Source of the DNA: Escherichia phage p000v | Length of the DNA: 64,000 nucleotides | Sequence record: NC_055781.1 | Strand: one strand, 5' to 3' | Shown here: in pieces, positions 1 to 64,000 of the stretch | Layout of the letters: each line of letters starts with the position of its first letter | How positions within the stretch are numbered: the stretch's first letter is position 1 | Translations under genes and position numbers: made by a program | Notes under the pieces: generated by a model | Database searches by the model: none | Seen by the model: only the letters and a program-made list of their open reading frames with translations | Told to the model about the DNA's origin: nothing

Positions 1-1763
1 TGAACGAGAATGCTAATAAAGATTCTCGTGTTTTTCCAACTCAACGGGACCTTATGGCTGGTATTGTGTCTAAGCACATTGCCAAAAATATGGTCCCGTC
101 TTTTATTATGAATGCGCATGAAAGTGGAATTATCCACATGCATGATATTGATTATTCTCCTGCTCTTCCGTTTACTAATTGTTGTTTAGTCGATTTAAAG
201 GGGATGCTTGAGAACGGATTTAAATTAGGCAATGCTCAAATTGAAACGCCTAAATCGATTGGTGTTGCTACTGCAATTATGGCACAAATTACTGCACAAG
301 TTGCTTCACATCAGTATGGCGGAACTACATTTGCAAATGTCGATAAAGTTCTTTCTCCTTATGTTAAACGTACATACGCTAAACATGTTGAAGATGCAGA
401 AAAATGGCAAATCGCTGATGCGTTGAATTATGCTCAATCTAAAACAGAAAAAGACGTATACGATGCATTCCAAGCTTATGAATATGAAGTAAATACTCTC
501 TTTAGTTCAAACGGACAAACGCCTTTTGTAACAATTACATTTGGTACGGGAACCGATTGGACTGAACGAATGATTCAGAAGGCAATTCTGAAAAATCGGA
601 TTAAAGGTCTTGGTCGTGATGGGATAACTCCTATTTTTCCTAAACTTGTTATGTTTGTTGAAGAAGGTGTTAATCTTTATAAAGATGATCCAAACTATGA
701 TATTAAACAACTTGCGTTAGAATGTGCAAGCAAAAGAATGTATCCTGACATTATTTCGGTTAAGAATAATAAAGCTATTACCGGTTCTTCAGTTCCTGTT
801 TCTCCAATGGGTTGCCGTAGTTTCTTGAGCGTATGGAAAGATTCAACTGGAAATGAAATTCTTGACGGTCGTAATAATCTCGGTGTTGTAACACTGAATC
901 TTCCTCGCATCGCATTAGATTCTTATATTGGAACACAGTTCAATGAACAGAAATTTGTTGAATTATTCAATGAACGAATGGATTTATGTTTTGAAGCTTT
1001 GATGTGTAGAATTAGTTCCTTAAAAGGAGTTAAAGCGACTGTTGCTCCTATTCTTTACCAAGAAGGTGCATTCGGGGTTCGTCTTAAACCTGATGACGAT
1101 ATAATTGAGTTATTTAAAAACGGTAGAAGTTCAGTGTCTTTAGGATACATCGGTATTCATGAATTGAATATTCTTGTTGGTCGTGATATTGGACAAGAAA
1201 TTTTAACTAAAATGAATGCTCATCTTAAACAGTGGACTGAAAGAACTGGTTTTGCTTTTAGTTTGTATTCTACTCCTGCTGAAAACCTTTGTTATCGCTT
1301 CTGTAAACTCGATACAGAAAAATATGGAAGTGTAAAAGATGTTACCGATAAAGGCTGGTACACTAACAGTTTCCACGTTTCAGTAGAAGAAAATATTACT
1401 CCGTTTGAAAAGATTTCTCGTGAAGCGCCATATCATTTCATTGCGACAGGTGGTCACATTTCTTATGTTGAACTTCCAGATATGAAAAACAATTTAAAGG
1501 GACTTGAGGCCGTCTGGGATTATGCTGCACAACATTTAGATTATTTTGGTGTTAATATGCCAGTGGATAAATGTTTTACATGTGGAAGTACCCATGAAAT
1601 GACTCCTACTGAAAACGGATTTGTTTGTTCAGTTTGCGGAGAAACTGATCCTAAAAAGATGAACACCATAAGAAGAACATGCGGTTATTTGGGAAATCCG
1701 AACGAACGCGGATTTAATCTCGGTAAAAATAAAGAAATCATGCATAGGGTTAAACACCAATGA
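1..1763 (+). CDS. nrdD: anaerobic ribonucleoside-triphosphate reductase (class III), 5' end cut by window edge
   Basis: ORF track 54..1763 but the frame is open back to nt 3; C-terminal glycyl-radical motif RTCGYLG and Cys4 zinc site CFTCG...CSVCG; nrdG follows. Confidence 0.9.
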   Translation, partial: NENANKDSRVFPTQRDLMAGIVSKHIAKNMVPSFIMNAHESGIIHMHDIDYSPALPFTNCCLVDLKGMLENGFKLGNAQIETPKSIGVATAIMAQITAQVASHQYGGTTFANVDKVLSPYVKRTYAKHVEDAEKWQIADALNYAQSKTEKDVYDAFQAYEYEVNTLFSSNGQTPFVTITFGTGTDWTERMIQKAILKNRIKGLGRDGITPIFPKLVMFVEEGVNLYKDDPNYDIKQLALECASKRMYPDIISVKNNKAITGSSVPVSPMGCRSFLSVWKDSTGNEILDGRNNLGVVTLNLPRIALDSYIGTQFNEQKFVELFNERMDLCFEALMCRISSLKGVKATVAPILYQEGAFGVRLKPDDDIIELFKNGRSSVSLGYIGIHELNILVGRDIGQEILTKMNAHLKQWTERTGFAFSLYSTPAENLCYRFCKLDTEKYGSVKDVTDKGWYTNSFHVSVEENITPFEKISREAPYHFIATGGHISYVELPDMKNNLKGLEAVWDYAAQHLDYFGVNMPVDKCFTCGSTHEMTPTENGFVCSVCGETDPKKMNTIRRTCGYLGNPNERGFNLGKNKEIMHRVKHQ

Positions 1764-2230
1764 ATTATGATAGATTTTATCCTTGCGATTTTGTGAATGG
1801 CCCGGGATGCAGGGTCGTTCTTTTCGTTACGGGTTGTTTGCATAAATGCGAAGGGTGTTATAATAAATCAACATGGAATGCTAGAAATGGTATTCCATTC
1901 ACTGGTGAAACACTAGAACAATTAATTGAATGTTTGAATAATGATTATATAGAAGGATTAACTATAACCGGAGGTGACCCTCTCTATCCTGATAACCGAG
2001 ATGTTATTCATTGCATTGCTCAAACAGTAAAAAATCTTTATCCCAATAAAAGCATTTGGTTGTGGACAGGATATAAGTTTGAAGATATTAAACAACTAGA
2101 AATGCTTAAATATGTTGATGTTATTATTGATGGGAAGTATGAGAAAAATCTTCCGACTAAAAAGCTGTGGCGAGGATCAGATAATCAGCGACTTTGGTCA
2201 AATACCGATGGGGTGTGGAAACATGATTAA
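1760..2230 (+). CDS. nrdG: anaerobic RNR activating enzyme (radical SAM)
   Basis: 156 aa; CxxxCxxC motif CLHKCEGC near N-terminus; ATGA overlap with nrdD stop. Confidence 0.85.
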   Translation: MNYDRFYPCDFVNGPGCRVVLFVTGCLHKCEGCYNKSTWNARNGIPFTGETLEQLIECLNNDYIEGLTITGGDPLYPDNRDVIHCIAQTVKNLYPNKSIWLWTGYKFEDIKQLEMLKYVDVIIDGKYEKNLPTKKLWRGSDNQRLWSNTDGVWKHD

Positions 2231-2340
2231 ATTGAATTACATTATGGATACTATAAATGATATGATTTTTCGTTTTGGTCCAGAATTTTATTCGCAATAT
2301 AGTTTAATGATTATCAATGCTTAGTTAATTAAGGGTAAAT

Positions 2341-2556
2341 ATGTACAAATTTCGTAAAGGTTTAGCTGATTTTCTTACAACTGTAACGTTCTTTTTGTTT
2401 ATGGCAGTTGGAGCTATTTTTCTTATTCCTTTTACTGGTGTATTTTTCGTGATTAGTTTAATTTCTCCAGAAAAGGGTTTATCCTCCAGCGAATTCAATG
2501 AACGTTTGGACAAAATTACTAATAAACTGAATTCTGTTCTTGATAAAAAGGCTTAA
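2341..2556 (+). CDS. small membrane protein (hypothetical)
   Basis: 71 aa with one long hydrophobic stretch (FLTTVTFFLFMAVGAIFLIPFTGVFFVISLI). Confidence 0.4.
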   Translation: MYKFRKGLADFLTTVTFFLFMAVGAIFLIPFTGVFFVISLISPEKGLSSSEFNERLDKITNKLNSVLDKKA

Positions 2557-2558
2557 TT

Positions 2559-2876
2559 ATGATTAGTTTTGAGCGGTATGTAGTAGAGAGTTGGAATGGT
2601 TTTGATATGTTCGGTAATGACTATTATTTCTATGAATGTAGTCTGAACCCAAGCTTCTGGGCTGGACGTGAACAAGACCTCGAAGAAATCAACGCTCGTG
2701 CCGATTTGTTAGGTGAACTGCCTACGGTTTATTTTACCTTTGATGAATCCGGCTTCGTTATCCAGGTTTATTTTCCTGAAGAAAACTCTGGTGAGGATTC
2801 TGTTAATCCTCCTTATTGGGCTTACCAAGGAATTATTTCTCGTGGAACAAAACTCGAACTTAAAGAACAAGATTGA
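2559..2876 (+). CDS. hypothetical protein
   Basis: 105-aa ORF, 2-nt gap from upstream ORF; no recognisable motif. Confidence 0.4.
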   Translation: MISFERYVVESWNGFDMFGNDYYFYECSLNPSFWAGREQDLEEINARADLLGELPTVYFTFDESGFVIQVYFPEENSGEDSVNPPYWAYQGIISRGTKLELKEQD

Positions 2877-3165
2877 AATTTATGGCATCCCTGAAGAAGT
2901 TGGACGTTGTCCAGGATGTTATACTGTTACAAAACTTTTAAAGGAGCTCAATGCTCCTTATACATTTTATAAAGTCCTCACTAATAATGGTAAGATTGAA
3001 TATGACCGTCCTTTAATCGTATCTCTTGCTAAACGTGCAGGATTCACTTCACTTAATATTCGTTATCCTGTCATATTTTTAAATGATAAGAAACAAAAGA
3101 ATATTGCAGAGTTTAAAAAGTCCTTGATTTCATTAGGATATGACTCTGATATCATAGAAGATTGA
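2842..3165 (+). CDS. nrdH: glutaredoxin-like protein, start uncertain (GTG at 2842 proposed)
   Basis: IEIYGIPEEVGRCPGCYTVTK thioredoxin-fold CxxC motif; no in-frame ATG nearby, the ORF-track N-terminus 2713.. overlaps the upstream gene; AAGGA 12 nt before GTG. Confidence 0.55.
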   Translation: MEQNSNLKNKIEIYGIPEEVGRCPGCYTVTKLLKELNAPYTFYKVLTNNGKIEYDRPLIVSLAKRAGFTSLNIRYPVIFLNDKKQKNIAEFKKSLISLGYDSDIIED

Positions 3166-3190
3166 CCAGGTGCCGCCTGGTCTTCTTTAT
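3164..3190 (+). terminator. intrinsic terminator (GACCAGG-tgccg-CCTGGTC then T-rich)
   Basis: 7-bp stem hairpin right after the nrdH stop, followed by TTCTTTAT. Confidence 0.5.
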
Positions 3191-3273
3191 CCCATTTCCA
3201 ATATAATCTATTGGAATCTTCACTTCACTATCTCCTTGTGCCCCTCTCAAACCAAAAATATTTTCATAAAACA

Positions 3274-3302
3274 GTTTACATCCTCAATAGTTGTGTTAAG
3301 AT
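3274..3302 (+). promoter_or_regulatory. T4-type early promoter (GTTTAC -17- TAAGAT)
   Basis: -35-like GTTTACA and -10-like hexamer 17 nt apart, about 30 nt upstream of the ATG at 3331. Confidence 0.45.
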
Positions 3303-3330
3303 TAAACCATCTACTATAGAGGAAAATAAA

Positions 3331-3513
3331 ATGACAATTGAAGATAAAGAAATTAAGGTTGACCAGTACTATTCTGTCAACGGTAATGCAGTACAGATAA
3401 CCAGAGTTTCAAGCCTGGATGTTTGGTACCGTTCAATCAAATATCCAGAAATTGGTGAAATGCTTTGTGACCGTGGTATCTTCTGTTCAATTGCAAAGGA
3501 AATTAAGCCATGA
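3331..3513 (+). CDS. hypothetical protein (60 aa)
   Basis: internal ATG of ORF 3211..3513, preceded by GAGGAAAATAAA RBS and an early promoter. Confidence 0.4.
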   Translation: MTIEDKEIKVDQYYSVNGNAVQITRVSSLDVWYRSIKYPEIGEMLCDRGIFCSIAKEIKP

Positions 3514-3758
3514 TTAGTTTAGACTCAAAGAAAGTTGTTCTAACCCTTAAAGTTAATGACGAGCGACTGGTATTCATTACCATTTCCGATTTACATGTTG
3601 AAATTGCTAATGGCGTCCGTACTTATCAAGCAAATAAAACTCATTGGGATTATATCCCGATGTTGACGCTTACTCAGCGTTTAGAATCAATCGGTCTTAA
3701 AGACCTTTCAGTAAGTGAAGTGAATTTTATCAAACGTGTCGTATCAATCAACCTCTGA
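3510..3758 (+). CDS. hypothetical protein
   Basis: 82-aa ORF, ATGA overlap with upstream gene. Confidence 0.4.
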   Translation: MISLDSKKVVLTLKVNDERLVFITISDLHVEIANGVRTYQANKTHWDYIPMLTLTQRLESIGLKDLSVSEVNFIKRVVSINL

Positions 3759-3765
3759 GGTACTT

Positions 3766-4059
3766 ATGGGTAAAACATATCGTCGTAAAGATTTGAAAGT
3801 TCGCGATTATGACTATTTTGGTAAGCGTAAAGCTCCTGACGGTGTTAGCCACAAGGACATGGTTGAAAACATTTTCCGCTCAGATAAATGGAAACGTATG
3901 AAAGGAGTTGATTCTGAAGTCAAGAATGAAATGAATCGACAACTCCGCAAAGAAGTTCGTAAGTTGAAAAAAGATGTTTACAGTAAAGAAGAGTATGATT
4001 ATAATACTTCTCATACTGAAGCCAAACGTAAAGCTAACGAATGTTATCGTTACAGTTGA
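3766..4059 (+). CDS. hypothetical basic protein
   Basis: ATG at 3766 with GAGG RBS; Lys/Arg-rich (RRKDLKVRDYDYFGKRK). Confidence 0.4.
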   Translation: MGKTYRRKDLKVRDYDYFGKRKAPDGVSHKDMVENIFRSDKWKRMKGVDSEVKNEMNRQLRKEVRKLKKDVYSKEEYDYNTSHTEAKRKANECYRYS

Positions 4060-4066
4060 GGAAATT

Positions 4067-4201
4067 ATGAATATCAAACGAATGCTTTTTAAGCAGGGAT
4101 TATATACTTTAAATGTTAATCCAAAGGGTGATACAACTAAATGGTCTGTAAATGACTGGATTAAGTTCATCGATGAAAATGGGGCGTGGAACACAAAATG
4201 A
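4067..4201 (+). CDS. hypothetical small protein (44 aa)
   Basis: ATG preceded by GAGGAAATT RBS right after the upstream stop. Confidence 0.3.
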   Translation: MNIKRMLFKQGLYTLNVNPKGDTTKWSVNDWIKFIDENGAWNTK

Positions 4202-4398
4202 ATCCTGAAAATATTGTGTCATGGCAACTTCGTGAAGAACGTGCCGAATTCTTTGCCAATATGAAACTCAACGGTGTTGAGGATGAAGACTTTTTACGCT
4301 GGTTCTGGATTTACAAATACAAAGAATGCCAACATGCTGTGCTATTGACTTGCGCAATTATGTACGAAGGCTGGAAAGGCGCTAAAAAGTTCGGTTAA
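4198..4398 (+). CDS. hypothetical protein
   Basis: ATG overlapping upstream stop (ATGA); 66 aa. Confidence 0.4.
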   Translation: MNPENIVSWQLREERAEFFANMKLNGVEDEDFLRWFWIYKYKECQHAVLLTCAIMYEGWKGAKKFG

Positions 4399-4453
4399 TA
4401 GTTTATGATGGTAGGAAGAAGTGTTATCTTCCTACCAATTTGAGGAGAATATC

Positions 4454-4693
4454 ATGGAACAAGAATTAGACATTATTACATCGAAAAAACGTCTTGAAGT
4501 TGTAGTGAACGGCTCAACTATTAAGTTTGTATATGACACTTTAACTGATGCTATTACCGTTAGTTGTGGCGGAAAGGCTTTTAGTCTAGATTCTACTGAA
4601 AACAAATACCCGTTCTATAAAGGTATCTTTGATATGGGTGTTGATATCAGTGTTCGTCAAGCAAACTATTTACATTATCTTATCACGAAATAA
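4454..4693 (+). CDS. hypothetical protein
   Basis: ATG with GAGGAGAATATC RBS; 79 aa. Confidence 0.4.
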   Translation: MEQELDIITSKKRLEVVVNGSTIKFVYDTLTDAITVSCGGKAFSLDSTENKYPFYKGIFDMGVDISVRQANYLHYLITK

Positions 4694-4696
4694 CGC

Positions 4697-4728
4697 ACAA
4701 ACTCTTGAGAGCAGAGTATAATGCTCTC
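4697..4728 (+). promoter_or_regulatory. promoter module, copy 1: AAACTCTTGAGAGCAGAG-TATAAT-GCTCTC (repeated at ~49641)
   Basis: perfect TATAAT lying in the loop of the 6-bp inverted repeat GAGAGC/GCTCTC; an identical ~30-nt sequence recurs upstream of ndd. Confidence 0.45.
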
Positions 4729-4759
4729 GTTGGATAATAAAATAACAGAGGAAAATAAT

Positions 4760-5092
4760 ATGTCTACTAAAATCAAAAACGTAGTGAACTCTTTCGCTTT
4801 CGATAAAGTTGTTAGTCTTCTAGAAAAAGGTGGTATTGTTACTCCTCAAGTTCTTGACGCGTGGGAATTCCGTCTTTATGAAATCATGCAAAAACACGAC
4901 CAGAAAATTGGACGTAATTCTATTCGTGAAATTCTAGTACAATATATTCTTTCTGAATTTGACGTTGCCGCATTTGGTGTTGAATCTAAAGCTTATCAGA
5001 AACATGAAATCTCTGAAAAAACTATCCGTCGTATGAAAAATCAACGTAAGAAAAAATTCGCTGACTTGAAAATTGTTAAGGCGGTAAAATGA
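4760..5092 (+). CDS. hypothetical protein
   Basis: ATG with AGGAAAATAAT RBS; 110 aa. Confidence 0.4.
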   Translation: MSTKIKNVVNSFAFDKVVSLLEKGGIVTPQVLDAWEFRLYEIMQKHDQKIGRNSIREILVQYILSEFDVAAFGVESKAYQKHEISEKTIRRMKNQRKKKFADLKIVKAVK

Positions 5093-5316
5093 GCATACTA
5101 ACAGAAACTTTGATTAATGATCTGCGTCTAGCTGGTTACGAAGTTGGTACAAATAGTCTAGGTCTTCCTCAGATCGAAGGTCCTGGATTTATTCTAGAAT
5201 ACGAATTCAAACAATGGTGGTTATATGCTACGGTTGACGATGCGTTGAATATTGATTTCGTTGACCAATTTGATTCATTGGATGCTGCCTTATTTGCAGC
5301 AAAGGAACTAGAATGA
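5089..5316 (+). CDS. hypothetical protein
   Basis: 75 aa, ATGA overlap with upstream gene. Confidence 0.4.
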   Translation: MSILTETLINDLRLAGYEVGTNSLGLPQIEGPGFILEYEFKQWWLYATVDDALNIDFVDQFDSLDAALFAAKELE

Positions 5317-5582
5317 AATTAACTCGAATCAGTATAACTGAAGAAAAGCTGGGCGAATTTTACGTCGACAACTTTATGAAAGTTACGTATTTTCCATTTG
5401 TTAAAGGTGTCGGTTTTTGGGAAACTCATGTATCTCAATTAAACGAAGGCGACTATAACGAAACACATGAGAACTTTTTAGATTTTCTTTATGGAGCTGG
5501 ATTAACCGAGCTTTATATTGATATACATGAGTTCAAACGTTTAATGGAAAAAGTATTCCAGGCGTATTGTTTGCTCCGATAG
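5313..5582 (+). CDS. hypothetical protein
   Basis: 89 aa, ATGA overlap with upstream gene. Confidence 0.4.
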   Translation: MKLTRISITEEKLGEFYVDNFMKVTYFPFVKGVGFWETHVSQLNEGDYNETHENFLDFLYGAGLTELYIDIHEFKRLMEKVFQAYCLLR

Positions 5583-5589
5583 TATCTCG

Positions 5590-5633
5590 TGCTTTAAGAT
5601 AGGTCTCTAAATATTATGATATAATAGACCTAT
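5590..5633 (+). promoter_or_regulatory. promoter region upstream of gene 55 (MotA-box-like TGCTTTA plus several -10-like hexamers inside an 8-bp inverted repeat)
   Basis: TGCTTTA at 5590-5596; TATTAT/TATGAT/TATAAT overlapping; inverted repeat ATAGGTCT (5599-5606) / AGACCTAT (5626-5633). Confidence 0.35.
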
Positions 5634-5654
5634 GAATTGAGCCAAGAGGTACTT

Positions 5655-6212
5655 ATGACTGAACAAAAACCTAAAAATAACTATGTGAATAATAAAGAGC
5701 TTCTCGCCGCTATAATCGAGTGGAAAAAGGAGCTCTTAAATAATAAAGACCCAAACAAAATTATTCGTCAGAATGATACCATCGGTTTAGCAATTATGCT
5801 TATCGCCGAAGGCCTGTCCAAACGTTTCAACTTTTCAGGATATACCCAGTCTTGGAAGCAGGAGATGATTGCAGATGGGATTGAAGCCTCTATTAAGGGA
5901 CTTCATAATTTCGACGAAACTAAGTACAATAACCCACATGCATACATAACTCGAGCTTGTTTTAATGCTTTTGTCCAACGTATCAAAAAAGAACGTAAGG
6001 AAGTTGCAAAGAAATATAGTTACTTCGTTCATAATGTCTACGACAGTCATGACGATGATATGGTAGCGTTGGTAGATGAAACGTTTATTCAAGACATCTA
6101 CGATAAAATGACGCATTATGAAGAATCCGCTTATAAAGCTCCTGGGGCTGAAAAGAAGGAAGTTGTTAGCGATTCGCCTAGTTTGGATTTTTTATATGAG
6201 GATGACAATTGA
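5655..6212 (+). CDS. 55: late-transcription sigma factor gp55
   Basis: 185 aa (same length as T4 gp55); ATG at 5655 after GAGG RBS; position between the nrd cluster and gene 47. Confidence 0.85.
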
Positions 6213-6411
6213 CATCTCTAACTACTTAGAAGAACCTTTTGACGAAGCAATCCCTTATTTGGTAAAACTGTTGGGTCGTGAATTTAAAATTAATTTTGAC
6301 ATCGACCCTTTGAACCCACATGACGTGTCATTTTCAATAAATGGGACTCCAGTTGAGTACGAGTTCTGTATTGAAGAGGATGGACGTTTTTATTTTAATT
6401 TAATGAGATAA
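6196..6411 (+). CDS. hypothetical protein
   Basis: ATG overlapping the 3' end of gene 55; about 71 aa. Confidence 0.35.
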
Positions 6412-6412
6412 T

Positions 6413-6736
6413 ATGACTACCGAGATTATTGAAAATAAAGAAGCAGAAGATGCAGTAGCTAAAATGCTACAAGAAATCCAAAAGAAAAATGAAGCTGAAG
6501 CACGTAAAAAATCCGAAAAGATTCTTAAAAAGAATCGTTTTGAACTAAACCGTCTTTATGCACATGCTCAAGAAGCAGCAATTCAAAACAACTTCGAAGC
6601 TTACGAATATGCTATTAAGAAATCTCGGGATATTCTACGACAACCATATAATGACAAGTTAATTAAAATCCAGTGGATTACTACTCGTCAGGCTATTGAG
6701 GACATCATTAATGGCGCTAGTTCAAACAAAGTTTAA
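6413..6736 (+). CDS. hypothetical protein (predicted helical, charged)
   Basis: 107 aa, Lys/Glu-rich. Confidence 0.4.
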   Translation: MTTEIIENKEAEDAVAKMLQEIQKKNEAEARKKSEKILKKNRFELNRLYAHAQEAAIQNNFEAYEYAIKKSRDILRQPYNDKLIKIQWITTRQAIEDIINGASSNKV

Positions 6737-6917
6737 ACGTCTGAAGCTGAACGCAGGGTTCTCTCTTAAATTGGGAGGTCCTCTTTGTGTTAAAATTTCT
6801 GAAAAGGAATATCACGACGGTTCTATTACAGAAATTTGTCCGCCTATTGTAAAGGCAGACCCAAAACAACTCGTATGGGTCGATTCATTTCAAGTTAAGA
6901 AATGGTGGAAACGATGA
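6711..6917 (+). CDS. hypothetical protein
   Basis: ATG at 6711 with GAGG about 10 nt upstream, overlaps upstream 3' end; 68 aa. Confidence 0.35.
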   Translation: MALVQTKFKRLKLNAGFSLKLGGPLCVKISEKEYHDGSITEICPPIVKADPKQLVWVDSFQVKKWWKR

Positions 6918-6956
6918 GAGAAATTGATTTAGGCATTTTCTGAGAGGTGCTTATGC

Positions 6957-7130
6957 ATGACGAACATCCCGACTTCTGAAAATTTCGATAAAATCCGTAA
7001 AGGCAAAGCAGAAAGAATGAGACGTTTTAAAGAGTCTTATGATAAAGCTAAAGCCGAAGGAACTATTACGTACAAGCCCATTCGATTTAAAAGTTCAAAT
7101 GAGCCTTTGTACGGTGTACTATGTGGATAG
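6957..7130 (+). CDS. hypothetical small protein (57 aa, below ORF-track cutoff)
   Basis: ATG after GAGAGG RBS; ends 1 nt before an intrinsic terminator. Confidence 0.3.
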   Translation: MTNIPTSENFDKIRKGKAERMRRFKESYDKAKAEGTITYKPIRFKSSNEPLYGVLCG

Positions 7131-7153
7131 GAACTCTTCGGAGTTCCTTTTTT
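7129..7153 (+). terminator. intrinsic terminator (AGGAACTC-ttcg-GAGTTCCT then TTTTT)
   Basis: 8-bp stem, UUCG tetraloop, T-run. Confidence 0.6.
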
Positions 7154-7176
7154 GCTTTATAAACGGATGATAGAAT
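7153..7176 (+). promoter_or_regulatory. MotA-dependent middle promoter upstream of gene 47
   Basis: TGCTTTA MotA box, 11-nt spacer, TAGAAT -10; 24 nt before the ATG at 7200. Confidence 0.55.
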
Positions 7177-7199
7177 GAATTAACTAATGAGGAAATAAT

Positions 7200-8219
7200 A
7201 TGAAAATTTTGCACTTAGGCGACTTCCATATCGGAGTCAAACAAGACGACCCATGGGTCCAAGATATTCAACGTGATGGTATTCGTCAAGCAATTGAATA
7301 CTCTAAGAAACACGGGATTAAAACTTGGATTCAGTACGGTGATTGGTTTGACGTCCGTAAAGCAATAACACATCGTACAATGGAATTCAATCGTGAAATC
7401 GTTGATATGATTTCTAAAGCAGGCATTCACGTTCATGTCACGATAGGAAACCATGACATGGCGTTTAAGAATACAATAACACCTAACACTGTTTCTGAAT
7501 TGTTAACTCAATTTGAAAACTTTACTATTTACGAACATCCAACTACTGTAGATTTTGACGGATGTCTGATTGATATCGTTCCGTGGATGTGTGAAGAAAA
7601 TACAGGTGAAATCTTAGAGCACATCAAGACTTCTTCTGCTGCGTATTGCGTTGGTCACTGGGAACTGAACGGCTTTTATTTCTATAAAGGAATGAAGTCT
7701 CATGGGCTTGAACCTGATTTCTTAAAGACCTATAAACAAGTCTGGTCTGGCCACTTCCACACAATCTCTGAAGCTGCTAACGTCAAATATATTGGGACAC
7801 CATGGACCCTTACTGCAGGTGACGAGAACGACCCACGTGGATTCTGGGTATTTGACACTGATGTTGAACGTATGGAATTTATTCCTAATGAAACAACATG
7901 GCATCGACGAATCACTTATCCATTTAAAGGCAAAATCAATTATTCTGATTATACTAATCTAGCCGTACGTGTTATAGTATCAGAAATTGATTCAGAGTTG
8001 ACTAAATTTGAATCTGAACTTGAAAAAGTAGTTCACTCTCTTCGTATGGTTTCTAAAGTTGATAACAGTGTTGAATCTGATGACGACCAGGAAATCGAGA
8101 TTAAATCACTTCAAGATATCATTAAAGAATATATTGACGCGATTCCAGATATCTCAGACGAAGACAGAGAAGCGCTGGTCAAATATTCCAACGAACTTTA
8201 TATTGAGGCAACACAATGA
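7200..8219 (+). CDS. 47: recombination endonuclease subunit gp47 (Mre11-like)
   Basis: 339 aa; phosphoesterase motifs LGDFH, GDWFD, GNHD. Confidence 0.9.
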   Translation: MKILHLGDFHIGVKQDDPWVQDIQRDGIRQAIEYSKKHGIKTWIQYGDWFDVRKAITHRTMEFNREIVDMISKAGIHVHVTIGNHDMAFKNTITPNTVSELLTQFENFTIYEHPTTVDFDGCLIDIVPWMCEENTGEILEHIKTSSAAYCVGHWELNGFYFYKGMKSHGLEPDFLKTYKQVWSGHFHTISEAANVKYIGTPWTLTAGDENDPRGFWVFDTDVERMEFIPNETTWHRRITYPFKGKINYSDYTNLAVRVIVSEIDSELTKFESELEKVVHSLRMVSKVDNSVESDDDQEIEIKSLQDIIKEYIDAIPDISDEDREALVKYSNELYIEATQ

Positions 8220-8473
8220 CTTTAGATGAATTTAACAATGCTGGGCTAGGGCTTGAAGTTGAAATAGACGTTAAAGATGATGATGGATTCGAGAACACTA
8301 TCAAGTATTGGATTGAGCCATTACGTGTTGAAGGCAATGAAGTTAAAGCAGTTCATGTCTACACCGACTGGGCTATTGAATTTAGCTTTAATATAATGGA
8401 CAACGATACTCCTGGCTCTATTCTTAAAATGGCTGAAGCATGTATCAAGGATGCGTATAATGACGAAGACTGA
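8216..8473 (+). CDS. hypothetical protein
   Basis: 85 aa, acidic; ATGA overlap with gene 47 stop. Confidence 0.4.
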   Translation: MTLDEFNNAGLGLEVEIDVKDDDGFENTIKYWIEPLRVEGNEVKAVHVYTDWAIEFSFNIMDNDTPGSILKMAEACIKDAYNDED

Positions 8474-8699
8474 CTATGAAATCCATCGTCACGAATTTAG
8501 TATTGGTGACGGTTATATTGGTATCGTTGAATGGACTGAGAATTACGAGGAATCAACTCCTCGTTTCTTTGGAACAATGTATGTTACCTGTGAGTACGCA
8601 CCAGGTGTTGTTATGTATGCAGAACTAGATGAATATTTTTCTGATAGGGATGACATGTTAAAATATGTAGAGGACTTCATTCGAAGAGAATACATATGA
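8451..8699 (+). CDS. hypothetical protein
   Basis: 82 aa; overlaps neighbours. Confidence 0.4.
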   Translation: MRIMTKTDYEIHRHEFSIGDGYIGIVEWTENYEESTPRFFGTMYVTCEYAPGVVMYAELDEYFSDRDDMLKYVEDFIRREYI

Positions 8700-10384
8700 A
8701 ATCATTTAAATTAAATCGTGTTCGTTATCAAAACATCATGTCGGTAGGTGGGAATCCTATTGATATCCAATTAGATAAAGTCCAAAAGACATTAATCACT
8801 GGTAAAAATGGTGGTGGTAAATCTACGATGTTAGAAGCCATTACTTTCGGACTTTTCGGTAAACCATTTCGTGATGTTAAGAAAGGACAAATCATTAATA
8901 GCACGAACAAGAAAGAGCTCTTAGTTGAGCTTTGGATGGAATTCGATGATAAAAAATACTTCATTAAACGTGGCCAAAAGCCCAATATTTTCGAAATCTC
9001 CGTTGACGGTGTTCGTCTTGATGAATCTGCCAGCAGTCGTGACTTCCAAGAAGAATTTGAACGTAGCATCGGAATGTCATACGCGTCTTTTAAACAGATC
9101 GTTGTGCTTGGGACGGCAGGGTATACCCCTTTCATGGCTCTTAGCACCCCTGCTCGTAGAAAACTTGTCGAAGACCTTTTAGAAGTCGGCACACTCGCTG
9201 AAATGGATAAAATCAATAAGTCTCAAGTTCGAGAACTTAATTCCCAGGGGCAAGTTCTCGATGCCAAGAAAGATGGTATTATCCAACAAATTAAGATTTA
9301 TAACGAGAATATCGAACGCCAAAAGAAATTATCTGGCGATAATGTAGCACGTCTACAGAATATGTATGACGACCTAGCCAAAGAAGCTCGTTCATTAAAA
9401 GCAGAAATTGAAGAAGCTAATGAGCGTCTACTTAATATCGTTCTTGACGAAGACCCTACTGAGGCATTCAACAAGATCGGACAAGAAGCATTCTTGATTA
9501 AATCTAAAATCGACTCATATAACAAAGTTATTAAGATGTATCATGACGGTGGCACATGTCCTACTTGTGCATCACAGTTGCACCAGGGTGATCCTATTGT
9601 CTCTAAGATTACCGATAAGCTTCATGAATGTAATCACTCATTCGAGCAACTTACCTGTCACAGAGATAATCTGAGTGTCCTAGTGGACGAATATAGAGCT
9701 AATGTTAAGACTAAACAGGACCTTGCATCTGATATTCGTACCAAGAAACAAGCAATGATTGCCACTATTGATAAAGCTAAGAAAGTTAAAGCTGCAATAG
9801 AACAAGCCTCGGCGGAATTTATCGACCATGCCGATGAGATAGCTTTGCTTCAAAAAGAACTTGATAAAATCATTAAAACAAAATCGGATAACGTTCTTGA
9901 AAAATACCATCGTGGTATTATAACAGATATGTTAAAAGATTCTGGTATTAAAGGTGCTATCATTAAAAAATATGTGCCTCTGTTCAACAAGCAGATTAAC
10001 CATTACCTTAAAATCATGGAAGCTGATTATGTGTTTTCTATTGACGAAGAATTCAATGAATCTATAAAATCACGTGGTCGTGAAGATTTTAGTTATGCTT
10101 CATTTAGTCAAGGTGAAAAGGCACGTATCGATATCGCATTGTTGTTTACATGGCGAGATATTGCTGAAAAAGTTTCTGGTGTTAAAATCAACACGTTGAT
10201 TCTTGATGAGGTTTTTGACGGCGCTGTAGATTCTGAAGCTGTTAAGGCTATAGATACCATTCTTGGAAGTTTACAAAATACTAACGTGTTCATTATCTCT
10301 CATCGAGACCATGACCCTCAACGTTATGGACAACATCTTCAGATGAGTAAAGTTGGACGATTTACTGTAATGACTGTTTCATAA
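8696..10384 (+). CDS. 46: recombination endonuclease subunit gp46 (Rad50/SbcC-like ATPase)
   Basis: 562 aa; Walker A GKNGGGKST, zinc-hook CPTC, C-terminal LILDEVFDG. Confidence 0.9.
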   Translation: MKSFKLNRVRYQNIMSVGGNPIDIQLDKVQKTLITGKNGGGKSTMLEAITFGLFGKPFRDVKKGQIINSTNKKELLVELWMEFDDKKYFIKRGQKPNIFEISVDGVRLDESASSRDFQEEFERSIGMSYASFKQIVVLGTAGYTPFMALSTPARRKLVEDLLEVGTLAEMDKINKSQVRELNSQGQVLDAKKDGIIQQIKIYNENIERQKKLSGDNVARLQNMYDDLAKEARSLKAEIEEANERLLNIVLDEDPTEAFNKIGQEAFLIKSKIDSYNKVIKMYHDGGTCPTCASQLHQGDPIVSKITDKLHECNHSFEQLTCHRDNLSVLVDEYRANVKTKQDLASDIRTKKQAMIATIDKAKKVKAAIEQASAEFIDHADEIALLQKELDKIIKTKSDNVLEKYHRGIITDMLKDSGIKGAIIKKYVPLFNKQINHYLKIMEADYVFSIDEEFNESIKSRGREDFSYASFSQGEKARIDIALLFTWRDIAEKVSGVKINTLILDEVFDGAVDSEAVKAIDTILGSLQNTNVFIISHRDHDPQRYGQHLQMSKVGRFTVMTVS

Positions 10385-10385
10385 A

Positions 10386-10419
10386 CGCTTTAACACGATG
10401 TGGTTATAATGACCACATC
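10386..10419 (+). promoter_or_regulatory. middle-type promoter with -10 in a hairpin loop
   Basis: CGCTTTA box, 12-nt spacer, TATAAT; TATAATG sits in the loop of the 8-bp inverted repeat GATGTGGT/ACCACATC. Confidence 0.45.
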
Positions 10420-10426
10420 AAATTAA

Positions 10427-10627
10427 ATGGAGAACAACATGGAGTATTCAACCGGACAACATCTTCTTGTTGTCCCTGAAATTAAAAAATATGTTTTGAC
10501 CAATACGTTTTCAGGTGAAGAACATATTGTTACTGAACAAATGCTCAAATCTGCTTTTAAAGATGAGTATAATAAAATAATGTCTAATCGCAATTCCGCA
10601 TGGACAGTTACTGACTTCTACGAATAA
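10427..10627 (+). CDS. hypothetical protein
   Basis: 66-aa ORF between 46 and the rpbA-like gene. Confidence 0.4.
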   Translation: MENNMEYSTGQHLLVVPEIKKYVLTNTFSGEEHIVTEQMLKSAFKDEYNKIMSNRNSAWTVTDFYE

Positions 10628-10639
10628 GAGAGAAATAAT

Positions 10640-11056
10640 ATGTTTACTACTGCTAAAGGTTTCACTGCTGCTGATCTGAAAGTTACTTCTATCCGTACTG
10701 ACGCTAACCCGCATAACCATAATCGTGTTCGTAAAGCATGGGTCCTGCATTGTGATGACGCAAGTGCTAAAAAGCTTCAATCTTTGCCACAAGAAACTCG
10801 TTTTATGATTTATGGTTTTATTGATAACGATGTATCTGATATGTGGATTCATCTGATGCGTAAGCACTATAAAGATTCTATTGAAGCAGGTGGAAAAATC
10901 GTTCTTGATAAAGATGGTTCTGAGCGCCTGGAAGATTTCTACTGTGTTGATGCTGACGAACAACTAATTGCAGCTGGCGAAATTGTTGCTTCTAAAATTC
11001 CAGAATATATTGAATCACTGCCTGAAGCTATTAAAAAGCAGATGGTTGCTGCATAA
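10640..11056 (+). CDS. rpbA: RpbA-like protein (assigned by position)
   Basis: 138-aa ORF immediately upstream of gene 45, where T4 has rpbA; no motif checked. Confidence 0.45.
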   Translation: MFTTAKGFTAADLKVTSIRTDANPHNHNRVRKAWVLHCDDASAKKLQSLPQETRFMIYGFIDNDVSDMWIHLMRKHYKDSIEAGGKIVLDKDGSERLEDFYCVDADEQLIAAGEIVASKIPEYIESLPEAIKKQMVAA

Positions 11057-11098
11057 TAAATTTGTTATAAACTTTGAATTGTCTTGAAAGGAAATAAA

Positions 11099-11785
11099 AT
11101 GAAACTGTCTAAAGATACTATCGCTATTCTGAAAAACTTTGCCTCTATTAACTCCGGTATTCTGCTGAGTCAAGGTAAATTTATTATGACCCGTGCAGTT
11201 AATGGCACCACTTATGCGGAAGCAAATATCTCTGATGAAATTGATTTTGACGTAGCACTTTATGATTTGAATAGCTTCTTAAGCATTTTGAGTCTAGTGT
11301 CTGATGATGCTGAAATTTCAATGCACACCGATGGCAATATTAAAATTGCAGATACACGTTCCACAGTTTATTGGCCTGCTGCCGACAAGAGCACCATTGT
11401 TTTTCCTAATAAGCCAATTCAATTCCCGGTGGCTTCTGTGATTACTGAAATTAAAGCTGAAGACCTTCAACAATTGCTTCGAGTTTCACGTGGTCTTCAG
11501 ATTGATACAATTGCTATTACAAATAAAGATGGTAAAATTGTTATCAACGGTTACAATAAAGTTGAAGATTCTGGCTTGACCCGTCCTAAGTATTCTTTGA
11601 CTCTTACAGATTATGATGGTTCTAACAACTTTAACTTCGTAATCAATATGGCTAATATGAAAATCCAGCCAGGTAACTATAAAGTAATGTTGTGGGGAGC
11701 TGGTGATAAAGTTGCAGCCAAGTTTGAAAGCTCTCAAGTAAGTTATGTTATTGCAATGGAAGCCGATTCTACTCACGACTTCTAA
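11099..11785 (+). CDS. 45: sliding clamp gp45
   Basis: 228 aa from ATG at 11099; N-terminus MKLSKDTIAILKNFASINSGI matches T4 gp45 as recalled. Confidence 0.9.
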   Translation: MKLSKDTIAILKNFASINSGILLSQGKFIMTRAVNGTTYAEANISDEIDFDVALYDLNSFLSILSLVSDDAEISMHTDGNIKIADTRSTVYWPAADKSTIVFPNKPIQFPVASVITEIKAEDLQQLLRVSRGLQIDTIAITNKDGKIVINGYNKVEDSGLTRPKYSLTLTDYDGSNNFNFVINMANMKIQPGNYKVMLWGAGDKVAAKFESSQVSYVIAMEADSTHDF

Positions 11786-11790
11786 GTCAA

Positions 11791-11815
11791 AGCTTTACGT
11801 TTAATGTAGTACGAT
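11791..11815 (+). promoter_or_regulatory. middle-promoter-like element upstream of gene 44
   Basis: AGCTTTA box, 12-nt spacer, TACGAT. Confidence 0.35.
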
Positions 11816-11860
11816 TATGGAGGAGAAATCCTCCAGTTTAATGATAATGAGGAAAATTAC

Positions 11861-12823
11861 ATGATTACTATCAATTCCAAAGAACACATTCTAGAACAGA
11901 AATATCGTCCTTCTTCCATTGACGAATGTATTCTGCCTGCGTATGACCATGAAACATTCAAGTCTTTAGTATCTAAAGGAAAACTTCCTCATATTATTTT
12001 GCACTCTCCTTCTCCTGGTACAGGTAAAACAACCGTAGCAAAAGCATTATGTAATGATATCAATGCCGAAATGATGTTCGTCAACGGTTCTGATTGTAAG
12101 ATTGATTTTGTGCGTGGTCCGTTAACTGCATTCGCTCGTTCAGTCTCAATGGAAGGCAAGCCTAAAGTTATTGTTATTGATGAATTCGACCGTAGTGGCC
12201 TCGCCGAATCACAACGCCATCTTCGTACGTTTATGGAAGAATTCTCTAGTAACTGCTCTATTGTTATTACTGCTAACAACATCGATGGAATTATTGAACC
12301 ATTACGTAGCCGTTGTCGAGTTATCGAATTCGGTCGTCCAACCGAAGAAGATAAAATCTCGATGATGAAGAAAATGATTCATCGTATGGTTGAAATCTGT
12401 AAGAACGAAAATATCGAAATCGCTGATATGAAAGTTGTTGCAGCTCTTGTTAAAAAGAACTTCCCAGACTTTCGTCGTACAATTGGACAATTAGACCAGT
12501 ACTCGTCTAAAGGTGTTCTTGATGCGGGTATTCTGTCTATCGTAACTAATGACCGTGGCACAGTCTCTGATGTTATCGAAGCAATGAAGAACAAAGATAT
12601 AAAACAGCTTCGTGCATTAGCTCCAAAATATGCTGCAGATTATTCATGGTTCATCGATAAATTAGTTTCAGAATGTTATGACCAAGTTGCACCTGGTAAA
12701 AGTATTATTTCGCTTTACGAAATTGCAGGCGAAAATAATAAGTTTCATGGATTAGCAAGTAATATTGAATTACATGTTATGTATATGCTTCTTCAACTGA
12801 CCTGCGAACTGACTTGGAAATAA
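11861..12823 (+). CDS. 44: clamp loader large subunit gp44 (AAA+)
   Basis: 320 aa; Walker [11 protein letters not shown], Walker B VIVIDEFD. Confidence 0.9.
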
Positions 12824-12824
12824 T

Positions 12825-13388
12825 ATGAACTTATTCGATGATGACGTCCAGCTTAACGAGCACCAAATTGCATGGAAGTCTAATGACGCTGATGCGATTC
12901 AAAAATGTGCTGATATGTTTAAAGAAAAACCTGAGAATGAATTCTTTAAAATCATTAATGCTATTAATGAAAAGAAATCTATGTCAATTGCTCAGGTCGA
13001 CTACTCAAAATTTATGGTTGAGAACTCATTATCCCAGTTTCCAGAATGTATGCCAGCCGTTTACATGATGAACTTAGTCGGTTCTGAATTAAGTGATGAA
13101 GCGCACTTCAACTATATGATGGCGGCAATTCCACGTGGTCGTCGATTCTCTAAATGGGCTAAACTAGTCGAAGACACTTCAGAGTTACTAGTTATCAAAC
13201 TGTTGATGAAACATTACACAATCAACATGAATGATGCCACCGAGTATAAACGGCTCCTTGAAAAAAATAACAAGCTGCCAATAGTCCTTAAAGAACTGAA
13301 GGCCATGGTCACTGATGAATTTCTCAAAGAAGTTACTAAAAACGTAAAAGAACAAAAACAATTTAAAAAATTAGCATTGGAATGGTAA
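12825..13388 (+). CDS. 62: clamp loader small subunit gp62
   Basis: 187 aa (T4 gp62 size) directly after gene 44. Confidence 0.8.
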
Positions 13389-13759
13389 AAATGATTGAAA
13401 TTAAATTGAAGAACCCTGAAGATTTTCTGAAAGTCAAAGAGACTCTGACCCGTATGGGCATCGCTAATAACAAGGATAAAGTTCTTTATCAGTCCTGTCA
13501 TATCCTCCAAAAGCAAGGTAAATACTACATCGTCCACTTTAAAGAAATGCTGCGTATGGACGGACGTCAGGTTGATATTGATGGTGAAGACTATCAGCGA
13601 CGTGATTCGATTGCTCAGTTGCTTGAAGACTGGGGATTAATTGTTATTGAAGACTCTGCTCGTGAAGATCTATTTAGCCTGACTAATAACTTCCGAGTTA
13701 TCTCTTTTAAACAGAAAGATGACTGGACTTTGAAAGCAAAATATACAATTGGTAATTAA
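13382..13759 (+). CDS. regA: translational repressor RegA
   Basis: 125 aa, overlaps gene 62 3' end, directly upstream of gene 43 as in T4. Confidence 0.8.
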
Positions 13760-13764
13760 AGCAA

Positions 13765-13783
13765 TGGGACTTCGGTCCCATTT
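13765..13783 (+). terminator. intrinsic terminator (TGGGAC-ttcg-GTCCCA then TTT)
   Basis: 6-bp stem with UUCG tetraloop after the regA stop. Confidence 0.55.
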
Positions 13784-13840
13784 GGAGTATAATAAGTTCA
13801 TCAACAAACAAAAGACAATAACTCGTCTAAAGGAAATTAA

Positions 13841-16552
13841 ATGAAAGAATTTTACTTAACGGTTGAACAGATTGGTGATTCAATTTTTGAACGTTACATC
13901 GATTCTAATGGCCGTGAACGTACTCGTGAAGTAGAATATAAACCATCACTGTTTGCTCATTGTCCGGAAAGTCAGGCTACGAAATATTTTGATATCTACG
14001 GTAAGCCGTGTACTCGTAAACTATTCGCTAACATGCGTGATGCGTCTCAATGGATTAAACGCATGGAAGATATCGGACTTGAAGCACTTGGCATGGACGA
14101 TTTCAAATTAGCGTATTTGTCTGACACTTATAACTATGAAATCAAATACGACCATACAAAAATTCGTGTGGCTAACTTCGACATCGAAGTAACATCTCCG
14201 GATGGGTTCCCTGAGCCGTCACAAGCAAAACATCCTATTGATGCTATCACCCATTATGACTCAATTGACGACAGGTTCTACGTATTTGATCTATTGAATT
14301 CTCCATATGGTAATGTAGAAGAATGGTCTATTGAAATCGCTGCTAAGCTTCAAGAACAAGGTGGTGATGAAGTTCCATCTGAAATTATCGATAAAATCAT
14401 TTATATGCCGTTCGATAACGAAAAAGAATTGTTGATGGAATATCTCAACTTCTGGCAACAGAAAACTCCTGTCATTTTGACTGGATGGAACGTTGAGTCA
14501 TTTGATATTCCATATGTGTATAACAGAATCAAGAATATTTTTGGCGAATCTACTGCGAAACGTTTATCACCACATCGTAAAACTCGTGTTAAAGTTATCG
14601 AAAACATGTATGGTTCTCGTGAAATCATTACATTGTTCGGTATCTCTGTTCTTGATTACATTGACCTTTACAAAAAATTCTCTTTTACCAATCAACCGTC
14701 GTATTCTCTGGATTACATTTCAGAATTTGAATTGAACGTTGGTAAACTGAAATATGACGGCCCTATTTCTAAGCTTCGTGAAAGCAATCACCAACGATAT
14801 ATTTCTTATAACATCATCGACGTGTATCGTGTATTGCAAATTGATGCTAAGCGCCAGTTCATCAACTTGAGTTTGGACATGGGTTATTATGCTAAGATAC
14901 AGATTCAATCTGTGTTCAGCCCAATTAAAACATGGGATGCTATTATTTTTAATAGCCTTAAAGAGCAGAACAAGGTGATTCCACAAGGTCGTTCTCACCC
15001 GGTTCAACCTTATCCTGGCGCTTTTGTTAAGGAACCTATTCCAAATCGATACAAATATGTAATGAGTTTCGACCTTACATCTCTGTATCCAAGTATTATT
15101 CGCCAAGTGAATATTAGCCCAGAAACAATAGCAGGAACGTTTAAAGTAGCTCCATTGCATGATTATATTAACGCAATCGCTGAACGTCCTTCAGATGTGT
15201 ACAGCTGCTCTCCTAATGGCATGATGTATTATAAAGACCGTGATGGTGTAGTTCCAACTGAAATCACTAAGGTCTTTAATCAACGTAAAGAACATAAAGG
15301 TTACATGCTTGCAGCTCAACGTAATGGTGAAATAATTAAAGAGGCATTGCATAATCCTAATCTTTCTGTTGACGAACCATTAGATGTTGATTATCGTTTC
15401 GACTTCACTGATGAGATTAAAGAAAAGATTAAAAAGTTGTCTGCTAAATCTCTTAATGAAATGTTGTTCAGAGCTCAACGTACTGAAGTTGCAGGTATGA
15501 CTGCACAAATTAACCGTAAATTGCTTATCAACTCACTTTATGGTGCACTTGGAAACGTTTGGTTCCGTTATTACGATTTGCGTAATGCAACTGCAATCAC
15601 AACATTTGGTCAAATGGCTTTACAGTGGATTGAACGTAAAGTTAATGAATATCTGAATGAAGTTTGTGGTACAGAAGGTGAAGCTTTCGTTCTTTATGGT
15701 GATACAGACTCTATTTACGTATCTGCAGATAAAATTATTGATAAGGTTGGTGAATCTAAATTCCGTGATACCAACCATTGGGTGGACTTTTTAGATAAGT
15801 TTGCACGTGAACGTATGGAACCGGCTATTGATAGAGGTTTCCGTGAAATGTGTGAATACATGAACAATAAACAACACTTAATGTTCATGGACCGAGAAGC
15901 TATCGCTGGTCCTCCGCTCGGTTCTAAAGGTATTGGTGGATTCTGGACTGGTAAGAAACGTTATGCATTAAACGTGTGGGATATGGAAGGTACTCGTTAC
16001 GCTGAGCCTAAACTCAAAATCATGGGTCTAGAGACTCAGAAATCTTCGACCCCTAAAGCAGTACAGAAAGCTCTTAAAGAATGTATTCGTCGTATGCTTC
16101 AAGAAGGTGAAGAATCATTACAAGAATATTTTAAAGAGTTTGAAAAAGAATTCCGTCAATTGAATTATATTAGCATCGCGTCGGTATCTTCTGCGAATAA
16201 CATTGCTAAATATGACGTTGGTGGATTCCCTGGTCCTAAATGCCCGTTCCATATTCGTGGAATTCTGACATATAACAGAGCTATCAAAGGTAATATTGAT
16301 GCTCCACAAGTTGTAGAAGGCGAAAAGGTATACGTTCTGCCTTTACGTGATGGAAACCCGTTCGGTGATAAATGTATCGCATGGCCTTCTGGTACTGAAA
16401 TCACAGATTTAATTAAAGACGACGTACTTCATTGGATGGACTACACTGTTCTCCTTGAGAAGACATTTATTAAACCACTTGAAGGATTCACATCAGCAGC
16501 GAAACTCGATTACGAGAAGAAAGCATCTCTGTTCGATATGTTCGATTTTTGA
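13841..16552 (+). CDS. 43: DNA polymerase gp43 (family B, with 3'-5' exonuclease)
   Basis: 903 aa; exo motif FDIEV, polymerase motifs DLTSLYPSII, KLLINSLYG, YGDTDS; sequence matches RB69 polymerase as recalled. Confidence 0.97.
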   Translation: MKEFYLTVEQIGDSIFERYIDSNGRERTREVEYKPSLFAHCPESQATKYFDIYGKPCTRKLFANMRDASQWIKRMEDIGLEALGMDDFKLAYLSDTYNYEIKYDHTKIRVANFDIEVTSPDGFPEPSQAKHPIDAITHYDSIDDRFYVFDLLNSPYGNVEEWSIEIAAKLQEQGGDEVPSEIIDKIIYMPFDNEKELLMEYLNFWQQKTPVILTGWNVESFDIPYVYNRIKNIFGESTAKRLSPHRKTRVKVIENMYGSREIITLFGISVLDYIDLYKKFSFTNQPSYSLDYISEFELNVGKLKYDGPISKLRESNHQRYISYNIIDVYRVLQIDAKRQFINLSLDMGYYAKIQIQSVFSPIKTWDAIIFNSLKEQNKVIPQGRSHPVQPYPGAFVKEPIPNRYKYVMSFDLTSLYPSIIRQVNISPETIAGTFKVAPLHDYINAIAERPSDVYSCSPNGMMYYKDRDGVVPTEITKVFNQRKEHKGYMLAAQRNGEIIKEALHNPNLSVDEPLDVDYRFDFTDEIKEKIKKLSAKSLNEMLFRAQRTEVAGMTAQINRKLLINSLYGALGNVWFRYYDLRNATAITTFGQMALQWIERKVNEYLNEVCGTEGEAFVLYGDTDSIYVSADKIIDKVGESKFRDTNHWVDFLDKFARERMEPAIDRGFREMCEYMNNKQHLMFMDREAIAGPPLGSKGIGGFWTGKKRYALNVWDMEGTRYAEPKLKIMGLETQKSSTPKAVQKALKECIRRMLQEGEESLQEYFKEFEKEFRQLNYISIASVSSANNIAKYDVGGFPGPKCPFHIRGILTYNRAIKGNIDAPQVVEGEKVYVLPLRDGNPFGDKCIAWPSGTEITDLIKDDVLHWMDYTVLLEKTFIKPLEGFTSAAKLDYEKKASLFDMFDF

Positions 16553-16592
16553 TATAATGCCATGGACGGTAAACTAATTAAATGAGAGAAAT

Positions 16593-17228
16593 ATGAAAAC
16601 TACACCAATCACTATCGCTATTGACGCAATCGTAAAACAAGCTTCATCTCTTGCCACTATGGCTAAAGTAATTAGTCAAAACTCTGCCCGATATAATGCT
16701 ATTCTTGAAACTCTTCGTCGCCCTGGACTGAGTAATTATGAAAGCCGAGTAATTATTACAGGTGTTGGTAAGAACGCTAATATCGCAACTAAAGCTTCCG
16801 AGACTTTTGCTTCACTAGGTATTCCTAGCATGTATTTGAACACCGGGCATTATTCTCATGGCGACGCAGGATTTATTGCACCTAATGATGTATTAGTTCA
16901 CATCAGTCGTTCTGGTAAGACTGAAGAAATGATAGGTGTTGCTAAACATCTTCGTATGATTCGTCCTCAGGTTAAACAGATTCTGTTACATTGTAACCCT
17001 GACATTCCGCAAGAATACGAAGCTCTTTTTGATTATACGTTCTGTACAGGCATCGCGGTAGAGGTTGATGAGAATTCTCTGGCTCCGACCATGTCCACTA
17101 CATTGTTGTTAGCGCTTATCGATACGTTTGCTATCAACCTTTCGTCTGAACGTGGATTTACCTCTAATGACTTCCTTAAGTTCCACCCTGGTGGTGCACT
17201 AGGTGCCATGTTACGAGGCGAACAATGA
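16593..17228 (+). CDS. SIS-domain sugar-phosphate isomerase, arabinose-5-phosphate isomerase-like (KdsD/GutQ N-domain type)
   Basis: 211 aa; VIITGVGKNANIA, HISRSGKTEE and C-terminal HPGGALG motifs typical of A5P isomerases; no CBS domains. Confidence 0.75.
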   Translation: MKTTPITIAIDAIVKQASSLATMAKVISQNSARYNAILETLRRPGLSNYESRVIITGVGKNANIATKASETFASLGIPSMYLNTGHYSHGDAGFIAPNDVLVHISRSGKTEEMIGVAKHLRMIRPQVKQILLHCNPDIPQEYEALFDYTFCTGIAVEVDENSLAPTMSTTLLLALIDTFAINLSSERGFTSNDFLKFHPGGALGAMLRGEQ

Positions 17229-17368
17229 AAGCAATAACAATAGGACTTTTACTATTGATGCTTGTCATGACTATCTACTGGAGCTTAACGGCTCCAGTAA
17301 TGATTCCGACTCTTATAATCGGATGGATTATGATTGGACTACAAGCAAAGTATGAATGCTTTAACTAG
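17225..17368 (+). CDS. small two-helix membrane peptide (47 aa)
   Basis: ATGA overlap with isomerase stop; MKAITIGLLLLMLVMTIYWSLTAPVMIPTLIIGWIMIGL; below ORF-track cutoff. Confidence 0.35.
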   Translation: MKAITIGLLLLMLVMTIYWSLTAPVMIPTLIIGWIMIGLQAKYECFN

Positions 17369-17381
17369 AATAGTGTACAAT
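17357..17381 (+). promoter_or_regulatory. MotA-dependent middle promoter upstream of the nucleotidyltransferase-kinase gene
   Basis: TGCTTTA box, 12-nt spacer, TACAAT -10; 28 nt before the ATG at 17410. Confidence 0.5.
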
Positions 17382-17409
17382 ACACCTACTTACCAATGAG
17401 GACTTCAAC

Positions 17410-19095
17410 ATGAAAAAAGCTGTTATTCTTGGTGCTGGACTGGCAACTCGTTTGTATCCAATAACGCACCATATTCCTAAGGTGCTTGTTAACTATAAAC
17501 AAGACACTATTCTGAGCAATTTGTATACAATTTATTCTGACCTTGGCGCAGATGAAATTATTGTAGTAGTTCATTCAAAATTTGCTGAAACTGTTCGAGC
17601 TTATTGCGAGCAAGAAGGGTTCAATGTGACTATTCGTACAGTTGATGAAGCGTATGGTTCTGCTTATGCTCTTGCTAAATTATACAAAGATTTAGATGGC
17701 CATAACGTAATTGTTAACTGGTGTGATATTATTCCTGACTTTGGTTCATGGTCTTGGAATGTTAACGCAATCTATGTTAAGGGTGATGAATGTCGATATA
17801 ATTTCGATGGTGAAAATATCACTAACGTAGGTTCAACAGGTGGTAATGTTGTAGGAATTTATCAGTTCAAAGACTGGGAATTCTACATGGGTTCTACTGA
17901 TGAGGAAATTCACGAATACTGCAAAGGTCGTGATTTCGTAGAATTCCTTTACGGCAGTGCATTCAATAAATCAGAGCTTATGAATCTAATTGATTTAGGT
18001 GATATGCCTAAACTTGAAAAGGCTCATGAAGTTCGTGAACTGAATCGTAGTTTTAATGCAGTTGAAATTGGCGAAGAAACTGTAACTAAATTCGCGTTAA
18101 CCGAACAAGGTCGAGCTCTTCAAAAAGATGAGATTTCATGGTATTTGAAAGTGAAATCAGATTCAGTTCCTCAGTTAGTTTCGGTAAATGAAAATAATTT
18201 TGAAATGGAACGTATTAAAGGTAAGCCGGCATTTGAATATATTAAATCCAAATCAAGTCTTGCTCGTCCACAAATTGTTGATGCAATTTTAGATGCACTG
18301 AAATTCAGCACGGACACTTATTTTGTAAGTCCTGAAACTGTTCGCCGTGATTTCACTAAAGAGTTCTATACGAAAGTTATTGATCGTTGTGAAAGCATTC
18401 AGCCATTGATTGATTCATTTGGTAAAATCACACGTGTGAACTACACTAAGATTGGACGTCTGAAGCCAATGTTGAAACAAGCTTTAGAACATCTTATTCG
18501 TTATCATAACCGTTCTCAGGGACAGTACTCTGTTATTCATGGTGACCCGAACTTCAGTAATACTATGATTACCGATAACGGCGAAGTCAAGTTTATCGAC
18601 CCTCGTGGATATTTTGGTGAAACCAAGATTTACGGGCCAAAATTGTATGATGAAGCTAAAGTGCTTTATGCTGTTTCAGGTTATGATGAATTCAATGCTA
18701 ATCCGACCTGGGGTCAGTTTACTATTGATGAAACAACTTGTAATGTGACTATTAACATCAATCCATTAGTTTACAAATATGGAAAGATGAGTTCGTTTAA
18801 CGAGTATCATCATTTGGCAGTAGCAATTATCTGGATTGCATTAGGTGGTTATTTCAAGAATAATCCACTTAAAGCGGTTGCCGCATATTATAAAGGTATG
18901 GAACTTCTGACTAAGCAATTACGTAACATGGGCCGTGTACTTCAAGACGGCTCTATTAGTTATGACGTAGCAGAACCTGTAACGGCTACTCTGATTACAA
19001 AAAATCCTGGTAAATGGGTACTAACTGATAAAGAAACTGGTGTTTCCTATCGTCCAATCGGCGGCGATATCACTCATCAATGGGAACGAATCTAA
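17410..19095 (+). CDS. bifunctional sugar-1-phosphate nucleotidyltransferase (N-terminal) / sugar kinase of APH-choline-kinase type (C-terminal)
   Basis: 561 aa; N-terminal KKAVILGAGLATRLYPIT (G-x-G-T-R-L-x-P-x-T nucleotidyltransferase signature); C-terminal HGDPNFSNTMI...IDPRG catalytic-loop-like motifs. Confidence 0.7.
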   Translation: MKKAVILGAGLATRLYPITHHIPKVLVNYKQDTILSNLYTIYSDLGADEIIVVVHSKFAETVRAYCEQEGFNVTIRTVDEAYGSAYALAKLYKDLDGHNVIVNWCDIIPDFGSWSWNVNAIYVKGDECRYNFDGENITNVGSTGGNVVGIYQFKDWEFYMGSTDEEIHEYCKGRDFVEFLYGSAFNKSELMNLIDLGDMPKLEKAHEVRELNRSFNAVEIGEETVTKFALTEQGRALQKDEISWYLKVKSDSVPQLVSVNENNFEMERIKGKPAFEYIKSKSSLARPQIVDAILDALKFSTDTYFVSPETVRRDFTKEFYTKVIDRCESIQPLIDSFGKITRVNYTKIGRLKPMLKQALEHLIRYHNRSQGQYSVIHGDPNFSNTMITDNGEVKFIDPRGYFGETKIYGPKLYDEAKVLYAVSGYDEFNANPTWGQFTIDETTCNVTININPLVYKYGKMSSFNEYHHLAVAIIWIALGGYFKNNPLKAVAAYYKGMELLTKQLRNMGRVLQDGSISYDVAEPVTATLITKNPGKWVLTDKETGVSYRPIGGDITHQWERI

Positions 19096-19481
19096 TGCAC
19101 CGTGTAGAAAACATGCTTAATCTTTGTTTTGATGTCGATGATTGTATAACAGAGTGGAATAACAATCGTGATTACGTGAACTTCAAACCAGACGTCGAAA
19201 TGGTGTCTGCCATTAATGCCCTGTATGATGCAGGGCATACCATAACGCTTTACACTGCCCGTGGTATGAAGTCGGTAGGTCCTGGTCGTATAGCAATTGA
19301 CATTCTCCCAAGTCTGATTCAGAACTTGGAAAACATTGGTTTGAAGTACCATAATTTGCTAACACATAAACCAGTATATGATTGGATTATCGACGACAAA
19401 GCTATGCGTCCTGACGAATTCAAAGCTCTTATGAATAAAGGCGAATTCGAAACATTTAAATCATATAAACCAAATCTATAA
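19095..19481 (+). CDS. small HAD-like phosphatase (putative)
   Basis: about 129 aa from ATG overlapping upstream stop (TAATG); FDVDDCIT resembles HAD motif I, WIIDDK resembles motif IV; capless. Confidence 0.45.
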   Translation: MHRVENMLNLCFDVDDCITEWNNNRDYVNFKPDVEMVSAINALYDAGHTITLYTARGMKSVGPGRIAIDILPSLIQNLENIGLKYHNLLTHKPVYDWIIDDKAMRPDEFKALMNKGEFETFKSYKPNL

Positions 19482-19538
19482 TAATTTAAGTAAGACCTGC
19501 AAAAACCATCGCATCAATTAACGCGAGATGCAAAAAAA

Positions 19539-20699
19539 ATGAATACTTTTAAAATCGGAACGAATTTTGATTTAGCTCTTCTTGATAAAATCGTAGAGCT
19601 CAATAAAACCTATCCTAATAGCTTGATAAACGAAGTATATGGCTCTACAAGAGAAATGGCTTTTGTAGCAGCCAGACCTGATTTTAGGCTTCCTGACGTT
19701 GACAAAAAGATGTTAGAAGACTACGTTAAACGTTGTAACGAATTAGGTATTTGCTTTAACTATACACTCAACACGATAAATCCTGGTTCAAAAAGAGAAC
19801 TAGTTGAGTGGAAGAAGAAAGCTATTCAGGATTATGTTCAGTATCTTTGGTCAATAGGCGTATGGCGTATTACTATCGCTAACCCTGTTGTTATGGAAAT
19901 TGTTCGTGAAGTCAATAAAGATATTGAGATTGAAGTTTCAACAATTCTACATGTCGATGCGGTAACTCAAATCAAATACTTACATGACCAATATAACATC
20001 AAAAAGGTCTGTTGCGGAATTCATAAGAACCGTTCAGTTTCTTTCCTGAAGCGTGCAGCAGAGTTTTGCAATAAGAACAATATAATATTTGAAGTTCTTG
20101 TAAATGAGTTCTGTTCTAATGCTGGTAAAGGGTATACAACACATTGTAGTTATCGTGACTCTTGCTATATTTTCCATAGTACTGATGTTACCGCTGATGA
20201 TGCTAAATCCTTAAATGGATATCCTATGCAGCACTGTATTAAAGCTCGTGATACAGACCCATTTAACTGGTTGAGAACTCGTTTTGTTCGTCCTCAAGAT
20301 TTGAAACTTTATAATGATATTGGTATCACTCAATTCAAAGTTTCAGGACGTACAGGTAGCACAGACTACATTTTGAAAGTTCTTGAAGCATACGCTTCTG
20401 AAAAGTTTGAAGGTAATTTGTTAGAACTGTGGAAGCCTTTAGAGACTATTTTCACTCTTGAAAATGAGACTGAGTTTTCACATACAGTAAATATTGAAAC
20501 CTCTTTGTTAGATGGCTTTTTAGAAAAAAGGTGGTTCAGACATCCAGATTTTGATTGTGCTAATGAAATCTGTGGGTCAACGTGTACATATTGTGAAAGG
20601 TATTATAAACGTCAATTATCTAAAAACGGGTTAGCAGAAAACTCCATATCTATTATTGATATAACTAACTCTGATGACGCTTTGAGGTACCCGGAATGA
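19539..20699 (+). CDS. Cys-rich protein, possible U32-family TIM-barrel/Fe-S enzyme
   Basis: 386 aa; motif order FKIGTNFD, NEVYGS, YTLNT, EVLVNEFCSNAGKGYTTHCSYRDSC resembles peptidase-U32 signatures by eye; C-terminal CANEICGSTCTYC Cys4 cluster. Confidence 0.35.
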   Translation: MNTFKIGTNFDLALLDKIVELNKTYPNSLINEVYGSTREMAFVAARPDFRLPDVDKKMLEDYVKRCNELGICFNYTLNTINPGSKRELVEWKKKAIQDYVQYLWSIGVWRITIANPVVMEIVREVNKDIEIEVSTILHVDAVTQIKYLHDQYNIKKVCCGIHKNRSVSFLKRAAEFCNKNNIIFEVLVNEFCSNAGKGYTTHCSYRDSCYIFHSTDVTADDAKSLNGYPMQHCIKARDTDPFNWLRTRFVRPQDLKLYNDIGITQFKVSGRTGSTDYILKVLEAYASEKFEGNLLELWKPLETIFTLENETEFSHTVNIETSLLDGFLEKRWFRHPDFDCANEICGSTCTYCERYYKRQLSKNGLAENSISIIDITNSDDALRYPE

Positions 20700-20935
20700 T
20701 TTCTAGAAAAAGTTTTAATTATAAACTTAACGAAGAGATTTTGACTATGAAACTGAACACTAACGAACAAATTCTTAAAAAGGCCCTTATGGGCCTGTTT
20801 GAAACCAAAGCGGCTAAAGTGATTAAAGAACCTGTTCAATTGGAATACTACGCTGATGCATTTCTTCATAGTGTTCTTGGAAGTATCGATGCTGAAGCTT
20901 TACGTTATATCAACATTGTCAAGAAATTCAAATAA
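20696..20935 (+). CDS. hypothetical protein
   Basis: 79 aa; ATGA overlap with upstream gene; not hydrophobic, so not Imm-like. Confidence 0.4.
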   Translation: MISRKSFNYKLNEEILTMKLNTNEQILKKALMGLFETKAAKVIKEPVQLEYYADAFLHSVLGSIDAEALRYINIVKKFK

Positions 20936-20958
20936 GCTTTACGAATTGAGTATATAAT
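20935..20958 (+). promoter_or_regulatory. middle-promoter-like element upstream of gene 42
   Basis: AGCTTTA box, 11-nt spacer, TATAAT; 20 nt before the ATG at 20978. Confidence 0.4.
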
Positions 20959-20977
20959 AAATTGTATTGAGGTAAAC

Positions 20978-21694
20978 ATGGGAAAACATAACACAATGAA
21001 ATATATCAAAGCCGCAGATTTTCAAACCGCATTTAAAGCAGTCAATCGTGAAATTTTAGAAAACCCGGAATTCGTAACTGATTCTCGTATTGGACGTTGT
21101 AATGAAATTGGGTCTATGACAGTAGTTGTTGACACTCCATCATCATTCAAAATGACCGACCCACGTATTAACCGCATCTCTTATGAATATGCCGAAGACT
21201 TCTGGAAGTTTATGATTTCTGGTGGTACCAACGCAGAAGAAGCGTTTAAGGCATATCCTAATGTCGCTAAATTTATTTCTAAACCAAAATCAGATGTTTT
21301 GCCGGCGAACTTCAACACTTTCTATGGTCCTCGCATTGCGGCCCAATTACCAACTCTTCTAAAAGAACTTAAAGAGAAGCCTAACTCCCGAAGAGTTGTG
21401 TTCCAAATTCTAGAAAGTTCTGATCAGGCTTTGCTTGATTCGGACGAAACACTTGAATATCCATGTACTGACTCAGTAACTTATTATATTCGTGATGGTA
21501 AGCTTTATACCCACTGTCATATGCGTTCTCAGAACTGTGCTGTTGTTATGCAGTTGGATTTTTATCTCCAAGGAAAATTACTTCATTATATCGCTAACGA
21601 ATGCGGTGTAGAAGTTGGTGATTATACTCATACCATGGTAAGTGCCCATGTGTTTGAACGTGATTTTGATTATGTTAAAGGATTCCTTGACTAA
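20978..21694 (+). CDS. 42: dCMP hydroxymethylase gp42 (thymidylate-synthase fold)
   Basis: 238 aa, close to T4 gp42 length; assigned by position after gene 43 and size; no catalytic motif checked by eye. Confidence 0.85.
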   Translation: MGKHNTMKYIKAADFQTAFKAVNREILENPEFVTDSRIGRCNEIGSMTVVVDTPSSFKMTDPRINRISYEYAEDFWKFMISGGTNAEEAFKAYPNVAKFISKPKSDVLPANFNTFYGPRIAAQLPTLLKELKEKPNSRRVVFQILESSDQALLDSDETLEYPCTDSVTYYIRDGKLYTHCHMRSQNCAVVMQLDFYLQGKLLHYIANECGVEVGDYTHTMVSAHVFERDFDYVKGFLD

Positions 21695-22593
21695 TGGCTA
21701 TTTTCCGCGTACCAATCTTGAGTATGCGGTCTTATGAAACTGGACAGTATGCTATCCTTAAGGATGGCAACTTCCAACTTCATTTGCACCGTGCTAATCC
21801 GGGTGATGTGATTACATATCCACGTAATGCATCTGATATTAAAGAATGCGAACGTCTTTTCCCAGAATTTAAGTTTGTTCCATTATGGTATAAAGATAAC
21901 GCGTATAACACTCGTAAATATTTCTGGACTGAAAATGAATTTGTGGTTGATTCATTAATTGATTATTATGATTGTGATTTTCTAATCACAGATATCACTG
22001 GTTATGGTGGCGCTTTTGATGTGGAATTCAATTTCAATATCACTGCAGACCCTAATAAACCACGTTTTTATATTGATGAATTCTTAAAAACCGACATGTT
22101 GTCTGTTAATCGTTCACTTCAAACTACTGTGTTGAATGAACGTCAAAAAGAAGTGCTGGTTAACGCAGGTGCAGATGGTAATAAGATTATCGTAACGCAG
22201 AAAGTTATACGTCCTTCCATCATGCAGCGTCTTGTAGGTGATTTGGCTCCTATTCATCTAGATGGTATTTTTCATCCATTTCGAATTAGTGACCCATGTT
22301 ATCGTTTTGAACAAGTGGTTGAATGTGCAATTCAATTAGGTCAACCGCTTTATATAACCGATCCAAATAATAGCTTCGACAGAAATAAGTATCCTGAAGA
22401 AGCGCTGATTCGAATTTTTAAACCAACTAAAACTGAGTACTATCAAATTCTTAAAGGACGTCCGAAAATTCAATATTTCGAAAATCCTGAAGAAGTATTC
22501 CATCCAGGTCTTGGTGAGTTCATCTACTTTAATGCTTTAATTTCTTCGCCGTATAATATACCTAAATACGAAGATGTCGTAATCGAGGAATAA
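21694..22593 (+). CDS. hypothetical protein occupying the T4 beta-glucosyltransferase slot
   Basis: 299 aa; TAATG overlap with gene 42 stop; no resemblance to T4 beta-gt seen by eye. Confidence 0.45.
   Translation: MAIFRVPILSMRSYETGQYAILKDGNFQLHLHRANPGDVITYPRNASDIKECERLFPEFKFVPLWYKDNAYNTRKYFWTENEFVVDSLIDYYDCDFLITDITGYGGAFDVEFNFNITADPNKPRFYIDEFLKTDMLSVNRSLQTTVLNERQKEVLVNAGADGNKIIVTQKVIRPSIMQRLVGDLAPIHLDGIFHPFRISDPCYRFEQVVECAIQLGQPLYITDPNNSFDRNKYPEEALIRIFKPTKTEYYQILKGRPKIQYFENPEEVFHPGLGEFIYFNALISSPYNIPKYEDVVIEE
22533..22557 (+). promoter_or_regulatory. MotA-dependent middle promoter inside the 3' end of the 299-aa gene
   Basis: TGCTTTA box, 12-nt spacer, perfect TATAAT; 38 nt before the ATG at 22595. 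Confidence 0.5.
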
Positions 22594-22594
22594 A

Positions 22595-23143
22595 ATGGCT
22601 AAAATTATTTTAGTAGATGGCCCGGATAATGCCGGTAAAACAACTTTCATTAATGACATAATGGAAATTAGTGAAAGATATGTAAAGATTGATTTCCCTA
22701 AACGAACAGTTGATGGACGTTTCGATGTTAAGTCTCGAAATGAAGTTGGCTGTTTCGAAACGATGTTGAATTATTTAGACCCTACTAAGATTTATCTGTT
22801 AGACCGTGGATATATTAGTAACTGGGTTTATGGACGTATTCGACAAGATGCGGACTCGATTCTTGACGTTTATGAACAGGACTATGTTCGTCTTTGCCAA
22901 AACCATGATGTGTTCACAATTATTTTAACACGTAACGAAATGACTGAAAGTTTTGAAGACGACCTTATTACTTTGTCTTCATTCGGTTTTAATACAGTCA
23001 TTTCACATTTTGAAGAGTTTGCAATTCATAACAAAATCCAAACATATCAATTACTTAATCATGATGGTGCTAACAAAGTTATAGGATTTAATGCAAGCGA
23101 ACGTAATGGTTTGATTACAGAAATCATCAAATGGGCTCGTTAA
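22595..23143 (+). CDS. P-loop nucleotide/nucleoside kinase-like protein (thymidylate-kinase-like fold)
   Basis: 182 aa; Walker A VDGPDNAGKTT and DR motif LLDRGYISNWVYG. Confidence 0.55.
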   Translation: MAKIILVDGPDNAGKTTFINDIMEISERYVKIDFPKRTVDGRFDVKSRNEVGCFETMLNYLDPTKIYLLDRGYISNWVYGRIRQDADSILDVYEQDYVRLCQNHDVFTIILTRNEMTESFEDDLITLSSFGFNTVISHFEEFAIHNKIQTYQLLNHDGANKVIGFNASERNGLITEIIKWAR

Positions 23144-23164
23144 GAGCCTGTTTAAAGTTTTAAA

Positions 23165-23189
23165 TGCTGTATAACCCTTAGTATATAAT
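23165..23189 (+). promoter_or_regulatory. middle-promoter-like element upstream of uvsX
   Basis: TGCTGTA box (one mismatch), 12-nt spacer, TATAAT. Confidence 0.4.
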
Positions 23190-23242
23190 CGTTTTATCTT
23201 TTAAACATGAGTAAAATATAATGATGCCTATGGAAAAATACA

Positions 23243-24415
23243 ATGTCTGATTTAAAATCTCGTCTGATTAAAGCTTCTACTTCTAAAATGACTGCAGACT
23301 TGACTAAGTCTAAGCTGTTTAATAATCGTGATGAAGTCCCTACTCGTATTCCGATGTTGAATATTGCACTAGGTGGTGCTCTGAATGCAGGATTGCAATC
23401 AGGCTTGACTATTTTTGCTGCACCTTCTAAACACTTTAAAACGCTGTTTGGACTAACTATGGTTGCAGCGTATATGAAGAAATATAAAGATGCAATCTGT
23501 TTGTTCTATGACTCAGAATTTGGTGCTTCAGAATCTTATTTTCGTTCAATGGGTGTTGATTTAGACCGTGTAGTTCATACACCAATTCAGTCCGTCGAAC
23601 AACTTAAAGTTGATATGACTAATCAGCTTGACGCGATTGAACGCGGTGATAAAGTTATTATCTTTATCGATTCAATCGGTAATACTGCATCTAAGAAAGA
23701 AACCGAAGATGCATTGAATGAGAAAGTCGTAGGTGATATGTCTCGTGCTAAGGCACTTAAATCTCTGTTCCGTATTGTGACCCCGTATCTGACTATTAAA
23801 GATATTCCGTGTGTTGCAATCAACCATACAGCAATGGAAATCGGCGGACTATATCCTAAAGAGATTATGGGTGGTGGTACAGGTATTCTTTATTCTGCCA
23901 ACACGGTATTTTTTATCTCTAAACGTCAGGTTAAAGAAGGTACAGAATTGACCGGTTATGACTTCACGTTGAAAGCAGAAAAATCTCGTACAGTTAAAGA
24001 GAAATCTACTTTCCCGATCACGGTTAATTTCGATGGTGGTATCGACCCATTCAGTGGCTTGCTAGAAATGGCAACTGAAATCGGTTTTGTGGTTAAGCCT
24101 AAAGCTGGTTGGTATGCTCGTGAATTCCTTGACGAAGAAACAGGTGAAATGATTCGTGAAGAAAAATCATGGCGTGCTAAAGCTACTGATTGTGTAGAAT
24201 TCTGGGGACCTTTGTTTAAACACAAACCTTTCCGTGATGCGATTGAAATGAAATATAAGCTAGGCGCTATCTCGTCTATTAAAGAAGTTGATGACGCTGT
24301 TAACGACCTTATTAATTGCAAAGCAACAACTAAAGTTCCGGTTAAAGCTTCTGATGCTCCGTCTGCAGCAGATATAGAAAACGACCTTGACGAAATGGAA
24401 GATTTCGATGAATAA
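23243..24415 (+). CDS. uvsX: RecA-like recombinase UvsX
   Basis: 390 aa; N-terminus MSDLKSRLIKASTSK matches T4 UvsX as recalled; RecA-fold ATPase. Confidence 0.95.
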   Translation: MSDLKSRLIKASTSKMTADLTKSKLFNNRDEVPTRIPMLNIALGGALNAGLQSGLTIFAAPSKHFKTLFGLTMVAAYMKKYKDAICLFYDSEFGASESYFRSMGVDLDRVVHTPIQSVEQLKVDMTNQLDAIERGDKVIIFIDSIGNTASKKETEDALNEKVVGDMSRAKALKSLFRIVTPYLTIKDIPCVAINHTAMEIGGLYPKEIMGGGTGILYSANTVFFISKRQVKEGTELTGYDFTLKAEKSRTVKEKSTFPITVNFDGGIDPFSGLLEMATEIGFVVKPKAGWYAREFLDEETGEMIREEKSWRAKATDCVEFWGPLFKHKPFRDAIEMKYKLGAISSIKEVDDAVNDLINCKATTKVPVKASDAPSAADIENDLDEMEDFDE

Positions 24416-24749
24416 TCTCGATGATTTAAATCTAGAAATCGTTGATGAATCCCCTTCTTCGGAAGGGGAAGACATTCGCAAAGAACGAGTGTTTAATGAA
24501 TCTCTTAAAATTATCCGTTCAGCAATGGAAAATGTCATTCAAGAGATTCTGATTACACTTGAAGATGGTTCTCATCATATAGTCTATATTACAAAACTAG
24601 ACTGGGTTGATGGTAAAATCGTAATGGACTTTGCAGTTCTTGACCAGGACAGAAAAGCAGAACTTGCACCACATGTTGAAAAATGTGTTACAATGCAAGT
24701 ACAACAAGCTTTTAATGAACGAACCAAGAAAAAATTTAAATTCTTTTAA
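24408..24749 (+). CDS. 40: gp40-like protein (assigned by position)
   Basis: about 113 aa from ATG overlapping the uvsX 3' end; between uvsX and 41 as in T4. Confidence 0.5.
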   Translation: MNNLDDLNLEIVDESPSSEGEDIRKERVFNESLKIIRSAMENVIQEILITLEDGSHHIVYITKLDWVDGKIVMDFAVLDQDRKAELAPHVEKCVTMQVQQAFNERTKKKFKFF

Positions 24750-24758
24750 GGAGTTATC

Positions 24759-26201
24759 GTGGTAGAAATTATTTTGTCTCATCTAGTATACGACCAGGCT
24801 TATTTTTCTAAGGTCTGGCCTTATATGGATTCTGATTACTTTGAGCGTGGACCGGCAAAAAACGTCTTTAAAATTATAAAGAGCCACGTTAACGAATATA
24901 ATGCAATGCCATCTATCAATGCATTAAAGGTGGCTTTAGATAACAGTTCTTTAACTGAAGCTGAATATAAAGGAACTTCAGACCTAATTGAAAAATTGGC
25001 TGATACTCCTGAAGACCATGAATGGCTGGTTAAAGAAACTGAGAAATATGTCCAGCAAAAAGCGATGTATAATGCTACATCCAAAATCATTGAGATTCAG
25101 TCTAATGCTGAACTACCTCCAGAACAACGTAACAAGAAAATGCCTGACGTAGGAGCTATTCCTGATATTATGCGTCAAGCGCTTTCAATTTCGTTCGATA
25201 GTTATGTTGGACATGACTGGATGGAAGACTACGAAGCACGCTGGCTTTCTTATCTAAATAAAGCACGTAAGGTCCCGTTCAAATTAAACATTTTGAATAA
25301 AATCACCAAAGGTGGTGCCGAAACCGGTACACTAAACGTTTTAATGGCGGGTGTTAACGTTGGTAAATCTTTAGGCCTTTGTTCACTTGCTGCAGATTAT
25401 CTTCAAACAGGTCATAATGTTCTTTATATTTCCATGGAAATGGCTGAAGAAGTTTGTGCTAAGCGTATAGATGCAAACATGCTTGACGTATCACTTGATG
25501 ATATCGATGATGGTAACGTATCTTATGCTGAATATAAAGCCAAGATGGAAAAATGGCGTTCAAAAACAACATTAGGACGTTTAGTAGTTAAACAGTATCC
25601 TACCGGTGGAGCTAATGCTAATACATTCCGTGCATTGCTTAATGAGTTAAAACTCAAGAAGAACTTTGTGCCGTCTGTAATCATGGTTGATTACTTAGGT
25701 ATTTGTGGGTCTTGTCGTATCAGAGTTTACACTGAAAATAGCTACACATTAGTTAAAGCTATCGCAGAAGAACTTCGTGCATTAGCAGTAGAATCTGAAA
25801 CAGTTCTATGGACTGCTGCTCAGGTAGGACGTGCAGCATGGGATGCTTCAGACATGAACATGAGTGATATCGCAGAATCAGCAGGTTTACCAGCAACGGC
25901 AGATTTCATGTTGGCTGTAATTGAAACCGAAGAACTTGCACAAGCTGAACAACAACTTATCAAACAAATCAAATCACGATATGGTGATAAGAATAAGTGG
26001 AATAAATTCCTGATGGGTGTACGTAAAGGCAATCAGAAATGGGTTGAGATTGAGCAAGAAGGCATGAACACACCTAACACAGTAAATGAAAACGCAGGTG
26101 CTCAGATGCGTCAAGCAGAGGTGAATCGTACGGAACGCGTAGGTAAAGCCAAAGCAACACGTGCTGACCTAGATAGCTTAGCCAACGAGTTAAAATTTTA
26201 A
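24759..26201 (+). CDS. 41: replicative DNA helicase gp41 (DnaB-like)
   Basis: 480 aa; Walker A GVNVGKS; GTG start preceded by AAGGAG RBS. Confidence 0.95.
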   Translation: MVEIILSHLVYDQAYFSKVWPYMDSDYFERGPAKNVFKIIKSHVNEYNAMPSINALKVALDNSSLTEAEYKGTSDLIEKLADTPEDHEWLVKETEKYVQQKAMYNATSKIIEIQSNAELPPEQRNKKMPDVGAIPDIMRQALSISFDSYVGHDWMEDYEARWLSYLNKARKVPFKLNILNKITKGGAETGTLNVLMAGVNVGKSLGLCSLAADYLQTGHNVLYISMEMAEEVCAKRIDANMLDVSLDDIDDGNVSYAEYKAKMEKWRSKTTLGRLVVKQYPTGGANANTFRALLNELKLKKNFVPSVIMVDYLGICGSCRIRVYTENSYTLVKAIAEELRALAVESETVLWTAAQVGRAAWDASDMNMSDIAESAGLPATADFMLAVIETEELAQAEQQLIKQIKSRYGDKNKWNKFLMGVRKGNQKWVEIEQEGMNTPNTVNENAGAQMRQAEVNRTERVGKAKATRADLDSLANELKF

Positions 26202-26207
26202 TAAAAA

Positions 26208-26226
26208 GGAGACTTCGGTCTCCTTT
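26208..26226 (+). terminator. intrinsic terminator (GGAGAC-ttcg-GTCTCC then TTT)
   Basis: UUCG tetraloop hairpin right after the gene 41 stop. Confidence 0.55.
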
Positions 26227-26230
26227 CGGG

Positions 26231-26260
26231 GTTTACATCTTCCTCTAGGCATGATATGAT
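26231..26260 (+). promoter_or_regulatory. T4-type early promoter (GTTTAC -18- TATGAT)
   Basis: consensus-like -35 and -10 upstream of ORF 26290. Confidence 0.45.
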
Positions 26261-26289
26261 GTACTTACACTAACCAAGAGGAAAACATT

Positions 26290-26664
26290 ATGAATATGTC
26301 TCAAGCAATTTTTACTGCAATCACCGAAAACACAACTGTTGAAGTAGTTTCTCCGCTGGCAACCTACGTTATTCTTGCTCCTAAATCTATTGTATCTCGT
26401 ATGGAAAACATGGGCAAACGTATCGTACAAATCGTTGGAGCCGGAAATCAAAAACTTGATTATCTGCGAACCATCAAAGCTTATGAACATTTCCAACTCG
26501 AAAAAGGTTCTCCCATCCAGGTAGAACTCGTAAATGGTGATATCGTTCGAGCAATGTTCCATCATTTCTATGCATTGAATGACCCATCTAAAGCGGTTCG
26601 TTTAATTGCATACGACGCAAACCAAAACGAAATCAACGCAGATATATCTAAATTACGTTTTTAA
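26290..26664 (+). CDS. hypothetical protein
   Basis: 124-aa ORF. Confidence 0.4.
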   Translation: MNMSQAIFTAITENTTVEVVSPLATYVILAPKSIVSRMENMGKRIVQIVGAGNQKLDYLRTIKAYEHFQLEKGSPIQVELVNGDIVRAMFHHFYALNDPSKAVRLIAYDANQNEINADISKLRF

Positions 26665-26715
26665 GTTTACTTCTCCAGTAGTTATGTTATTATAGATCTA
26701 TCAACTACTGGAGAA
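26665..26715 (+). promoter_or_regulatory. early promoter (GTTTAC -17- TATTAT) embedded in a 13-bp perfect inverted repeat
   Basis: TTCTCCAGTAGTT (26671-26683) / AACTACTGGAGAA (26703-26715); -10 in the loop; the right arm contains the GGAGAA RBS of the next gene. Confidence 0.5.
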
Positions 26716-26719
26716 CAAA

Positions 26720-27037
26720 ATGAAAACCATCGATTGTAAAGCAGAATTTAAGATTTTTTATCACGGTTCAAGTAGTTCAGCTAACATCGAAAACATGCTT
26801 TGTCCTCCTGAAGAAACAGGAGTTCTGTCTGAAACCGGACGTAAGAAAAACTTGAATCGTGTATTCTTTACTGAAGATATCGGTTTAGCAAAGATTTACG
26901 CAGGACGAGCAGCACGCTCTTATGGAGGTGAACCACGTCTCTATCGAGTAATTTCTCCGGTAGATGTAGTTCAAATGAATGATACTAAAGGTGCTACAGT
27001 TTATCATGCTGAATGGGCATTTTGCGAGGAAATATGA
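26720..27037 (+). CDS. hypothetical protein
   Basis: 105-aa ORF with RBS; no recognisable family. Confidence 0.4.
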   Translation: MKTIDCKAEFKIFYHGSSSSANIENMLCPPEETGVLSETGRKKNLNRVFFTEDIGLAKIYAGRAARSYGGEPRLYRVISPVDVVQMNDTKGATVYHAEWAFCEEI

Positions 27038-27222
27038 GCAAATTAACTAAAATTACTTTTATTGGCTGGTTTAAAAGCGGTGAGATGTTCACTAAAGATA
27101 TCATGTTATCAGGTGATCGTGAAGAAATCGAGTGGGTTGCGGTGCAACTCGCCGAAGTGAACAATGCATTAGTTAAAGCATTTATTAATGACGAGAAAGT
27201 TTTTGAAGCTGATTTTCGATAA
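27034..27222 (+). CDS. dmd: Dmd-like small protein (possible antitoxin, discriminator of mRNA degradation)
   Basis: about 62 aa from ATG at 27034 (ATGA overlap); size and position between 41 and 61 match T4 dmd; assignment from recalled family features. Confidence 0.4.
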   Translation: MSKLTKITFIGWFKSGEMFTKDIMLSGDREEIEWVAVQLAEVNNALVKAFINDEKVFEADFR

Positions 27223-27235
27223 TTTTAAAATAACT

Positions 27236-27265
27236 GTTTACAAGCACCACATACTGTGTTACTAT
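27236..27265 (+). promoter_or_regulatory. T4-type early promoter (GTTTAC -18- TACTAT)
   Basis: upstream of lipoprotein ORF 27294. Confidence 0.45.
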
Positions 27266-27293
27266 CTTTTTATCAACTACAGAGGAAATTGAA

Positions 27294-27662
27294 ATGAAAA
27301 AATTAATCGCTTTAGCAATGGTATTTGGATTAACAGGATGTGGTGCTCATGGCTTTATCCCTAATAACGTTGGCCAATTGATTTATAACCCGAATGTTAA
27401 ACAGTACAACCAACCTAAAGTTGAAGTGGAAGACCCGGTTACTGTAGGTAATCGAATGATTCAAGCTGATGCCCATGCTCAACGTTATCGTGATTCTGAT
27501 ACTGTAGCATTGTCAAAAGAACAACGCGTTAAAGAACATTGCTTACAGGCTACTGAAATCGCATTCATTCGCTATGTTGAAACAACTGGCAAAGAGCCTT
27601 CCCAGAAACAAATCGCGAATAACTACGTCCAGTGTATTGAACGTTTAAACAAATTTAATTAA
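27294..27662 (+). CDS. putative lipoprotein
   Basis: 122 aa; signal peptide with lipobox MKKLIALAMVFGLTGC. Confidence 0.5.
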   Translation: MKKLIALAMVFGLTGCGAHGFIPNNVGQLIYNPNVKQYNQPKVEVEDPVTVGNRMIQADAHAQRYRDSDTVALSKEQRVKEHCLQATEIAFIRYVETTGKEPSQKQIANNYVQCIERLNKFN

Positions 27663-27665
27663 TTG

Positions 27666-27695
27666 GTTTACACCAAAGTTAAACCAAGATACTAT
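27666..27695 (+). promoter_or_regulatory. T4-type early promoter (GTTTAC -18- TACTAT)
   Basis: upstream of ORF 27724. Confidence 0.45.
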
Positions 27696-27723
27696 AAACA
27701 TAACAAATCAAGAGGAAATTAAC

Positions 27724-27972
27724 ATGGAATTATTCGTGGCTAGTTCAGTAGCAGTTTTAATCGCAGGTATTGGTTCAATCATCATTTACATGTTGCCTTG
27801 GGTAATCGCACTTATTCGTGGCACAAAAAGCACAACAGCAATCTTCTTTGTATCTTTACTCTTTAACTGGACGATGATTGGTTGGATTGGAACTTTAATT
27901 TGGTCTATCGTTGCCGAAAAGAAATCTGCTCAGCAGACTCAACAAGTAATTATTATTCGCGAAAAAGAATAA
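27724..27972 (+). CDS. small inner-membrane protein (two predicted TM helices)
   Basis: 82 aa, two hydrophobic segments. Confidence 0.45.
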   Translation: MELFVASSVAVLIAGIGSIIIYMLPWVIALIRGTKSTTAIFFVSLLFNWTMIGWIGTLIWSIVAEKKSAQQTQQVIIIREKE

Positions 27973-27976
27973 ACTT

Positions 27977-28011
27977 GTTTACATTATAGATGGACTATAG
28001 TATAGTAGTCC
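27977..28011 (+). promoter_or_regulatory. T4-type early promoter (GTTTAC -18- TATAGT) with inverted repeat GGACTA/TAGTCC around the -10
   Basis: upstream of ORF 28036. Confidence 0.45.
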
Positions 28012-28035
28012 TATCAAATCAACTAAGGAGTTAAA

Positions 28036-28329
28036 ATGAAAAAGTTATCATTGGCAGCAATCCTACTTGCAGTATCATGTGCACCGGCTCCAGTTACGGC
28101 AGGTTATGATAAAGACCTCTGTGAGTGGTCAATGACTGCAAATCAAGAAGATGTTGAACAACAAATCTTCTCTGATATCATGAACATCACTAAACGAGAC
28201 CGTCCTAATATGGTTAATAAAGTTGTTGAACAACTTAAGTCTGGCGGTATCATGCAGTACAACTATGTTTTGTATTGTGACCCTAATTTCGATAACAAAG
28301 ATATCGTAACCGAAATCACAGGTGAATAA
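28036..28329 (+). CDS. sp: secreted/periplasmic protein, Spackle (Sp)-like
   Basis: 97 aa with N-terminal signal peptide (MKKLSLAAILLAVSCAPAPVTAG); size and position between 41 and 61 match T4 sp. Confidence 0.45.
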   Translation: MKKLSLAAILLAVSCAPAPVTAGYDKDLCEWSMTANQEDVEQQIFSDIMNITKRDRPNMVNKVVEQLKSGGIMQYNYVLYCDPNFDNKDIVTEITGE

Positions 28330-28330
28330 T

Positions 28331-28981
28331 ATGATTTATTATATGCACAAAAACGCGCCATTTAAATATGGTAAATTTCCTAATGCACAATGTTATAATA
28401 TAACGCCGAATGAAAATAATAACGGATACCATATTGGTGTAATTTTTGTAATTGTTAAAGATAACGAAATCGTTGCCTGGGCAGATTTTAAAGGTACAAC
28501 ATATGATGTTAATCCTGTGCCTTTCACATATTACAATATAATGGATTTGGCATATGATTATAATTGGTTTACTCATGACACGTTGGCTCATATTGAAGGT
28601 GTAGGATTTGACATCTCTTATTCTAGCTATTCGTTACGTCCTATGAGCCGAGCTCACGGTAAAGATGTATCATATCTTTCAATTCGGAAACGTGTAAACT
28701 TCAAACGTAGTACAGAGTATGTTGGTGGACTCTTTGTTAAAGATAATAAAATAACCCGTATTAGTTATCCTTTAAGTGTAGATCAAAAAGATGTTGATGT
28801 TGATTTAGTCTTAACTGAAAGTAACATTAATCGTATTGCTTCTGTATATTTTGATATCAATGAAAAAATTGTAGTGTGTGGATACGAATTACCACTTGAA
28901 GAAAAGGCTGAAGCAATTGAAGTCGAATTAGAAATTTCTGTTGATGACCAAATATTTAATGCATTTATGAATCGAGGTTAA
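28331..28981 (+). CDS. hypothetical protein
   Basis: about 216 aa from the ATG right after the upstream stop. Confidence 0.4.
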   Translation: MIYYMHKNAPFKYGKFPNAQCYNITPNENNNGYHIGVIFVIVKDNEIVAWADFKGTTYDVNPVPFTYYNIMDLAYDYNWFTHDTLAHIEGVGFDISYSSYSLRPMSRAHGKDVSYLSIRKRVNFKRSTEYVGGLFVKDNKITRISYPLSVDQKDVDVDLVLTESNINRIASVYFDINEKIVVCGYELPLEEKAEAIEVELEISVDDQIFNAFMNRG

Positions 28982-28982
28982 A

Positions 28983-29180
28983 ATGACTACTGCAATTTGC
29001 ACTGGTTCTAAAATTAGTGTTTTTACAAGTTTTGAAGATTATGAAGTTGTTTCAAAACACCAATACAATATTAACGTAAAAGCTAATGATGGTGTAATTT
29101 GGAATATTCCACACTATGAAGACACTACATATGAAGTCACAGATGCGAACGGTGATAAAGCGATCTTTGTGATTGATTAA
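28983..29180 (+). CDS. hypothetical protein
   Basis: 65-aa ORF. Confidence 0.35.
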   Translation: MTTAICTGSKISVFTSFEDYEVVSKHQYNINVKANDGVIWNIPHYEDTTYEVTDANGDKAIFVID

Positions 29181-29199
29181 ATATACTCAGGAGGTACCT

Positions 29200-29667
29200 A
29201 TGGGTATTATTAACACTGCAATAGATTCTGTTTACGCATATAAGTTTATTCGACTAATGCAAAAACCTTTTACCGAATGGAAAGCGTACGAAGCCAAAAT
29301 AATCGACGAACGTGGAAGTGTTCTTAAACGTCCTTCTACTCCCGAAGAGAAAGCGGCTTATACACCTTTTCATGCTTCAGTTCGTTCAATGAAGCGAATG
29401 ATGAGTACTGTTCCAGGTCTTAATGGAATGGCCTCAATGATGTCTGCCTGGAGTGCTGTAGCTTCACGCTATAACATTACTGAAGAACAACAGAAAGAAA
29501 TATTTAAAGAACTCCCTTTATTTGAGGATATGGTTGCTGGTGATTCAGGTGGCAGTCCTCAAGCTATTGCATCAGGAACAACTACAGGTGCAGTCGTAAA
29601 TAAAGGTCCAGAACAAATTCCTTCCAAGAAAAGAAAGCGAATTAAAGTAAATATTAATAAGTTGTGA
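29200..29667 (+). CDS. hypothetical protein
   Basis: ATG at 29200 with CAGGAGGTACCT RBS; 155 aa. Confidence 0.45.
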   Translation: MGIINTAIDSVYAYKFIRLMQKPFTEWKAYEAKIIDERGSVLKRPSTPEEKAAYTPFHASVRSMKRMMSTVPGLNGMASMMSAWSAVASRYNITEEQQKEIFKELPLFEDMVAGDSGGSPQAIASGTTTGAVVNKGPEQIPSKKRKRIKVNINKL

Positions 29668-29706
29668 TAAGATGGCCTTATTAATTTAAGGCCTCTGGAG
29701 AATACT

Positions 29707-30729
29707 ATGGCTGAATGGATAGATAATGAATTTGCTTATCGTGCGTTTTCTCACCTACCTCGTTTTAGACAAATCAATAATTCAAGCACATTTAAATTAA
29801 CATTTCGATGCCCAGTTTGTGGCGACTCTCAGACAGATGCAATGAAAGCCCGCGGATGGTATTATGGCGGTACTCCAGGTAATGTGCATTGCTATAACTG
29901 CCAATATCATAATACAATTTCTGGATACTTAAAAGAGTACGATGAAGAGCTTTATCGCGAGTATCTAATGGAAGTTCGTAAAGAAAAAGCTAGAATGGAA
30001 CCAAAGATTGAAAAGGTTCCTGAACATAAACCGGAACCGGAGAAAAAGACTATAAATTCTTTGCCGTCTTGTTCTCGTCTGGACAAGTTGCCTGAAGAGC
30101 ATCCTATTGTGAAATATGTTAAGTCTCGGTGTATTCCTAAAGAATCATGGAACAGATTATGGTTCACATTAGAATGGCCCAAATTGGTCAACAAGATTCA
30201 ACCTGGTACGTATAAGAAAGAGATTCCCGAGCCACGTTTAGTGATTCCTATTTTTAATAAAGACGGGAAGGCCGAGTCATTCCAAGGACGTGCACTTCGT
30301 AAAGATGCTCCTCAAAAATATATCACTATTAAAGCTTTTGAATCCGCAACAAAAATTTATGGTGTTGAACGTGTTAAGGAAGGGGACGTCTGGGTAATGG
30401 AAGGCCCTATTGATAGTTTATTCATACCCAATGCAATAGCTATTACAGGCGGCTCAATAGATTTAGATGTGGTGCCATTTAAAGAACGTCGGGTATGGGT
30501 AATGGATAATGAACCTAGGCATCCGGATACTATAGCTCGTATGAAGCGATTAGTTGATGCAGGCGAACGTGTCATGTTCTGGGACCGAGCTCCATGGAGA
30601 TCAAAGGATGTGAATGATATGGTAATGAAAGAAAATGCAACACCACAAGAAATTTTAGAATATATGAAACAGAATATTTCAAGTGGGTTGCATGCTAAAA
30701 TGAGATTATCTCGTTATTCGAAGATTTAA
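29707..30729 (+). CDS. 61: DNA primase gp61
   Basis: 340 aa; N-terminal zinc ribbon CPVCGDS...CYNC; TOPRIM-like acidic motifs. Confidence 0.9.
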   Translation: MAEWIDNEFAYRAFSHLPRFRQINNSSTFKLTFRCPVCGDSQTDAMKARGWYYGGTPGNVHCYNCQYHNTISGYLKEYDEELYREYLMEVRKEKARMEPKIEKVPEHKPEPEKKTINSLPSCSRLDKLPEEHPIVKYVKSRCIPKESWNRLWFTLEWPKLVNKIQPGTYKKEIPEPRLVIPIFNKDGKAESFQGRALRKDAPQKYITIKAFESATKIYGVERVKEGDVWVMEGPIDSLFIPNAIAITGGSIDLDVVPFKERRVWVMDNEPRHPDTIARMKRLVDAGERVMFWDRAPWRSKDVNDMVMKENATPQEILEYMKQNISSGLHAKMRLSRYSKI

Positions 30730-30923
30730 ACAAGCCCTATAATAGCAAAGGCCAAATCAACTACAGTATCCAATGGAACAGAAGGAACTATAATACCATG
30801 GGCAACTAACAATGGTGCAATCCCGAAGTTCCATGAAATAATGCCACCTACAACTATTGCAGCGATAGCAGTTTTCTTTTTATTGCCTTTAATAGCGTTG
30901 ATTAACGATGGAAGTTTAAACAT
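30726..30923 (-). CDS. small membrane protein encoded antisense to the early genes
   Basis: 65 aa, strongly hydrophobic; AAGGAGATATT RBS before the ATG on the - strand; convergent with gene 61. Confidence 0.45.
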   Translation of the reverse strand: MFKLPSLINAIKGNKKKTAIAAIVVGGIISWNFGIAPLLVAHGIIVPSVPLDTVVDLAFAIIGLV

Positions 30924-31011
30924 AATATCTCCTTAGTTACCTATTATTTATTACGCTTTATAAAATTAATGTTAGAATTAACTCTCTTATACTGAATTGA
31001 AAGGAAAAATA

Positions 31012-31533
31012 ATGGCACACTTTAACGAATGTTCACAACTTATTTCTGGTGTTGATAAAGCAGAAGAAGCTTATTTTAATGCTCTGATTCACGAAGATAA
31101 AGACCCACTGCAGGTAATGCTTGATATGCAGAAATCTTTACAGGTTCGTCTGGCAAATGACAAGCCTGAACATAACAAACATCCTGATGAATTGGCCACT
31201 GCTGGTGATGTTGTTGATTGGCTGCGTAATCAGAAAGATTATATTGATGATGAATTTCGTGAACTGCTGACTTCACTTGGTGGTATGAGCAACGGTGAAA
31301 AAGCCGCCAGCAGTGTATGGAAGCCGTGGAAGGCACAACACGCTGAATATCGAAATCGTCGTATCGATGAACTGTCTCCTGAAGACCAGCTCGAAATTAA
31401 ATTCGAAATGATTGATATTCTGCACTTCGTTCTGAACATGTTCCAAGGTCTGGGTCTTTCCGCTGAAGAAATCTTTAAACTTTACTACTTGAAAAACCAA
31501 CACAACTTTGAACGTCAGGATAATGGTTACTGA
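31012..31533 (+). CDS. 56: dCTP pyrophosphatase gp56 (MazG-like)
   Basis: 173 aa from ATG at 31012; T4 gp56 size; MazG-like helical acidic motifs. Confidence 0.8.
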   Translation: MAHFNECSQLISGVDKAEEAYFNALIHEDKDPLQVMLDMQKSLQVRLANDKPEHNKHPDELATAGDVVDWLRNQKDYIDDEFRELLTSLGGMSNGEKAASSVWKPWKAQHAEYRNRRIDELSPEDQLEIKFEMIDILHFVLNMFQGLGLSAEEIFKLYYLKNQHNFERQDNGY

Positions 31534-31539
31534 TTAAGT

Positions 31540-31547
31540 TATAAATA
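31540..31547 (+). promoter_or_regulatory. late promoter TATAAATA upstream of soc
   Basis: exact T4 late-promoter octamer 32 nt before the soc ATG. Confidence 0.55.
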
Positions 31548-31578
31548 CACCTGTAATTAAACAACAAAGGAGTTAATT

Positions 31579-31815
31579 ATGGGTGGTTACGTTAATATCA
31601 AAACCTTTACTCATCCAGCGGGTGAAGGCAAAGAAGTTAAAGGTATGGAAGTTTCTGTTCCGTTTGAAATCTATTCTAACGAGCATCGTATTGCAGATTC
31701 TCATTACCAAATCTTTCCATCAGAAAAGGCAGCTTATTCTACTGTAGTTTCTGATGCAGCTGACTGGAAAACTAAGAACGCTGCAATGTTTACCCCTACA
31801 CCAGTAAGTGGTTAA
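31579..31815 (+). CDS. soc: small outer capsid protein Soc
   Basis: 78 aa; GYVNIKTF...FPSEKAAYSTV matches T4 Soc as recalled; late promoter upstream. Confidence 0.8.
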   Translation: MGGYVNIKTFTHPAGEGKEVKGMEVSVPFEIYSNEHRIADSHYQIFPSEKAAYSTVVSDAADWKTKNAAMFTPTPVSG

Positions 31816-31823
31816 ATAATTTA

Positions 31824-31849
31824 AGGAATCCTTCGGGATTCCTTTTTTC
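31824..31849 (+). terminator. intrinsic terminator (AGGAATCC-ttcg-GGATTCCT then TTTTT)
   Basis: 8-bp stem, UUCG loop, T-run after soc. Confidence 0.6.
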
Positions 31850-31858
31850 GTTTCTAGA

Positions 31859-31888
31859 GTTTACATCTACTAAAAACTGTGTTAAGAT
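31859..31888 (+). promoter_or_regulatory. T4-type early promoter (GTTTAC -18- TAAGAT)
   Basis: near-duplicate of the promoter at 3274. Confidence 0.45.
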
Positions 31889-31916
31889 ATTCTTACTTAC
31901 TCAAGAGGAGAACAAT

Positions 31917-32144
31917 ATGTTAAATCGTTGGATTAAACCTAATAACACATTAGGTGCTTTGATTGCTCAAGAAGTTTCGTTGAAATACGGTCTTGGATAT
32001 TACGATGATGTAGTCGTACACTCATTCATGATGGATGGTGAAGACGTCAAATTTAATGCCGAAATCCGTTGGGATGATGGTGGTGTTCGTTTTGTTCGAG
32101 GAACAATTAATGCTTACGATACTGAAGAAGTTATTTGCTGTTAA
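31917..32144 (+). CDS. hypothetical protein
   Basis: 75-aa ORF. Confidence 0.4.
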   Translation: MLNRWIKPNNTLGALIAQEVSLKYGLGYYDDVVVHSFMMDGEDVKFNAEIRWDDGGVRFVRGTINAYDTEEVICC

Positions 32145-32157
32145 ACCAGGCGAAGGT

Positions 32158-32346
32158 ATGATGCCTATTCCTGATACACACGAAAAAAGTTGGGAATACA
32201 TTGGTGACGGCATGATGGAAGAAGTTATTCGTCCTAAGTCTGCTTCAAACTCTTCAAGTTATAATCATTCATACGTATCGTCTTGGCCTGGTGATTCCGG
32301 GTCAAGTTATTCTGATTGTGGTTCAAGCTCAGGGAGCTGCGAATGA
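32158..32346 (+). CDS. hypothetical Ser-rich protein
   Basis: ATG ATG after GAAGG RBS; 62 aa, C-terminal Ser/Gly/Cys-rich tail. Confidence 0.3.
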   Translation: MMPIPDTHEKSWEYIGDGMMEEVIRPKSASNSSSYNHSYVSSWPGDSGSSYSDCGSSSGSCE

Positions 32347-32522
32347 ACAAGATAGTTAAATGGTTTAAAAGCTGGGACGATGGTGTCGGTCCAGAAGATT
32401 GGCTGGATGTTCTTGAAGAGAATATGGCTAAAGAATTCCAGAAACATGAAGAAAAGCTCGTCGAAGATGAAGGCGAACGTATTGTAAAACTTTATATGGG
32501 TGAACCATCGAGGAAATTATAA
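32343..32522 (+). CDS. hypothetical protein
   Basis: 59 aa from ATG overlapping upstream stop. Confidence 0.35.
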   Translation: MNKIVKWFKSWDDGVGPEDWLDVLEENMAKEFQKHEEKLVEDEGERIVKLYMGEPSRKL

Positions 32523-32986
32523 TGGATGCTATGTTATTTAAAATGTACTTGCTTGAAGCCAAGTCGTTTAAACATATACCAGTAGAAGATAAGACTCCAC
32601 TAGAAATAGCTATTCTCATTAACAAAAGTCTAAATAATCCGCAATATATCGTAGAAGAATTCTGCAAATTGCAGATTCCTAAAGGTTACAAAATTCGTGT
32701 AGAGCGAGTTGGAGCTATTACTCGTTCTAAAAATTCTCCGTTTAGTCTTGAAGAAGGCATAAAGGACTTAGGTTATGAATCTACGGAAAATGCCGTTTAT
32801 GTGAATCCTGAAAAGCGTTTAGACTTGTTTGAAAAGCGAGACCATAAGTATTTTGCCAAAAAATACTTTATTACATCATTAGCAGATTTAATCCATTTGC
32901 AACGAGCTATTTGGAAATTTTTTAAGACAAAAGGTGTAGCGCTAGAAACATTCTCCGAGCAGCCTAGTTTTTATTTAGGTGAATAA
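32522..32986 (+). CDS. hypothetical protein
   Basis: 154-aa ORF. Confidence 0.45.
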   Translation: MDAMLFKMYLLEAKSFKHIPVEDKTPLEIAILINKSLNNPQYIVEEFCKLQIPKGYKIRVERVGAITRSKNSPFSLEEGIKDLGYESTENAVYVNPEKRLDLFEKRDHKYFAKKYFITSLADLIHLQRAIWKFFKTKGVALETFSEQPSFYLGE

Positions 32987-33167
32987 TATGGACCTTATGA
33001 GTATGTTTGACGAGCCTGAAGTTGAGGCTCCTAAAGTGCATCGTAGTGAACTTGTTGATGAACTAGATAGTATTATACAACGACACGGCTTTAGTTTACC
33101 TGTTGAAGCCCTGAAAGACCTTGCCTCTTATTATGACGACCCTCCACCATGGAGTCCTTGGAAATGA
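32979..33167 (+). CDS. hypothetical acidic protein
   Basis: 62-aa ORF; the start could instead be the ATG at 32988. Confidence 0.35.
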   Translation: MNNMDLMSMFDEPEVEAPKVHRSELVDELDSIIQRHGFSLPVEALKDLASYYDDPPPWSPWK

Positions 33168-33326
33168 AAGAGAAATTTAAAGAGAAATTCTTACTAGAAA
33201 TCAAGGAAAAAGACTTTGAGACATGGTATCGAATGGTGAAAGGGTTGACATTGCTTTTTAAAGCATCCTTATTCATGTTAGAACAACCTGGTCCTGATGG
33301 ACCTTTAGTAGGAAAGCTTAAAAAGT

Positions 33327-33356
33327 AGTTTACATTCCCTCCTCTCGTGTTATGAT
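33327..33356 (+). promoter_or_regulatory. T4-type early promoter (GTTTAC -18- TATGAT)
   Basis: followed by an 18-codon micro-ORF, then a second promoter-like element before the modA-like gene. Confidence 0.4.
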
Positions 33357-33514
33357 AGGCTTATCTTTAAATGGAGGTCTATCATGACATGTCAATCTGA
33401 ACTTCAAGAACGCGAATACCTAACAAAATCATTCATTTGAAAATGTTGAATTTTTAGTGTACAAACTCTACTGACGATGATACTATACTTTTATCAACCA
33501 CAGGAGAAACCTAA

Positions 33515-34123
33515 ATGTTTATGCCGTATAATGAATGTGAAATTGAAGAAATGGTTCGTCGTGCTCAAAACCCCGAATATCAAGATGTATTGCAGTACGA
33601 AATTGATAGTCAATTCAGCGACATTGAACAAAGTGTACTGTGGCAGTGTATGGAAAACAAGCCTGATAGCATCCAACAGGAGTTAAGTTCAATCGTTCGT
33701 AGAAATTGGACGTCTTCTGTTCCTGAGACAATGTATCGTGGAATCTCTAAGAAAACTATGGCCACACTCGATGATAAAGGCGTTGGTAGTATTATTAAAT
33801 TTGACAGAGTAATGAGCTTTAGCCCGGTGTTTGGTGTAGCACGTAACTTTGCTTCGTATAATTTTTACGGAACATTTAATATGTTCTGCATCAAAGATGC
33901 ACCATTTGCTTTCAACTTCCGTGAACATATGCTTAACATGATTCTGGCTGCGCCATCTTGTGAGTTCAATGGAGCTTTCCCTGAAGCGACAAGACGGTCT
34001 AATGCTAGACTTATATCTGACGAATGTGAATTTATGCTCCCTATAGGGACTACACTGCGTGTAGATTCTATTATTCAAGATGGAAGTTATACAATCTGGA
34101 ATCTGTCTATTGTCGGTTACTGA
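33515..34123 (+). CDS. modA: ADP-ribosyltransferase, ModA/ModB-like
   Basis: 202 aa; R-S-E pattern (YRGIS, FSPVFG, ECEFMLP); T4 mod position relative to dda. Confidence 0.55.
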   Translation: MFMPYNECEIEEMVRRAQNPEYQDVLQYEIDSQFSDIEQSVLWQCMENKPDSIQQELSSIVRRNWTSSVPETMYRGISKKTMATLDDKGVGSIIKFDRVMSFSPVFGVARNFASYNFYGTFNMFCIKDAPFAFNFREHMLNMILAAPSCEFNGAFPEATRRSNARLISDECEFMLPIGTTLRVDSIIQDGSYTIWNLSIVGY

Positions 34124-34197
34124 CTGGATTGGAATAACCGGATGGAACTCAGAACCATTATAACACATAAAAAATTAAAGCATTTTATGAAAAAAGA

Positions 34198-34226
34198 GTG
34201 TACACTACCTGAGGGCATGATATTAT
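34198..34226 (+). promoter_or_regulatory. early promoter (GTGTAC -17- TATTAT)
   Basis: upstream of ORF 34277. Confidence 0.4.
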
Positions 34227-34276
34227 AGACCTATCAGCTAAATGACCTTAACGTCCGTAAGACAGAGGAAAATATT

Positions 34277-35023
34277 ATGTTATCAAATAATAAAATTAAC
34301 AAAATCAATCGTCGTCTTGACCACACCAGAGCTTCTGCGAAGAGACGCTCTAAGGATTTTAACTTAGACTTTAATTACCTTAAAAACATTCTTGATCAAA
34401 AGGTCTGCGCTTACTCAGGTGAATCTTTCAATAACGCTGTTGAAGGTGAGAAATTATCCTTAGAACGTTTTAATAACGATATCGGCTACATTAAAGGTAA
34501 TGTTATCCCAGTTAAGAAAAAATATAACACGGCTCGTTCTGATTTAACATTAGAAGAACTTATTGAGAAACGTGATGCCATTGCAAGACGTATCGCTAAT
34601 CCTTCTGTCCGTAAAGTAGAGAAACTTAATCTCGACGAGAAGAAATGGGCCCAAATCAAAAAGGTTTATGATACCATTTTAAAAATCCGAGCAAAACGTG
34701 AAAATCGTGTTAAGCATATGGCGAACATGATGAAAAATCAACCTTTATCTAACGAATCTAAACTTAGAATTGTTGCTTTGAAAGCACGCATTAACGGCTC
34801 ACATCAAGCGGAAGGACATGAACTTACTAAACTCAACGTTCTTCTTAAAGGCTCTGACTGGAAAACTAAAACTAAATTAACTGACGCTGAATCGCTTTTC
34901 GATACATATGATAAAGTTATCCAAGGTCTGCAACGTTTTGAAAAGATTGGTTTCATTGGTAAATTAAAATTGAAACGTGGCCTACCACTTAGCGCATCAT
35001 TATTCCAACTGATTAAAGGTTAA
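34277..35023 (+). CDS. srd: Srd-like basic protein (assigned by position)
   Basis: 248 aa, Lys/Arg-rich; between the mod-like gene and dda as in T4. Confidence 0.35.
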   Translation: MLSNNKINKINRRLDHTRASAKRRSKDFNLDFNYLKNILDQKVCAYSGESFNNAVEGEKLSLERFNNDIGYIKGNVIPVKKKYNTARSDLTLEELIEKRDAIARRIANPSVRKVEKLNLDEKKWAQIKKVYDTILKIRAKRENRVKHMANMMKNQPLSNESKLRIVALKARINGSHQAEGHELTKLNVLLKGSDWKTKTKLTDAESLFDTYDKVIQGLQRFEKIGFIGKLKLKRGLPLSASLFQLIKG

Positions 35024-35025
35024 TT

Positions 35026-35337
35026 ATGGTTTATGTATATGCAATAGTTTATCGAGATATGGAAGGATTTACTGTCCCGGTTCCACTTGATGAGCATCGT
35101 CCTGCAGTATTTTTTAGAAAGGATATTGCAGATAAAGTTTTCGATACTTTGAAAACACAGTATAAAACAGATTTAAAAATGGGAGTTCTAAGAATGGTCG
35201 AAACTCCGCGTAAGTTCTGGTTTAATAAGCTTGAAATGAAACACATTAAACTAGATGCGGAGACGCAAAGATTGTATCAACGAATTCTAGATACTGGCCG
35301 TATTGTTAGTATTCCAATTGCAGGGACTTTACGATGA
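35026..35337 (+). CDS. hypothetical protein
   Basis: 103-aa ORF directly upstream of dda. Confidence 0.4.
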   Translation: MVYVYAIVYRDMEGFTVPVPLDEHRPAVFFRKDIADKVFDTLKTQYKTDLKMGVLRMVETPRKFWFNKLEMKHIKLDAETQRLYQRILDTGRIVSIPIAGTLR

Positions 35338-36647
35338 CATTTGATGATTTGACTGAAGGCCAGAAAAACGCCTTCAACGTTGTTATGAAAGCTATTAAAG
35401 AAAAGAAACATCACGTAACTATTAATGGGCCTGCTGGTACAGGTAAAACAACCCTTACTAGATTCATCGTTGAAGCCCTTATTTCTTCTGGAGAATCAGG
35501 TATTATTTTAGCAGCCCCTACACATGCTGCTAAAAAGGTTCTAAGCAAACTTGCAGGTCAAGAAGCATCGACTATTCATAGCATTCTTAAAATCAACCCA
35601 ACTACATACGAAGAAAACGTATTGTTTGAACAGAAAAAGGTTCCCGACTTAGCCTTGTGTCGTGTACTGTTATTTGATGAAGCATCAATGTGCGACCGTT
35701 CTCTGTTTAAAATAATGTTAGCTAGTATCCCTAAATGGTGTACAGTAATTGGAATCGGCGACAGATGCCAGATTCGTCCAGTGGACCCCGGCGAATCAAC
35801 TGCGTATCTAAGTCCTTTCTTCACTCACAAAGACTTCGTGCAATGCAACCTTACAGAAGTTAAACGTAGCAATGCACCAATTATTGATGTTGCGACTGAT
35901 ATTCGTAATGGCAAATGGATTTACGATAAAGTAGTTGATGGACACGGTGTTCATGGATATACAGACCTTAAATCGTATATGATGAACTATTTTAATGTCG
36001 TTAAAACTCCTGAAGACCTTTTCGAAAATCGAATGATGGCATTCACAAATAAGTCGGTTGACAAGTTGAATTCAATTATTCGCCGAAAACTTCTTGAAAC
36101 AGAAAAGCCATTTATTAAAGACGAAGTCATTGTTCTACAAGAGCCGTTTACCAAGACGTATAAGCTAGATGGCAAAAATATGACTGAAATGCTTTTCAAT
36201 AACGGGCAATTCGTTCGTATTCGAGATGCCGTAGAAACGTCTACATTCGTTAAAGCACGCGGTGTTTCAGGCGAATATATGATACGATACTGGAATCTTA
36301 CAGTAGAAACATATGGGGATGATGAAGAATACGTCCGCGAGGATATAAAGGTTATTTCTTCCGAAGAAGAGCTTTATAAATTCAATTTGTTTTTGGCTAA
36401 GACCGCAGAAACATACAAATTCTGGAATAAAGGTGGTAAAGCTCCATGGAGTGAATTCTGGGATGCTAAACGTATGTTCACTAAGGTGAAGGCACTACCA
36501 GTATCAACCTTCCATAAGGCCCAGGGTATGTCTGTTGACACGGCCTTTGTTTATACACCGTGTATCCATTATGCTGATTCAGAATTAGCTAAACAGTTAT
36601 TGTATGTCGGCACAACTCGTGGTCGTTTTGACGTCCATTTTATTTGA
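35334..36647 (+). CDS. dda: DNA helicase Dda (SF1)
   Basis: 437 aa; Walker A GPAGTGKTT, Walker B LFDEASM. Confidence 0.9.
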   Translation: MTFDDLTEGQKNAFNVVMKAIKEKKHHVTINGPAGTGKTTLTRFIVEALISSGESGIILAAPTHAAKKVLSKLAGQEASTIHSILKINPTTYEENVLFEQKKVPDLALCRVLLFDEASMCDRSLFKIMLASIPKWCTVIGIGDRCQIRPVDPGESTAYLSPFFTHKDFVQCNLTEVKRSNAPIIDVATDIRNGKWIYDKVVDGHGVHGYTDLKSYMMNYFNVVKTPEDLFENRMMAFTNKSVDKLNSIIRRKLLETEKPFIKDEVIVLQEPFTKTYKLDGKNMTEMLFNNGQFVRIRDAVETSTFVKARGVSGEYMIRYWNLTVETYGDDEEYVREDIKVISSEEELYKFNLFLAKTAETYKFWNKGGKAPWSEFWDAKRMFTKVKALPVSTFHKAQGMSVDTAFVYTPCIHYADSELAKQLLYVGTTRGRFDVHFI

Positions 36648-36656
36648 GAGAAAATT

Positions 36657-37334
36657 ATGAGCACTGATGTTATTATAGATTTTGAAACATTCGGCAATAC
36701 GTCAAAAGCTGCTGTTATTGACCTTGCGGTTATTGCATATAATTCAGACCCTGAAGTTGTTGAAACATTTGAAGAACTTGTTCAACGAGGTAAGCGAATT
36801 AAATTTAATTTAGCTTCTCAAAAAGGGAAGCGAGTTTTCGCTAAATCCACTATGAAATGGTGGAAAGAACAATCGGCTGAAGCACGTAAAAACCTGGCTC
36901 CGTCTGAAGACGATGTCACTACGCTTGAAGGCATTAAAATCTTTTTAGATTATTGTCGAGCTAATAAAGTTGACCAATGGAAATCACAGATGTGGTGCCG
37001 TGGTATGAGCTTTGACTTCCCGATCTTGGTCGATTTGATTCGTGACCTCTATCGTGATGAAGGTGTTCTTGAACCAGATATTGATACCGATAAATTAGAA
37101 CCTGTTAAATTCTGGGCTCAACGCGATATTCGTACGGCAATCGAAGCTTACTCGTTGACACGAGGATTAAGTATGTGTCCATTACCGATGGGTACGCTAA
37201 AAGGATTCGTTGCCCATGATAGTATTCATGATTGTGCTAAAGATATTTTGATGTTAAAATATGCTCAGCGTTATGCGCTTGGCCTTGAAGATGTCCCTGA
37301 GAATCCTGACCCGTTAAGTGTAAAACAGCGATAA
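36657..37334 (+). CDS. dexA: exonuclease A (DEDD family)
   Basis: 225 aa; N-terminal IIDFETFG; adjacent to dda as in T4. Confidence 0.8.
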   Translation: MSTDVIIDFETFGNTSKAAVIDLAVIAYNSDPEVVETFEELVQRGKRIKFNLASQKGKRVFAKSTMKWWKEQSAEARKNLAPSEDDVTTLEGIKIFLDYCRANKVDQWKSQMWCRGMSFDFPILVDLIRDLYRDEGVLEPDIDTDKLEPVKFWAQRDIRTAIEAYSLTRGLSMCPLPMGTLKGFVAHDSIHDCAKDILMLKYAQRYALGLEDVPENPDPLSVKQR

Positions 37335-37339
37335 AACCA

Positions 37340-37369
37340 GTTTACAACCAAGGATGGTTGGAGTATAAT
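37340..37369 (+). promoter_or_regulatory. early promoter (GTTTAC -18- TATAAT), duplicated at 37898
   Basis: GTTTACAACCAAGGATGGTTGGAGTATAAT. Confidence 0.5.
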
Positions 37370-37400
37370 CTTTCTATCTTAACCAAACAGGAAAAACATT

Positions 37401-37895
37401 ATGAATATCAATACTATGGCTACTTACATCCTGAAAGACGAAAAACAAATCAACTGGTACGGTGCTTCAGTGCGAGCTTATGAAAAGTTTTGTGAAATTT
37501 TAGGTGCCACTCAAGGTAATAGTTTCACTATTGTTAACTTCATCAAACAAGTTGAAGGCCCTTGGTTATTCTTAGAAATTAAAAATTCATATGGTACAAT
37601 TTCTACTACCGCCCTTCCAAGCACCGACTTTGAACTGTTGATTGAAGAAGCACCTGTTAAAGATGGTCTCCACTTTGATATGGATATCGCTTGTATGTAC
37701 GGTACTCTGATTAAGCCTATTGAGCCTACTGATTTGTTGTGTAAATATGTTTCAATTCGACGCCCATTCGTTGGTCCAGTAAATGGATGGGTAACTGACC
37801 AATGGATTGAAGACGGTGTTGAACTTCTGAACGTTGTTCATGCAGGTGATTTTAGTGTAGTTCCACGTAGTGCTGTGGTTAATATCCTTAATTAA
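37401..37895 (+). CDS. paralog family member A (hypothetical)
   Basis: 164 aa; C-terminal GWVTDQWIEDGVELLNVVHAGDFSVV shared with the two following genes. Confidence 0.5.
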   Translation: MNINTMATYILKDEKQINWYGASVRAYEKFCEILGATQGNSFTIVNFIKQVEGPWLFLEIKNSYGTISTTALPSTDFELLIEEAPVKDGLHFDMDIACMYGTLIKPIEPTDLLCKYVSIRRPFVGPVNGWVTDQWIEDGVELLNVVHAGDFSVVPRSAVVNILN

Positions 37896-37897
37896 TG

Positions 37898-37927
37898 TTG
37901 TACATCCAAGGATGGATGGAGTATAGC
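37898..37927 (+). promoter_or_regulatory. early promoter (TTGTAC -18- TATAGC), near-copy of the one at 37340
   Basis: TTGTACATCCAAGGATGGATGGAGTATAGC; 25 of 30 nt identical to the upstream copy. Confidence 0.45.
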
Positions 37928-37957
37928 GAATTCAATTTAAACAAAGAGAGAGAAATT

Positions 37958-38413
37958 ATGATTACTATTGGTGAAATTAAGCGTGTATCGTCTGCATCTC
38001 GTTCTAAAGCTGCAGGTCGTCTAGTTGAAGTTGTCGGACTTCGTACTAATGGTACTGGTCGTGTTAAAGAAGTTAAAGTTCGAATCATTCCTAGTTCTGG
38101 AAAAAGTGAAACTCAGTACGCTTACGTAAGTCCTAAATTCTTGGAAACTCATGTGAGCGCTCATTTTGCTTCTACTGAACCTAATGTACAGTTCAAATGG
38201 GCCCTTTGCAAAGGCGTTGAATTCCAGACTGATAAAGAATTTGATTTCATCGACGAATATGGTTATCCAAGCAAAACTGATATCATGTGTGGCTTCATTA
38301 GTGACCAATGGGTTGAAGATGGTGAAAAGTTATACAATATCGTATTCTTAGGTGACTTCCGAGTTGTTAAAGAATCTGAAATCACTCGCTATGTATCTCC
38401 TCGTAAAGCTTAA
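37958..38413 (+). CDS. paralog family member B (hypothetical)
   Basis: 151 aa from ATG at 37958; ASRSKAAGRLVEV and GFISDQWVEDGEKLYNIVFLGDFRVV shared with member C. Confidence 0.5.
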   Translation: MITIGEIKRVSSASRSKAAGRLVEVVGLRTNGTGRVKEVKVRIIPSSGKSETQYAYVSPKFLETHVSAHFASTEPNVQFKWALCKGVEFQTDKEFDFIDEYGYPSKTDIMCGFISDQWVEDGEKLYNIVFLGDFRVVKESEITRYVSPRKA

Positions 38414-38422
38414 GGAATTATT

Positions 38423-38842
38423 ATGAATATTGCAAATCTCTCTATTGGTGATTATGTACACGTATCAGATGCTTCTCGCTCTAAAGTTGCTGGGAAGTTG
38501 GTTGAAGTTCTTTATGTAAGTGATCCGGTTTTTGGACGTAACGAAGTTAAAGTTCGTGACGCCGATGGCAACATTGGTTACGTTAAAAGCCAATTCATTG
38601 AACCAGAAGAAAAAGCGTTCAAATGGGGACTATGCAGATCAGTTTCTGTTGAAAAAGACCATGAATTCACTATTGCTGCGGCAACTGATGGGACACCGTG
38701 GAAAACTAAGCAAATCGCTGGATTTATTAGCGACCGTTGGGTAGAAGATGGTGTTAAGCTTTATAACATCGTTTTCGCTGGACAGTTCATGGTAGTTCCT
38801 GAATTCCAAATTAAAAAATATAGCCCAGCTGCTTTCGCATAA
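38423..38842 (+). CDS. paralog family member C (hypothetical)
   Basis: 139 aa; ASRSKVAGKLVEV and GFISDRWVEDGVKLYNIVFAGQFMVV. Confidence 0.5.
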   Translation: MNIANLSIGDYVHVSDASRSKVAGKLVEVLYVSDPVFGRNEVKVRDADGNIGYVKSQFIEPEEKAFKWGLCRSVSVEKDHEFTIAAATDGTPWKTKQIAGFISDRWVEDGVKLYNIVFAGQFMVVPEFQIKKYSPAAFA

Positions 38843-38846
38843 AGTT

Positions 38847-38875
38847 GTTTACTTCTCCTCTGGTTTTGATATTAT
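38847..38875 (+). promoter_or_regulatory. early promoter (GTTTAC -17- TATTAT)
   Basis: upstream of ORF 38902. Confidence 0.45.
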
Positions 38876-38901
38876 AACCATATCAACCAGAGGAGAATAA
38901 T

Positions 38902-39426
38902 ATGTTAGTTTACCGCGTAGAACGTAGTTTTTGTACTCAACGTGAATCATTACCAGGAGTTGCTATCGAAGACGGTAAAGCCGTCAGAATTTGGGAAACC
39001 TCCTGGAATAAAGAACCTCGTTCGCCATACGGTTGGTCGGGCACCGACAACTCTGAAGAAACATGGGAGTTCCTTGATAAGCATGGAATACTCTCAGGTA
39101 ACTTCTACCATCACGGCGACAACTATAATGTACCTAATCGTCCTACAGTAAATGAAGACAAACTCCTTGAACAAAATATCTTAAGATACTATAGAATTGA
39201 GCACACATTTGAATTGAACGAAGATTGGGCTCAAGGGTTCTATTTTGGATTTGAAAGCGTTGACGCGGTTTATGCATGGTTTGATGACCAGGTGGATGTT
39301 GAACTCTTGAAAGCTAAAGGATACTACATCGCGGTCTATGAAGCACCTGATTTCATCCTCGGAAGTTGTCAATTAATGTTTAGACGTTCATTGGCAGAAC
39401 AAGTTGATTTTATTTTGCTAAAATGA
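38902..39426 (+). CDS. hypothetical protein
   Basis: 174-aa ORF with GAGGAGAATAAT RBS. Confidence 0.45.
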   Translation: MLVYRVERSFCTQRESLPGVAIEDGKAVRIWETSWNKEPRSPYGWSGTDNSEETWEFLDKHGILSGNFYHHGDNYNVPNRPTVNEDKLLEQNILRYYRIEHTFELNEDWAQGFYFGFESVDAVYAWFDDQVDVELLKAKGYYIAVYEAPDFILGSCQLMFRRSLAEQVDFILLK

Positions 39427-39460
39427 TGTACAACAACTATGGTCTATGATACTATAGACC
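39425..39460 (+). promoter_or_regulatory. early promoter with -10 in hairpin (GGTCTAT-gatact-ATAGACC)
   Basis: TACTAT -10 overlapping a 7-bp inverted repeat. Confidence 0.4.
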
Positions 39461-39483
39461 TATCAAAACAAGAGGAGAATATT

Positions 39484-39711
39484 ATGAAACGACAAATCAT
39501 TAAAAACGTAACTACTGATTCAAACATCGATGAGTTTGAAGATGTTCTGTTTAATCCTGATTTAGTTGTTGTACAGAAAAACTGGACCGGATTTTTATGC
39601 TACACCGAAGTGGTTTACGTTTACGAAAAACTCGGTGATGAAATGCCTATCTACGGTATCTTCCGTGAAATCACTGAAAACGGTACAACTTATTGGAAGG
39701 AAACTTACTAA
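39484..39711 (+). CDS. hypothetical protein
   Basis: 75 aa from ATG with GAGGAGAATATT RBS. Confidence 0.4.
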
Positions 39712-40121
39712 TGGCTAATAAATTCCGCGTTAACTCATGGTACCAATTTAAAGATAAACGTGCCCAAGAAGAGTTTATTAAAGACCATACTGATAACGGG
39801 ATTTATGCACGACGTCTTGGCATGGAACCATTTAAAGTATTAGATGTTGACCATCTTGGTCGTCCTACTAAAATTGTGACATCTACTGGCATGGTTGGAT
39901 ACGCGACAGGTGGTGATATCCTTGATGAAAACTTTATCTGGCTCTCCACGAATGAAGCAGAGTTCTTTGACGAAGTTGGAAATCCATATCAAGCGTCTGA
40001 AGAGCAAGACTCTGGAGAACTTGATGAATTGTCTGAATTTCCGGTGATGACGATTACTATCAAAAATAACGACCAGGCATGGTCTTTGTATCAAATGTTG
40101 AAAGCACATTTTAAGGAATAA
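39711..40121 (+). CDS. hypothetical protein
   Basis: 136 aa from ATG overlapping upstream stop (TAATG); ORF-track start 39693 is an upstream TTG. Confidence 0.45.
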
Positions 40122-40123
40122 TA

Positions 40124-40303
40124 ATGCCGTTATACGACTATAAATGCCAATCTGAAGATTGTGGTCATGAATATGAAAAAATTAAAAGGATTTCTGAACG
40201 AGAAAACGATGTTTGCCCTGAATGTCATCGTCTGTCTACTCGTCGGGTTTCTGCTCCTAAACATGTGAACGGTGGTTTTTACGACTTACTTAAAAAGGGT
40301 TAA
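40124..40303 (+). CDS. zinc-ribbon protein (FmdB-like, 59 aa; below ORF-track cutoff)
   Basis: MPLYDYKCQSEDCGHEYE...CPECHRLSTRR: CxxC-x17-CxxC; starts 3 nt after upstream stop. Confidence 0.5.
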   Translation: MPLYDYKCQSEDCGHEYEKIKRISERENDVCPECHRLSTRRVSAPKHVNGGFYDLLKKG

Positions 40304-40305
40304 TT

Positions 40306-40728
40306 ATGGCTTTTAAAGGTTTTGAAGTTGGTAAGAAATATCGTATTATCAAAGGTCAAGAAGATAATTTCTTGAGAATTCTTAATACGACTGGTAAACG
40401 TCTTAACACTACTCTGCATACAGTTTTATTATCAAGAGATTTTATTGTAGAAGAGATGATTGGCTACGGTGTTTCAATGATTGCCGCTGAAACCGATGGA
40501 CCTGGACGTACAATCATTAGTATGCAAGGTGATATTCTAATTTACGGTGCAGAATTTAAATTCTTTGAAGAAGTTCAGGAACCAGATACAGCTGTCGATT
40601 TCAAAAAAGGCTCTATAGAATTTGTTGATGGTTCGGTGATCGTATCAGGCGATGTGGTCATTACAGTTAAAAGTGAACAAGGGCGTTTGGCTGCAATTGA
40701 TGCACTTCAGAAAATTAAATTTAAATAA
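40306..40728 (+). CDS. hypothetical protein
   Basis: 140-aa ORF; followed by a terminator. Confidence 0.45.
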   Translation: MAFKGFEVGKKYRIIKGQEDNFLRILNTTGKRLNTTLHTVLLSRDFIVEEMIGYGVSMIAAETDGPGRTIISMQGDILIYGAEFKFFEEVQEPDTAVDFKKGSIEFVDGSVIVSGDVVITVKSEQGRLAAIDALQKIKFK

Positions 40729-40746
40729 GGGCTTCGGCCCTTTTTG
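40728..40746 (+). terminator. intrinsic terminator (AGGGC-ttcg-GCCCT then TTTTT)
   Basis: UUCG hairpin and T-run upstream of gene 39. Confidence 0.6.
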
Positions 40747-40791
40747 CTTTAGATTTCGGATGATAGAATACCTTCATAACGAGGAGACAAC

Positions 40792-42612
40792 ATGATTAAA
40801 AATGAAATTAAGGTATTGTCGGATGTAGAACATATTAAGAAACGTAGTGGCATGTATATTGGTTCTTCTGCTAAAGAAGCCCACGAGCGTTTTTTGTTTG
40901 GTAAATATCAACAAGTTGAATATGTTCCTGGTCTGGTTAAATTAATCGATGAGATTATTGACAACTCGGTTGATGAAGCTATTCGTACATCATTTAAGTT
41001 TGCAAATAAAATTGATGTGCAAATTAAAAATAATCAAGTTTCGGTGGAAGATAACGGACGTGGTATTCCTCAAGGTTTAGTTACCGACCAAACAGGTGAA
41101 CAAATTCCTGGGCCTGTAGCAGCCTGGACTATTCCAAAGGCCGGTGGTAACTTTGGTGATGACTCTGAACGTAAGACTGGTGGTATGAACGGCGTCGGGA
41201 GTAGTTTAACTAATATCTTCTCTACGTTGTTTACAGGCATCACGTCAGATGGCGAAAATGAAATCACTGTTAACTGTTCAAACGGAATGGAAAACAAATC
41301 ATGGTCTTCTAAGAAATCTAAAGGTAAAGGCACTAAAGTAATCTTCACTCCTGATTTCACTTCATTTGAAGAGCATAATTTATCTCAAATTTATTTAGAT
41401 ATTACTTTAGACCGACTTCAAACATTGGCAGTCGTTTATCCTGATATCAAGTTCACATTTAATGGTAAAAAGGTCGATGGTAATTTTAAACGATTTGCTA
41501 AACAATTTGGTGAAGATAACATCATTCAAGAAAATGATAAAGTCTCTATAGCATTCACAACATCACCAGATGGCTTCCGTCATTTAACTTATGTGAATAA
41601 CATCCATACTAAAAATGGTGGACATCATGTTGAATGTGTAATGGACGATATCTGCGAACATCTTTTGCCGGGTATTAAAAAGAAATATAAGGGTATTGAA
41701 GTCACTAAAGCTCGTGTTAAAGAATGTCTCACAATGTTGATGTTTATTAGAGACATGAGCAACATGCGTTTTGATTCTCAGACTAAAGAACGTTTAACGT
41801 CAACGTACGGTGATATTCGTAATCATATCCAATTAGATGCTAAGAAAATTGCTCAGGCACTTCTTAAAAATGAAGCCTTGATTATGCCTATTGTTGAAGC
41901 AGCATTAGCTCGTAAATTGGCGGCAGAAAAGGCTGCAGAAACTAAAGCAGCTAAAAAGGCAACTAAAGCTAAGGTTCATAAGCATATTAAAGCTAACCAA
42001 TGTGGTAAAGATGCAGATACGACATTGTTTTTAACAGAAGGTGATTCGGCAATTGGATATCTCATTGATGTTCGTGACCGTGAACTACATGGTGGATTCC
42101 CATTACGTGGTAAGGTGATGAATAGCTGGGGTATGTCATATGCTGATATGATGAAGAACAAAGAGCTCTTTGATATCTGTGCTATCACGGGTCTTATTCT
42201 TGGTGAAAAAGCAGAGAATACGAACTATCGTAATATTGCAATTATGACCGATGCCGATCATGACGGCCTTGGAAGTATTTATCCTGCTTTGCTTGCTTTC
42301 TTTAGTAATTGGCCTGAATTGTTTGAACAAGGACGTATTCGCTTTGTTAAAACACCTGTAATTATTGCACAAATTGGCAAAACTCAAAAATGGTTTTATA
42401 CTGTAGCTGAGTATGAAGAAGTTAAAGATACACTGCCTAAGCATAGTATTCGATACATCAAGGGATTGGGCTCACTTCAGCGGGATGAATATAAAGAAAT
42501 GATTCAAAACCCTGTGTACGACGTAGTTAAACTTCCTGAAAATTGGAAAGAACTATTTGAAATGCTCATGGGTAACGACCCTGAACTCCGTAAAGATTGG
42601 ATGCTAGGATAA
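40792..42612 (+). CDS. 39: DNA topoisomerase II large subunit gp39 (GyrB-like), uninterrupted
   Basis: 606 aa; GHKL ATPase region (IDEIIDNSVDEA) and TOPRIM (LFLTEGDSA, IMTDADHDG); no split into 39 and 60. Confidence 0.9.
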   Translation: MIKNEIKVLSDVEHIKKRSGMYIGSSAKEAHERFLFGKYQQVEYVPGLVKLIDEIIDNSVDEAIRTSFKFANKIDVQIKNNQVSVEDNGRGIPQGLVTDQTGEQIPGPVAAWTIPKAGGNFGDDSERKTGGMNGVGSSLTNIFSTLFTGITSDGENEITVNCSNGMENKSWSSKKSKGKGTKVIFTPDFTSFEEHNLSQIYLDITLDRLQTLAVVYPDIKFTFNGKKVDGNFKRFAKQFGEDNIIQENDKVSIAFTTSPDGFRHLTYVNNIHTKNGGHHVECVMDDICEHLLPGIKKKYKGIEVTKARVKECLTMLMFIRDMSNMRFDSQTKERLTSTYGDIRNHIQLDAKKIAQALLKNEALIMPIVEAALARKLAAEKAAETKAAKKATKAKVHKHIKANQCGKDADTTLFLTEGDSAIGYLIDVRDRELHGGFPLRGKVMNSWGMSYADMMKNKELFDICAITGLILGEKAENTNYRNIAIMTDADHDGLGSIYPALLAFFSNWPELFEQGRIRFVKTPVIIAQIGKTQKWFYTVAEYEEVKDTLPKHSIRYIKGLGSLQRDEYKEMIQNPVYDVVKLPENWKELFEMLMGNDPELRKDWMLG

Positions 42613-43409
42613 TGAATTATCGTAAAATTTATGATAAACTTATCGCTGCGGCTAAAAACCGCAGCACTATTCCTAATTATACTGAAACTCACCATATTTT
42701 GCCTAAATCTATGGGTGGGAGTAATGCTAAATCAAATCTAGTTAAAATGACCCCTAGAGAGCATTTTATCGCCCATTTATTGCTTTATAAAATTCATAAG
42801 AACCGTTCTATGCTTATGGCTATTAGAGCTTTTTACATGGGAGCTAGAAATTCTAGAGATTATGATTGGCTTAAACAAGAATTCTCTAAAGAGCACTCTA
42901 GATTTATGAAAGAATGGATTGCTAAAAATGGCAACCCATTTAAAGGTAAAAAACATACTAAAGCAACAAGAGAATTAATGTCACATATTGCTTCACAACG
43001 TATAGGCGAATTAAATCCGTTTTATGGTAAAACTCATACGCAAGAAGCAATAGATAAAATAATACAGGCCAACAAGTTATCTTGGGAGAATGGGCGAAAA
43101 GCACCTGTAAAAACAAAAGAACACCAGGATAAAATAACTAAATCAAGAATGGAAACATTTAAAACAAAAGGATTTAAACCATACACTCCTAGGTCGGAAG
43201 AAACTAAAGCTAAGACTAGAGAGTTGTATAAATCTAAATATGAAAGAAGGCCTATAAGAATCACAAGTGTAAAAACAGGTGAAACTATTGATTTTAACTA
43301 TCTTTATGAATTAAGGGAGTATTTAGGTATAGGGTCTTCTAATATATTGAAAGCATTAAATAATCCTAACAGAACCTGCAAAGGTTATAAAATGTGTTGG
43401 ATGTCCTAA
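42612..43409 (+). CDS. HNH homing endonuclease with NUMOD3 repeats (freestanding mobile gene)
   Basis: HNH motif ETHHILPKSMGGSNAKSNLVKMTPREH; repeats NPFKGKKHTKATRE and NPFYGKTHTQEAIDKI; ATG overlaps gene 39 stop. Confidence 0.8.
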   Translation: MNYRKIYDKLIAAAKNRSTIPNYTETHHILPKSMGGSNAKSNLVKMTPREHFIAHLLLYKIHKNRSMLMAIRAFYMGARNSRDYDWLKQEFSKEHSRFMKEWIAKNGNPFKGKKHTKATRELMSHIASQRIGELNPFYGKTHTQEAIDKIIQANKLSWENGRKAPVKTKEHQDKITKSRMETFKTKGFKPYTPRSEETKAKTRELYKSKYERRPIRITSVKTGETIDFNYLYELREYLGIGSSNILKALNNPNRTCKGYKMCWMS

Positions 43410-43430
43410 GCTCCTTCGGGAGCTTCATTT
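43408..43430 (+). terminator. intrinsic terminator (AAGCTCC-ttcg-GGAGCTT then T-rich)
   Basis: UUCG hairpin right after the HNH gene. Confidence 0.5.
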
Positions 43431-43451
43431 TAATTTTAATAAGGCTTAATT

Positions 43452-44552
43452 ATGAAAGTTATGTTTATCCCATCTCGCGCAGTCCCATTTAACCCAGAAC
43501 GTGTACAAGGTGGTCTTGAAGCAGTACATTTAAATGTATTGAAATATCTTGTGTCCATCGGTGCTGATATTGATTATATCGGCTTTGATAATGACACGTT
43601 TGGTGACTGGAAGGTTAATCATCATCCTGTTGGTCATCTGACTAAATTCAGTCTAGGTATGAGTTATACTATGGCTCGTAAGATTGTTGAACTAGCCGGC
43701 ATCCATGAATACGATTTTGTTGTTACTATGGAACCGACTAAACTAACCGTTCAGGCAATTAAAGACGCAGGTCTCTCTAAAGTTCATAAGAATTTTATGG
43801 CAACACCATTTGAACCGGTATCTCGTGGCATTGTTCAAATTTGGGACCAGACTATTCAAATTCATAAGAATGGTGGTAAGAGTTATGCTCCTACTAAAGC
43901 CTTCCGTGAATTTGAACGCAAATATTGTTATATGACTTCAGGTCTGACTGACAAAATTGATTATGATTATTGGCGAGCAAATCCGTTGTTTGAAGCCGAA
44001 GATTATCCGGTTATTTGTTTGACTGAAAAGCCAGAAGTTCTTCCGGCGACGGATCTGATTATTAGTGCACAACGTTATGACACTAAAATGCGTCGTACTG
44101 ATGTTGCTCTTGAAGCGATTAAAGCACTAGGCGAAAATGGTGCAGGATACTGTCCTAGTAAATGGGCACCACCAGCTAAATATCCTGTTATTATTGATGC
44201 TCCACACAGCGAAATCATGGAACGTCTTAAAACAGCTAAAGCACTTATCAATACGTGTCCTGACACGGGTACGGTAGAGAATAGTTCTATTGAAGCCATC
44301 TCTAAAGGTGTCCCTGTGATTCAGTTAGTTTTTAAGGATTATCCGCACGCGACATTCGAATATGACCCAGATACTGTGCGTGTAGAAATTGATTCCTCTA
44401 CTCCTAAGAAAGAAGTAGTTGCGCTTTACACAAAAGCTGTATTAGAATTCACTGACACATACGAAGCTCGAGTTAAACGTGCTGAAGCAGTATGGAAGAA
44501 GTATAACCGAGATGCAGTTGTTGCGATGTGGGATAAAATCTTCACAGCGTAA
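43452..44552 (+). CDS. GT-B fold glycosyltransferase (GT4-like), candidate DNA hydroxymethylcytosine arabinosyltransferase
   Basis: 366 aa; N-terminal MKVMFIPS...GGLEAVHLNVLKYL and C-terminal TGTVENSSIEAISKGVPVIQ resemble the GT4 E-x7-E/PVI motif. Confidence 0.65.
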   Translation: MKVMFIPSRAVPFNPERVQGGLEAVHLNVLKYLVSIGADIDYIGFDNDTFGDWKVNHHPVGHLTKFSLGMSYTMARKIVELAGIHEYDFVVTMEPTKLTVQAIKDAGLSKVHKNFMATPFEPVSRGIVQIWDQTIQIHKNGGKSYAPTKAFREFERKYCYMTSGLTDKIDYDYWRANPLFEAEDYPVICLTEKPEVLPATDLIISAQRYDTKMRRTDVALEAIKALGENGAGYCPSKWAPPAKYPVIIDAPHSEIMERLKTAKALINTCPDTGTVENSSIEAISKGVPVIQLVFKDYPHATFEYDPDTVRVEIDSSTPKKEVVALYTKAVLEFTDTYEARVKRAEAVWKKYNRDAVVAMWDKIFTA

Positions 44553-44568
44553 ATCCTGAATCGCCTGA

Positions 44569-44619
44569 GGCACTATTACACATAAGATGATAGATTATAT
44601 GGTCTTTAGTAATAGTGCC
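44569..44619 (+). repeat. 11-bp perfect inverted repeat GGCACTATTAC / GTAATAGTGCC with 29-nt AT-rich loop
   Basis: read directly; lies between the glycosyltransferase gene and the small ORF before rIIA. Confidence 0.6.
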
Positions 44620-44644
44620 CTAGGAATCTACTGAAGAGAATATT

Positions 44645-44845
44645 ATGAGAACATATAACGTGGACTTGGAACTTTTTGATAAAGCAGTGCTCCGGGAATT
44701 CCGGCTTATCCAAAGATTTTTTGATATCGAATCAGCAGAGTCCTTTAAAGAACGCTTTAAAGAAATTCGATATAAAATACAAACCGATACAGCTACTAAA
44801 GAAGAACTTCTTGAAGTAGCAGAAATTTTTAAACGTAACTTGTGA
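44645..44845 (+). CDS. hypothetical protein (rIIA.1 position)
   Basis: 66-aa ORF with GAAGAGAATATT RBS. Confidence 0.4.
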   Translation: MRTYNVDLELFDKAVLREFRLIQRFFDIESAESFKERFKEIRYKIQTDTATKEELLEVAEIFKRNL

Positions 44846-44857
44846 TGAGAGAAAAAT

Positions 44858-47071
44858 ATGATTATTGAAACGGCTAAAGAAACGATTATTGGTTCAGGCG
44901 GTAAGAGCACAGCATTCACTATTCAAGGCAATAGCAAAGTTTATAAGATTTTGTCTAATGACCTTTATACAAACAAAGAATTGGCTTGTGTACGTGAATT
45001 AATTACAAACTGTATCGATGGACAAATTCTTAACGGTTGCACTGATAAGTTTATTGTTCAGGCTCCAGGTCGTTTAGACCCACGCTTTGTAGTTCGAGAC
45101 TTTGGTCCTGGTATGAGCGATTTCACCATTAGAGGTAATGACGAAGAGCCAGGAATCTATAACTCATATTTTGCTTCAACTAAAACATCGAGTAACGATT
45201 TCATCGGTGGATTCGGACTCGGTTCTAAAGCTCCGCTAGCATATACCGATACGTTTAACCTTACGTCTTATCACAACGGTGAAGTTCGTGGTTACGTAAT
45301 CTACCAAGATGACACAGGTCCACAAATTAAGCCGACCTTCGTAGATAAGATGGGTCCTGATGACCGTACGGGTGTAGAAGTAGTTGTACCGGTTAACCCG
45401 GAAGATTTTGAAAAGTTCGCATCCGAAATTGCATATGTTATGCGTCCTCTAGGTGATATTGCAGAAGTTCGTGGTGTTAAAGATATTAAATACTTCCCGG
45501 AATTTGACGATGTATATTTGGCCAAGGAAGCTCCATGGGGTGAACGTGGTAATATCATGGCTGTTTATGGCGGTATTGTATATCCAATCGGAAGCGTTAT
45601 TAAAGAACAAACATGGATGATGACACGATGCACTACAGCTTATATTAAATTCCCTATGGGTGAACTAGATGTAGCTCCGTCTCGTGAAGCATTGTCATTT
45701 GATAAACGTACGGTAGCAAATATCCATAAACGCGTTGCAGAAATCGATGCTAAATTGTTCGCTGAAGATTCTAAGAAATGGATTGATTGTAAATACCCAC
45801 GTCATGTGTTCCGTGAAATTGATTCTCTTGGCTATACCGCTCGTAAATACATGGAAAAGGCTGGGTCTAATATTGAATCACTGAAATACTCTAAAGAACA
45901 ACTAACTTATTCTGAGTTGTACAAACGTTTTAAAATGGGGCCTGAGTGGTGTAATCTTGGTGTCGTATACGATATCGTTGAATCCCCTCGTCTTCGTCGT
46001 ATTCGTGAAAGTGGTAGCTCAACGGCAACCATTTCAATTAACAGTCTGATTGGCATTAACATTAAAAACGTTGAAATTGTTATTGACGACGTTAAGGGAC
46101 GCGTTCCATTAATGCGAGCTCTTAATTCAATTGAAATGTCTAAAGACGAGGTTAAATTAACTGGTAAAGTTCCACGCGGTTTTGGTAAAAGCGTACTATT
46201 CGTTGACCCTACAGACGAAGATGCAATGAAACTTCTGGAACGCCTTAAAGTTATCTTTGATGGCGACAACATTAACATGTACAAGACTTCAGAGCTTTTA
46301 CAAATCGTTAAGCCATGGATTGAAGTCAGGAAACGGACTAATGAGCCTCGTCCTAAATCGCCAAGTGCTCATCGATTCTTTAAGAATGAAAACGATGTTT
46401 GGGTATCAGAAGACCTCTTTATTCCGGCAAGTGAAGCAGATGAAATCCAAGGTTATGCTATAGTTCGTAATCGTTCTAATGCTGAATGTCTTGACGCAGA
46501 TAAAGGTTGGTTGAACTATGACTCCAATTTCTTGACCCGTATTGCTGATTTGTCAGGTATTAAAGAGTTCACTGTAGTTCGTCCACAGATTGCTAAGAAA
46601 GTTCGTAAACTTGGTGAAGTAGAATGTTTGTTCGAAAAATCAATTAATGACTATATTACGCTAATCGATAAAGTGGATTATGATGAGTATGTATCACCAA
46701 GTCGTAGAGCACAGCCTTATTTGAATCATATTACTCGTAATGAAGAGCTTAACTTCCTTAGTAAGTATTTTAGCTCTAAGAACAAAGAAATCAGTAAAGA
46801 CTTTGCAAAACTCTCAACAGTAAATAATCGTTGGGGATGGAATCGATTCGCAGGTGCTACTAATACAGACATGAATAAGAAGTTAGAACTGTGTGCTAAA
46901 ATTTTCGATAAGCTTAAAGATAATGCTTACGATAATGATGATAAAATGGTTATTGAATTCGAAACCAATTATCATATTGTGTCAGAATACATGGGACGAC
47001 GTGGTACTCTTTCCAAAGAACAGGTCGCTCAAATCGTTAAATTCATGAAGGCCGTGGAAGCGGCCAAATAA
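44858..47071 (+). CDS. rIIA: rIIA protein
   Basis: 737 aa; N-terminal GHKL-ATPase-like region; immediately upstream of rIIB. Confidence 0.9.
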   Translation: MIIETAKETIIGSGGKSTAFTIQGNSKVYKILSNDLYTNKELACVRELITNCIDGQILNGCTDKFIVQAPGRLDPRFVVRDFGPGMSDFTIRGNDEEPGIYNSYFASTKTSSNDFIGGFGLGSKAPLAYTDTFNLTSYHNGEVRGYVIYQDDTGPQIKPTFVDKMGPDDRTGVEVVVPVNPEDFEKFASEIAYVMRPLGDIAEVRGVKDIKYFPEFDDVYLAKEAPWGERGNIMAVYGGIVYPIGSVIKEQTWMMTRCTTAYIKFPMGELDVAPSREALSFDKRTVANIHKRVAEIDAKLFAEDSKKWIDCKYPRHVFREIDSLGYTARKYMEKAGSNIESLKYSKEQLTYSELYKRFKMGPEWCNLGVVYDIVESPRLRRIRESGSSTATISINSLIGINIKNVEIVIDDVKGRVPLMRALNSIEMSKDEVKLTGKVPRGFGKSVLFVDPTDEDAMKLLERLKVIFDGDNINMYKTSELLQIVKPWIEVRKRTNEPRPKSPSAHRFFKNENDVWVSEDLFIPASEADEIQGYAIVRNRSNAECLDADKGWLNYDSNFLTRIADLSGIKEFTVVRPQIAKKVRKLGEVECLFEKSINDYITLIDKVDYDEYVSPSRRAQPYLNHITRNEELNFLSKYFSSKNKEISKDFAKLSTVNNRWGWNRFAGATNTDMNKKLELCAKIFDKLKDNAYDNDDKMVIEFETNYHIVSEYMGRRGTLSKEQVAQIVKFMKAVEAAK

Positions 47072-47080
47072 GGAAACATT

Positions 47081-48028
47081 ATGTACAATATCAAATGCTT
47101 GTCCCAAGAAGAACAGTTAGAAGCTTACGGCCTGGTTGAATCAGGCAAATGGACTCGTAAAGAAATTGCCGATTACTTCGACATTTCAACAGATACTCTT
47201 CGTAAGATTGTTAAGAATTTTAAAGCAGAAGGCGTTGTCCCTGAAGCAAACGATGCCTCTTATGTAATCGAAGAAGTTCCAGAAAATGATGAACCTATTA
47301 TCGGCGGACATCGTCCTGAAATCGTATGGAACGCGTCATCTAAATTTATTTCAATTATTGAAGGACGCGTAGCATACAATGCGACCCCATCAAGTCATGC
47401 AAATTTTGAAGAAATTAAAGCTAATCTGGTCGCAGGAAACCTTAGTAAAGCTGTCGAACTTATTAACATCAAGAAAGCTATTAGTAAGTTTGTTGACGGT
47501 AATGTTGTTATTGAAGGTGGTAGTTTATTTTATCAAGGTATAGAGATTCGTTCTGGCCTGGTTAATCGTATTATTGATTCCATGGAAAAAGGCGAAGACT
47601 TTAAATTCTATCTGCCGTTCCTTGAAAACCTGTTAGAAAACCCAAGCGAAAAAGCTGTACAACGTTTATTCGACTTCTTGGTTGCAAACGATATTGAAAT
47701 CACTGAAGATGGGTATTTCTATGCGTGGAAAGTAGTTCGTAAGGACTATTTAGACTGCTATAGTGGTACATTTGATAACTCCCCAGGTAAAGTTGTTTCA
47801 ATGCCTCGTACTCGAGTTAACGACGATGATACTCAAACCTGTTCTCGCGGTCTCCACGTTTGTGCTAAATCTTATATTCGCCACTTTGGTTCAAGCTCAG
47901 ATAAAGTTGTGAAAGTTAAAGTTCATCCACGTGATGTTGTATCCATCCCGGTTGACTACGGTGATGCTAAGATGCGTACTTGTCGTTATGAAGTAATTTC
48001 AGACGTTACTGAATTATTTGCAGAATAA
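47081..48028 (+). CDS. rIIB: rIIB protein
   Basis: 315 aa; N-terminus MYNIKCL and C-terminal region match T4 rIIB as recalled. Confidence 0.85.
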   Translation: MYNIKCLSQEEQLEAYGLVESGKWTRKEIADYFDISTDTLRKIVKNFKAEGVVPEANDASYVIEEVPENDEPIIGGHRPEIVWNASSKFISIIEGRVAYNATPSSHANFEEIKANLVAGNLSKAVELINIKKAISKFVDGNVVIEGGSLFYQGIEIRSGLVNRIIDSMEKGEDFKFYLPFLENLLENPSEKAVQRLFDFLVANDIEITEDGYFYAWKVVRKDYLDCYSGTFDNSPGKVVSMPRTRVNDDDTQTCSRGLHVCAKSYIRHFGSSSDKVVKVKVHPRDVVSIPVDYGDAKMRTCRYEVISDVTELFAE

Positions 48029-48033
48029 TAATT

Positions 48034-48056
48034 GGGGACTTCGGTCCCCTTTTTTT
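48034..48056 (+). terminator. intrinsic terminator (GGGGAC-ttcg-GTCCCC then TTTTTTT)
   Basis: strong UUCG hairpin and T-run after rIIB. Confidence 0.65.
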
Positions 48057-48070
48057 CTTTAGGGGTAATT

Positions 48071-48358
48071 ATGATTCATCCATTTGACGTATCAGAATCC
48101 AAAATTGCTAATCTTCGTGGTCATCATAAGTGTAAATCAGTTTATTGTGCTAAATTGGTAAAACATCCTGGTGATGCACACTACGGCTGGTTAGAATGCG
48201 ACGAAGTTGTTATTGAAATCCCGCCTGTAGATGCAGAATATCTTGAAGAAGGAGACCGCATTTATTTTGGCGAACTACACATCAGAGGTATCTATGGTAA
48301 AGACGAACTTGGGACTGTTGAGGCTGAAGAATCTTCCGACATTTATCCTGTCGAATGA
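48071..48358 (+). CDS. hypothetical protein
   Basis: 95 aa from ATG after AGGGGTAATT RBS; ORF-track start 48032 lies inside the terminator. Confidence 0.4.
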   Translation: MIHPFDVSESKIANLRGHHKCKSVYCAKLVKHPGDAHYGWLECDEVVIEIPPVDAEYLEEGDRIYFGELHIRGIYGKDELGTVEAEESSDIYPVE

Positions 48359-48374
48359 GTTTTTGACTAGCGAA

Positions 48375-48851
48375 ATGAAGGTTAAGATCGCTGATACTGC
48401 TCGGTACTCGTTGAAACAAGATCCAGGTCAAATAAAAGAAGACGTTGTTCGACGTTGTAAGGTTGCAGTCTTTGCAGAGTATGTAGTAGCAAATTGGCTA
48501 GACGGATATGTTAATAAAGGTAATGAAGACGTAGAAGACCCGTACACGTATGCATGGGACGTTTTAGCTCATCCTAAGTACTGTGGTCTACGCATAGAAG
48601 TAAAGACCCATCAGATGGATTCGAAATGGATTTCGGTTACCACAGGATACAGTGGTGATTATCCGGGTGGTAACGGAATCAACATAGGGCCCTTCTTGAA
48701 CCATCGAGTCGCTGACTGTATTATTATATTGAATGTCAAAGAAACCTCACCTGACGTCTTCTCTTATTCTATAAAGTTCGTGGGAGACCATGAAGACCTA
48801 AAGAAAATCGTCCGCAAGAGCAACTACAACGGATGGTATCTTCATCTTTAA
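48375..48851 (+). CDS. hypothetical protein, possible PD-(D/E)xK nuclease (T4 denB position)
   Basis: about 158 aa from internal ATG; AWDVLAH...RIEVKTH resembles a D...E-x-K nuclease core. Confidence 0.3.
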   Translation: MKVKIADTARYSLKQDPGQIKEDVVRRCKVAVFAEYVVANWLDGYVNKGNEDVEDPYTYAWDVLAHPKYCGLRIEVKTHQMDSKWISVTTGYSGDYPGGNGINIGPFLNHRVADCIIILNVKETSPDVFSYSIKFVGDHEDLKKIVRKSNYNGWYLHL

Positions 48852-48863
48852 TTTCATAAAAGT

Positions 48864-48900
48864 GTTTACAACTAAGTAGGACTATGATATAGTAGTCCTA
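48864..48900 (+). promoter_or_regulatory. early promoter (GTTTAC -18- TATAGT) with inverted repeat TAGGACTA/TAGTCCTA
   Basis: upstream of ORF 48920. Confidence 0.45.
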
Positions 48901-48919
48901 TCTAAAAGAGGATAACATC

Positions 48920-49183
48920 ATGAAATTTAAATTTTTCTACGCAAAACATAAAGTAACAGGCGAATTTGTTTCAATGTACAACACTGCAGATGACGAAGGG
49001 ATGATTTATACCCATTTGGGTCTATCTCATTGGGACTCGGACGTGCCTTATATGTCATCTGAAGCCGAAATAACTCGTTTAGTTAACGGACATATGAACG
49101 ACCATTTTGGTGTTATTCTTTCTAAAGACCTTAAAGAGGTTATCAACAAAGGATATATGGAACTCGCGGAAGTTGAGATATGA
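48920..49183 (+). CDS. hypothetical protein
   Basis: 87-aa ORF with AAGAGGATAACATC RBS. Confidence 0.4.
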   Translation: MKFKFFYAKHKVTGEFVSMYNTADDEGMIYTHLGLSHWDSDVPYMSSEAEITRLVNGHMNDHFGVILSKDLKEVINKGYMELAEVEI

Positions 49184-49266
49184 GCTCTAAAATGTGGATC
49201 GGAATATGGTTGCTTAGTATCCCAATGATTTGTATAATATTTTCAATTGTGTTGAGGTACTTATGA
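49180..49266 (+). CDS. micro-ORF, hydrophobic peptide (28 aa)
   Basis: MSSKMWIGIWLLSIPMICIIFSIVLRYL; ATGA overlap with upstream stop. Confidence 0.25.
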   Translation: MSSKMWIGIWLLSIPMICIIFSIVLRYL

Positions 49267-49373
49267 AAAATGCACTTCTTATTGTACTAAGAACAATTTG
49301 TGATACGGGTTTTTACATTGCATGTTCGTTCACTGGAACATGGTTGGCTTTAACATATTTTAATGTAATTTAA
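49263..49373 (+). CDS. micro-ORF, hydrophobic peptide (36 aa)
   Basis: MKNALLIVLRTICDTGFYIACSFTGTWLALTYFNVI; ATGA overlap with the previous micro-ORF. Confidence 0.25.
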   Translation: MKNALLIVLRTICDTGFYIACSFTGTWLALTYFNVI

Positions 49374-49375
49374 TT

Positions 49376-49415
49376 GTTTACAACACAGTAGGATTATGGT
49401 ATAGTAGTCCTACTG
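49376..49415 (+). promoter_or_regulatory. early promoter (GTTTAC -18- TATAGT) with inverted repeat CAGTAGGA/TCCTACTG
   Basis: upstream of ORF 49435. Confidence 0.45.
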
Positions 49416-49434
49416 AAACATGAGGAATACAAAA

Positions 49435-49635
49435 ATGGCTAAGCTTTTTAAAGATGTTGAAATTGGTGAAAAATTCGTCCTGAATAATGGACAGCAGCTT
49501 ATTCGTGTAGCTTCTATAGCCGGACAAACTCATAACTGTATCGCCCCAACGTGTTGGACTCGATTCTTTATTGAAGATGACACTGAATGTTTAACTGTTG
49601 AAGAGCTTTTTGAACGTTCTGATATAGCCGAATAA
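49435..49635 (+). CDS. hypothetical protein
   Basis: 66 aa from ATG after GAGGAATACAAAA RBS. Confidence 0.4.
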   Translation: MAKLFKDVEIGEKFVLNNGQQLIRVASIAGQTHNCIAPTCWTRFFIEDDTECLTVEELFERSDIAE

Positions 49636-49637
49636 AA

Positions 49638-49674
49638 TTGTACAAACTCTTGAGAGCAGAGTATAATGCTCTCA
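49638..49674 (+). promoter_or_regulatory. promoter module, copy 2: TTGTAC -18- TATAAT inside GAGAGC/GCTCTC inverted repeat
   Basis: about 30 nt identical to 4697..4728; upstream of ndd. Confidence 0.45.
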
Positions 49675-49711
49675 TGGATTACAAAAACATTAATCAATTG
49701 AGGAAATTAGC

Positions 49712-50158
49712 ATGTCCAAATATTTAACTCGTAAAGACCTTCTGGCAGTTGGTGGTGAAGTTGTTGCAGTAGTTCGTAATGGCGAATACGGTTCTGAAGT
49801 TTCTAAAGAGTTTCGTTCTCGTGAAGGTTTTTACTTCTTCGTTAAAGGTTCATCTGACTGGCGACAAGTAGCAGCACGATTCTTTGTAGGACGTCAACGT
49901 TCTAAACAAGGGTTAGATGCAATTCTTTCTCACATTCGTCAAGGCCGTTCACAACTCGCCCGTACTATGGGCACTAACAATATTGAATATGATGTAATCT
50001 TTGTTTCAGCTAAGAACATGAAACCTCTGACTACTGGTTACGGTAAAGGACAATTGGCTCTAGCGTTCACTCGCAACCATACATCAGAATATCAAACACT
50101 CACTGAAATGAACCGTCTTCTGGCCGATAATTTCAAATTCATTCTGCAGAGTTACTAA
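49712..50158 (+). CDS. ndd: nucleoid disruption protein Ndd
   Basis: 148 aa; region [29 protein letters not shown] and C-terminal [10 protein letters not shown] match T4 Ndd as recalled. Confidence 0.65.
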
Positions 50159-50165
50159 TTTATAC

Positions 50166-50198
50166 AGGCCTATTAAGTTAGGCCTTTAATTTATTTTT
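50166..50198 (+). terminator. terminator-like hairpin (AGGCCTA-ttaagt-TAGGCCT) with T-rich tail
   Basis: 7-bp stem followed by TTAATTTATTTTT after ndd. Confidence 0.45.
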
Positions 50199-50210
50199 GA
50201 GGTAATTAAA

Positions 50211-50357
50211 ATGGTAGCATGGATTATTGCATTGCTGTGTTGGTCGTTTTTATTCGTTAACACTTTAGTTACAGGCGAAACAACAGTACTTCAACAGGCC
50301 GTATCACAAGGTACCTTAGCGGTCTTAGCTCTTCTTAACGTATTAAAAGGCGAGTAA
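50211..50357 (+). CDS. small membrane peptide (48 aa), ac-like position
   Basis: MVAWIIALLCWSFLFVNTLVTGETT...; GAGG RBS; between ndd and 52, where T4 has ac/stp. Confidence 0.35.
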   Translation: MVAWIIALLCWSFLFVNTLVTGETTVLQQAVSQGTLAVLALLNVLKGE

Positions 50358-50497
50358 TGATTAAGAAAATCTTAGCAGGAGCCTTAGGGCTCTTGTTGTT
50401 GCTTACGGTTCTGTACTACGGTGTGATGTTTGGACTAATCCAAGTAGTGCTTTTCATTTCAGATGTTATAATGGATATTCGTTCATTAATATGGTGA
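50357..50497 (+). CDS. small membrane peptide (46 aa)
   Basis: MIKKILAGALGLLLLLTVLYYGVMFGLIQVVLF...; TAATG overlap with the previous peptide gene. Confidence 0.35.
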   Translation: MIKKILAGALGLLLLLTVLYYGVMFGLIQVVLFISDVIMDIRSLIW

Positions 50498-50501
50498 AAA
50501 T

Positions 50502-51827
50502 ATGCAATTGAATTCTCGTAATCTAAAAAGTATTATTGATAACGAAGCCTTAGCATATGCGATGTACACCGTTGAAAACCGTGCAATCCCAAACATGATT
50601 GATGGATTTAAGCCGGTTCAACGTTTTGTGGTTCATCGTGCATTAGATTTGGCTCGTGGTAATAAAGAAAAATTTCATAAACTTGCGTCAATTGCAGGCG
50701 GTGTCGCAGATTTAGGTTATCACCATGGTGAATCTTCTGCACAAGATGCAGGTGCATTAATGGCTAACACATGGAACAACAACTATCCACTGTTAGATGG
50801 TCAAGGCAACTTTGGTTCTCGAACAGTCCAAAAAGCTGCAGCATCTCGTTATATTTTTGCTCGTGTAAGTAAAAATTTCTATAACGTATATAAAGATACT
50901 GAATATGCTCCAGCTCATGAAGATAAAGAACACGTTCCACCAAAATTCTATCTTCCTATTATTCCGACAGTTCTTTTGAATGGCGTCTCTGGTATTGCAA
51001 CCGGTTACGCAACAAATATTCTGCCTCATAGTTTTAAATCGGTAAAAAAGGCTGTATTACAAGCTCTTCAAGGTAAAAATGTCACTAAGCCAAAAGTTGA
51101 ATTCCCGGAATTCCGTGGTGAAGTGCATGAAGTTGATGGGCGTTATGAGATTCACGGAACATATAAGTTCACATCTCGTACTCAAATGCAGATAACTGAA
51201 ATCCCATATAAATTCGACCGTGAAACGTATGTGAGTAAGGTTCTCGACCCGTTGGAAGACAAAGGTCTAATCTCATGGGAAGATGATTGTGGTGAACACG
51301 GCTTTGGGTTTAAGGTGAAGTTCCGTAAAGAGTACTCGCTTCCTGATGATGAAGAGCTACGTCATGAAAAAATCATGAAAGATTTTAGTCTCATCGAACG
51401 TCGTTCACAAAACATCACAGTGATTAATGAAAAGGGTAAATTAGCTGTCTATGATAACGTAGTGGACTTAATCAAAGATTTTGTTGAAGTCCGTAAGACT
51501 TACGTTCAGAAACGTATTGACAACAAAATCCTTGAATCTGAAAAAGCATTTAAACTGGCTTTTGCTAAGGCACACTTCATCAAAAAAGTTATCAACGGTG
51601 AAATTGTGATTCAGGGCAAGACTCGTAAAGCTTTGACTGAAGAGCTAGCACAAATCGAAATGTATAAAGAACATGTCGATAAACTGGTAGGTCTTAACAT
51701 CTTCCATATCACTTCCGATGAAGCACGTAAACTAGCAGAAGAAGCTAAAGCTAAGAAAGAAGAAAATGAGTATTGGAAGTCTACTGATGTTGTGACAGAG
51801 TACACTAAAGACTTGGAGGCACTTTGA
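50502..51827 (+). CDS. 52: DNA topoisomerase II medium subunit gp52 (GyrA-like)
   Basis: 441 aa; N-terminus with PNMIDGFKPVQR motif typical of type IIA topoisomerase A subunits. Confidence 0.9.
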   Translation: MQLNSRNLKSIIDNEALAYAMYTVENRAIPNMIDGFKPVQRFVVHRALDLARGNKEKFHKLASIAGGVADLGYHHGESSAQDAGALMANTWNNNYPLLDGQGNFGSRTVQKAAASRYIFARVSKNFYNVYKDTEYAPAHEDKEHVPPKFYLPIIPTVLLNGVSGIATGYATNILPHSFKSVKKAVLQALQGKNVTKPKVEFPEFRGEVHEVDGRYEIHGTYKFTSRTQMQITEIPYKFDRETYVSKVLDPLEDKGLISWEDDCGEHGFGFKVKFRKEYSLPDDEELRHEKIMKDFSLIERRSQNITVINEKGKLAVYDNVVDLIKDFVEVRKTYVQKRIDNKILESEKAFKLAFAKAHFIKKVINGEIVIQGKTRKALTEELAQIEMYKEHVDKLVGLNIFHITSDEARKLAEEAKAKKEENEYWKSTDVVTEYTKDLEAL

Positions 51828-51904
51828 GTGCCCTAGCCTTAGGATTTCTCGGTGCAATAGCTGCACTAGTGATTTGGCTGTATTGGTTGGACAAACATGA
51901 TTAG

Positions 51905-51923
51905 GGAGCTTCGGCTCCTTTTT
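51905..51923 (+). terminator. intrinsic terminator (GGAGC-ttcg-GCTCC then TTTTT)
   Basis: UUCG hairpin and T-run after gene 52. Confidence 0.6.
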
Positions 51924-51944
51924 GTGCATTTTTCTCACAAAACA

Positions 51945-51973
51945 GTTTACACGTGCTTCAAACATGATATTAT
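51945..51973 (+). promoter_or_regulatory. early promoter (GTTTAC -17- TATTAT) upstream of motA
   Basis: consensus-like elements 45 nt before the motA ATG. Confidence 0.5.
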
Positions 51974-52017
51974 AAACCTATCAAAACAAAACAAAACAAC
52001 CGAATTGGAGAAATAAA

Positions 52018-52650
52018 ATGTCTAAAGTTACTTACATCATCAAAGCTTCTGAAAACGCTCTGAATGAAAAAACTGCTGCAATAATGGTTTATATCATTAA
52101 GAACAACTTCACCACTGCTGCCAATGTCCGTGAAGCTCTGGAAGCAGAATACAATGCATCAGTTGTTAACTCTAACATCGGTGTATTGATTAAGAAAGGT
52201 TTAGTCGAAAAATCAGGTGATGGACTTGTAGCAACAGGCGAAGCAATGGATATTATCCAAAAAGCCGCAGATCTATTTGCTCAAGAAAATGCTCCAGAAC
52301 TTCTTCAGAAACGTAACACTAGAAAAGCACGTGGAGTTACTCCTGAAATGCATGAATTAGCAAACTTTGTTTTTGAAAATATTAAAGATAAAGTTGAAGT
52401 TAAAGAAATTGGTGAAAACCGTAGTAACTTAGAAGTTCGATTTGCAAAACGAGTTCTAGGTATTCGTCAGATCGAAATTCGTCGAGATGGCGCTCTTAGA
52501 ATCTTTGCATACAACATGTCAGAAACTGAATCAAAGCTGTTTACTTCTCTTGAAAATGATGTTAAGATTAAGATCGGTGGTAAATATACTTACATTGACT
52601 TCCCTAATGTGTCCAAAGAAATCATTACCCTTGTAACTAACGTACTGTGA
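52018..52650 (+). CDS. motA: middle-transcription activator MotA
   Basis: 210 aa (T4 MotA is 211); N-terminus MSKVTYIIKAS and SNIGVLIKKGLVEKSGDGL match T4 MotA as recalled. Confidence 0.8.
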   Translation: MSKVTYIIKASENALNEKTAAIMVYIIKNNFTTAANVREALEAEYNASVVNSNIGVLIKKGLVEKSGDGLVATGEAMDIIQKAADLFAQENAPELLQKRNTRKARGVTPEMHELANFVFENIKDKVEVKEIGENRSNLEVRFAKRVLGIRQIEIRRDGALRIFAYNMSETESKLFTSLENDVKIKIGGKYTYIDFPNVSKEIITLVTNVL

Positions 52651-52660
52651 GGAATACATA

Positions 52661-52990
52661 ATGAATAAGCTGAATATTATTAACGAACTTCGTAAATGTG
52701 CAGAACCTACTCAGGAAGGATGGGATATTTGGTACCACGGGGCTTATTTAGGGACAATTGTAAAGATTAAAGCAGGTCAATATACGGTTATTCGTGAAAA
52801 TAATGACGCGCCATTTGGCCTTCGTAAAAACTACATGGCAGCGATCAGTTCATTTGTTGATGCAGCTTACGAAATCTATAAAGAAGATTATAAAGAATAT
52901 CAGCAGTCACAACCGGTTATTCGTTCGATTGGTGTAAATAAACAATCACAAAAATCTATTTGGCAACGTATTAAAGGATGGTTTAAATGA
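52661..52990 (+). CDS. hypothetical protein
   Basis: 109-aa ORF. Confidence 0.45.
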
Positions 52991-53448
52991 AAACTTTTAA
53001 AGAACGTTTAGCTCTGTTAGATAAAGCTTTGTCGCGTGAGACTCCGGAAAGTCTGGCTGCTAAATTAGCTTCTTACGGTGGTGAATATACAGAACAAAAT
53101 GTTTTAGACGAAGTTCCTGAAATCTGTTGGCAGACTCTGTATTGGGATGAAAACCAAAAGTATCAACGACGAATTGTCTGCGCAGCCAACCGTTTTAAAT
53201 TAAAAGATGGACGAACTCTTATTATTCCAGGTGCTCGTCATTATTCTAAAGATATGGCAGAAGTTTTAGATGTAGTTAAACCTCAATTAGTTACTCAACA
53301 AGTTTGTGATGATGACCAAGGGTTTATTGACCAATATAGTAATTATTGGACACGTGAAGAAGCAATGATTATTGCAACTTACGCTGGACAAGTACGTATT
53401 GAACGTGGTGGTAATGAAAAAGAACTTTACTCTGAGGACCTTTACTAA
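52987..53448 (+). CDS. hypothetical protein
   Basis: 153-aa ORF, ATGA overlap. Confidence 0.45.
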
Positions 53449-53729
53449 TGAATCTTAAACAACTCCAGATTGATGCTATTGAAGCCCACATTAATCATAT
53501 CAAACGCCTGAATGCTATGATGGAAGAAAATTATGGTATGTATGCTAATCAGCCTGGTTGGGATGCTTTAGATCATCCTTATTTGGTTAATTTATGTAAA
53601 GGTGATACGTTAGCAATTATTCGTGATGGGTTAAAACCTTTCTTGCGCGACATGTATATTAAAATGAACGAAGAAATTATTAGCTCGTTGCAATATCAAT
53701 TAAGGAAATTAGATGATGAGAATAATTGA
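53448..53729 (+). CDS. hypothetical protein
   Basis: 93-aa ORF, TAATG overlap. Confidence 0.45.
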   Translation: MNLKQLQIDAIEAHINHIKRLNAMMEENYGMYANQPGWDALDHPYLVNLCKGDTLAIIRDGLKPFLRDMYIKMNEEIISSLQYQLRKLDDENN

Positions 53730-53940
53730 TTCTAAAGCAGATTATTTTAATTCTGTTAATGATAAGAATAAAGCTTTAATTCGCCACTTTATTACTGAGA
53801 TGGGTTATACTGACTCTAAAGATTTGAAAGAGCACATTATCGAATGTTCTGTGGCTAAAAAGTTTTCTTTCACAGACAAATGTTTAAATGAGGTTATAAA
53901 TCATTATGAACAATCTTGTAGCAAAACACGATTTCAATAA
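53713..53940 (+). CDS. hypothetical protein
   Basis: 75-aa ORF overlapping upstream 3' end. Confidence 0.35.
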   Translation: MMRIIDSKADYFNSVNDKNKALIRHFITEMGYTDSKDLKEHIIECSVAKKFSFTDKCLNEVINHYEQSCSKTRFQ

Positions 53941-54014
53941 GGCTTCCGTCCATAAGGACAAGAAGAAATCAGAACTTCAATCTAAACGCAAACAAAAACA
54001 TAAGGGTAAAGACT

Positions 54015-54302
54015 ATGCTTACTAAAATCAAAGAAAATCCTGCCACTGAACTTGTTATTCGTTGTGAAGAACTTGCAGAGCTTTATCAGGTTAACCGAGA
54101 AGTGTGTCGTAGTGTTATCGTAGATATGGCAGACGAAGTATGTTCTCGTATTCCTTTTAGTGTCGATTTCAACCATATGAAGCCTGGTGAAATCACTATC
54201 GTCTTTGGTTCTGACTATACTGAAGAACGGGCTCTTAATGTCCTAGAATATGAAATGTCATTCTTTGACATACAGGATTACATTGATAGTTATAAGGAAT
54301 GA
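54015..54302 (+). CDS. hypothetical acidic protein
   Basis: 95 aa, Asp/Glu-rich; lies in the T4 arn/motA.1 neighbourhood. Confidence 0.4.
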   Translation: MLTKIKENPATELVIRCEELAELYQVNREVCRSVIVDMADEVCSRIPFSVDFNHMKPGEITIVFGSDYTEERALNVLEYEMSFFDIQDYIDSYKE

Positions 54303-54303
54303 T

Positions 54304-54465
54304 ATGAGTCATAATCTTCAGAACGTAGTAGAGGCCGAACGTGAGCGTGAGGCTTTAATCTATAATGAACTATTAGTTCCATTCTTGGCCTTACACTCGT
54401 ATGAACAGGAAGACTACATTGATTACGTTAAAAGCGTAGAAAAAGCCGTTTACAATCAACACTGA
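54304..54465 (+). CDS. hypothetical small protein (53 aa)
   Basis: ATG right after upstream stop; acidic. Confidence 0.3.
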   Translation: MSHNLQNVVEAEREREALIYNELLVPFLALHSYEQEDYIDYVKSVEKAVYNQH

Positions 54466-54511
54466 TAATGGTACTATATCCATATCAACTAAGTGGAATG
54501 AATAAAACGTT

Positions 54512-54784
54512 ATGAATAAAGACATTGAAATCGTACGCGAAATTATTACTATTGCTTCTATTTTGATTAAATTCTCTAGGGAAGATATTGTTGAAGACCG
54601 AGCAAGTTTCATCGGATTCTTGAATGAGATTGGAATTAAAAAAGATGGTCGGCAGCTAAATCAGAATTCGTTCAGAAAACTAATTACAAATTTAACTGCC
54701 GAAGAAAAGAAAACACTGATTAGTGAATTCAATGAAGGTTTTGAAAATATTTATCGTCATTTAGCGATGTATTCTAACAACTAA
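54512..54784 (+). CDS. asiA: anti-sigma70 factor AsiA
   Basis: 90 aa; MNKDIEIVREIITIASILIKFSREDIVE... matches T4 AsiA as recalled. Confidence 0.85.
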   Translation: MNKDIEIVREIITIASILIKFSREDIVEDRASFIGFLNEIGIKKDGRQLNQNSFRKLITNLTAEEKKTLISEFNEGFENIYRHLAMYSNN

Positions 54785-55444
54785 TTATTTAGCCCTTCCT
54801 AGTATTCGGACCGCTTGGTTGCATATAGCTGCTAAGCGATCTTCCTCAAGTATATTACTCCCCTTATACCAATACATCGTCACAGTTCCAGCGTAGATGT
54901 TATCCAAATTAAAGTATGGACAACTATACATATAAGAAAGTTCGGCAGTCTTAGATTTTGTAGGCAAAAATGCAAATTCTGATTTAGACGAGAAATGACG
55001 GCCACTTAAATGAATTATATATTCATTGGCCGTTTTATCCACCGGGAATCCCCCAAGGGACTTTTCAGAAATTGTGCTAGGTAGTTTGCCTTCATAAGCT
55101 ATAAGGTCGACGAAATAATTTAAGTTTTTAGGTCTGAAAGAATACACAGCACTAAAATCTGCACCAGATGAGATATGAACTATTTGCAGTTGTTCTAGAG
55201 CCGCAGATTCAAAACGTAAAGCTCGTTCTTTTTGGATTATTTCAGTATAAGTATCATACTTAGATCTTACATAATAATCCAGCAAAATACTTCCTTTGTA
55301 CCATATTAGTGCCATTAGGAACAAAAGAATAATTACCGCTACTCGGGACATTAAAACCTTTCCAGTAGCGTTATCTTTGAAAATACGATCTAGCAACCCA
55401 AATAGAATATCACTAGGCGAAAATGACACTTTTGGTGTTGCCAT
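54785..55444 (-). CDS. t: holin (gene t)
   Basis: 219 aa; N-terminal TM segment; sequence matches T4 holin T as recalled; abuts the asiA stop with no spacer (convergent). Confidence 0.9.
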   Translation of the reverse strand: MATPKVSFSPSDILFGLLDRIFKDNATGKVLMSRVAVIILLFLMALIWYKGSILLDYYVRSKYDTYTEIIQKERALRFESAALEQLQIVHISSGADFSAVYSFRPKNLNYFVDLIAYEGKLPSTISEKSLGGFPVDKTANEYIIHLSGRHFSSKSEFAFLPTKSKTAELSYMYSCPYFNLDNIYAGTVTMYWYKGSNILEEDRLAAICNQAVRILGRAK

Positions 55445-55453
55445 AATACCTCC

Positions 55454-56005
55454 TTACTTAAAGATATTTATAATCGCTTTGATAATAGATTTGTTTTCAA
55501 GGTCAGGGAATTTAGGGAATTCGCCGCCAAGATGTTCATGTTTTTCTAAAAGGGCAAAGAATTTTTTGAGCTCTTTAAATTTTCGTTTTTCTTCTCTATT
55601 AGCAACCTCTGCGTCAATAAGAGAACTTAAAACACTGAATAATTTATAGAGTTCATGAATTTTCTTATCACGTTGAACTACACGTTTATATGCTTCATCT
55701 TCCTTCCACCCGTCGTCGGTCCAAAGGTCAAATTCACCAGGTTCTTCTGTAGTAACATTTTGAAGAGCACCTGGAGTGTCAATAACAATTTTTTGCTTAT
55801 CATATGTCCATACTGTTTTTCCTCGATGGTCTTCAACATATACCCATTCTTGCTCGCGTTCGTCAAATATAACAGCATAGCCTTCTTTAGGGTCTAAAGG
55901 TTTTTTTGGTGTCGAATGAGCCGGAAATCCTACGCCTTTTAATGGTTTATAATTTTCTTCTTTGTAAAATTCTTTAGTGTCAAAATAATAGTGATAGAGT
56001 TTCAT
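55454..56005 (-). CDS. 38: long tail fiber assembly/adhesin protein gp38 (short T4-type)
   Basis: 183 aa (T4 gp38 length); N-terminus MKLYHYYFDTKEFYKEENYKP. Confidence 0.85.
   Translation of the reverse strand: MKLYHYYFDTKEFYKEENYKPLKGVGFPAHSTPKKPLDPKEGYAVIFDEREQEWVYVEDHRGKTVWTYDKQKIVIDTPGALQNVTTEEPGEFDLWTDDGWKEDEAYKRVVQRDKKIHELYKLFSVLSSLIDAEVANREEKRKFKELKKFFALLEKHEHLGGEFPKFPDLENKSIIKAIINIFK
55465..55472 (-). promoter_or_regulatory. late promoter TATAAATA (- strand) for gene t, inside the 3' end of gene 38
   Basis: + strand reads TATTTATA about 20 nt upstream of the t start. Confidence 0.45.
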
Positions 56006-56010
56006 ATTAT

Positions 56011-56030
56011 AAAAAGGGACCGAAGTCCCT
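56011..56030 (-). terminator. hairpin with UUCG loop and U-run on the - strand between genes 37 and 38
   Basis: - strand reads AGGGAC-ttcg-GTCCCT then TTTTT; ends 5 nt before the gene 38 ATG. Confidence 0.45.
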
Positions 56031-56035
56031 TCTCC

Positions 56036-59000
56036 TTATGCTAAACGAACGATATAGTTAAAAGCAACGTTTTTAACTGTGTTTTCTGTATTTCCTGTGG
56101 CATTTACAGTTATTGTATGTCCATGGGAACCAATTGCAACAGTATGAGAATGAGCACCAATACCTACCGAATGGGTATGAGCACCAATACCCACAGTATG
56201 AGCATGGTTACCCGTAGCGCTAGTAGTTCCAGACCAACTATGGGTGTGGGCACCATCTGAAGAAGTTTTGGCCATATTCGACGATGCAGTGGCACCACTC
56301 ACGGTTGCAGTGAATTTAGCGTTACCGTTTGGACCCGCACTATTGTATCCATCATAGAATACGCTAGTGGGTATGCCGCCTTGTACCTGAGGACCTGAAC
56401 GCGCGTGTTGGTGCGCACCAGCGGAACTAGTATTACCACTCACTGTATGGTTATGGTTACCAGTGGTATTACTGGTCTTAGTACCATAATCAAAGCTTGA
56501 AGTCGTTTTGCTTCCGTAATCAAAACTAGAAGTGGTCTTAGTACCCAAATCTGTGCTTGATGCACTTGCACTATGGCTATGTGACTTAACACCATCTGCT
56601 TCTGTACTTAATACTGCACGTCCGGATGGTTTACCTTTAATCGTTTGCCCACGCATATCAGGCAGAGAGCCGGAAGGATACACTGCAGCTAACTTAGGAT
56701 ACAAGTCGACATCAAATGTTTGACCTTCCATTATGGCATAACCTTCAGGAGGTGTATCAGTAGGCCAAGGAATCGGAGCGCCAATTGGATAACTTGAGAC
56801 GATATCCGTCTTAAGGTTATTTATTGTGGTGTTCAAGTTGGCAAAGTTACCAGAACCACCTGTGATGTTACCATCAGTACCTAATTGAGCATTACCGACT
56901 TTAAGAGGTTTAGCTATATCAACCGTATCAGAGTTTAATGCAATACCATGGGAGTAGGTGTAACTGTGCATACGAACGATGTTACCACCATCGCCAATAC
57001 CTAAATACCATTTCGGAACATCTGCTTTACGTCCTTGGATGAAGTTAGAATATTCTTGTGTTGGGGCATTTATTCTAATAGCATCGGAGGCAGTATTAAC
57101 TGTAATACGTTGCCCTGATGTTGTTCCACTAGTTTCTACTTTAAATCTTCCACCACCGATATCAACATCATGATCCATGCTGACTTTACCAGTACTTAAT
57201 GTAATATAGAACGGACGTAAATTAGAAATACCACCTGATTCACCAACATTCTGTGGAGTTGGAATAATATAAAGCTTATCTTCAGAACGACGGAAAATAG
57301 CCCCGTATTCAGCATCGTAAATACGGAAAGCATCAGCAGTCCCGCCAATTTTAACCTGTCCGGTAATTGAGGCACCACCTTGAACAAACAATCCATTATT
57401 CATTGTAACGTTGCCAACTAGAGTGCTTAATCCGTTAACTCTAAGACTTCCGTCGGTTATTAAGCTTCCTCTAGCATTAACCTGTCCATTGAACTGAGTT
57501 ACAACAGGGCCTGTAGTTTCAGAACCGGTCGGAGCTACGCGTTGAGAATAGAAATAATAACCTTGGCCATCAGAAACCTCAAATACGGTTTCTCGAGCTT
57601 TATCACCAGTAGCATTAAATGAGTTACCCCATGCTTTAACTGTAACAGGGCTTTTGTTTTGACCTGCGCGAGTACCACTGTTCCAGTATATACTTCTAGT
57701 ACCATCTGCAGCCGTCGGAGCGTTAAACTGGAATCCCTGATTATCAGGTCCATCAATAATTATGCCTTTATTAAGACGAAAAGCTAATGTAGAATTAATA
57801 CTTCCAGTTGCGGCATTAAAGCTAATACTTTCACCGCCGGTGGTTAACTTCAATATACCTGGGTTAACTTCCATGCCTTCTTGAGTATTAATATTAGTTT
57901 TGCCTTTACCACGGAAATAGTGGTTCATTTTTCCGCCAGAATTATATCCAATATGGGTTTGACCGTCTCCAGCAGTGTTTTCATCAGCTTGTGTTTGAAC
58001 TGATAAAAATGCAACATTCGTTCCAGGCATAATCCATGTAGTGCCTTGGTCTTCTGAACGACCAAATATACCTTTACGAGTACTACGGAAACTATCAGGA
58101 GTAATAGAAGCAACAGAATTCCAATTACCTACTAAATCATAAACACCCTGCTTAATGTATTTTAAACCAGTGGCAGCATCACCCAAAGCAATATATCTTT
58201 CTCCCATTGGAGTAGGAGAGCCGTAGTTATTGGTATTTTCATCAGTGGTAATTGTGCCAATAGCAAGTGAACGACGTAATACCATTGCGCCATCATTACG
58301 AAGACCCATTAATTTAGTAGTAAGTGTATTTCCGGTCCACCAAGAAATTTCATCATTCTTACCAGTTTGAGCTGAAGCGATTTCATGGTAAATAGTTCCA
58401 CCTGATTTAGCTCGAACTTTACGAAGATAGTTTATACCATTTTCTTCACCTGTTCCAGGATAAACATACTGAACTAATGATTGCGAATCATATTGTCCAA
58501 ATGCTTTTGTATCTAAAATAATATTTTTAGTATTAATCTGAGGCGAAGTAATATTTCCGAGAGCTGCAATATTTCCAGATGTAGTTATACTACCTCCTGA
58601 TACTGCTAAACCTCCACCATCAACAGTAAATCCACCGTCACGGTGAAACGTCCAATATTTCGAATAACCAGATTCATTCATAAAATGAATTTTAAAACTT
58701 CCTTCGTTTACTAACGTACCAACAGAAAAAGTTCCATCTTTATAGCGTTGTTTAATCAGCGGATGATATTCTGAAACAGAAGTAGTTGAACTTAAATCTG
58801 TAAAGATAGGAGCTTTATTTAGATGTTGATTTGCCCAAGCGCCATTTCCAGCAGTTTTTGGCAAGAATTCAATATACTTTCCTGCATAAACAAACTGGTT
58901 TCCATTAAGATTATATGTGCCGTTTTGTAAATAATCACCATTTTGAGTTACATTACCGTTAATATCCCCGCCCTTAGCAAAGCCTAGGCTAATAATATTA

Positions 59001-59134
59001 CCGAGGTCATCTTTAGTAAAAAGAGTTCGATCTTTTAAGTTTATCGCTAATTCGCCTTCGGCTAATTGTGCTGCAGTAGGATTAACTCCTGCCACTTTGC
59101 TTCTTTTAAATTGTATCTGTTTTAATGTAGCCAT
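56036..59134 (-). CDS. 37: long tail fiber distal subunit gp37
   Basis: 1032 aa; C-terminal His-x-His repeats ([32 protein letters not shown]) typical of the T4 gp37 needle. Confidence 0.9.
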
Positions 59135-59142
59135 AAGTCCTC

Positions 59143-59808
59143 TTAATAATAGCCGAAATCTTGAACAGAATCTTTAATTACAATCTGGTCGAAACGAGGA
59201 ACATGATTAGCCTCAGACGCCGGATTCTGTGAGAAAAAGTTTGGTGCTGTTAAAGTACCAGTCATGGTATCGCCTTTACGCAATACACGGGAATTTGCGT
59301 TATCCGTAACAATATTTATTCGTCCATCAACATAATCTTTTCTTGTGAGATCATTTGCTGCAACTGGAGCAGTCATATCGCTTCTTACTTGTCCTGAAGC
59401 AGATACAACGCCTTTTGTGTTAATATCACCATTACGTGCATTAATTACTACAGTTCTACCTGCAGATCCTTGTGATGATTTAAAACCAATGCCATACCAT
59501 GAAACAATATCAATATTTGCTGTAACAAAAGTAGCAGCATCACCATTGCCAGGAAAAATACCGCTTTGGTTTGTGTTGTTTATAGCATATGGTATTTGCA
59601 CGCCACTGTTAAATGTTACCTTTGAAGCGTAAGTACCACCATTTGCTTTAGAAACGAAATCGTTATCAGCCGCTTGTGGTTTATTATATTCTGAATAGAG
59701 TTTAAACGTTTTATACAGGACGTCATCACCTGCTGGCATTAAAGGGAAATTACCTTGATGCCATATAACGGCACCGCCAGTTGTACTACCAGCTTTTAAA
59801 TCGGCCAT
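59143..59808 (-). CDS. 36: long tail fiber distal connector gp36
   Basis: 221 aa (T4 gp36 length); late promoter upstream. Confidence 0.85.
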
Positions 59809-59832
59809 AGTTGTCTCCTTATATGTATACCA

Positions 59833-59840
59833 TATTTATA
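59833..59840 (-). promoter_or_regulatory. late promoter TATAAATA (- strand) upstream of gene 36
   Basis: + strand reads TATTTATA about 25 nt before the gene 36 ATG. Confidence 0.55.
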
Positions 59841-59865
59841 CAAAAATGGGAGACCGAAGTCTCCC
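59841..59865 (-). terminator. intrinsic terminator on - strand (GGGAGAC-ttcg-GTCTCCC then AUUUUUG)
   Basis: between the gene 35 stop and the gene 36 late promoter. Confidence 0.5.
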
Positions 59866-59870
59866 TAAAT

Positions 59871-60998
59871 TTATTCTGATGCTTCTTTAAATTCTTGTCC
59901 AAATACCTTACCGGTATCAGTTGAAGATTGAGTAGGTAATGTCATTATGTCTGGAGCACTTAAAGATTCTGAAACATAATTTACACGAATACCATTTATA
60001 CCAAACTCAGCAGGTTTTGAAACGCTTCCATTACATGATACTTCAGTGAATATAACGTTTCTTAATCCGCCTTGCCCGACTGGAGCTGTACGATAACAAT
60101 AAATCGTGAACCCGTCAGCACCAGCAGGAATTTCTATGTAGTCTTCATATATCTTCCATTCACCTGCATCCCCATCAAAGTTTATATCCTTAAATGAAAT
60201 AGGTGAAGTAGAAGGAGATTTAAAGAAACGAATAGAAAGTCGTGTCGTCCCTTGTGCTAACAAATCAGCATCGGCCATTAGTTGGAATTTCATATAAAGG
60301 AAATCTCCGGGCTTCAATTTATACCCAGCGAGAGGTGTAATAATGGATGTTGTAGGCATCCTTTTAATTTCATTATTAGTACCTCCAATGGCAGATAAAA
60401 ATGTGTCTGTCGATTCATACGTACGACTAGGGAAGCCGGTAGCACCGATATCATCAATCGTGTCGTACACAACATCAAGTGGTGTACTATAGTCGGTTGA
60501 AGTTTTCTTATTACTATACTTAATATGTTCTAGTGCTATAGCATTCTTACCAGAAATATAAAATGCAGAATAAGAAATGTCAACTATATTTAAAACCTGT
60601 TGAGCTAATGGAATAACAGAACTCCCAGCTTTCGTAAACCATGCAAGAACTTCAGGAGGAAAGTTTGTTTTAGCGTTAGTGACAAGAGCAAATATAAAAT
60701 TCGAAGCATATGTGTCCATGTAAGTAACAAATGCACTTGATGTGGCGTCGTTTTCAGTAGAGAAATTATATGACTTAGATTCAACTACTGCACCTGTTGT
60801 AGGATTTATTACACGAACGTTTAATCCAACAGAAAAAACCTGGGACCCAAGTGGATTATCTTGGAACTTAATATAAGCAGGAGATGTTGATAGCGGACAA
60901 GAGCCCGCTATGCTTAATTTAAATCGTACTGAATTGCTTTCCGATAAAAATGGCGTTTGGACGTATCCTTGTCCAAACTTAGCCATAAATTTTTCCAT
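59871..60998 (-). CDS. 35: long tail fiber hinge protein gp35
   Basis: 375 aa (T4 gp35 is 372); between 34 and 36. Confidence 0.85.
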   Translation of the reverse strand: MEKFMAKFGQGYVQTPFLSESNSVRFKLSIAGSCPLSTSPAYIKFQDNPLGSQVFSVGLNVRVINPTTGAVVESKSYNFSTENDATSSAFVTYMDTYASNFIFALVTNAKTNFPPEVLAWFTKAGSSVIPLAQQVLNIVDISYSAFYISGKNAIALEHIKYSNKKTSTDYSTPLDVVYDTIDDIGATGFPSRTYESTDTFLSAIGGTNNEIKRMPTTSIITPLAGYKLKPGDFLYMKFQLMADADLLAQGTTRLSIRFFKSPSTSPISFKDINFDGDAGEWKIYEDYIEIPAGADGFTIYCYRTAPVGQGGLRNVIFTEVSCNGSVSKPAEFGINGIRVNYVSESLSAPDIMTLPTQSSTDTGKVFGQEFKEASE

Positions 60999-61006
60999 AA
61001 TACCTC

Positions 61007-64000
61007 TTATTCAATCCACTCGAATTTAACAGATTTATTCACAGGGTCTGGAATAATGCGGACATTACCAATCCTTAAGAAATCCCTTATTGTCAAGTTT
61101 CCGATTGTTGCATTATCAGAAGGTAAAGCACCAATATCAGAAGGTTGAGGAGGGTTTCCGCCATCAAATACCTGAACAAAACTTGACCAAGAATTTTTAG
61201 TTTTCTGCCATGTACGAGTCCAACGGGTTGTACGTGCTTCTGGAGTTGTTGGATAAGTAATCCAATCTTGGTAAAGAGAATCAAGCGTATTACCAAACTG
61301 AGTCAATGTACCAGGAGATTTAACTTCTTCGCCACGTTCTAAGTATGGAAGCCCAGTCACTTCATTAGTTTTTTCAACCATTTTAAAATAACCCGGGAAC
61401 TGGTTATAAGTGGCTGAATCGTTAATATCGATTGACCAGAATCCTACAGTATCAGATGTCGGTGCGCGAGTGTATAAATCAGCAGTTTTAGAGCCCTGAG
61501 AACGAATTCTCGAGTTAACAGTTAAACCACCTGAATTTATAGTAGCACCTTTGGCAATGATTAAGCTTTCACCAATCGTTACTTGGCCAGATGCATTATT
61601 AATAGCTAAAGGACGTAATCCATTAAATCCGCCGGTCTGATCGCCTGATGCAGTGAGCATAAAATAGGTATTAACAGCGTCATTACGAATAAAGAATCCG
61701 TAATCACCACTAATTGCTCTGAAAGCATTTGCAGACTTACTAATGAATTCACCATTGGCTGTAACTGAACTATTAAACGTTGAGACACCTGTAACGTTCA
61801 GAACGCCACGAACGCTAGCGTTGACTGATTGCATCGTACCTGAAATATTGAACAGCACATTATTCGACGTATCTCTTTGAGAATAGAAATGAGAGCCGGT
61901 AGCATCAGAGAATTCTATAATCGTTGCACGAGTTACATCAGAACCTCCGCTGTACTTATTACCCCATACACGAACATACAATGCAGAATCAGCATTACTA
62001 CCAGAAGCAGGACCTTTCTCAAATGTAAATCGAGAAGAAGTCGTTCCAGTATTAGAAATAGTCAGTGTACTATTAGCAGATACTGAACCACCAAACGTAG
62101 CAGTACTAGTTGATACAAGAGGGGCACTCAGATTCGTTTGTTGGGTTAAGGTTAGTGAACCATTAACCGTCTGTGCAATGTCCCTACGAATGAACTGAGA
62201 TGAATCTAGGCCATCTAATAAATTACTATCTACGGCTTTAGCTTTCAATGGCAAATAGTTAGCAAGTACACGGTTTAATTCATATGGTGATACTGCATAG
62301 CTATTTTTTTCGTATGATTCTAAAGGTTGTGTTGAACCAACTGTATCATTACCAACAAATGTAATAGAACCGGACGAAGTTTTAACGAATCCGCGAATTG
62401 CTGTAGTAGCAGCCCATGTTGGTTCATTCTGGACAATCCATTTTAAATTCTTAGGAGATACAGCAGTATTAGCAGAAGTTCCTGTTACAGTTTCAGCCTG
62501 AGTAGCAACCTTAATTACGCCTTCAGACGTTTCAGTGGACTTAGTCCCTAAAAGCTTTTTAGGAGTAATAAGAACATCATCTAAAGTTCCTGCATTAGAT
62601 TCTGCCTGGGTCGCTACGCGGAGTGTACCACGTTGTGTTTCATTTGCTTTAGAAATATCAAGAGTATAATGGTTCCACAAGGTTCCTTCTTCAATAAGTC
62701 CGGAATCAGAATTAACACTGGTACGGTCAGAAGAATCAAAATGAGTTTTAATTTTCAGTGGAGTCGAGATACGAGTATCATCAGTTCCAGTATCAAATTC
62801 AACTTGCGTAGCAAGTTCGGCTATGCCGGATAATCCTTCCGTAGCTTTCCTATCATTTAACGTCTTAGGCGTTACTGCACGTGTATAATCAGTCCCAGCA
62901 TTAGTTTCTGCTTGCGTAGCAATTTCAATTAAACCAATACGTCCATCAGTAGAAGTTTTCTTATGTAGTGTTTCAGGAGTTACTACAGCGTGAGAATAAC
63001 CTGCTTGTGATTGACCAGCAATTACTTCACTATCAACAGCTAAAATTACTGCACCTTGTTGAGCATAAGTTGCTTTATATTGGTCAAGGGCTTTAGGAGA
63101 AATAGTTAAATTATTTACGGTTTTATTATAAACGTTAGTGCCTGCAGCCCCACGAGTTTCAGCAGGAGTAGCAGAAGTAGTTGATACATATTTAACTATA
63201 CCAGACAGTGTTTCAGAACCCTGACGTGCCTGTAATTTCTTAGGTGTAATAATCGTTGTGTCATCAAGACCAGCATCGGTTTCAACCTGAGTAGCAATTT
63301 CAGCAAGACCACGACGAGTTTCAGTTGCTGTACGCTCATTTAGTTTTTTAGGCGTAACAATAGTATCATCCACAAATGTTGCAGTGGAATTCTGGTTAAC
63401 TTGTGCTGTTGTAGCAATTTTAGCGATACCACGTCGAGCTTCAGTTGCTGTACGATTTGCCAATGTTTCAGGAGTAATAGCAACTTCTTTAGCCGGAGAA
63501 TTTTCAAAATCAACATTTGCCTGTGCCTGAGTTGCAAGAGCAATAACACCTACACGAGCTCTAGTTGTATCGGTTCCAGCATCGACACGTTCTACAGTTG
63601 GGACATTCTGTTGAACAACCCAATAACGTGTACCAGCAACGGTGTCTTCGATATACGCTAATTCTAATACAGGAACATATGAAGTAGTGCCATTGAATTC
63701 CAATTCAGTAACAGAGACCCATTGAGCATCAGGTGGATATTCAGAACGTTTAGGGAACTGAAGCAATGCAACAGAAGAAGCAATTGTATCACCTTCAGCA
63801 GCTTTAATTTTTACTGTTTGGCCTTTACGCATGTAGTTCATTGAAATTTTAACAGTGTCACCACTCAAAATTCCGCTAGGCAGCGTAAGATTAATAGTTC
63901 CGGCTGTAGCGTTATTTGTGCCAAAAATAAGAACTTCTTCATTTGGACGAATATTTGAATCCGCACGGATAATACGAAGACGCGATTTCTGGTCGCCTTC
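61007..64000 (-). CDS. 34: long tail fiber proximal subunit gp34, 5' end outside window
   Basis: at least 997 codons open to the window end (ORF-track start 63868 is an internal TTG); repeated motifs TPKKL and GTLRVATQ; C-terminus matches T4 gp34 as recalled. Confidence 0.9.
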   Translation of the reverse strand, partial: EGDQKSRLRIIRADSNIRPNEEVLIFGTNNATAGTINLTLPSGILSGDTVKISMNYMRKGQTVKIKAAEGDTIASSVALLQFPKRSEYPPDAQWVSVTELEFNGTTSYVPVLELAYIEDTVAGTRYWVVQQNVPTVERVDAGTDTTRARVGVIALATQAQANVDFENSPAKEVAITPETLANRTATEARRGIAKIATTAQVNQNSTATFVDDTIVTPKKLNERTATETRRGLAEIATQVETDAGLDDTTIITPKKLQARQGSETLSGIVKYVSTTSATPAETRGAAGTNVYNKTVNNLTISPKALDQYKATYAQQGAVILAVDSEVIAGQSQAGYSHAVVTPETLHKKTSTDGRIGLIEIATQAETNAGTDYTRAVTPKTLNDRKATEGLSGIAELATQVEFDTGTDDTRISTPLKIKTHFDSSDRTSVNSDSGLIEEGTLWNHYTLDISKANETQRGTLRVATQAESNAGTLDDVLITPKKLLGTKSTETSEGVIKVATQAETVTGTSANTAVSPKNLKWIVQNEPTWAATTAIRGFVKTSSGSITFVGNDTVGSTQPLESYEKNSYAVSPYELNRVLANYLPLKAKAVDSNLLDGLDSSQFIRRDIAQTVNGSLTLTQQTNLSAPLVSTSTATFGGSVSANSTLTISNTGTTSSRFTFEKGPASGSNADSALYVRVWGNKYSGGSDVTRATIIEFSDATGSHFYSQRDTSNNVLFNISGTMQSVNASVRGVLNVTGVSTFNSSVTANGEFISKSANAFRAISGDYGFFIRNDAVNTYFMLTASGDQTGGFNGLRPLAINNASGQVTIGESLIIAKGATINSGGLTVNSRIRSQGSKTADLYTRAPTSDTVGFWSIDINDSATYNQFPGYFKMVEKTNEVTGLPYLERGEEVKSPGTLTQFGNTLDSLYQDWITYPTTPEARTTRWTRTWQKTKNSWSSFVQVFDGGNPPQPSDIGALPSDNATIGNLTIRDFLRIGNVRIIPDPVNKSVKFEWIE

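Follow-up and report, generated by a model that had tools for sequence, protein, structure and literature searches.

Why should the -10 hexamers of early and middle promoters lie within inverted repeats? The question is raised by a 64,000-nucleotide stretch of Escherichia phage p000v (NC_055781.1; hereafter the window), an RB69-like (Mosigvirus) T4-type phage whose early-gene strand here is the + strand. All nine repeats listed in the initial annotation were recovered in place, with perfect arms of 6-13 bp. The accompanying claim that the hexamer sits in the loop holds wholly at 5599, 10397, 26671 and 49386, but at the other five sites the last one or two bases of the -10 form the start of the 3' arm. 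At least five further repeats of the same kind occur in the window, including 38853-38897 (13 bp), 3992-4017, 26240-26283 and 44569-44619 (11 bp). The architecture, which the initial annotation did not recognise, is already published, as the PeSL/PmSL element of T4-like phages.

All elements described here lie on the + strand. Class I (tight) hairpins are exemplified by GAGAGCA-GAGTATAA-TGCTCTC (4707-4713/4722-4728; 7 bp; -12.6 kcal/mol, z -2.4), which surrounds the -10 TATAAT at 4717-4722 of a promoter with a poor -35, CGCACA, upstream of an ORF starting at 4760. This site has a 32-nt identical copy at 49642 (repeat family D8) and is a paralogue of the ndd promoter hairpin TGAGAGCA-GAGTATAA-TGCTCTCA (8 bp), which had been placed at 49652/49668 and is one pair longer, 49651-49658/49667-49674. 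Further class I hairpins are found at the promoter of sp (spackle) (GGACTA-TAGTATAG-TAGTCC, 27992-27997/28006-28011, 6 bp); at the promoter of cef (GGTCTAT-GATACT-ATAGACC, 39441-39447/39454-39460, 7 bp, z -3.2); upstream of a small ORF at 48920 (TAGGACTA-TGATATAG-TAGTCCTA, 48877-48884/48893-48900, 8 bp), where the copy serves as reference for dispersed repeat family D1; upstream of an ORF starting at 49435 (CAGTAGGA...TCCTACTG, 49386-49393/49408-49415, 8 bp, or 12 bp with one G.U pair; -16.8 kcal/mol, z -4.3); and around a consensus TTTACA-N17-TATAAT promoter (AGTATGA/TCATACT, 3992..4017).

Other geometries accompany these. Upstream of gene 55 (late sigma factor; phrog_234), ATAGGTCT/AGACCTAT (5599-5606/5626-5633; 8 bp, z -3.1) encloses a 19-nt loop with TGATATAAT; the promoter has an extended -10 in place of an absent -35, and the hairpin is conserved in both L071 and L075. 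The PmSL hairpin GATGTGGT-TATAATG-ACCACATC (10397-10404/10412-10419, in an element spanning 10385..10419; 8 bp, z -4.6) looks, from its sequence, like part of a MotA-box middle promoter, with a MotA-box-like ACGCTTTAA at 10385-10393, 11 nt ahead of the TATAAT at 10405-10410. Upstream of rIIA.1/rIIA, the perfect 11-bp repeat GGCACTATTAC/GTAATAGTGCC (44569..44619; -27 kcal/mol) has a 29-nt loop with a middle-promoter-like -10 (GATGATAGATT). Two elements belong to other PeSL subclasses: TTGGTTTA/TAAACCAA (27663..27687), which overlaps the -35 of the imm promoter, and one at 37345..37360.

At 11 of the 22 early/middle promoters of the window the -10 is spanned by a perfect repeat of 7 bp or more, where permuting alignment columns among promoters predicts 1.2 and shuffling flanks predicts 1.4; for repeats of at least 8 bp the count is 7 of 22 against 0.3-0.4. 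Both nulls preserve the promoter consensus, and neither observed count was reached in any of 2000 shuffles (P<0.0005). For the window's 445 other TATAAT-like hexamers, the share with a repeat of 7 bp or more is 6.5%. The inverted repeats around -10 boxes are real and far in excess of chance. The same holds across 46 diverse T4-like loci with 199 distinct promoters, where repeats of at least 7 bp occur in 24% (6.3% in shuffles) and of at least 10 bp in 10% (0.2%). T4 itself has the architecture, at the dmd promoter near 20576, the motB promoter near 7179, and Pe133295. The dyad axis is sharp at -11.5, with at least 6 bp in 22 of 230 promoter families as opposed to 0-6 on any other axis. Only about half of promoters have the repeat and about a third lack a hairpin, so the element is optional.

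Repeats of this kind might be functionless, with templated (quasi-palindrome) mutation, together with duplication or recombination of promoter cassettes, creating them and keeping them perfect. Templated quasi-palindrome mutation does occur in T4, and the largest dispersed direct repeats of the window are promoter cassettes. Some loops are also inverted in the manner typical of template switching: the ndd hairpin of L054 is the inverse of that of L055, and the loop of T4 Pe133295 is, per GenBank, the inverted complement of the sequence reported earlier. We nonetheless consider this origin improbable, as the excess persists under nulls that keep the consensus, is concentrated on one dyad axis or on the promoter's own initiation region, and is kept with differing sequences in lineages whose gp41 is only ~61-85% identical to the window's; nor would neutral decay be expected to favor G:T over A:C mismatches.

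This mismatch bias accompanies compensatory variation in the arms, which differ between lineages yet stay complementary at the sp, ndd, orf4760 and orf38902 promoters. Orthologues of the sp promoter have GGTCTAT/ATAGACC, GGGATAAT/ATTATCCC or AAGGCCAT/ATGGCCTT, plus two G.U variants; those of ndd have GAGGACA/TGTCCTC, GAGAATCA/TGGTTCTC or GAGGGT/GCCCTC; and those of the 4707 hairpin have GAGAGA/TCTCTC in L071 and GGGACCA/TGGTCC in L075. GAGAGCA/TGCTCTC in the window and GGGACCA/TGGTCCC in T4 share one flanking context. Interior mismatches among distinct sequences comprise 25 G:T, 1 A:C and 12 others (15, 1 and 10 when grouped into 26 families), compared with a G:T to A:C ratio of 41:18 in control repeats. 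Once relatedness and the control ratio are taken into account the bias is only moderately significant, with P ~0.02 by the control ratio and ~5e-4 by a composition-based ratio; class I helices alone give the same pattern, not significant against the control ratio. Arms that vary among paralogous and orthologous promoters while complementarity is kept, with G:T and not A:C mismatches, argue for a hairpin in early-strand RNA and against an operator.

The operator alternative raised in the initial annotation is not supported, the arms differing among sites and orthologues and the mismatches being strand-asymmetric G:T. That the repeats bind a dimeric phage repressor switching early promoters off is, in our view, hardly credible: the palindromes do overlap the -10, but the half-sites share no sequence (GAGAGCA, GATGTGGT, GGTCTAT, TAGGACTA, CAGTAGGA, TTCTCCAGTAGTT), their spacing varies from 6 to 19 nt, orthologous promoters exchange arm sequences entirely, G:T wobble positions are tolerated, and half or so of the promoters have no repeat to bind. 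A cruciform or hairpin in DNA, with the -10 in its loop, could instead modulate promoter opening or shut-off, or be a recombination signal for cassette shuffling. The -11.5 axis coincides with the nucleation point of promoter melting and would also fit such a role, but the same axis arises when every unconstrained position right up to TGn and T(-7) is used. Cruciforms form poorly from arms of 6-8 bp with 8-nt loops, the G:T bias indicates one strand, and many promoters have other geometries, including pairing with the Shine-Dalgarno sequence (SD), that are sensible only in RNA. We judge structure in DNA very improbable, even though PeSLs have been proposed as recombination sites and mini-circles detected (PMC2839356), and even though the shut-off of T4 early promoters, which would fit a DNA structure or an operator, is still unexplained (PMC2988021, PMC3014915).

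Folded as RNA, the nine listed hairpins have z of -2.4 to -4.6 relative to dinucleotide shuffles, and predicted stabilities of the hairpins are about -8 to -24 kcal/mol (z -2.4 to -5.3). RNA from the local start site is predicted to be unstructured (z about 0). This start site, estimated as the first hexamer base + 12, a rule that matches the GenBank name Pe133295 exactly, falls within the 3' arm or immediately downstream of it, so that a locally begun transcript lacks the 5' arm and only read-through RNA can fold. On these models the hairpins most likely form only in transcripts reading through from upstream, and we infer both their formation in vivo and the roles suggested below.

One such role was proposed by the PeSL authors, for whom the stem-loops are terminators or attenuators acting on RNA polymerase coming from upstream; inserted ahead of lacZ, downstream of a promoter, a PeSL stem-loop of RB49 cut expression about as much as rrnB T1 did (PMC2839356). 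In stability the hairpins match the canonical terminators of the window (about -8 to -16 versus -7.5 to -10.8 kcal/mol), and embedded hairpins tend to be absent where a canonical terminator lies upstream (25% versus 35% of families), a difference that is not significant (P = 0.37), although a shortage of hairpins at such promoters would be expected on the read-through account too. However, no U-tract follows any hairpin (the 8 nt beyond it contain 0-4 T, mostly 1-3), and hence none qualifies as a canonical terminator, whereas the real terminators of the window all have UUCG loops and T-runs. The RB49 stem tested was of a GC-rich G4...C4 type, in contrast to the AT-rich stems here, and termination leaves unexplained why the 3' arm is the SD or AUG in 17 families. 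We regard this explanation as unlikely.

Involvement of the ribosome-binding site (RBS) is clearest in a class II element at 26666..26722, with 13-bp arms (26671-26683/26703-26715), a -35 TTTACT at 26666 and a -10 TATTAT at 26688-26693. Its 5' arm is an anti-SD (TTCTCC...), and its right arm does contain the RBS, as first noted: GGAG at 26710-26713, 6 nt before ATG 26720 of an ORF overlapping the beginning of dmd. The read-through hairpin is predicted at -17.8 kcal/mol (z -3.4; local transcript z -0.3), and the SD is predicted to be unpaired with a probability of 0.02 in read-through RNA but of 0.68 when initiation is local. A previously unlisted twin at 38848..38904 (-35 TTTACT; 13-bp arms 38853-38865/38885-38897; -23.9 kcal/mol, z -5.3) has its SD GAGGAG (38890-38895) in the 3' arm, ahead of ATG 38902, and the corresponding probability rises from 0.00 to 0.71. 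The gene starting at 38902 is a homologue of T4 motB.2; all homologues found, motB.2 included, keep a hairpin that sequesters the initiation region with a 5' arm within the promoter, although the sequences differ. We found no + strand terminator between 26671 or 38853 and the promoters upstream, so read-through is possible at both, and T4 middle RNA is known to come partly from read-through (PMC2988021).

Three weaker cases resemble these. At 3281..3323 an imperfect class II element pairs TCCTCAATAG with the SD CTATAGAGGA across the -10 TAAGAT (z -2.75; predicted SD unpaired 0.17 in read-through versus 0.75 in local RNA); in a class II element at 26240..26283, downstream of gene 41, the promoter -10 lies between TTCCTCT (26240-26246) and its pairing partner, the SD AGAGGAA (26277-26283); and in a class III element at 33352..33385, the -10 region ATGATAG pairs with CTATCAT overlapping ATG 33384 (predicted SD..AUG unpaired 0.02 versus 0.46). 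More generally, promoters show complementarity of at least 7 bp to their own initiation region in 13.1% of cases, versus 3.9% when cross-paired, and of at least 8 bp in 10.3% versus 1.4%; 17 independent families have such complementarity. Folding models and comparison with homologues support a coupling of translation to promoter choice, as had been suggested, only at 26671, 38853 and the three weaker sites, where the 3' arm is the initiation region. At eight of the nine listed sites the hairpin ends 8-25 nt upstream of the SD, so the RBS argument does not apply there.

We suggest that the sites are probably composite elements of the PeSL/PmSL type, with a hairpin present in read-through RNA only and, in some, hiding an RBS. 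The elements would combine strong early promoters of the sigma-70 type, and a few middle promoters of the MotA type, with mutual complementarity evolved at positions not fixed by RNA polymerase recognition, namely the spacer (~-27 to -16) and the discriminator/start region (~-7 to +4), while the fixed TGnTATAAT stays in the loop. Where the 3' arm is the SD or start codon, the cistron would be translated off its own immediate-early transcript and stay untranslated on read-through RNA; T4 e, soc, 49 and I-TevI are known to follow this logic, which would here be carried over to early promoters. Tight hairpins clear of the RBS would also act on read-through RNA, their likely roles being insulation, attenuation, or protection of the upstream message's 3' end.

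Published PeSL stem-loops lie between -35 and -10 or overlap the -10 (Arbiol et al. 2010, PMC2839356); the T4/PST group has TTTACW-N17-TAYWAT promoters with AGNA...TCNT stems, and PmSLs as well (Comeau, Arbiol & Krisch 2014, PMC4122927). As here, they combine an intergenic AT-rich region, -35, -10, SD and ATG with a stem-loop at or before the -10, occur as dispersed copies adjoining small ORFs, and exist in a middle-promoter version; stems of the T-even group are weaker and AT-rich, often AGNA...TCNT, with TAGGACTA/TAGTCCTA here. RB69-like phages have no published catalogue of such elements. Their published function is as terminator or attenuator plus recombination site, and translation is never mentioned (PMC2839356, PMC4122927), whereas in a defined subset of the elements here the promoter is complementary to the SD or AUG of its own gene, and the stems lack a U-tract. 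Translation of T4 e, soc, 49 and I-TevI is controlled by RNA structure (reviewed in PMC3014915): as here, a long read-through transcript hides the SD or AUG in a helix, and a promoter in the DNA encoding the 5' strand yields a shorter, translatable RNA. Their internal promoter is late and early translation is blocked, while the promoters here are sigma-70 early ones and the predicted effect is reversed, confining translation to the early transcripts that start at that promoter. Intrinsic (rho-independent) terminators are likewise stable intergenic hairpins on the transcribed strand, but here the U-tract is missing and loops of 6-19 nt hold the -10, whereas real terminators in the window have UUCG tetraloops. 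The virion RNA polymerase of phage N4 also uses promoters associated with small inverted repeats; those are extruded DNA hairpins with 3-nt loops recognised by the phage polymerase, whereas the promoters here are those of host sigma-70 holoenzyme, the loops span 6-19 nt, and the evidence favors RNA.

The window is 97-98% identical to many Escherichia Mosigvirus (RB69-like) phages and only 67-78% identical to T4. Its + strand, on which the early genes are read, carries early and middle genes in T4 order (47, 46, 45, 44, 62, regA and 43; uvsX, 41, sp, 61 and 56; dda, dexA, 39, rIIA, rIIB, ndd, 52 and motA), and tail-fibre genes lie on the - strand from ~54.8 kb. The initial annotation placed the -10 hexamer of at least nine promoters within perfect inverted repeats, and we recovered all nine listed repeats, named here by the start of the left arm (4707, 5599, 10397, 26671, 27992, 39441, 48877, 49386 and 49651), with perfect arms of 6-13 bp. 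Each encloses a TAnnnT hexamer, either wholly in the loop or with its last one or two bases opening the 3' arm, and at most sites the hexamer lies 16-17 nt past a GTTTAC-type -35 and ~25-40 nt ahead of an SD-ATG. The site at 4707 has a poor -35 and that at 5599 only an extended -10; the site at 10397 (hairpin 10397-10419) resembles a middle promoter, with a MotA-box-like ACGCTTTAA, 11 nt and TATAAT, the box having C at the position where the consensus TGCTTtA has T.

Further repeats on the + strand had been missed. These comprise a 13-bp twin of the 26671 element at 38853-38897; repeats of the same kind at 3992-4017 and 26240-26283; an 11-bp perfect repeat at 44569-44619, upstream of rIIA.1/rIIA (arms GGCACTATTAC / GTAATAGTGCC, -27 kcal/mol), whose 29-nt loop contains GATGATAGATT, with a middle-type -10 within; and stems at 3281, 33352, 27663 and 37345 that are weaker or positioned differently. 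A -10 motif near-identical to that of the 44569-44619 loop, GATGATAGAAT, occurs in middle promoters at ~7160 and ~40760. At 7137-7170 and 40733-40765, the T-run of a canonical UUCG-loop terminator leads straight into a MotA box (TTTTTGCTTTA) and then GGATGATAGAAT; the terminator has bases in common with the middle promoter. An intergenic 11-bp perfect repeat with a 7-nt loop at 4409-4437 (TGGTAGGAAGA / TCTTCCTACCA) has no convincing promoter, and may be a degraded promoter-early stem-loop (PeSL) or a plain intercistronic hairpin.

The excess of repeats across the -10 is beyond chance, and the feature is real and statistically strong. Because a generic promoter scanner gave no promoter enrichment over shuffles, we used a stricter T4-type definition requiring a downstream SD-ATG; this gave a + strand set of 22 early/middle promoters. 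In 11 of these the -10 is spanned by a perfect repeat of at least 7 bp and in seven by one of at least 8 bp, against expectations of 1.2 and 0.3 when columns are permuted among promoters, which keeps the consensus and breaks correlation within each promoter, and of 1.4 and 0.4 when flanks are shuffled. None of 2000 shuffles reached the observed counts, and elsewhere in the window only 6.5% of 445 other TATAAT-like hexamers have a repeat of at least 7 bp. That the repeats are a mere by-product of a palindromic promoter consensus is ruled out by the column-permutation null. Folded as RNA, the nine sites give -9.5 to -17.8 kcal/mol (z -2.4 to -4.6 against dinucleotide shuffles), and the 38853 element gives -23.9 kcal/mol (z = -5.3).

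The arrangement recurs in loci around gp41, rIIB and gp47 taken from 86 viral contigs, with gp41 identity to the window of 61%-99%. Among 199 distinct promoter regions of the gp41 set, repeats of at least 7 bp occur in 24% (6.3% in shuffles) and of at least 10 bp in 10% (0.2% in shuffles). Three geometries recur: in class I the arms are the spacer and the discriminator/start region, with TGn and the -10 in the loop; in class II an anti-SD directly after the -35 serves as the 5' arm and the SD as the 3' arm; in class III TGn and the -10 together make up the 5' arm, and the 3' arm covers the start codon. All of these are present in T4 itself, which has such repeats at the dmd promoter (near 20576, 10 bp), the motB promoter (near 7179), the early promoter Pe133295 and the motB.2 promoter (a hairpin of ~17 bp and -27 kcal/mol with the SD as 3' arm), the last possibly the well-studied 'P8.1'. 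Promoter features are absent from the T4 GenBank record, so T4 promoter names could be checked only through its note on Pe133295, a name that our start-site rule gives exactly. Across 230 promoter families from the window and these loci the class I dyad axis is pinned at -11.5, between -12 and -11 (for example window 48877-48900): pairing of at least 6 bp falls on this axis in 22 families and on each other axis from -20 to +5.5 in 0-6. The -11.5 axis would result if all unconstrained positions were used right up to TGn (-15 to -13) and T(-7), though a DNA-level reason for it is conceivable.

At these embedded hairpins structure rather than sequence is conserved. The sp promoter carries arms GGACTA/TAGTCC, GGTCTAT/ATAGACC, GGGATAAT/ATTATCCC or AAGGCCAT/ATGGCCTT according to lineage, with a G.U pair in two variants and no stem in the T4 lineage; the ndd promoter carries GAGAGCA, GAGGACA, GAGAATCA or GAGGGT, each with a complementary partner; and in a relative of 95% identity a double change has turned C:G into A:T in the promoter of the ORF at 4760. 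GAGAGCA/TGCTCTC of the window and GGGACCA/TGGTCCC of T4 sit in a common AAACTCTT...GAGTATAA context. RNAalifold on a MAFFT alignment of orthologous sp promoters returned no structure because the arms are out of register between lineages, and a class II paralogue alignment had only four of its nine rows in register; the compensatory arms are therefore reported directly and were counted by script.

The largest dispersed direct repeats of the window are these same promoter elements. Cassettes at 4697-4742, upstream of the ORF at 4760, and 49642-49687, upstream of ndd, are 45 kb apart and have 32 identical bases; the T4 motB promoter has the same flanks with arms that are different yet compensated. 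Between genes 41 and sp (26232-28035), five early promoters occur in 1.8 kb, each with a small ORF behind it; the first two ORFs have no known function, and the others are, in order, imm.1, imm and sp. Genes imm and imm.1 lie between 41 and 61 in the window and beside gene 43 in T4, a rearrangement with promoter cassettes at its borders. The hairpin upstream of ndd reads GGCCGCGTGTATTCATGCGGCC in one relative (L055) and the inverse, GGCCGCATGAATACGCGGCC, in another (L054), a loop inversion; the Pe133295 loop in the T4 GenBank record (133300-133313, L088) is annotated 'inverted complement of previously reported sequence'. Together these suggest template-switch inversion at the hairpins.

By its sequence features the architecture is one already known: an RB69-like instance of the promoter-early and promoter-middle stem-loop (PeSL/PmSL) cassette of T4-like phages. 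Arbiol et al. (2010) defined PeSLs in RB49/phi1 as strong sigma-70 promoters with a stem-loop, mostly between -35 and -10 or over the -10; the stems include G-T pairs, one had terminator-like activity, and the elements were put forward as recombination cassettes (PMC2839356). Comeau, Arbiol and Krisch (2014) added PeSLs of the T4/PST pair, whose promoter is TTTACW-N17-TAYWAT and whose stems are often AGNA...TCNT, a motif they call variable, and described PmSLs on middle promoters (PMC4122927). Nolan et al. (2006) predicted 57 RB69 early promoters and did not note stems (PMC1524935). Likewise, the elements described here are intergenic sigma-70-type early promoters of a Mosigvirus (GTTTAC-N16/17-TAnnnT) with an AT-rich upstream region and an SD and ATG following within ~30 nt. 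A stable stem-loop lies within or overlaps the promoter (we allowed stems between -35 and -10, overlapping either, or just downstream of the -10; other subclasses are at 27663 and 37345), and dispersed copies (repeat families D1-D3 and D8) accompany small ORFs in plastic regions, the downstream proteins being mostly PHROGs of unknown function. The T-even AGNA-loop-TCNT motif is present at 48877 and 49386 (AGGA...TCCT), similar stems occur at 27992, 39441 and 5599, and the motif is absent at 4707, 10397, 26671 and 49651. The site at 10397 has the PmSL layout, a MotA box at ~-30, a -10 box at 11-13 nt (here 11) and a stem-loop. Rfam at gathering thresholds gave no matches in the window. A term search of PMC2839356 found no mention of translation, nor do the excerpts of PMC4122927 mention it. 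What is new here is a modest addition: evidence for RNA-level stem selection on the early strand, and a sizeable subclass that pairs with the ribosome-binding site (RBS).

The mismatches tolerated in the stems bear on the level at which they act. Counting single mismatches with further base pairs on both sides, G:T outnumbers A:C by 25:1 among distinct sequences and 15:1 across 26 promoter families, against 41:18 in chance repeats elsewhere in the same sequences (P ~0.02 by the control ratio, ~5e-4 by base composition), and class I stems show the same tendency. This bias gives moderate support to selection of the stems on the + strand transcript, as RNA. Because the local start lies downstream of the 5' arm, the folding transcript must originate upstream. 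In T4, early transcripts that run on into downstream genes are a well-established origin of middle RNA (PMC2988021); a literature search found no T4 start-site or 3'-end maps bearing on these hairpins. The operators offered as an alternative by the initial annotation do not fit, as the half-sites have no common sequence and their spacing is not fixed across sites; the different complementary arms at orthologous promoters exclude a common operator. The repeat centred on -12/-11 could instead act as DNA on sigma-70 holoenzyme, for example through a supercoil-dependent hairpin looping the -10 non-template strand, which we consider very improbable. Such an action might partly account for why T4-type early promoters are exceptionally strong or, alternatively, why they are shut off abruptly as template topology or protein coating changes.

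Eight of the nine listed hairpins make no contact with the RBS. These tight hairpins are as stable as the canonical terminators of the window, and no stem is followed by a U-tract, so they are not standard intrinsic terminators (a GC-rich stem and short loop, then a U-tract). Embedded hairpins are rarer at promoters preceded by a real terminator, a difference that is not significant. On read-through RNA arriving from an upstream promoter, candidate roles are attenuation, insulation or protection of the 3' end of the upstream message; alternatively, the hairpins may remove a single-stranded standby site upstream of the SD.

For the hairpins that do reach the RBS, the proposal that read-through RNA hides a site which locally initiated RNA exposes holds up well in silico. 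Pairing of the SD and/or AUG in the long transcript is predicted at four sites: the probability that the SD is unpaired is 0.02 in read-through and 0.68 in local RNA at 26671, 0.00 and 0.71 at 38853, and 0.17 and 0.75 at 3281, and at 33352 that for SD-to-AUG is 0.02 and 0.46. RNAs begun at the local +1 are predicted to be unstructured, and neither 26671 nor 38853 is separated from the upstream promoters by a terminator-like site on the + strand. Over all loci, promoters are complementary to their own initiation region for at least 7 bp in 13.1% of cases (3.9% for promoters cross-paired with initiation regions) and for at least 8 bp in 10.3% (1.4%), in 17 independent families; about one in eight promoter families pairs with the RBS of its own gene. 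For the gene at 38902, all homologues found have an RBS-pairing hairpin, with differing sequences and even geometries, and most homologues of the gene at 26720, which overlaps the dmd start, have the anti-SD TCTCC directly after the -35. The coupling is thus supported for the RBS-pairing subset, by predicted SD occlusion, the own-region excess and the homologues, and not for the listed hairpins off the RBS. Gating of translation by promoter choice in this subset, which takes in motB.2 of T4 and the dmd operon here, is well supported in silico. If the pairing works as predicted, some genes, with the dmd operon here and motB.2 in T4 as candidates, would be translated only in the first minutes of infection despite later read-through, and RNA-seq transcript abundance would overstate their expression.

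The same logic is found in T4 e, soc, 49 and I-TevI (PMC3014915). Here too the promoter lies inside the structure, and the short transcript is without the 5' strand. The internal promoter is late in those genes, whereas here it is early, with sigma-70 -35/-10 elements and not of the late (gp55) type; the elements would therefore work like the e/soc/49/I-TevI type without being strict members of it.

Follow-up and report, generated by a model that had tools for sequence, protein, structure and literature searches.

Which genes fill the interval between genes 55 and 47 in a T-even phage that has no alpha-glucosyltransferase gene (a-gt) there, and did they take the place of a-gt? The original prediction, made on a stretch of 64,000 nucleotides (hereafter the window, meaning the whole stretch that was analysed), held that four small ORFs occupy the a-gt locus and that this would suit a lineage that had swapped glucosylation for another hmC sugar. 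We found that the four ORFs accompany a-gt as conserved neighbours and do not stand in for it. Judged by gene content and order, positions 6196-7199 are a standard RB69-type 55-47 interval, whose layout is ordinary and already documented. Such an interval, combined with arabinosylation by homology to RB69, very probably explains this part of the window, the T4 a-gt module being simply missing from it.

Phage identity and gene content of the 55-47 interval

In a nucleotide comparison, positions 5600-7300 showed 99.6% identity to Mosigvirus records, and about 144 deposited phage records cover at least 80% of this segment with the same arrangement. The closest relative, and the best match in the phage collection, was phage FP43, with 97.8% identity over 25 kb. 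On these identities, the source phage of the window is a Mosigvirus, i.e., an RB69-like T-even phage. The genes of the interval and its two flanks are as follows:

5655-6212, + strand: gene 55, late sigma factor gp55 (tblastn, 91% to T4 gp55 over 182 aa, E 3e-114)
6196-6411, + strand: a-gt.5 orthologue, 71 aa, pI 4.3, DUF5491 (Pfam, PHROGs, tblastn)
6413-6736, + strand: a-gt.4 orthologue, 107 aa, pI 9.1, DUF2654 (Pfam, PHROGs, tblastn)
6711-6917, + strand: a-gt.3 orthologue, 68 aa, pI 9.8 (phrog_1648, tblastn)
6957-7130, + strand: a-gt.2 orthologue, 57 aa, pI 9.8, DUF5486 (Pfam, PHROGs, tblastn)
7200-8219, + strand: gene 47, SbcD/Mre11-like nuclease subunit (76% to T4 gp47 over 339 aa)

ORFs of 71, 107, 68, and 57 aa had been predicted between genes 55 and 47, and all four were recovered there on the + strand, the 68 aa of a-gt.3 being counted from an ATG within a 73-aa TTG ORF. 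The first gene of the list carries the name 55 in the annotation of near-identical Mosigvirus records. From gene 55 through a-gt.2, the junctions are a 17-nt overlap (the corresponding T4 genes likewise overlap), a 1-nt gap, a 26-nt overlap, and a 39-nt gap. The 69 nt between a-gt.2 and gene 47 (7131-7199) are filled by a terminator, a promoter, and an RBS, and no 47.1 ORF lies ahead of gene 47 (T4 47.1 query, E ≥ 4 by tblastn in the 64-kb window).

The same genes are found in the same order in RB69 (NC_004928, 38972-41536: 55 / a-gt.5 / a-gt.4 / a-gt.3 / a-gt.2 / 47), with the same overlaps, terminator, and promoter, and the four small proteins are 95-100% identical between the two phages. 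The intergenic cassette of hairpin and promoter differs by one base (TAAAAT in RB69 versus TAGAAT in the window), and the window phage is a mosaic relative of RB69, not RB69 itself. The arrangement is already known: the records of RB69 and mar005P1 name the four ORFs a-gt.5 to a-gt.2, and the RB69 annotation has done so for two decades.

The order in T4 (NC_000866, 35428-40157) is 55 / a-gt.5 / a-gt.4 / a-gt.3 / a-gt.2 / mobB / a-gt / 47.1 / 47. The four small T4 genes are orthologous to those of the window (47-76% identity, E 1e-14 to 4e-32) and share their order and overlap pattern, whereas the T4 surplus of ~2.2 kb is made up of the HNH homing endonuclease gene mobB, the 400-aa a-gt, the 46-aa 47.1, and a second copy of the cassette. 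By this comparison, the window differs from T4 here just by missing mobB–a-gt–47.1 between a-gt.2 and gene 47.

We regard the four small ORFs as genuine genes rather than chance ORFs because they match Pfam or PHROGs families and because their dN/dS values in between-genus comparisons (0.05-0.43) point to purifying selection. The a-gt.5 product matches PF17595 (49.4 bits versus a Pfam gathering cut-off of 27) and phrog_1169, and it is 100% identical to RB69 a-gt.5 and 47% identical to T4 a-gt.5 (tblastn, E 1e-14). Its dN/dS between genera was 0.05-0.37, and a word-indexed homologue search with it returned just two near-identical proteins. The a-gt.4 product (PF10849, 95.9 bits versus a gathering cut-off of 25; phrog_951) is 99% identical to its RB69 and 58% identical to its T4 counterpart (tblastn, E 4e-32). 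It has the broadest distribution among the four, with tblastn matches in 1445 phage records that include Vibrio, Aeromonas, and Acinetobacter T4-like phages. The a-gt.3 product matched no Pfam family in the profile search and was assigned to phrog_1648 (E 1e-33); it is 98.5% identical to RB69 and 69% identical to T4 (tblastn, E 6e-29), with dN/dS of 0.05-0.40 between genera. The a-gt.2 product, from the final gene ahead of the terminator cassette, matches PF17588 (97.3 bits versus a gathering cut-off of 27) and phrog_2140, is 95% identical to RB69 and 76% identical to T4 (tblastn, E 3e-24), and is present in 814 phage records.

The claim that the four ORFs occupy the a-gt locus did not hold, since T4 has the same four genes in the same order beside a-gt. 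It is extremely improbable that they are lineage-specific occupants that displaced a-gt when the sugar changed: a-gt is indeed missing while the ORFs sit between 55 and 47, but all four have T4 and T6 orthologues adjoining a-gt, they co-occur with a-gt in Jiaodavirus and Roskildevirus, a-gt.4 is spread over many genera, and relative to T4 the window only lacks sequence and has gained none.

The small a-gt.x genes are found in the glucosylating phages T4, T6, and Jiaodavirus, and they also accompany a-gt in Roskildevirus. They are present as well in the arabinosylating Mosigvirus, Dhakavirus, and Marfavirus, with a partial set in Krischvirus; Dhakavirus WG01 and Marfavirus NIH-6 encode RB69-type gp48 and gp46:47. 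The four genes are kept whatever cytosine modification a phage has. Their products (6.6-12.5 kDa, three basic and one acidic) are too small for glycosyltransferases and are most likely small binding or regulatory factors of early infection, a putative role with no tie to sugar transfer. Pfam, PHROGs, and NCBIfam offered only DUFs or 'unknown' as functions, PDB sequence searches with the four proteins gave no match below E 0.7, and the literature on a-gt.2 to a-gt.5, agt.N, and DUF2654 held a single comparative-genomics mention from 2006.

One functional name was rejected. The a-gt.2 product matches phrog_17354, 'head maturation protease', which we consider a misannotation that has been passed on between records, since a 57-aa protein is here matched to a profile of 62 positions. 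The T6 RefSeq record bears the same erroneous names as this match.

Terminator and middle promoter ahead of gene 47

Two regulatory elements were identified ahead of gene 47, and the gene for the activator of the middle promoter is found further along the window:

7129-7153, + strand: intrinsic-terminator-like hairpin and T-run (terminator scan, folding)
7150-7176, + strand: predicted MotA-dependent middle promoter of gene 47 (consensus match)
52018-52647, + strand: motA, activator for the middle promoter (99.5% over 210 aa to FP43 MotA)

The hairpin (7129-7148) has an 8-bp stem with four G-C pairs and a UUCG loop, and six T follow at 7148-7153. Its minimum free energy (MFE) was -13.9 kcal/mol (z = -3.9), a value equalled by none of 200 shuffles. 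A stable, G+C-rich hairpin with a U-tract immediately 3' is the form expected of an intrinsic terminator, in agreement with the original prediction, and the record of phage SA79RD names the corresponding hairpin a rho-independent terminator. A homologous hairpin was found 3' of the a-gt.2-like ORF in seven of eight other aligned phages; for the eighth, IT22, the alignment did not take in its own 47-proximal junction.

A canonical MotA middle promoter had also been predicted for gene 47, and the candidate at 7150-7176 matches both the consensus and its spacing. The middle-promoter consensus is (a/t)(a/t)(a/t)TGCTTtA, 12 ± 1 bp, and TAtaaT (PMC2988021). The window promoter would comprise a MotA box tttTGCTTTA (7150-7159), a spacer of 11 nt, which is the short edge of 12 ± 1, and a -10 element TAGAAT (7171-7176), with transcription predicted to start at ~7183 and the RBS GAGGAA at 7189-7194. 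A pattern scan found this to be the sole MotA-type site on the + strand within 5300-7300. It aligns with the T4 promoters PmobB and P47, whose starts were mapped experimentally at 38682 and 36576, respectively; in T4, the cassette of hairpin and MotA box 3' of a-gt.2 is PmobB, and that before the 47 region is P47. The T4 internal promoter P-alpha-gt.4 (GCTTTTA ... TAGAAT within a-gt.5) has no window counterpart in the pattern scan. An Rfam search of the interval gave nothing at E ≤ 1, and the repeats in the interval were short and at chance level only. In T4, asiA sits far from the 55-47 region.

By homology with T4, gene 55 and the four small genes would be transcribed as a single prereplicative unit. 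The UUCG-hairpin/U6 terminator would close this unit after a-gt.2, and a MotA/AsiA-dependent promoter placed on the T-run of the terminator would restart transcription into 47-46.2-46.1-46.

Glucosyltransferases and the arabinosylation gene set

No ORF of ~400 aa was found in 6196-7199, where the largest has 107 aa, and no a-gt lies between the a-gt.2-like ORF and gene 47, its position in Tequatrovirus, Jiaodavirus, and Roskildevirus. When the 64-kb window was searched by tblastn, the best E-values were 2.4 for T4 a-gt, 1.9 for T4 b-gt, and 1.0 for T6 ba-gt. Among phages in general, 657 records contain a-gt, essentially all of it full length. The a-gt records listed include Tequatrovirus-type sequences with at least 80% identity, a band at 60-80% identity, represented in the list by Klebsiella and Raoultella phages, and 10 records of greater divergence, among them Erwinia phage IT22 and cyanophages. 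For Mosigvirus, FP43 was searched directly, and this relative also represents the ~105 kb beyond the window. Throughout the 169-kb FP43 genome, the best a-gt match (E 0.043 over 69 aa) was not significant, and b-gt and ba-gt gave E ≥ 2.6 (tblastn). The absence of a-gt from the interval was thus borne out, with no significant match elsewhere in the window or in FP43. RB69 is likewise without alpha-, beta-, and beta-alpha-glucosyltransferase (Thomas et al. 2018, PMC6024577).

RB69 DNA bears arabinose (Thomas et al. 2018, PMC6024577), and its modified base is arabinosyl-5-hydroxycytosine, not hmC (Lee et al., NAR 2026, PMC13326640). RB69 gp48 is a ThyA-like 5hodCMP synthase, with an activity confirmed by experiment (PMC13326640). 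By tblastn, every RB69 arabinosylation gene is present in the window at 91-100% identity, with homologues of gp48, gp46:47, gp3, gp45 (kinase), gp50-55 (UDP-arabinose route), and gp56 (dCTPase). The main features are listed below, with the roles of the UDP-arabinose genes as proposed in PMC13326640:

16593-20699, + strand: UDP-arabinose synthesis genes, RB69-type (96-100% to RB69 ORF055c-050c; Pfam domains SIS, NTP_transferase, and Peptidase_U32)
16593-17228, + strand: arabinose-5-P isomerase, RB69 gp55-like (RB69 identity, role from PMC13326640)
17410-19095, + strand: nucleotidyltransferase/kinase fusion gp52:53 (RB69 identity, role from PMC13326640)
within 16593-20699, + strand: gp51-like phosphatase (RB69 identity)
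19539-20699, + strand: gp50-like member of the U32 family (RB69 identity)
20978-21694, + strand: ThyA-like 5-hydroxy-dCMP synthase, gp48 homologue (Pfam Thymidylat_synt; 98.7% to RB69 gp48, just 25% to T4 gp42)
21694-22593, + strand: putative arabinosyltransferase 1, gp46:47 homologue, single 299-aa ORF (RB69 homology)
43452-44552, + strand: ORF003c-type GT-B glycosyltransferase, putative arabinosyltransferase 2 (99.2% to RB69 ORF003c)

The gene sets of the two phages differ in detail. The RB69 reference splits gp46:47 and gp52:53, whereas the window has a single ORF for each, and unlike RB69 the window has an additional mobB-like endonuclease gene adjoining the gp3 homologue. We liken the system to the arabosylated-5hoC system of RB69, for which the DNA chemistry has been shown; that of the window is predicted from its genes. 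If it works as in RB69, the ThyA-like enzyme would turn dCMP into 5-hydroxy-dCMP, and the base would then be decorated with one or two arabinoses by means of the UDP-arabinose genes and the two glycosyltransferases, which lie 10-37 kb downstream. The a-gt slot would be empty because the phage does not glucosylate.

The original proposal that glucosylation was swapped for another hmC sugar therefore stands in part. Glucosyltransferases are missing and the RB69 arabinosylation genes are present, but the base in RB69 is 5-hydroxycytosine (PMC13326640), so that the modification of the lineage is not an hmC sugar, and a 'swap' is unproven as the direction of change. Neither the absence of glucosyltransferases nor the arabinose is new, both having been published in 2018, and the 5-hydroxycytosine base was published in 2026.

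Judged from the window and FP43, a functional a-gt homologue somewhere else in the genome is very unlikely. Within this type of genome, a-gt has only one distant structural relative, the ORF003c-type protein (43452-44552), which has the GT-B fold and is a very remote relative that Thomas et al. detected with an a-gt-derived HMM (E 3e-5, PMC6024577). However, its BLAST similarity to a-gt is not significant, it is without the glucose-contacting histidines of a-gt, and it has been assigned as the second arabinosyltransferase (PMC6024577, PMC13326640). The marginal tblastn match of T4 a-gt in FP43 falls in an ORF at 18077-18679, which was rejected as a candidate since it has no Pfam domain and its E-value is not significant.

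Gain or loss of the a-gt module

Among the nine genera sampled, a-gt is in the slot in Tequatrovirus, Jiaodavirus, and Roskildevirus and is missing from it in the other six (Mosigvirus, Gaprivervirus, Dhakavirus, Marfavirus, Karamvirus, and Krischvirus). Two copies of the hairpin and MotA-promoter cassette bracket the mobB–a-gt module in T4, whereas the window has one copy. This difference suggests a gain or loss of the module mediated by the cassette; the identity comparisons and the nine-genus survey do not separate the two. Because most of the sampled genera have an empty slot, a gain on the T4 side and a loss on the Mosigvirus side are equally likely.

We give roughly an even chance to a history of gain, in which the slot was empty in the ancestor and the a-gt module entered at the cassette in glucosylating lineages, duplicating the cassette; mobB would have joined later in T4, and Mosigvirus would never have had a-gt. 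The wide distribution of the empty slot beyond Mosigvirus fits this history, as do Karamvirus-type phages, which glucosylate via b-gt and ba-gt without a-gt (Thomas et al. 2018, Table 1, PMC6024577). Furthermore, in the promoter-early-stem-loop (PeSL) model, a minicircle that bears a single copy of the cassette and integrates would leave just the pair of flanking copies that T4 has (PMC4122927). However, gain calls for three separate insertions at one site, or else for a single old insertion and later losses, and the divergence of a-gt parallels that of the flanking core genes (a-gt identity to T4 of 66% and 57%, with gp47 at 70% and 66% in the same comparisons).

Loss is plausible too, at somewhat under an even chance. 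An ancestor shared with T4 would have had a-gt between two cassettes, and recombination between these would have removed the module from the Mosigvirus line after the substrate ceased to be hmC. The two cassettes flanking mobB–a-gt are the only composite cassettes within 20 kb in T4. That of the window has the hairpin context of the a-gt.2-proximal copy, and its spacer and -10 element (acggatgaTAGAAT) are nearer to those of T4 P47 (acggagtttgaTATAAT). In addition, a-gt uses the same slot in three genera with a divergence that tracks gp47, Mosigvirus is the closest kin of Tequatrovirus by gp55 (89%) and gp47 (76%), and published work on PeSLs documents deletions between promoter/stem-loop cassettes that stand in tandem (PMC4122927). 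Against loss, the two T4 cassettes share stretches of 7-8 nt only, too short for statistics, and the slot is empty even in the outgroup Krischvirus. The conserved flanks 55 and 47 also permit homologous transfer into the slot, so that a shared position is no proof of vertical descent. A hybrid origin of the window cassette from the first and second T4 cassettes was considered as well; it is suggestive and a hypothesis only, the informative stretch being shorter than 25 nt.

As a discovery, the interval carries little weight. The bracketing of the T4 module by two cassettes is a small, modest addition that offers a testable pointer to the movement of modification modules among T-even phages. 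The cassette is kept from Mosigvirus to Jiaodavirus, and another copy lies upstream of gene 39. We tentatively speculate, while thinking it rather unlikely, that the UUCG hairpin and MotA box form a recombination joint for gain or loss of the a-gt module, a middle-promoter analogue of PeSL shuffling. If so, the DNA-modification enzymes of T-even phages would be cassettes that plug into regulatory joints already in place.

The cassette falls outside the PeSL class (Comeau et al. 2014, PMC4122927), since its stem-loop precedes the promoter and the promoter is of the MotA-dependent middle type, not the sigma-70 early type. The resemblance is functional, and the link to recombination is one that we infer by analogy. 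What the two have in common is an intergenic cassette of stem-loop and promoter at the borders of variable modules, with tandem copies that flank a module in one genome.

The gene 55-gene 47 interval and its four small genes

The interval at 5600-7300 shared 99.0-99.6% identity with many Escherichia phages classed as Mosigvirus, the genus of RB69, and in 144 records the match covered at least 80% of its length. The best record across the first 25 kb of the window was phage FP43 (97.8% identity), the closest relative. Judged by these matches, the assignment of the window to Mosigvirus is not in doubt.

Features of the gene 55-gene 47 interval (a-gt, alpha-glucosyltransferase)
5655-6212, +, gene 55, upstream flank
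6196-6411, +, a-gt.5 orthologue, 71 aa
6413-6736, +, a-gt.4 orthologue, 107 aa
6711-6917, +, a-gt.3 orthologue, 68 aa, ATG start inside a 73-aa TTG ORF
6957-7130, +, a-gt.2 orthologue, 57 aa
7129-7148, +, hairpin with 8-bp stem and UUCG loop, then six T, directly after the stop codon of the last ORF
7150-7159, +, MotA box tttTGCTTTA, joining the T-run of the hairpin, then an 11-nt spacer
7171-7176, +, -10 element TAGAAT
7200-8219, +, gene 47, with a GAGGAA ribosome-binding site and ATG downstream of the -10 element

The 69 nt separating a-gt.2 from gene 47 comprise a terminator, a promoter and a ribosome-binding site, and nothing else. The hairpin had a minimum free energy of -13.9 kcal/mol (z = -3.9), and none of 200 shuffled sequences folded equally well. 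The promoter at 7150-7176 fits the published MotA-box consensus, (a/t)(a/t)(a/t)TGCTTtA located 12 ± 1 bp from a TAtaaT -10 element (PMC2988021), and was the sole such site found by a pattern scan of the plus strand at 5300-7300; motA, the activator gene, is present at 52018-52647. The details of the original prediction, namely four ORFs of 71, 107, 68 and 57 aa between genes 55 and 47, an intrinsic terminator and a canonical MotA middle promoter before gene 47, were thus accurate. A 15-nt inverted repeat (6125-6139/7154-7168, 93% complementary) pairs the 3' end of gene 55 with the MotA box and spacer, and is probably due to chance, since seven other inverted pairs of similar size occur in the same 3 kb.

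Pfam placed three of the ORFs above its gathering thresholds, in DUF5491, DUF2654 and DUF5486, and each of the four matched PHROG families of unknown function. Their dN/dS across genera was 0.05-0.43, with dS often saturated. Tblastn hits to a-gt.2 came from 814 phage records; for a-gt.4 there were 1445, among them T4-like phages that infect Vibrio, Aeromonas, Acinetobacter and Proteus. On this sequence evidence, the four ORFs are genuine genes. They are already annotated as a-gt.5, a-gt.4, a-gt.3 and a-gt.2 in RB69 (NC_004928) and vB_Eco_mar005P1, with 100%, 99%, 98.5% and 95% identity between the window and RB69 proteins, respectively; by this correspondence the arrangement is the standard RB69-type locus, annotated long ago and already known.

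The T4 record has the gene order 55, a-gt.5, a-gt.4, a-gt.3, a-gt.2, mobB, a-gt, 47.1, 47. Identities between the window and T4 were 47% for a-gt.5 (E 1e-14), 58% for a-gt.4 (4e-32), 69% for a-gt.3 (6e-29) and 76% for a-gt.2 (3e-24), and overlaps among the four genes and their neighbours are the same in both phages, whereas the window lacks mobB, a-gt and 47.1, or about 2.2 kb. All four small genes occur together with a-gt in T4 and T6; Jiaodavirus and Roskildevirus have it with a-gt.5, a-gt.4 and a-gt.3, but with only weak similarity or variable content at the fourth position. Similarity and gene order identify the four ORFs as conserved upstream neighbours of a-gt, orthologous to their T4 namesakes. 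The original prediction had them occupying the a-gt locus; this framing was wrong, because T4 itself carries all four beside a-gt.

The four products are of 6.6-12.5 kDa; one is acidic (pI 4.3), and the others are basic (pI 9.1-9.8). A GT-B glycosyltransferase role was rejected, as their sizes are far below that of GT-B enzymes. Structure, family and literature searches for their function returned no solved structure, curated name or publication. Since the genes are found both with glucosyl-hmC (T4, T6, Jiaodavirus) and with RB69-type arabinosylation genes (Mosigvirus, Dhakavirus, Marfavirus), we infer a role that does not depend on the type of sugar; Krischvirus carries two of the four. Most likely, they would be small proteins with a binding or regulatory function in the prereplicative period. 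In the T6 RefSeq record (NC_054907; L005 2791-3171), the a-gt.2 and a-gt.3 orthologues (57 and 67 aa) are named "head maturation protease" and "head assembly cochaperone with GroES", and phrog_17354, built on such fragments, bears the protease label. These names are almost certainly propagated misannotations.

Glucosyltransferase searches and arabinosylation genes

Tblastn of the 64-kb window with a-gt (T4), beta-glucosyltransferase (b-gt, T4) and beta-alpha-glucosyltransferase (ba-gt, T6) gave no significant match (best E 2.4, 1.9 and 1.0, respectively). The complete 169-kb FP43 genome, searched to stand for the genome parts outside the window, gave best E values of 0.043, 3.8 and 2.6; the a-gt match (69 aa) was rejected, the ORF concerned having no Pfam domain. 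The absence of a-gt was therefore borne out in both, and glucosyltransferases are likewise absent from RB69 by BlastP (Thomas et al. 2018, PMC6024577). The sole distant a-gt relative was an ORF003c-type GT-B enzyme at 43452-44552, 99% identical to that of RB69. ORF003c is picked up by an a-gt-derived HMM, lacks the glucose-binding histidines (PMC6024577) and is assigned as an arabinosyltransferase (PMC6024577, PMC13326640).

The window encodes every RB69 gene implicated in arabinosylation, including a phosphatase, kinase gp45 and the following.

Arabinosylation genes located in the window
16593-17228, +, arabinose-5-P isomerase
17410-19095, +, fused nucleotidyltransferase/kinase
19539-20699, +, U32-family protein
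20978-21694, +, ThyA-like gp48
21694-22593, +, gp46:47 glycosyltransferase, one 299-aa ORF
31012-31530, dCTPase

RB69 DNA carries arabinose, not glucose, and was described as containing arabinosyl-hmC (Thomas et al. 2018, PMC6024577). By MS and NMR, the base is 5-hydroxycytosine with one or two ether-linked arabinoses, and gp48 of RB69 is a 5-hydroxy-dCMP synthase (Lee et al. 2026, PMC13326640). The window gp48 showed 98.7% identity to RB69 gp48 and only 25% to T4 gp42. Because of this match to the maker of 5-hydroxy-dCMP, "dCMP hydroxymethylase" would be a wrong annotation for 20978-21694, the "gene 42" position. The suggestion of another hmC sugar was half right: the sugar differs from glucose, but the base is 5-hydroxycytosine on current evidence from RB69.

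The RB69 reference splits 046c/047c and 052c/053c, whereas the window has uninterrupted ORFs of 299 aa (21694-22593) and 561 aa (17410-19095), which independently supports the published view that the splits are sequencing errors (PMC13326640; Thomas et al. 2018, PMC6024577). Another ORF (42597-43409, +; probable ATG 42612, roughly 265 aa) has a NUMOD3 motif and is 45% identical to MobB, the HNH homing endonuclease of T4, over the first 116 aa of MobB. This ORF takes up the 839 nt between gene 39 and the ORF003c-type glycosyltransferase gene; RB69 and FP43 have only 42 nt at that place and no such gene. As mobB does in T4, it adjoins a DNA glycosyltransferase gene.

By extension from T4 and RB69, genes 55 to a-gt.2 would form one prereplicative transcription unit terminated at the hairpin, and MotA/AsiA would restart transcription at about 7183 into 47-46.2-46.1-46. 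Genes elsewhere in the window would modify the DNA to arabinosyl-5hoC, and the four small proteins would take no part in sugar transfer.

Distribution of a-gt among genera

Contents of the slot between genes 55 and 47 in nine genera
T4 (Tequatrovirus): four small ORFs, mobB, a-gt, 47.1
T6 (Tequatrovirus): four small ORFs, a-gt
vB_VIPKPNUMC01 (Jiaodavirus): a-gt.5, a-gt.4, a-gt.3, one variable ORF, a-gt
IT22 (Roskildevirus): five small ORFs, a-gt
Window and RB69 (Mosigvirus): four small ORFs
VR7 (Gaprivervirus): four small ORFs
WG01 (Dhakavirus): four small ORFs, 47.1
PhiKpNIH-6 (Marfavirus): four small ORFs
KaAlpha (Karamvirus): four small ORFs
ECD7 (Krischvirus): a-gt.5 and a-gt.4 only

The a-gt slot was empty in six of the nine genera, and within this sample a-gt was limited to phages of the T4 glucosylation type. 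WG01 and PhiKpNIH-6 have RB69-type gp48 (78-79% identity) and gp46:47 (63-72%). Neither a T4-type nor an RB69-type system was found in the first 31.8 kb of VR7 (NC_014792), which held no gp42/gp48-type enzyme, glycosyltransferase or arabinose genes and kept dCTPase gp56; its stretch from uvsX to gene 43 (L016 24131-25345) contains just imm, 42.1 and a single small ORF. Judging from this gene content, the cytosine chemistry of VR7 may differ from that of both T4 and RB69.

The original prediction spoke of a lineage that had swapped glucosylation, a direction that is unproven, with evidence on both sides. The slot may once have held an a-gt later lost in the Mosigvirus line: a-gt identity to T4 (Jiaodavirus 66%, Roskildevirus 57%) parallels that of gp47 (70% and 66%), and the nearest relative of T4 at gp55 (89%) and gp47 (76%) is Mosigvirus. 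Alternatively, a-gt may have been acquired in other lineages, as the empty slot is the commoner state, seen in the outgroup too, and conserved flanking genes make homologous transfer to the same site possible.

Hairpin and middle-promoter cassettes

In T4, a-gt.2 is followed by a UUCG hairpin, attGCTTTA, 12 nt and TAAAAT, a stretch mapped as middle promoter PmobB (start 38682), and a-gt by a second UUCG hairpin, ttaGCTTTA, 12 nt and TATAAT, the mapped P47 (start 36576). These were the only two composite hairpin and MotA-promoter cassettes in 20 kb of T4 scanned, exactly bracketing the mobB-a-gt module. The P47 -10 element overlaps the ATG of ORF 47.1 (L003 12577-12590, minus strand) and its listed start is 8 nt inside 47.1, so P47 transcripts cannot encode full-length 47.1 in T4. 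WG01 keeps 47.1 downstream of its single cassette; the window lacks it.

T6 and Jiaodavirus have one cassette on either side of a-gt, with a degenerate box in the gene 47-side cassette of Jiaodavirus (TTTTTGCTA), and every aligned phage without a-gt has a single cassette. A further copy in the window (40727-40769, +; GGGCTTCGGCCC ... GCTTTAGATTTCGGATGATAGAAT) lies upstream of gene 39 (40792-42612), and its promoter half, GGATGATAGAAT, is identical to that of the cassette upstream of gene 47. T4 has a mapped middle promoter, P39, at the corresponding gene 39.

Tandem promoter/stem-loop (PeSL) cassettes have been proposed to allow the DNA between two copies to be excised or integrated (PMC4122927), and we hypothesize that the cassettes described here may act on the a-gt module in a PeSL-like manner. 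The promoter here is of the middle class, and the likeness to PeSL lies in tandem cassettes at the borders of a module.

Follow-up and report, generated by a model that had tools for sequence, protein, structure and literature searches.

Which pathway is encoded by the same-strand genes between the DNA polymerase gene and a thymidylate synthase (ThyA) homologue in Escherichia phage p000v, and does the fourth gene belong to it? The window analyzed is a 64,000-nucleotide stretch of this phage (NC_055781.1), whose genome is of the RB69-like Mosigvirus type. A preliminary description, made from the sequence alone, had read four genes of the block as a route to NDP-arabinose, the sugar donor for a DNA glycosyltransferase, and had the block replace imm. 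All four open reading frames (ORFs) were present (Table 1), as were the motifs quoted for their translations: GVGKN, SRSGKTEE, and HPGGALG in the isomerase; GAGLATRLYPIT in the nucleotidyltransferase part and HGDPNFSNTMI and IDPRG in the kinase part of the 561-residue protein; and FDVDDCIT and WIIDDK in the phosphatase. Because the DNA of the block is conserved at 97 to 99.7% identity across about 150 Mosigvirus genomes, we conclude that the four-gene block is no chance arrangement.

Table 1. Features of the block and its surroundings (window coordinates)
Feature	Coordinates	Strand	Counterpart or remark
DNA polymerase (upstream flank)	13841-16552		
Single-domain SIS arabinose-5-phosphate isomerase (Ru5P <-> A5P), 211 aa	16593-17228	+	RB69 gp55
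Hydrophobic, membrane-like ORF, 47 aa	17225-17368	+	Overlaps isomerase stop codon
Nucleotidyltransferase (N-terminal) and protein-kinase-like sugar kinase (C-terminal), 561 aa	17410-19095	+	RB69 gp52:53, HY126 AfhE
HAD-type phosphatase, 133 aa	19080-19481	+	RB69 gp51, HY126 AfhF
U32-family TIM-barrel protein, 386 aa	19539-20699	+	RB69 gp50
ORF, 79 aa	20696-20935	+	4-nt overlap with U32 stop codon
Thymidylate synthase homologue, flavin-/O2-dependent 5-hydroxy-dCMP synthase (downstream flank)	20978-21694	+	RB69 gp48
Candidate base-proximal DNA arabinosyltransferase (GT1)	21694-22593	+	RB69 gp46:47, assignment per PMC13326640
Thymidylate-kinase-like (Tmk-like) nucleotide kinase	22595-23143	+	RB69 gp45, assignment per PMC13326640
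Imm (superinfection immunity) homologue	27760-27963	+	tblastn with Bp7 Imm

Two small ORFs within the block are absent from the preliminary description. The 47-residue ORF, which translates as MKAITIGLLLLMLVMTIYWSLTAPVMIPTLIIGWIMIGLQAKYECFN, is 98% identical to an annotated coding sequence of Bas47, and equivalent small coding sequences are annotated in LC53, PM2, and PEi20. The 79-residue ORF gave no match in a Pfam search and occupies the slot that adjoins chorismate mutase in other genera. Its own identity as a chorismate mutase was rejected (hhalign probability, 0.1%), and its homologues in PM2 and phiR1-RT are followed by a chorismate mutase encoded as a separate gene.

Profile searches bore out three of the four domain predictions for the first three genes. 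The isomerase matched the SIS profile (PF01380; E = 9.6e-10) as well as KpsF/GutQ (TIGR00393; 8.5e-32) and KdsD (NF008141; 3.4e-30), and its best solved relatives were 3etn, 5uqi, and 2xhz. Residues K60, H89, E112, E157, and H198 fall in invariant columns held in common with Escherichia coli KdsD, in which we take the matching residues to be K59, H88, E111, E152, and H193. The protein is without a CBS pair and keeps the residues that match the catalytic residues of KdsD. The 561-residue protein matched NTP_transferase (PF00483; 1.3e-9) over residues 3 to 99, together with many sugar-1-phosphate nucleotidyltransferase models and PDB 1jyk. The APH match (PF01636) predicted for the same protein was not obtained, and residues 308 to 409 gave kinase-like matches that were all below threshold (Fructosamin_kin, EcKL, and Seadorna_VP7). 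The third protein matched the HAD model TIGR01689, "capsule biosynthesis phosphatase" (1.9e-13), and was identical to PDB 9iqw at 128 of 129 aligned residues; 1xpj was also matched.

The three-gene route to UDP-D-arabinofuranose (UDP-D-Araf) is already published. These genes were proposed by Thomas 2018 (PMC6024577), and Lee et al. 2026 (PMC13326640) assigned RB69 gp55, gp52:53, and gp51 to its steps. The latter paper, which summarizes the HY126 enzymology of He et al. 2026, describes AfhE as an arabinose-5-phosphate (A5P) kinase that yields Ara-1,5-bisphosphate and AfhF as a phosphatase acting on that bisphosphate, the two accounting for UDP-Ara formation from A5P. From the same text we take, by way of these counterparts, the functions of A5P 1-kinase and UDP-Ara pyrophosphorylase for the 561-residue protein and that of removing the 5-phosphate from Ara-1,5-bisphosphate for the 133-residue phosphatase. 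In p000v, the SIS isomerase would convert host ribulose-5-phosphate (Ru5P) to D-arabinose-5-phosphate, the C-terminal kinase domain would phosphorylate it at C1 to give arabinofuranose-1,5-bisphosphate, the HAD phosphatase would take off the 5-phosphate to leave Ara-1-P, and the N-terminal nucleotidyltransferase domain would combine Ara-1-P with UTP to form UDP-D-Araf, the sugar of which would pass to 5-hydroxycytosine by way of downstream glycosyltransferases. The preliminary description had instead placed free arabinose after A5P, with C1 phosphorylation and nucleotidylation to follow, an order that is chemically plausible as a salvage-type scheme and echoes the wording of functions in Table 1 of PMC13326640. 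That order is improbable, as the running text of the same paper has AfhE act on A5P and AfhF on the bisphosphate (A5P to Ara-1,5-bisphosphate to Ara-1-P to UDP-Araf) and lists a heptose-1,7-bisphosphate phosphatase among the enzymes structurally closest to the phosphatase. The passage from Ru5P to NDP-arabinose through the SIS, nucleotidyltransferase/kinase, and HAD proteins stood, given the published RB69 assignments and HY126 enzymology, and the order, the acceptor, the fate of imm, and the role of the fourth gene did not. We conclude that genes 1 to 3 very probably supply the activated sugar used in DNA arabinosylation, as demonstrated elsewhere for near-identical proteins.

A search with Bp7 Imm detected an Imm homologue elsewhere in the window (51% identity over 72 aa; E = 4e-21). 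In Dhakavirus Bp7 itself, imm adjoins the sugar-gene cluster. Judged by this match, imm is relocated in the window and not replaced.

The acceptor is 5-hydroxycytosine, not the hydroxymethylcytosine first supposed, and RB69 DNA carries alpha/beta-D-Araf on 5-hydroxy-dC. The downstream neighbor, taken at first for dCMP hydroxymethylase (42), is an O2-dependent, flavin-binding dCMP 5-hydroxylase: it matched PDB 9iqc/9ir2 over all 238 residues (534 bits) and is near-identical to the solved 9iqc/9ir2/9iqu, the function resting on 18O2 labelling and flavin data that include a requirement for reduced flavin (PMC13326640). The base would arise as 5-hydroxy-dCMP through this O2-using ThyA-like flavoenzyme, beside the block that holds U32. 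Farther downstream, the GT1 candidate gave no match in a Pfam search and has homologues directly adjoining U32 in uncultured phages, and the kinase gave a weak dTMP-kinase match in a profile search and is represented by homologues in U32 modules from uncultured phages.

The fourth protein, described before as Cys rich and TIM-barrel-like, matched Peptidase_U32 (PF01136; 7.3e-11, 42 bits). Its AF2 model (pLDDT 91.5) found its best PDB match in 5d88 and bears a weak structural likeness to aldolases and sugar isomerases, and we are confident that the protein is a U32 TIM barrel. The U32 family comprises Fe-S proteins including RlhA, TrhP, and UbiU/V, which all require prephenate and are O2 independent; the characterized members are all hydroxylation factors, with in vitro hydroxylation demonstrated for no U32 protein in the literature so far. 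By profile, the best of the E. coli paralogues was RlhA (E = 1.3e-5), the 23S rRNA 5-hydroxycytidine synthase, and the phage protein keeps E161 of RlhA. Ten cysteines are invariant in 58 sequences of the phage clade, down to 46% identity. Of the four mapped Fe-S cysteines of UbiU, three (C169, C176, and C193) have aligned counterparts in the phage protein at C192, C209, and C233, respectively; the fourth canonical cysteine (UbiU C232, RlhA C196) has no positional equivalent in the phage U32 alignment, and C203 is our guess for the fourth ligand. An additional CX4CX3CX2C motif is also invariant. Selection constrains U32 strongly: across genera it is 82 to 88% identical in amino acids, and its pN/pS of 0.13 to 0.15 is undercut within the module by the small phosphatase alone, in one of two comparisons.

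Gene neighborhoods link U32 to prephenate synthesis and to the nucleotide pool. In each of the five genera examined (Winkler-, Kanagawa-, Mosuguk-, Gualtar-, and Tegunavirus), U32 is separated from the ThyA-like gene by a chorismate mutase gene with a significant Pfam match, and the 51 phage records that hold one have it in the same cluster and have only enterobacteria or Shewanella as hosts; none is encoded across the 64-kb window. Divergent U32 genes (44 to 58% identity) were collected from 38 loci of uncultured phages with about 10 kb on each side. Of these loci, 11 have chorismate mutase, DAHP synthase (DAHPS), or a fusion of the two within about 700 bp of U32, 26 carry a gene for a GT1-like transferase, and 12 carry one for a Tmk-like kinase. 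An HMM of the ThyA-like hydroxylase found only one canonical thymidylate synthase within about 10 kb on each side, a span beyond which the gene could lie, and U32 occupies the expected place of the hydroxylase in these loci. The neighbors of U32 are consistently genes of the dNTP pool and DNA glycosylation (MazG-like, Tmk-like, GT1-like, dCMP deaminase, dUTPase, and TAGT). Moreover, the window encodes the anaerobic ribonucleotide reductase NrdD/NrdG, and therefore the phage is equipped for replication without O2, whereas the known hydroxylase needs O2. All 220 U32 records are from phages of facultative anaerobes; U32 is absent from phages of Acinetobacter, a strict aerobe, 57 records of which carry AfhE-like genes. 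E. coli Dhakaviruses combine the sugar genes with the ThyA-like gene but have no U32, so a phage of a facultative anaerobe can do without it. We infer, with confidence only a little above even, that U32 is a putative Fe-S, prephenate-dependent, O2-independent pyrimidine C5 hydroxylase and not a sugar enzyme.

The preliminary description had placed the fourth gene in the sugar route, where U32 could act as a reductase, epimerase, or mutase on a pentose or sugar nucleotide. Such a role is unlikely: phages of Acinetobacter, which lack U32, produce the same base with the same D-Araf chains, up to the tri-arabinosylated form, and AfhE and AfhF are reported in PMC13326640 to cover the path from A5P to UDP-Ara. 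U32 does sit inside the sugar-gene block, its barrel resembles those of sugar enzymes as noted above, AfhE-like and SIS genes accompany it in 16 and 9 of the 38 divergent loci, respectively, and labels in Bas47 and Lee et al. read "putative enzyme involved in UDP-arabinose biosynthesis" and "sugar or heterocycle reductase." However, 10 divergent loci pair a GT1-like gene with U32 and lack an AfhE-like gene, pentose chemistry offers no rationale for linked genes such as those of chorismate mutase and DAHP synthase, and the hydroxylation roles of the family point elsewhere. Still less probable is that U32, itself no hydroxylase, serves the ThyA-like flavoenzyme as a partner that transfers electrons through Fe-S clusters or reduces flavin. 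Two putative Cys clusters, the demand of that enzyme for reduced flavin, and the adjacency of the two genes in Straboviridae would suit a partner, but U32 occurs without a ThyA-like gene in 37 of the 38 divergent loci, phages with the ThyA-like gene and without U32 are fully modified, and the chorismate mutase/DAHPS linkage is left unaccounted for. Least probable is a function apart from DNA modification, as a TrhP/RlhA-like hydroxylase of host or phage tRNA or rRNA or as a collagenase-like protease, since phage U32 is without the long extensions that RlhA and TrhP have at the C terminus, keeps company with dNTP-pool and DNA-glycosylation genes, and belongs to a family described in the literature as Fe-S hydroxylation factors, even though the characterized nucleic acid substrates of that family are RNAs, many records are annotated as peptidase, and Kimura et al. 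left a peptidase role of RlhA unexcluded.

As a prephenate-dependent hydroxylase, U32 would make the same 5-hydroxypyrimidine when O2 is lacking, most likely at the nucleotide level, and the phage would thereby carry an aerobic/anaerobic pair of ThyA-like hydroxylase and U32. The prephenate source in most related genera would be the chorismate mutase beside U32; in this Mosigvirus, that gene has been lost and prephenate would come from host PheA/TyrA. We conclude that the sugar route combined with a putative U32 hydroxylase is the best explanation overall, and we hold it somewhat more probable than its failure. Both halves have models in known systems. The UDP-Araf route follows the same logic as the ADP-heptose pathway (GmhA, HldE, and GmhB), a precedent with which the bisphosphate order agrees and which counts against passage through free arabinose. 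The proposed phage pair would be modeled in E. coli by the aerobic/anaerobic pairs TrhO/TrhP and UbiIHF/UbiUV.

Four co-directional genes on the plus strand of the window were found by ORF listing exactly where the preliminary description had placed them, and every motif that it had quoted was present in the translations. Base composition was uniform throughout the four-gene block, and the 4.1-kb block was 97-99.7% identical in DNA sequence to approximately 150 RB69-like (Mosigvirus) genomes, with more distant relatives among Klebsiella, Serratia, Yersinia, Proteus, and other phages. A promoter and terminator scan of positions 16400-23300 returned fewer promoter-like sites than did shuffled sequence and nothing interpretable. 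The 47-aa ORF in the block was very hydrophobic and conserved; small CDS counterparts are annotated in LC53, PM2, PEi20, and Bas47, and the LC53 record notes transmembrane segments. Between the phosphatase and U32 genes, LC53, PEi20, and phiR1-RT carried a Seg-type homing endonuclease gene (comparison loci L007, L019, and L020; each 5352-5990 within the locus), and the same site in the window was without one.

Genes and small ORFs in and around the four-gene block
Feature	Coordinates	Position	Basis
Family-B DNA polymerase	13841-16552	Upstream of four-gene block	ORF listing
Protein 1, SIS D-arabinose-5-phosphate (A5P) isomerase	16593-17228	Co-directional block	ORF listing, SIS profile
47-aa hydrophobic ORF	17225-17368	Overlaps 3′ end of protein 1 gene, before bifunctional gene	
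Protein 2, nucleotidyltransferase/kinase fusion, 561 aa	17410-19095	Co-directional block	ORF listing, nucleotidyltransferase profile
Protein 3, HAD phosphatase	19080-19481	Co-directional block	ORF listing, HAD profile
Protein 4, U32	19539-20699	Co-directional block	ORF listing, Peptidase_U32 profile
79-aa ORF	20696-20935	Overlaps U32 stop codon by 4 nt	
Thymidylate-synthase homolog (ThyA-like)	20978-21694	Downstream of four-gene block	ORF listing

Protein 1 had been predicted to contain a SIS domain, and it matched PF01380 (SIS) at 38.8 bits against a cutoff of 25 (E=9.6e-10), as well as TIGR00393 (KpsF/GutQ) at 8.5e-32 and the KdsD model at 3.4e-30. The nearest solved relatives were the single-domain isomerases 3etn (9.7e-25) and 5uqi, together with the SIS domain of E. 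coli KdsD (2xhz, 2e-18). Residues K60, H89, E112, E157, and H198 were invariant in an alignment with E. coli KdsD, DLP3 gp83, and LC53, and they matched K59, H88, E111, E152, and H193 of E. coli KdsD, which we take to be the catalytic set of that enzyme. The protein stops after the SIS domain (211 aa versus 328 aa) and, because the CBS pair is absent, its score against the full-length NCBIfam model was 110.8 bits, below the cutoff of 203.7. As the best match was the single-domain B. fragilis enzyme 3etn, the missing CBS pair is no argument against isomerase activity.

Protein 2 was expected to join an NTP_transferase domain to an APH-like phosphotransferase. Residues 3-99 matched PF00483 (NTP_transferase) at 1.3e-9, and this N-terminal sugar-1-phosphate nucleotidyltransferase domain carries a GxGxxxR(L) loop, GAGLATRLYPIT. 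The predicted APH match (PF01636) did not appear in the C-terminal half, where HGDPNFSN and IDPRG are present but Pfam returned only subthreshold kinase-like matches. When the PDB was searched by sequence with the full-length AfhE-type protein, only distant nucleotidyltransferases were found (e.g., 1jyk, 2.3e-5), and its kinase half had no match; structural matches of the predicted C-terminal phosphotransferase domain to 3ham and 6hwl were reported by Lee et al. (PMC13326640). Protein 2 was 99% identical to its counterpart in Bas47, a phage reported to carry arabinosylated 5-hydroxycytosine (PMC13326640).

The prediction of a small HAD phosphatase held for protein 3, which carries the HAD motifs DVDD and IIDDK and matched TIGR01689 (the "capsule biosynthesis phosphatase" HAD subfamily; EcbF/BcbF) at 1.9e-13 and PDB 1xpj at 1.5e-10. 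Moreover, protein 3 was identical to PDB 9iqw at 128 of 129 aligned residues, and the ThyA-like protein downstream was essentially identical to PDB 9iqc, 9ir2, and 9iqu. We infer that 9iqw is the phosphatase AfhF of phage HY126 and that 9iqc, 9ir2, and 9iqu are likewise an HY126 protein, and thus the published enzymology is directly applicable to p000v.

Thomas et al. 2018 (PMC6024577) put forward RB69 ORF055c and ORF53_52c as genes for UDP-arabinose and demonstrated that a single ORF encodes the 561-aa protein, and Lee et al. 2026 (NAR; PMC13326640) assigned RB69 gp55, gp52:53, and gp51 to the UDP-arabinose pathway. According to the summary of He et al. 2026 in PMC13326640, bifunctional AfhE of HY126 converts arabinofuranose-5-P to the 1,5-bisphosphate, the Mg-dependent HAD phosphatase AfhF removes one phosphate to give Ara-1-P, and in the last step the AfhE nucleotidyltransferase domain combines Ara-1-P with UTP to give UDP-D-arabinofuranose (UDP-Araf). 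Glycosyltransferases of phage DLP3 accept UDP-Araf as the donor in vitro. The phage NDP-arabinose precursor pathway of the preliminary description exists where it had been placed, and its interpretation was in essence correct. We conclude that genes 1 to 3 of the window are the same system as HY126 Afh and RB69 gp45-gp55, an arabinosyl-5-hydroxycytosine system that is already known and biochemically characterized; for the NDP-arabinose route, our analysis confirms that system in the window and adds nothing new.

Some details of the earlier reading were corrected. It had drawn the pathway through free arabinose, and the order conveyed in PMC13326640 is instead A5P to 1,5-bisphosphate to Ara-1-P to UDP-Araf. 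It had RB69-type DNA carrying arabinosyl-hmC, and in the literature the sugar is ether-bonded to 5-hydroxycytosine. The neighboring "gene 42," taken for a dCMP hydroxymethylase, encodes a 5-hydroxy-dCMP synthase, as indicated by the literature and by near-identity to 9iqc: the RB69 orthologue binds flavin and produces 5-hydroxy-dCMP with oxygen derived from 18O2 (PMC13326640), and therefore the ThyA-like protein of the window is not a hydroxymethylase of the T4 gp42 type. Finally, imm was not replaced by the cluster, as an Imm homolog (51% identical to Bp7 Imm), a T4-type superinfection-immunity membrane protein, was found at 27760-27963, approximately 7 kb downstream of its T4 position, and in Dhakavirus Bp7, imm is adjacent to the cluster. 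The clusters of Bp7 (L011) and of Klebsiella phage Potts1 (L012, a Marfavirus) contained an AfhE-like gene (42-43% identical) and the phosphatase gene but no SIS isomerase gene; they may receive A5P from host KdsD/GutQ, or they may activate a different sugar.

The fourth gene had also been assigned to the sugar pathway, and that assignment stands for genes 1 to 3 but is improbable for U32. The DNA of DLP3 is fully tri-arabinosylated, and the DLP3 cluster encodes an isomerase, AfhE, a phosphatase, a hydroxylase, and transferases but no U32; thus, U32 is dispensable for the sugar route. Protein 4 had been called Cys-rich and TIM-barrel-like, which agrees with its match to PF01136 (Peptidase_U32; 42.2 bits, cutoff of 22.4), with 10 Cys residues that were invariant among sequences of its clade down to 46% identity, and with an AlphaFold (AF2) model built from 58 homologs (pLDDT 91.5), for which the top Foldseek match in the PDB was the generic U32 barrel 5d88, followed by nonspecific TIM barrels. 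Because these matches are generic, the fold data cannot discriminate between functions. Searches of the PDB by sequence found no solved relatives of U32, of GT1 (the candidate base-proximal arabinosyltransferase, RB69 gp46:47), or of the Tmk-like kinase (RB69 gp45).

Databases label the phage protein either a peptidase or a "putative enzyme involved in UDP-arabinose biosynthesis," and Lee et al. (PMC13326640) label it a "sugar or heterocycle reductase" without discussion. The published accounts that we found give RB69 gp50 a generic label only and leave the adjoining chorismate mutase (CM) of other genera unmentioned, and literature searches brought up no paper that connects U32 proteins of phages with chorismate mutase or prephenate. 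The U32 family is now viewed as Fe-S proteins for O2-independent, prephenate-dependent hydroxylations: RlhA forms 5-hydroxycytidine 2501 (ho5C2501) of 23S rRNA, TrhP forms 5-hydroxyuridine 34 (ho5U34) in tRNA redundantly with O2-dependent TrhO (Sakai et al. 2019, PMC6599085), and UbiU/UbiV hydroxylate ubiquinone precursors anaerobically with prephenate as the oxygen donor. Hydroxylation has to date been reconstituted in vitro for no member of the family. We conclude that U32 is probably misfiled by current annotation.

Profile comparison by hhalign aligned the phage U32 with RlhA at E=1.3e-5 over 205 columns, with TrhP at 2.8e-3, and with UbiU at 8e-3; these are weak single-sequence comparisons, and the somewhat better match to RlhA is not taken as subfamily membership. 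When U32 was aligned with the four E. coli paralogs, E185 corresponded to RlhA E161, and C192, C209, and C233 corresponded to UbiU C169, C176, and C193, three of the four [4Fe-4S] ligands of the canonical CX6CX15CX3/4C arrangement. The fourth canonical Cys had no positional equivalent; the invariant C203 sits in a 10-residue insertion that replaces the CX3/4C element, and the C-terminal part of the protein has a further invariant motif, CX4CX3CX2C. Judged from the alignment, C203 and the C-terminal motif are candidates for the missing ligand. Between genera, U32 shared 82-88% identity, the highest range of any gene in the module, and its pN/pS of 0.13-0.15 was the lowest of seven genes except for the phosphatase (0.105) in one of two comparisons. 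We conclude that U32 is strongly constrained.

A small gene lying between U32 and the ThyA-like gene carries a chorismate mutase annotation in Serratia phage LC53 and Enterobacter phage Entb_45, and in all five genera checked the gene at this position matched Pfam CM_2 above threshold. The product of chorismate mutase is prephenate. When 50,697 phage records were searched by tblastn, this CM was found in 51, all of them phages of enterobacteria or Shewanella and each time in the same cluster, and CM was adjacent to U32 in 12 of 15 Straboviridae UViGs. There was no chorismate mutase anywhere in the 64-kb window, and thus a Mosigvirus would need host PheA/TyrA for prephenate. The equivalent slot in the window holds the unrelated 79-aa ORF. 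A degenerate CM was rejected as an explanation of this ORF, which had no Pfam match at E≤10 and an hhalign probability of 0.1% against an alignment of phage CMs; moreover, PM2 and phiR1-RT carry its homolog together with a separate, true CM. Those homologs (PM2, L017, 7155-7328; phiR1-RT, L020, 7194-7391) precede the chorismate mutase gene. The overlap of the 79-aa ORF with the U32 stop codon makes translational coupling possible, and the ORF could encode a small partner of U32.

Hundreds of metagenomic sequences, 44-58% identical, belong to the U32 clade. From assemblies and IMG/VR, 38 divergent U32 loci (31 clusters at 90% identity) were collected with approximately 10 kb on each side of U32, and 669 kb was searched in total. 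A CM, a class-I-beta DAHP synthase (DAHPS), or a DAHPS-CM fusion lay within approximately 700 bp of U32 at 11 of the 38 loci. A GT1 homolog, often overlapping U32, was present at 26, a Tmk-like kinase at 12, a MazG-like pyrophosphatase at 8, an AfhE-like gene at 16, and a SIS gene at 9. The AfhE-like genes rule out the notion that U32 never lies beside sugar genes outside Straboviridae, and because U32 often co-occurs with sugar genes, context alone would be compatible with a sugar role. When the 669 kb was searched with an HMM of the ThyA-like hydroxylase, nothing but one canonical thymidylate synthase was found. We conclude that in the modules of uncultured phages, which comprise a nucleotide-pool enzyme, a kinase, a sugar donor, and a transferase, U32 is the only candidate for making the acceptor hydroxyl.

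Individual loci varied in content. Uncultured phages with a PolIII-alpha replicase (L021-L024, L043, L047, L055, and L067) shared MazG-like, Tmk-like, GT1-like, and U32 genes followed by PolIII-alpha, a module that looks like a complete hypermodified-pyrimidine pathway without a thymidylate-synthase homolog; in L022 and L023, a radical-SAM gene lay upstream of the GT1-like gene. Phage DAHPS, alone or with a C-terminal CM fusion, adjoined U32 in L052 (8411-9433), L054 (7302-8357), L053 (9-971), L015 (9145-9891), and L040 (9384-10130), and viral genomes rarely contain such entry enzymes of the shikimate pathway. An uncultured phage (L016, 6495-14179) encoded a Tmk-like kinase, a GT1-like protein, U32, a TET-associated glycosyltransferase (TAGT) homolog, a dUTPase/DCD, and UDP-galactopyranose mutase, a gene set that suggests a galactofuranosylated hydroxypyrimidine. 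On a bacterial-looking contig with a dockerin-bearing glycoside hydrolase close by (L005, 7135-17428), a U32 homolog accompanied a 5′(3′)-deoxyribonucleotidase, a PnuC-like transporter, a deoxynucleoside kinase, a radical-SAM/SPASM protein, a second U32-like protein, and a nucleoside 2-deoxyribosyltransferase; this gene group may represent a prophage or a cellular island for modified nucleosides.

The distribution of U32 was compared with that of the sugar genes. An AfhE-like gene was found in 372 phage records, 57 of them from phages of the strict aerobe Acinetobacter, and U32 was found in 220, all from phages of facultative anaerobes. That all phages of facultative anaerobes need U32 was ruled out by the E. 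coli Dhakaviruses, in which the cluster is present and U32 is absent. An anaerobic ribonucleotide reductase, NrdD (54-1763), with the C-terminal glycyl-radical motif RRTCGYLG, is encoded in the window together with its radical-SAM activase NrdG (1760-2230), with CLHKCEGC, and thus the phage is built for replication without O2. The location of the U32 gene beside that of an O2-dependent cytosine C5 hydroxylase suggests an anaerobic counterpart.

We propose that the phage U32 is an O2-independent, prephenate-dependent hydroxylase making 5-hydroxypyrimidine, a reading that we hold to be somewhat probable. Prephenate would be the oxygen donor for C5 hydroxylation of a pyrimidine deoxynucleotide, and the enzyme would often be paired with a CM or DAHPS of the phage's own. 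In Mosigviruses, U32 would serve as the anaerobic counterpart of the ThyA-like 5-hydroxy-dCMP synthase, which needs O2, and many uncultured phages would have no other hydroxylase to feed DNA glycosylation. We are more tentative about the case as a novel one, namely, that a U32 Fe-S enzyme of RB69-like and many uncultured phages hydroxylates deoxynucleotide pyrimidines at C5 without O2 by way of prephenate, and we put it a little below even, an estimate that allows for the chance of prior publication.

If the proposal is true, U32 would be the first enzyme of its family to work on precursors of DNA, the first case of a virus using prephenate as an oxygen donor, and a second entry, not based on thymidylate synthase, into hypermodified pyrimidines. 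It would fill a gap in the published model, in which the sole known 5-hydroxy-dCMP synthase is O2 dependent but the hosts are facultative anaerobes of the gut and the phages carry an anaerobic ribonucleotide reductase. As a search rule, U32 with a GT1-like gene and a kinase, with or without CM or DAHPS, would find glycosylated-DNA phages that are missed by thymidylate-synthase-based screens. The phage protein could also serve the field as an enzyme that is small, soluble, and single-subunit and acts on a simple nucleotide. The fourth gene is the main interest of the locus, and the evidence supports a U32 hypothesis that is specific and cheaply testable.

The arabinose genes have close precedents. 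The HY126 Afh and RB69 gp45-gp55 systems have the same gene set and order as the window, with no material difference for genes 1 to 3. Protein 1 shares the SIS fold, the Lys/His/Glu/Glu/His positions, and HPGGALG with KdsD/GutQ and the B. fragilis A5P isomerase, but KdsD/GutQ have a CBS pair, and the A5P made by protein 1 goes to a nucleotide sugar rather than to Kdo. The ADP-L-glycero-D-manno-heptose pathway uses the SIS isomerase GmhA, the kinase/nucleotidyltransferase HldE, and the HAD bisphosphate phosphatase GmhB. The logic of the four steps is identical (a ketose phosphate is isomerized, anomeric phosphorylation yields a bisphosphate, the distal phosphate is cleaved off, and a nucleotidyl group is transferred), and both pathways employ a kinase/nucleotidyltransferase fusion together with a SIS isomerase and a small HAD phosphatase. 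The phage pathway differs in that it acts on a pentose rather than a heptose, uses UTP rather than ATP, and delivers its product to DNA rather than to LPS; moreover, its predicted kinase domain is protein-kinase/APH-like and follows the nucleotidyltransferase domain, whereas the ADP-heptose kinase is ribokinase-like.

For the fourth gene, the comparison is with the U32 hydroxylation factors RlhA, TrhP, UbiU, and UbiV, with which the phage protein has in common the U32 TIM barrel, the Glu equivalent to RlhA E161, and, by alignment, Cys residues at three of the four UbiU ligand positions. It nevertheless forms a distinct clade, approximately 20% identical to the E. coli paralogs, and differs from them in its Cys-containing insertion, its C-terminal CX4CX3CX2C motif, and its being encoded by a virus. 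Its presumed substrate is a deoxynucleotide or DNA, and the proposed hydroxylation of pyrimidine C5 is the chemistry of RlhA and TrhP. TrhO and TrhP (PMC6599085) are two unrelated enzymes that make the same 5-hydroxypyrimidine, one dependent on O2 and the other on prephenate, and we propose a likewise arrangement in phage. The phage aerobic enzyme is a thymidylate-synthase-fold flavoenzyme whereas TrhO is a rhodanese, and the redundancy in phage is a presumed one. Just as some genomes have both TrhO and TrhP and others have one, the distribution of the ThyA-like and U32 proteins among phages is analogous.
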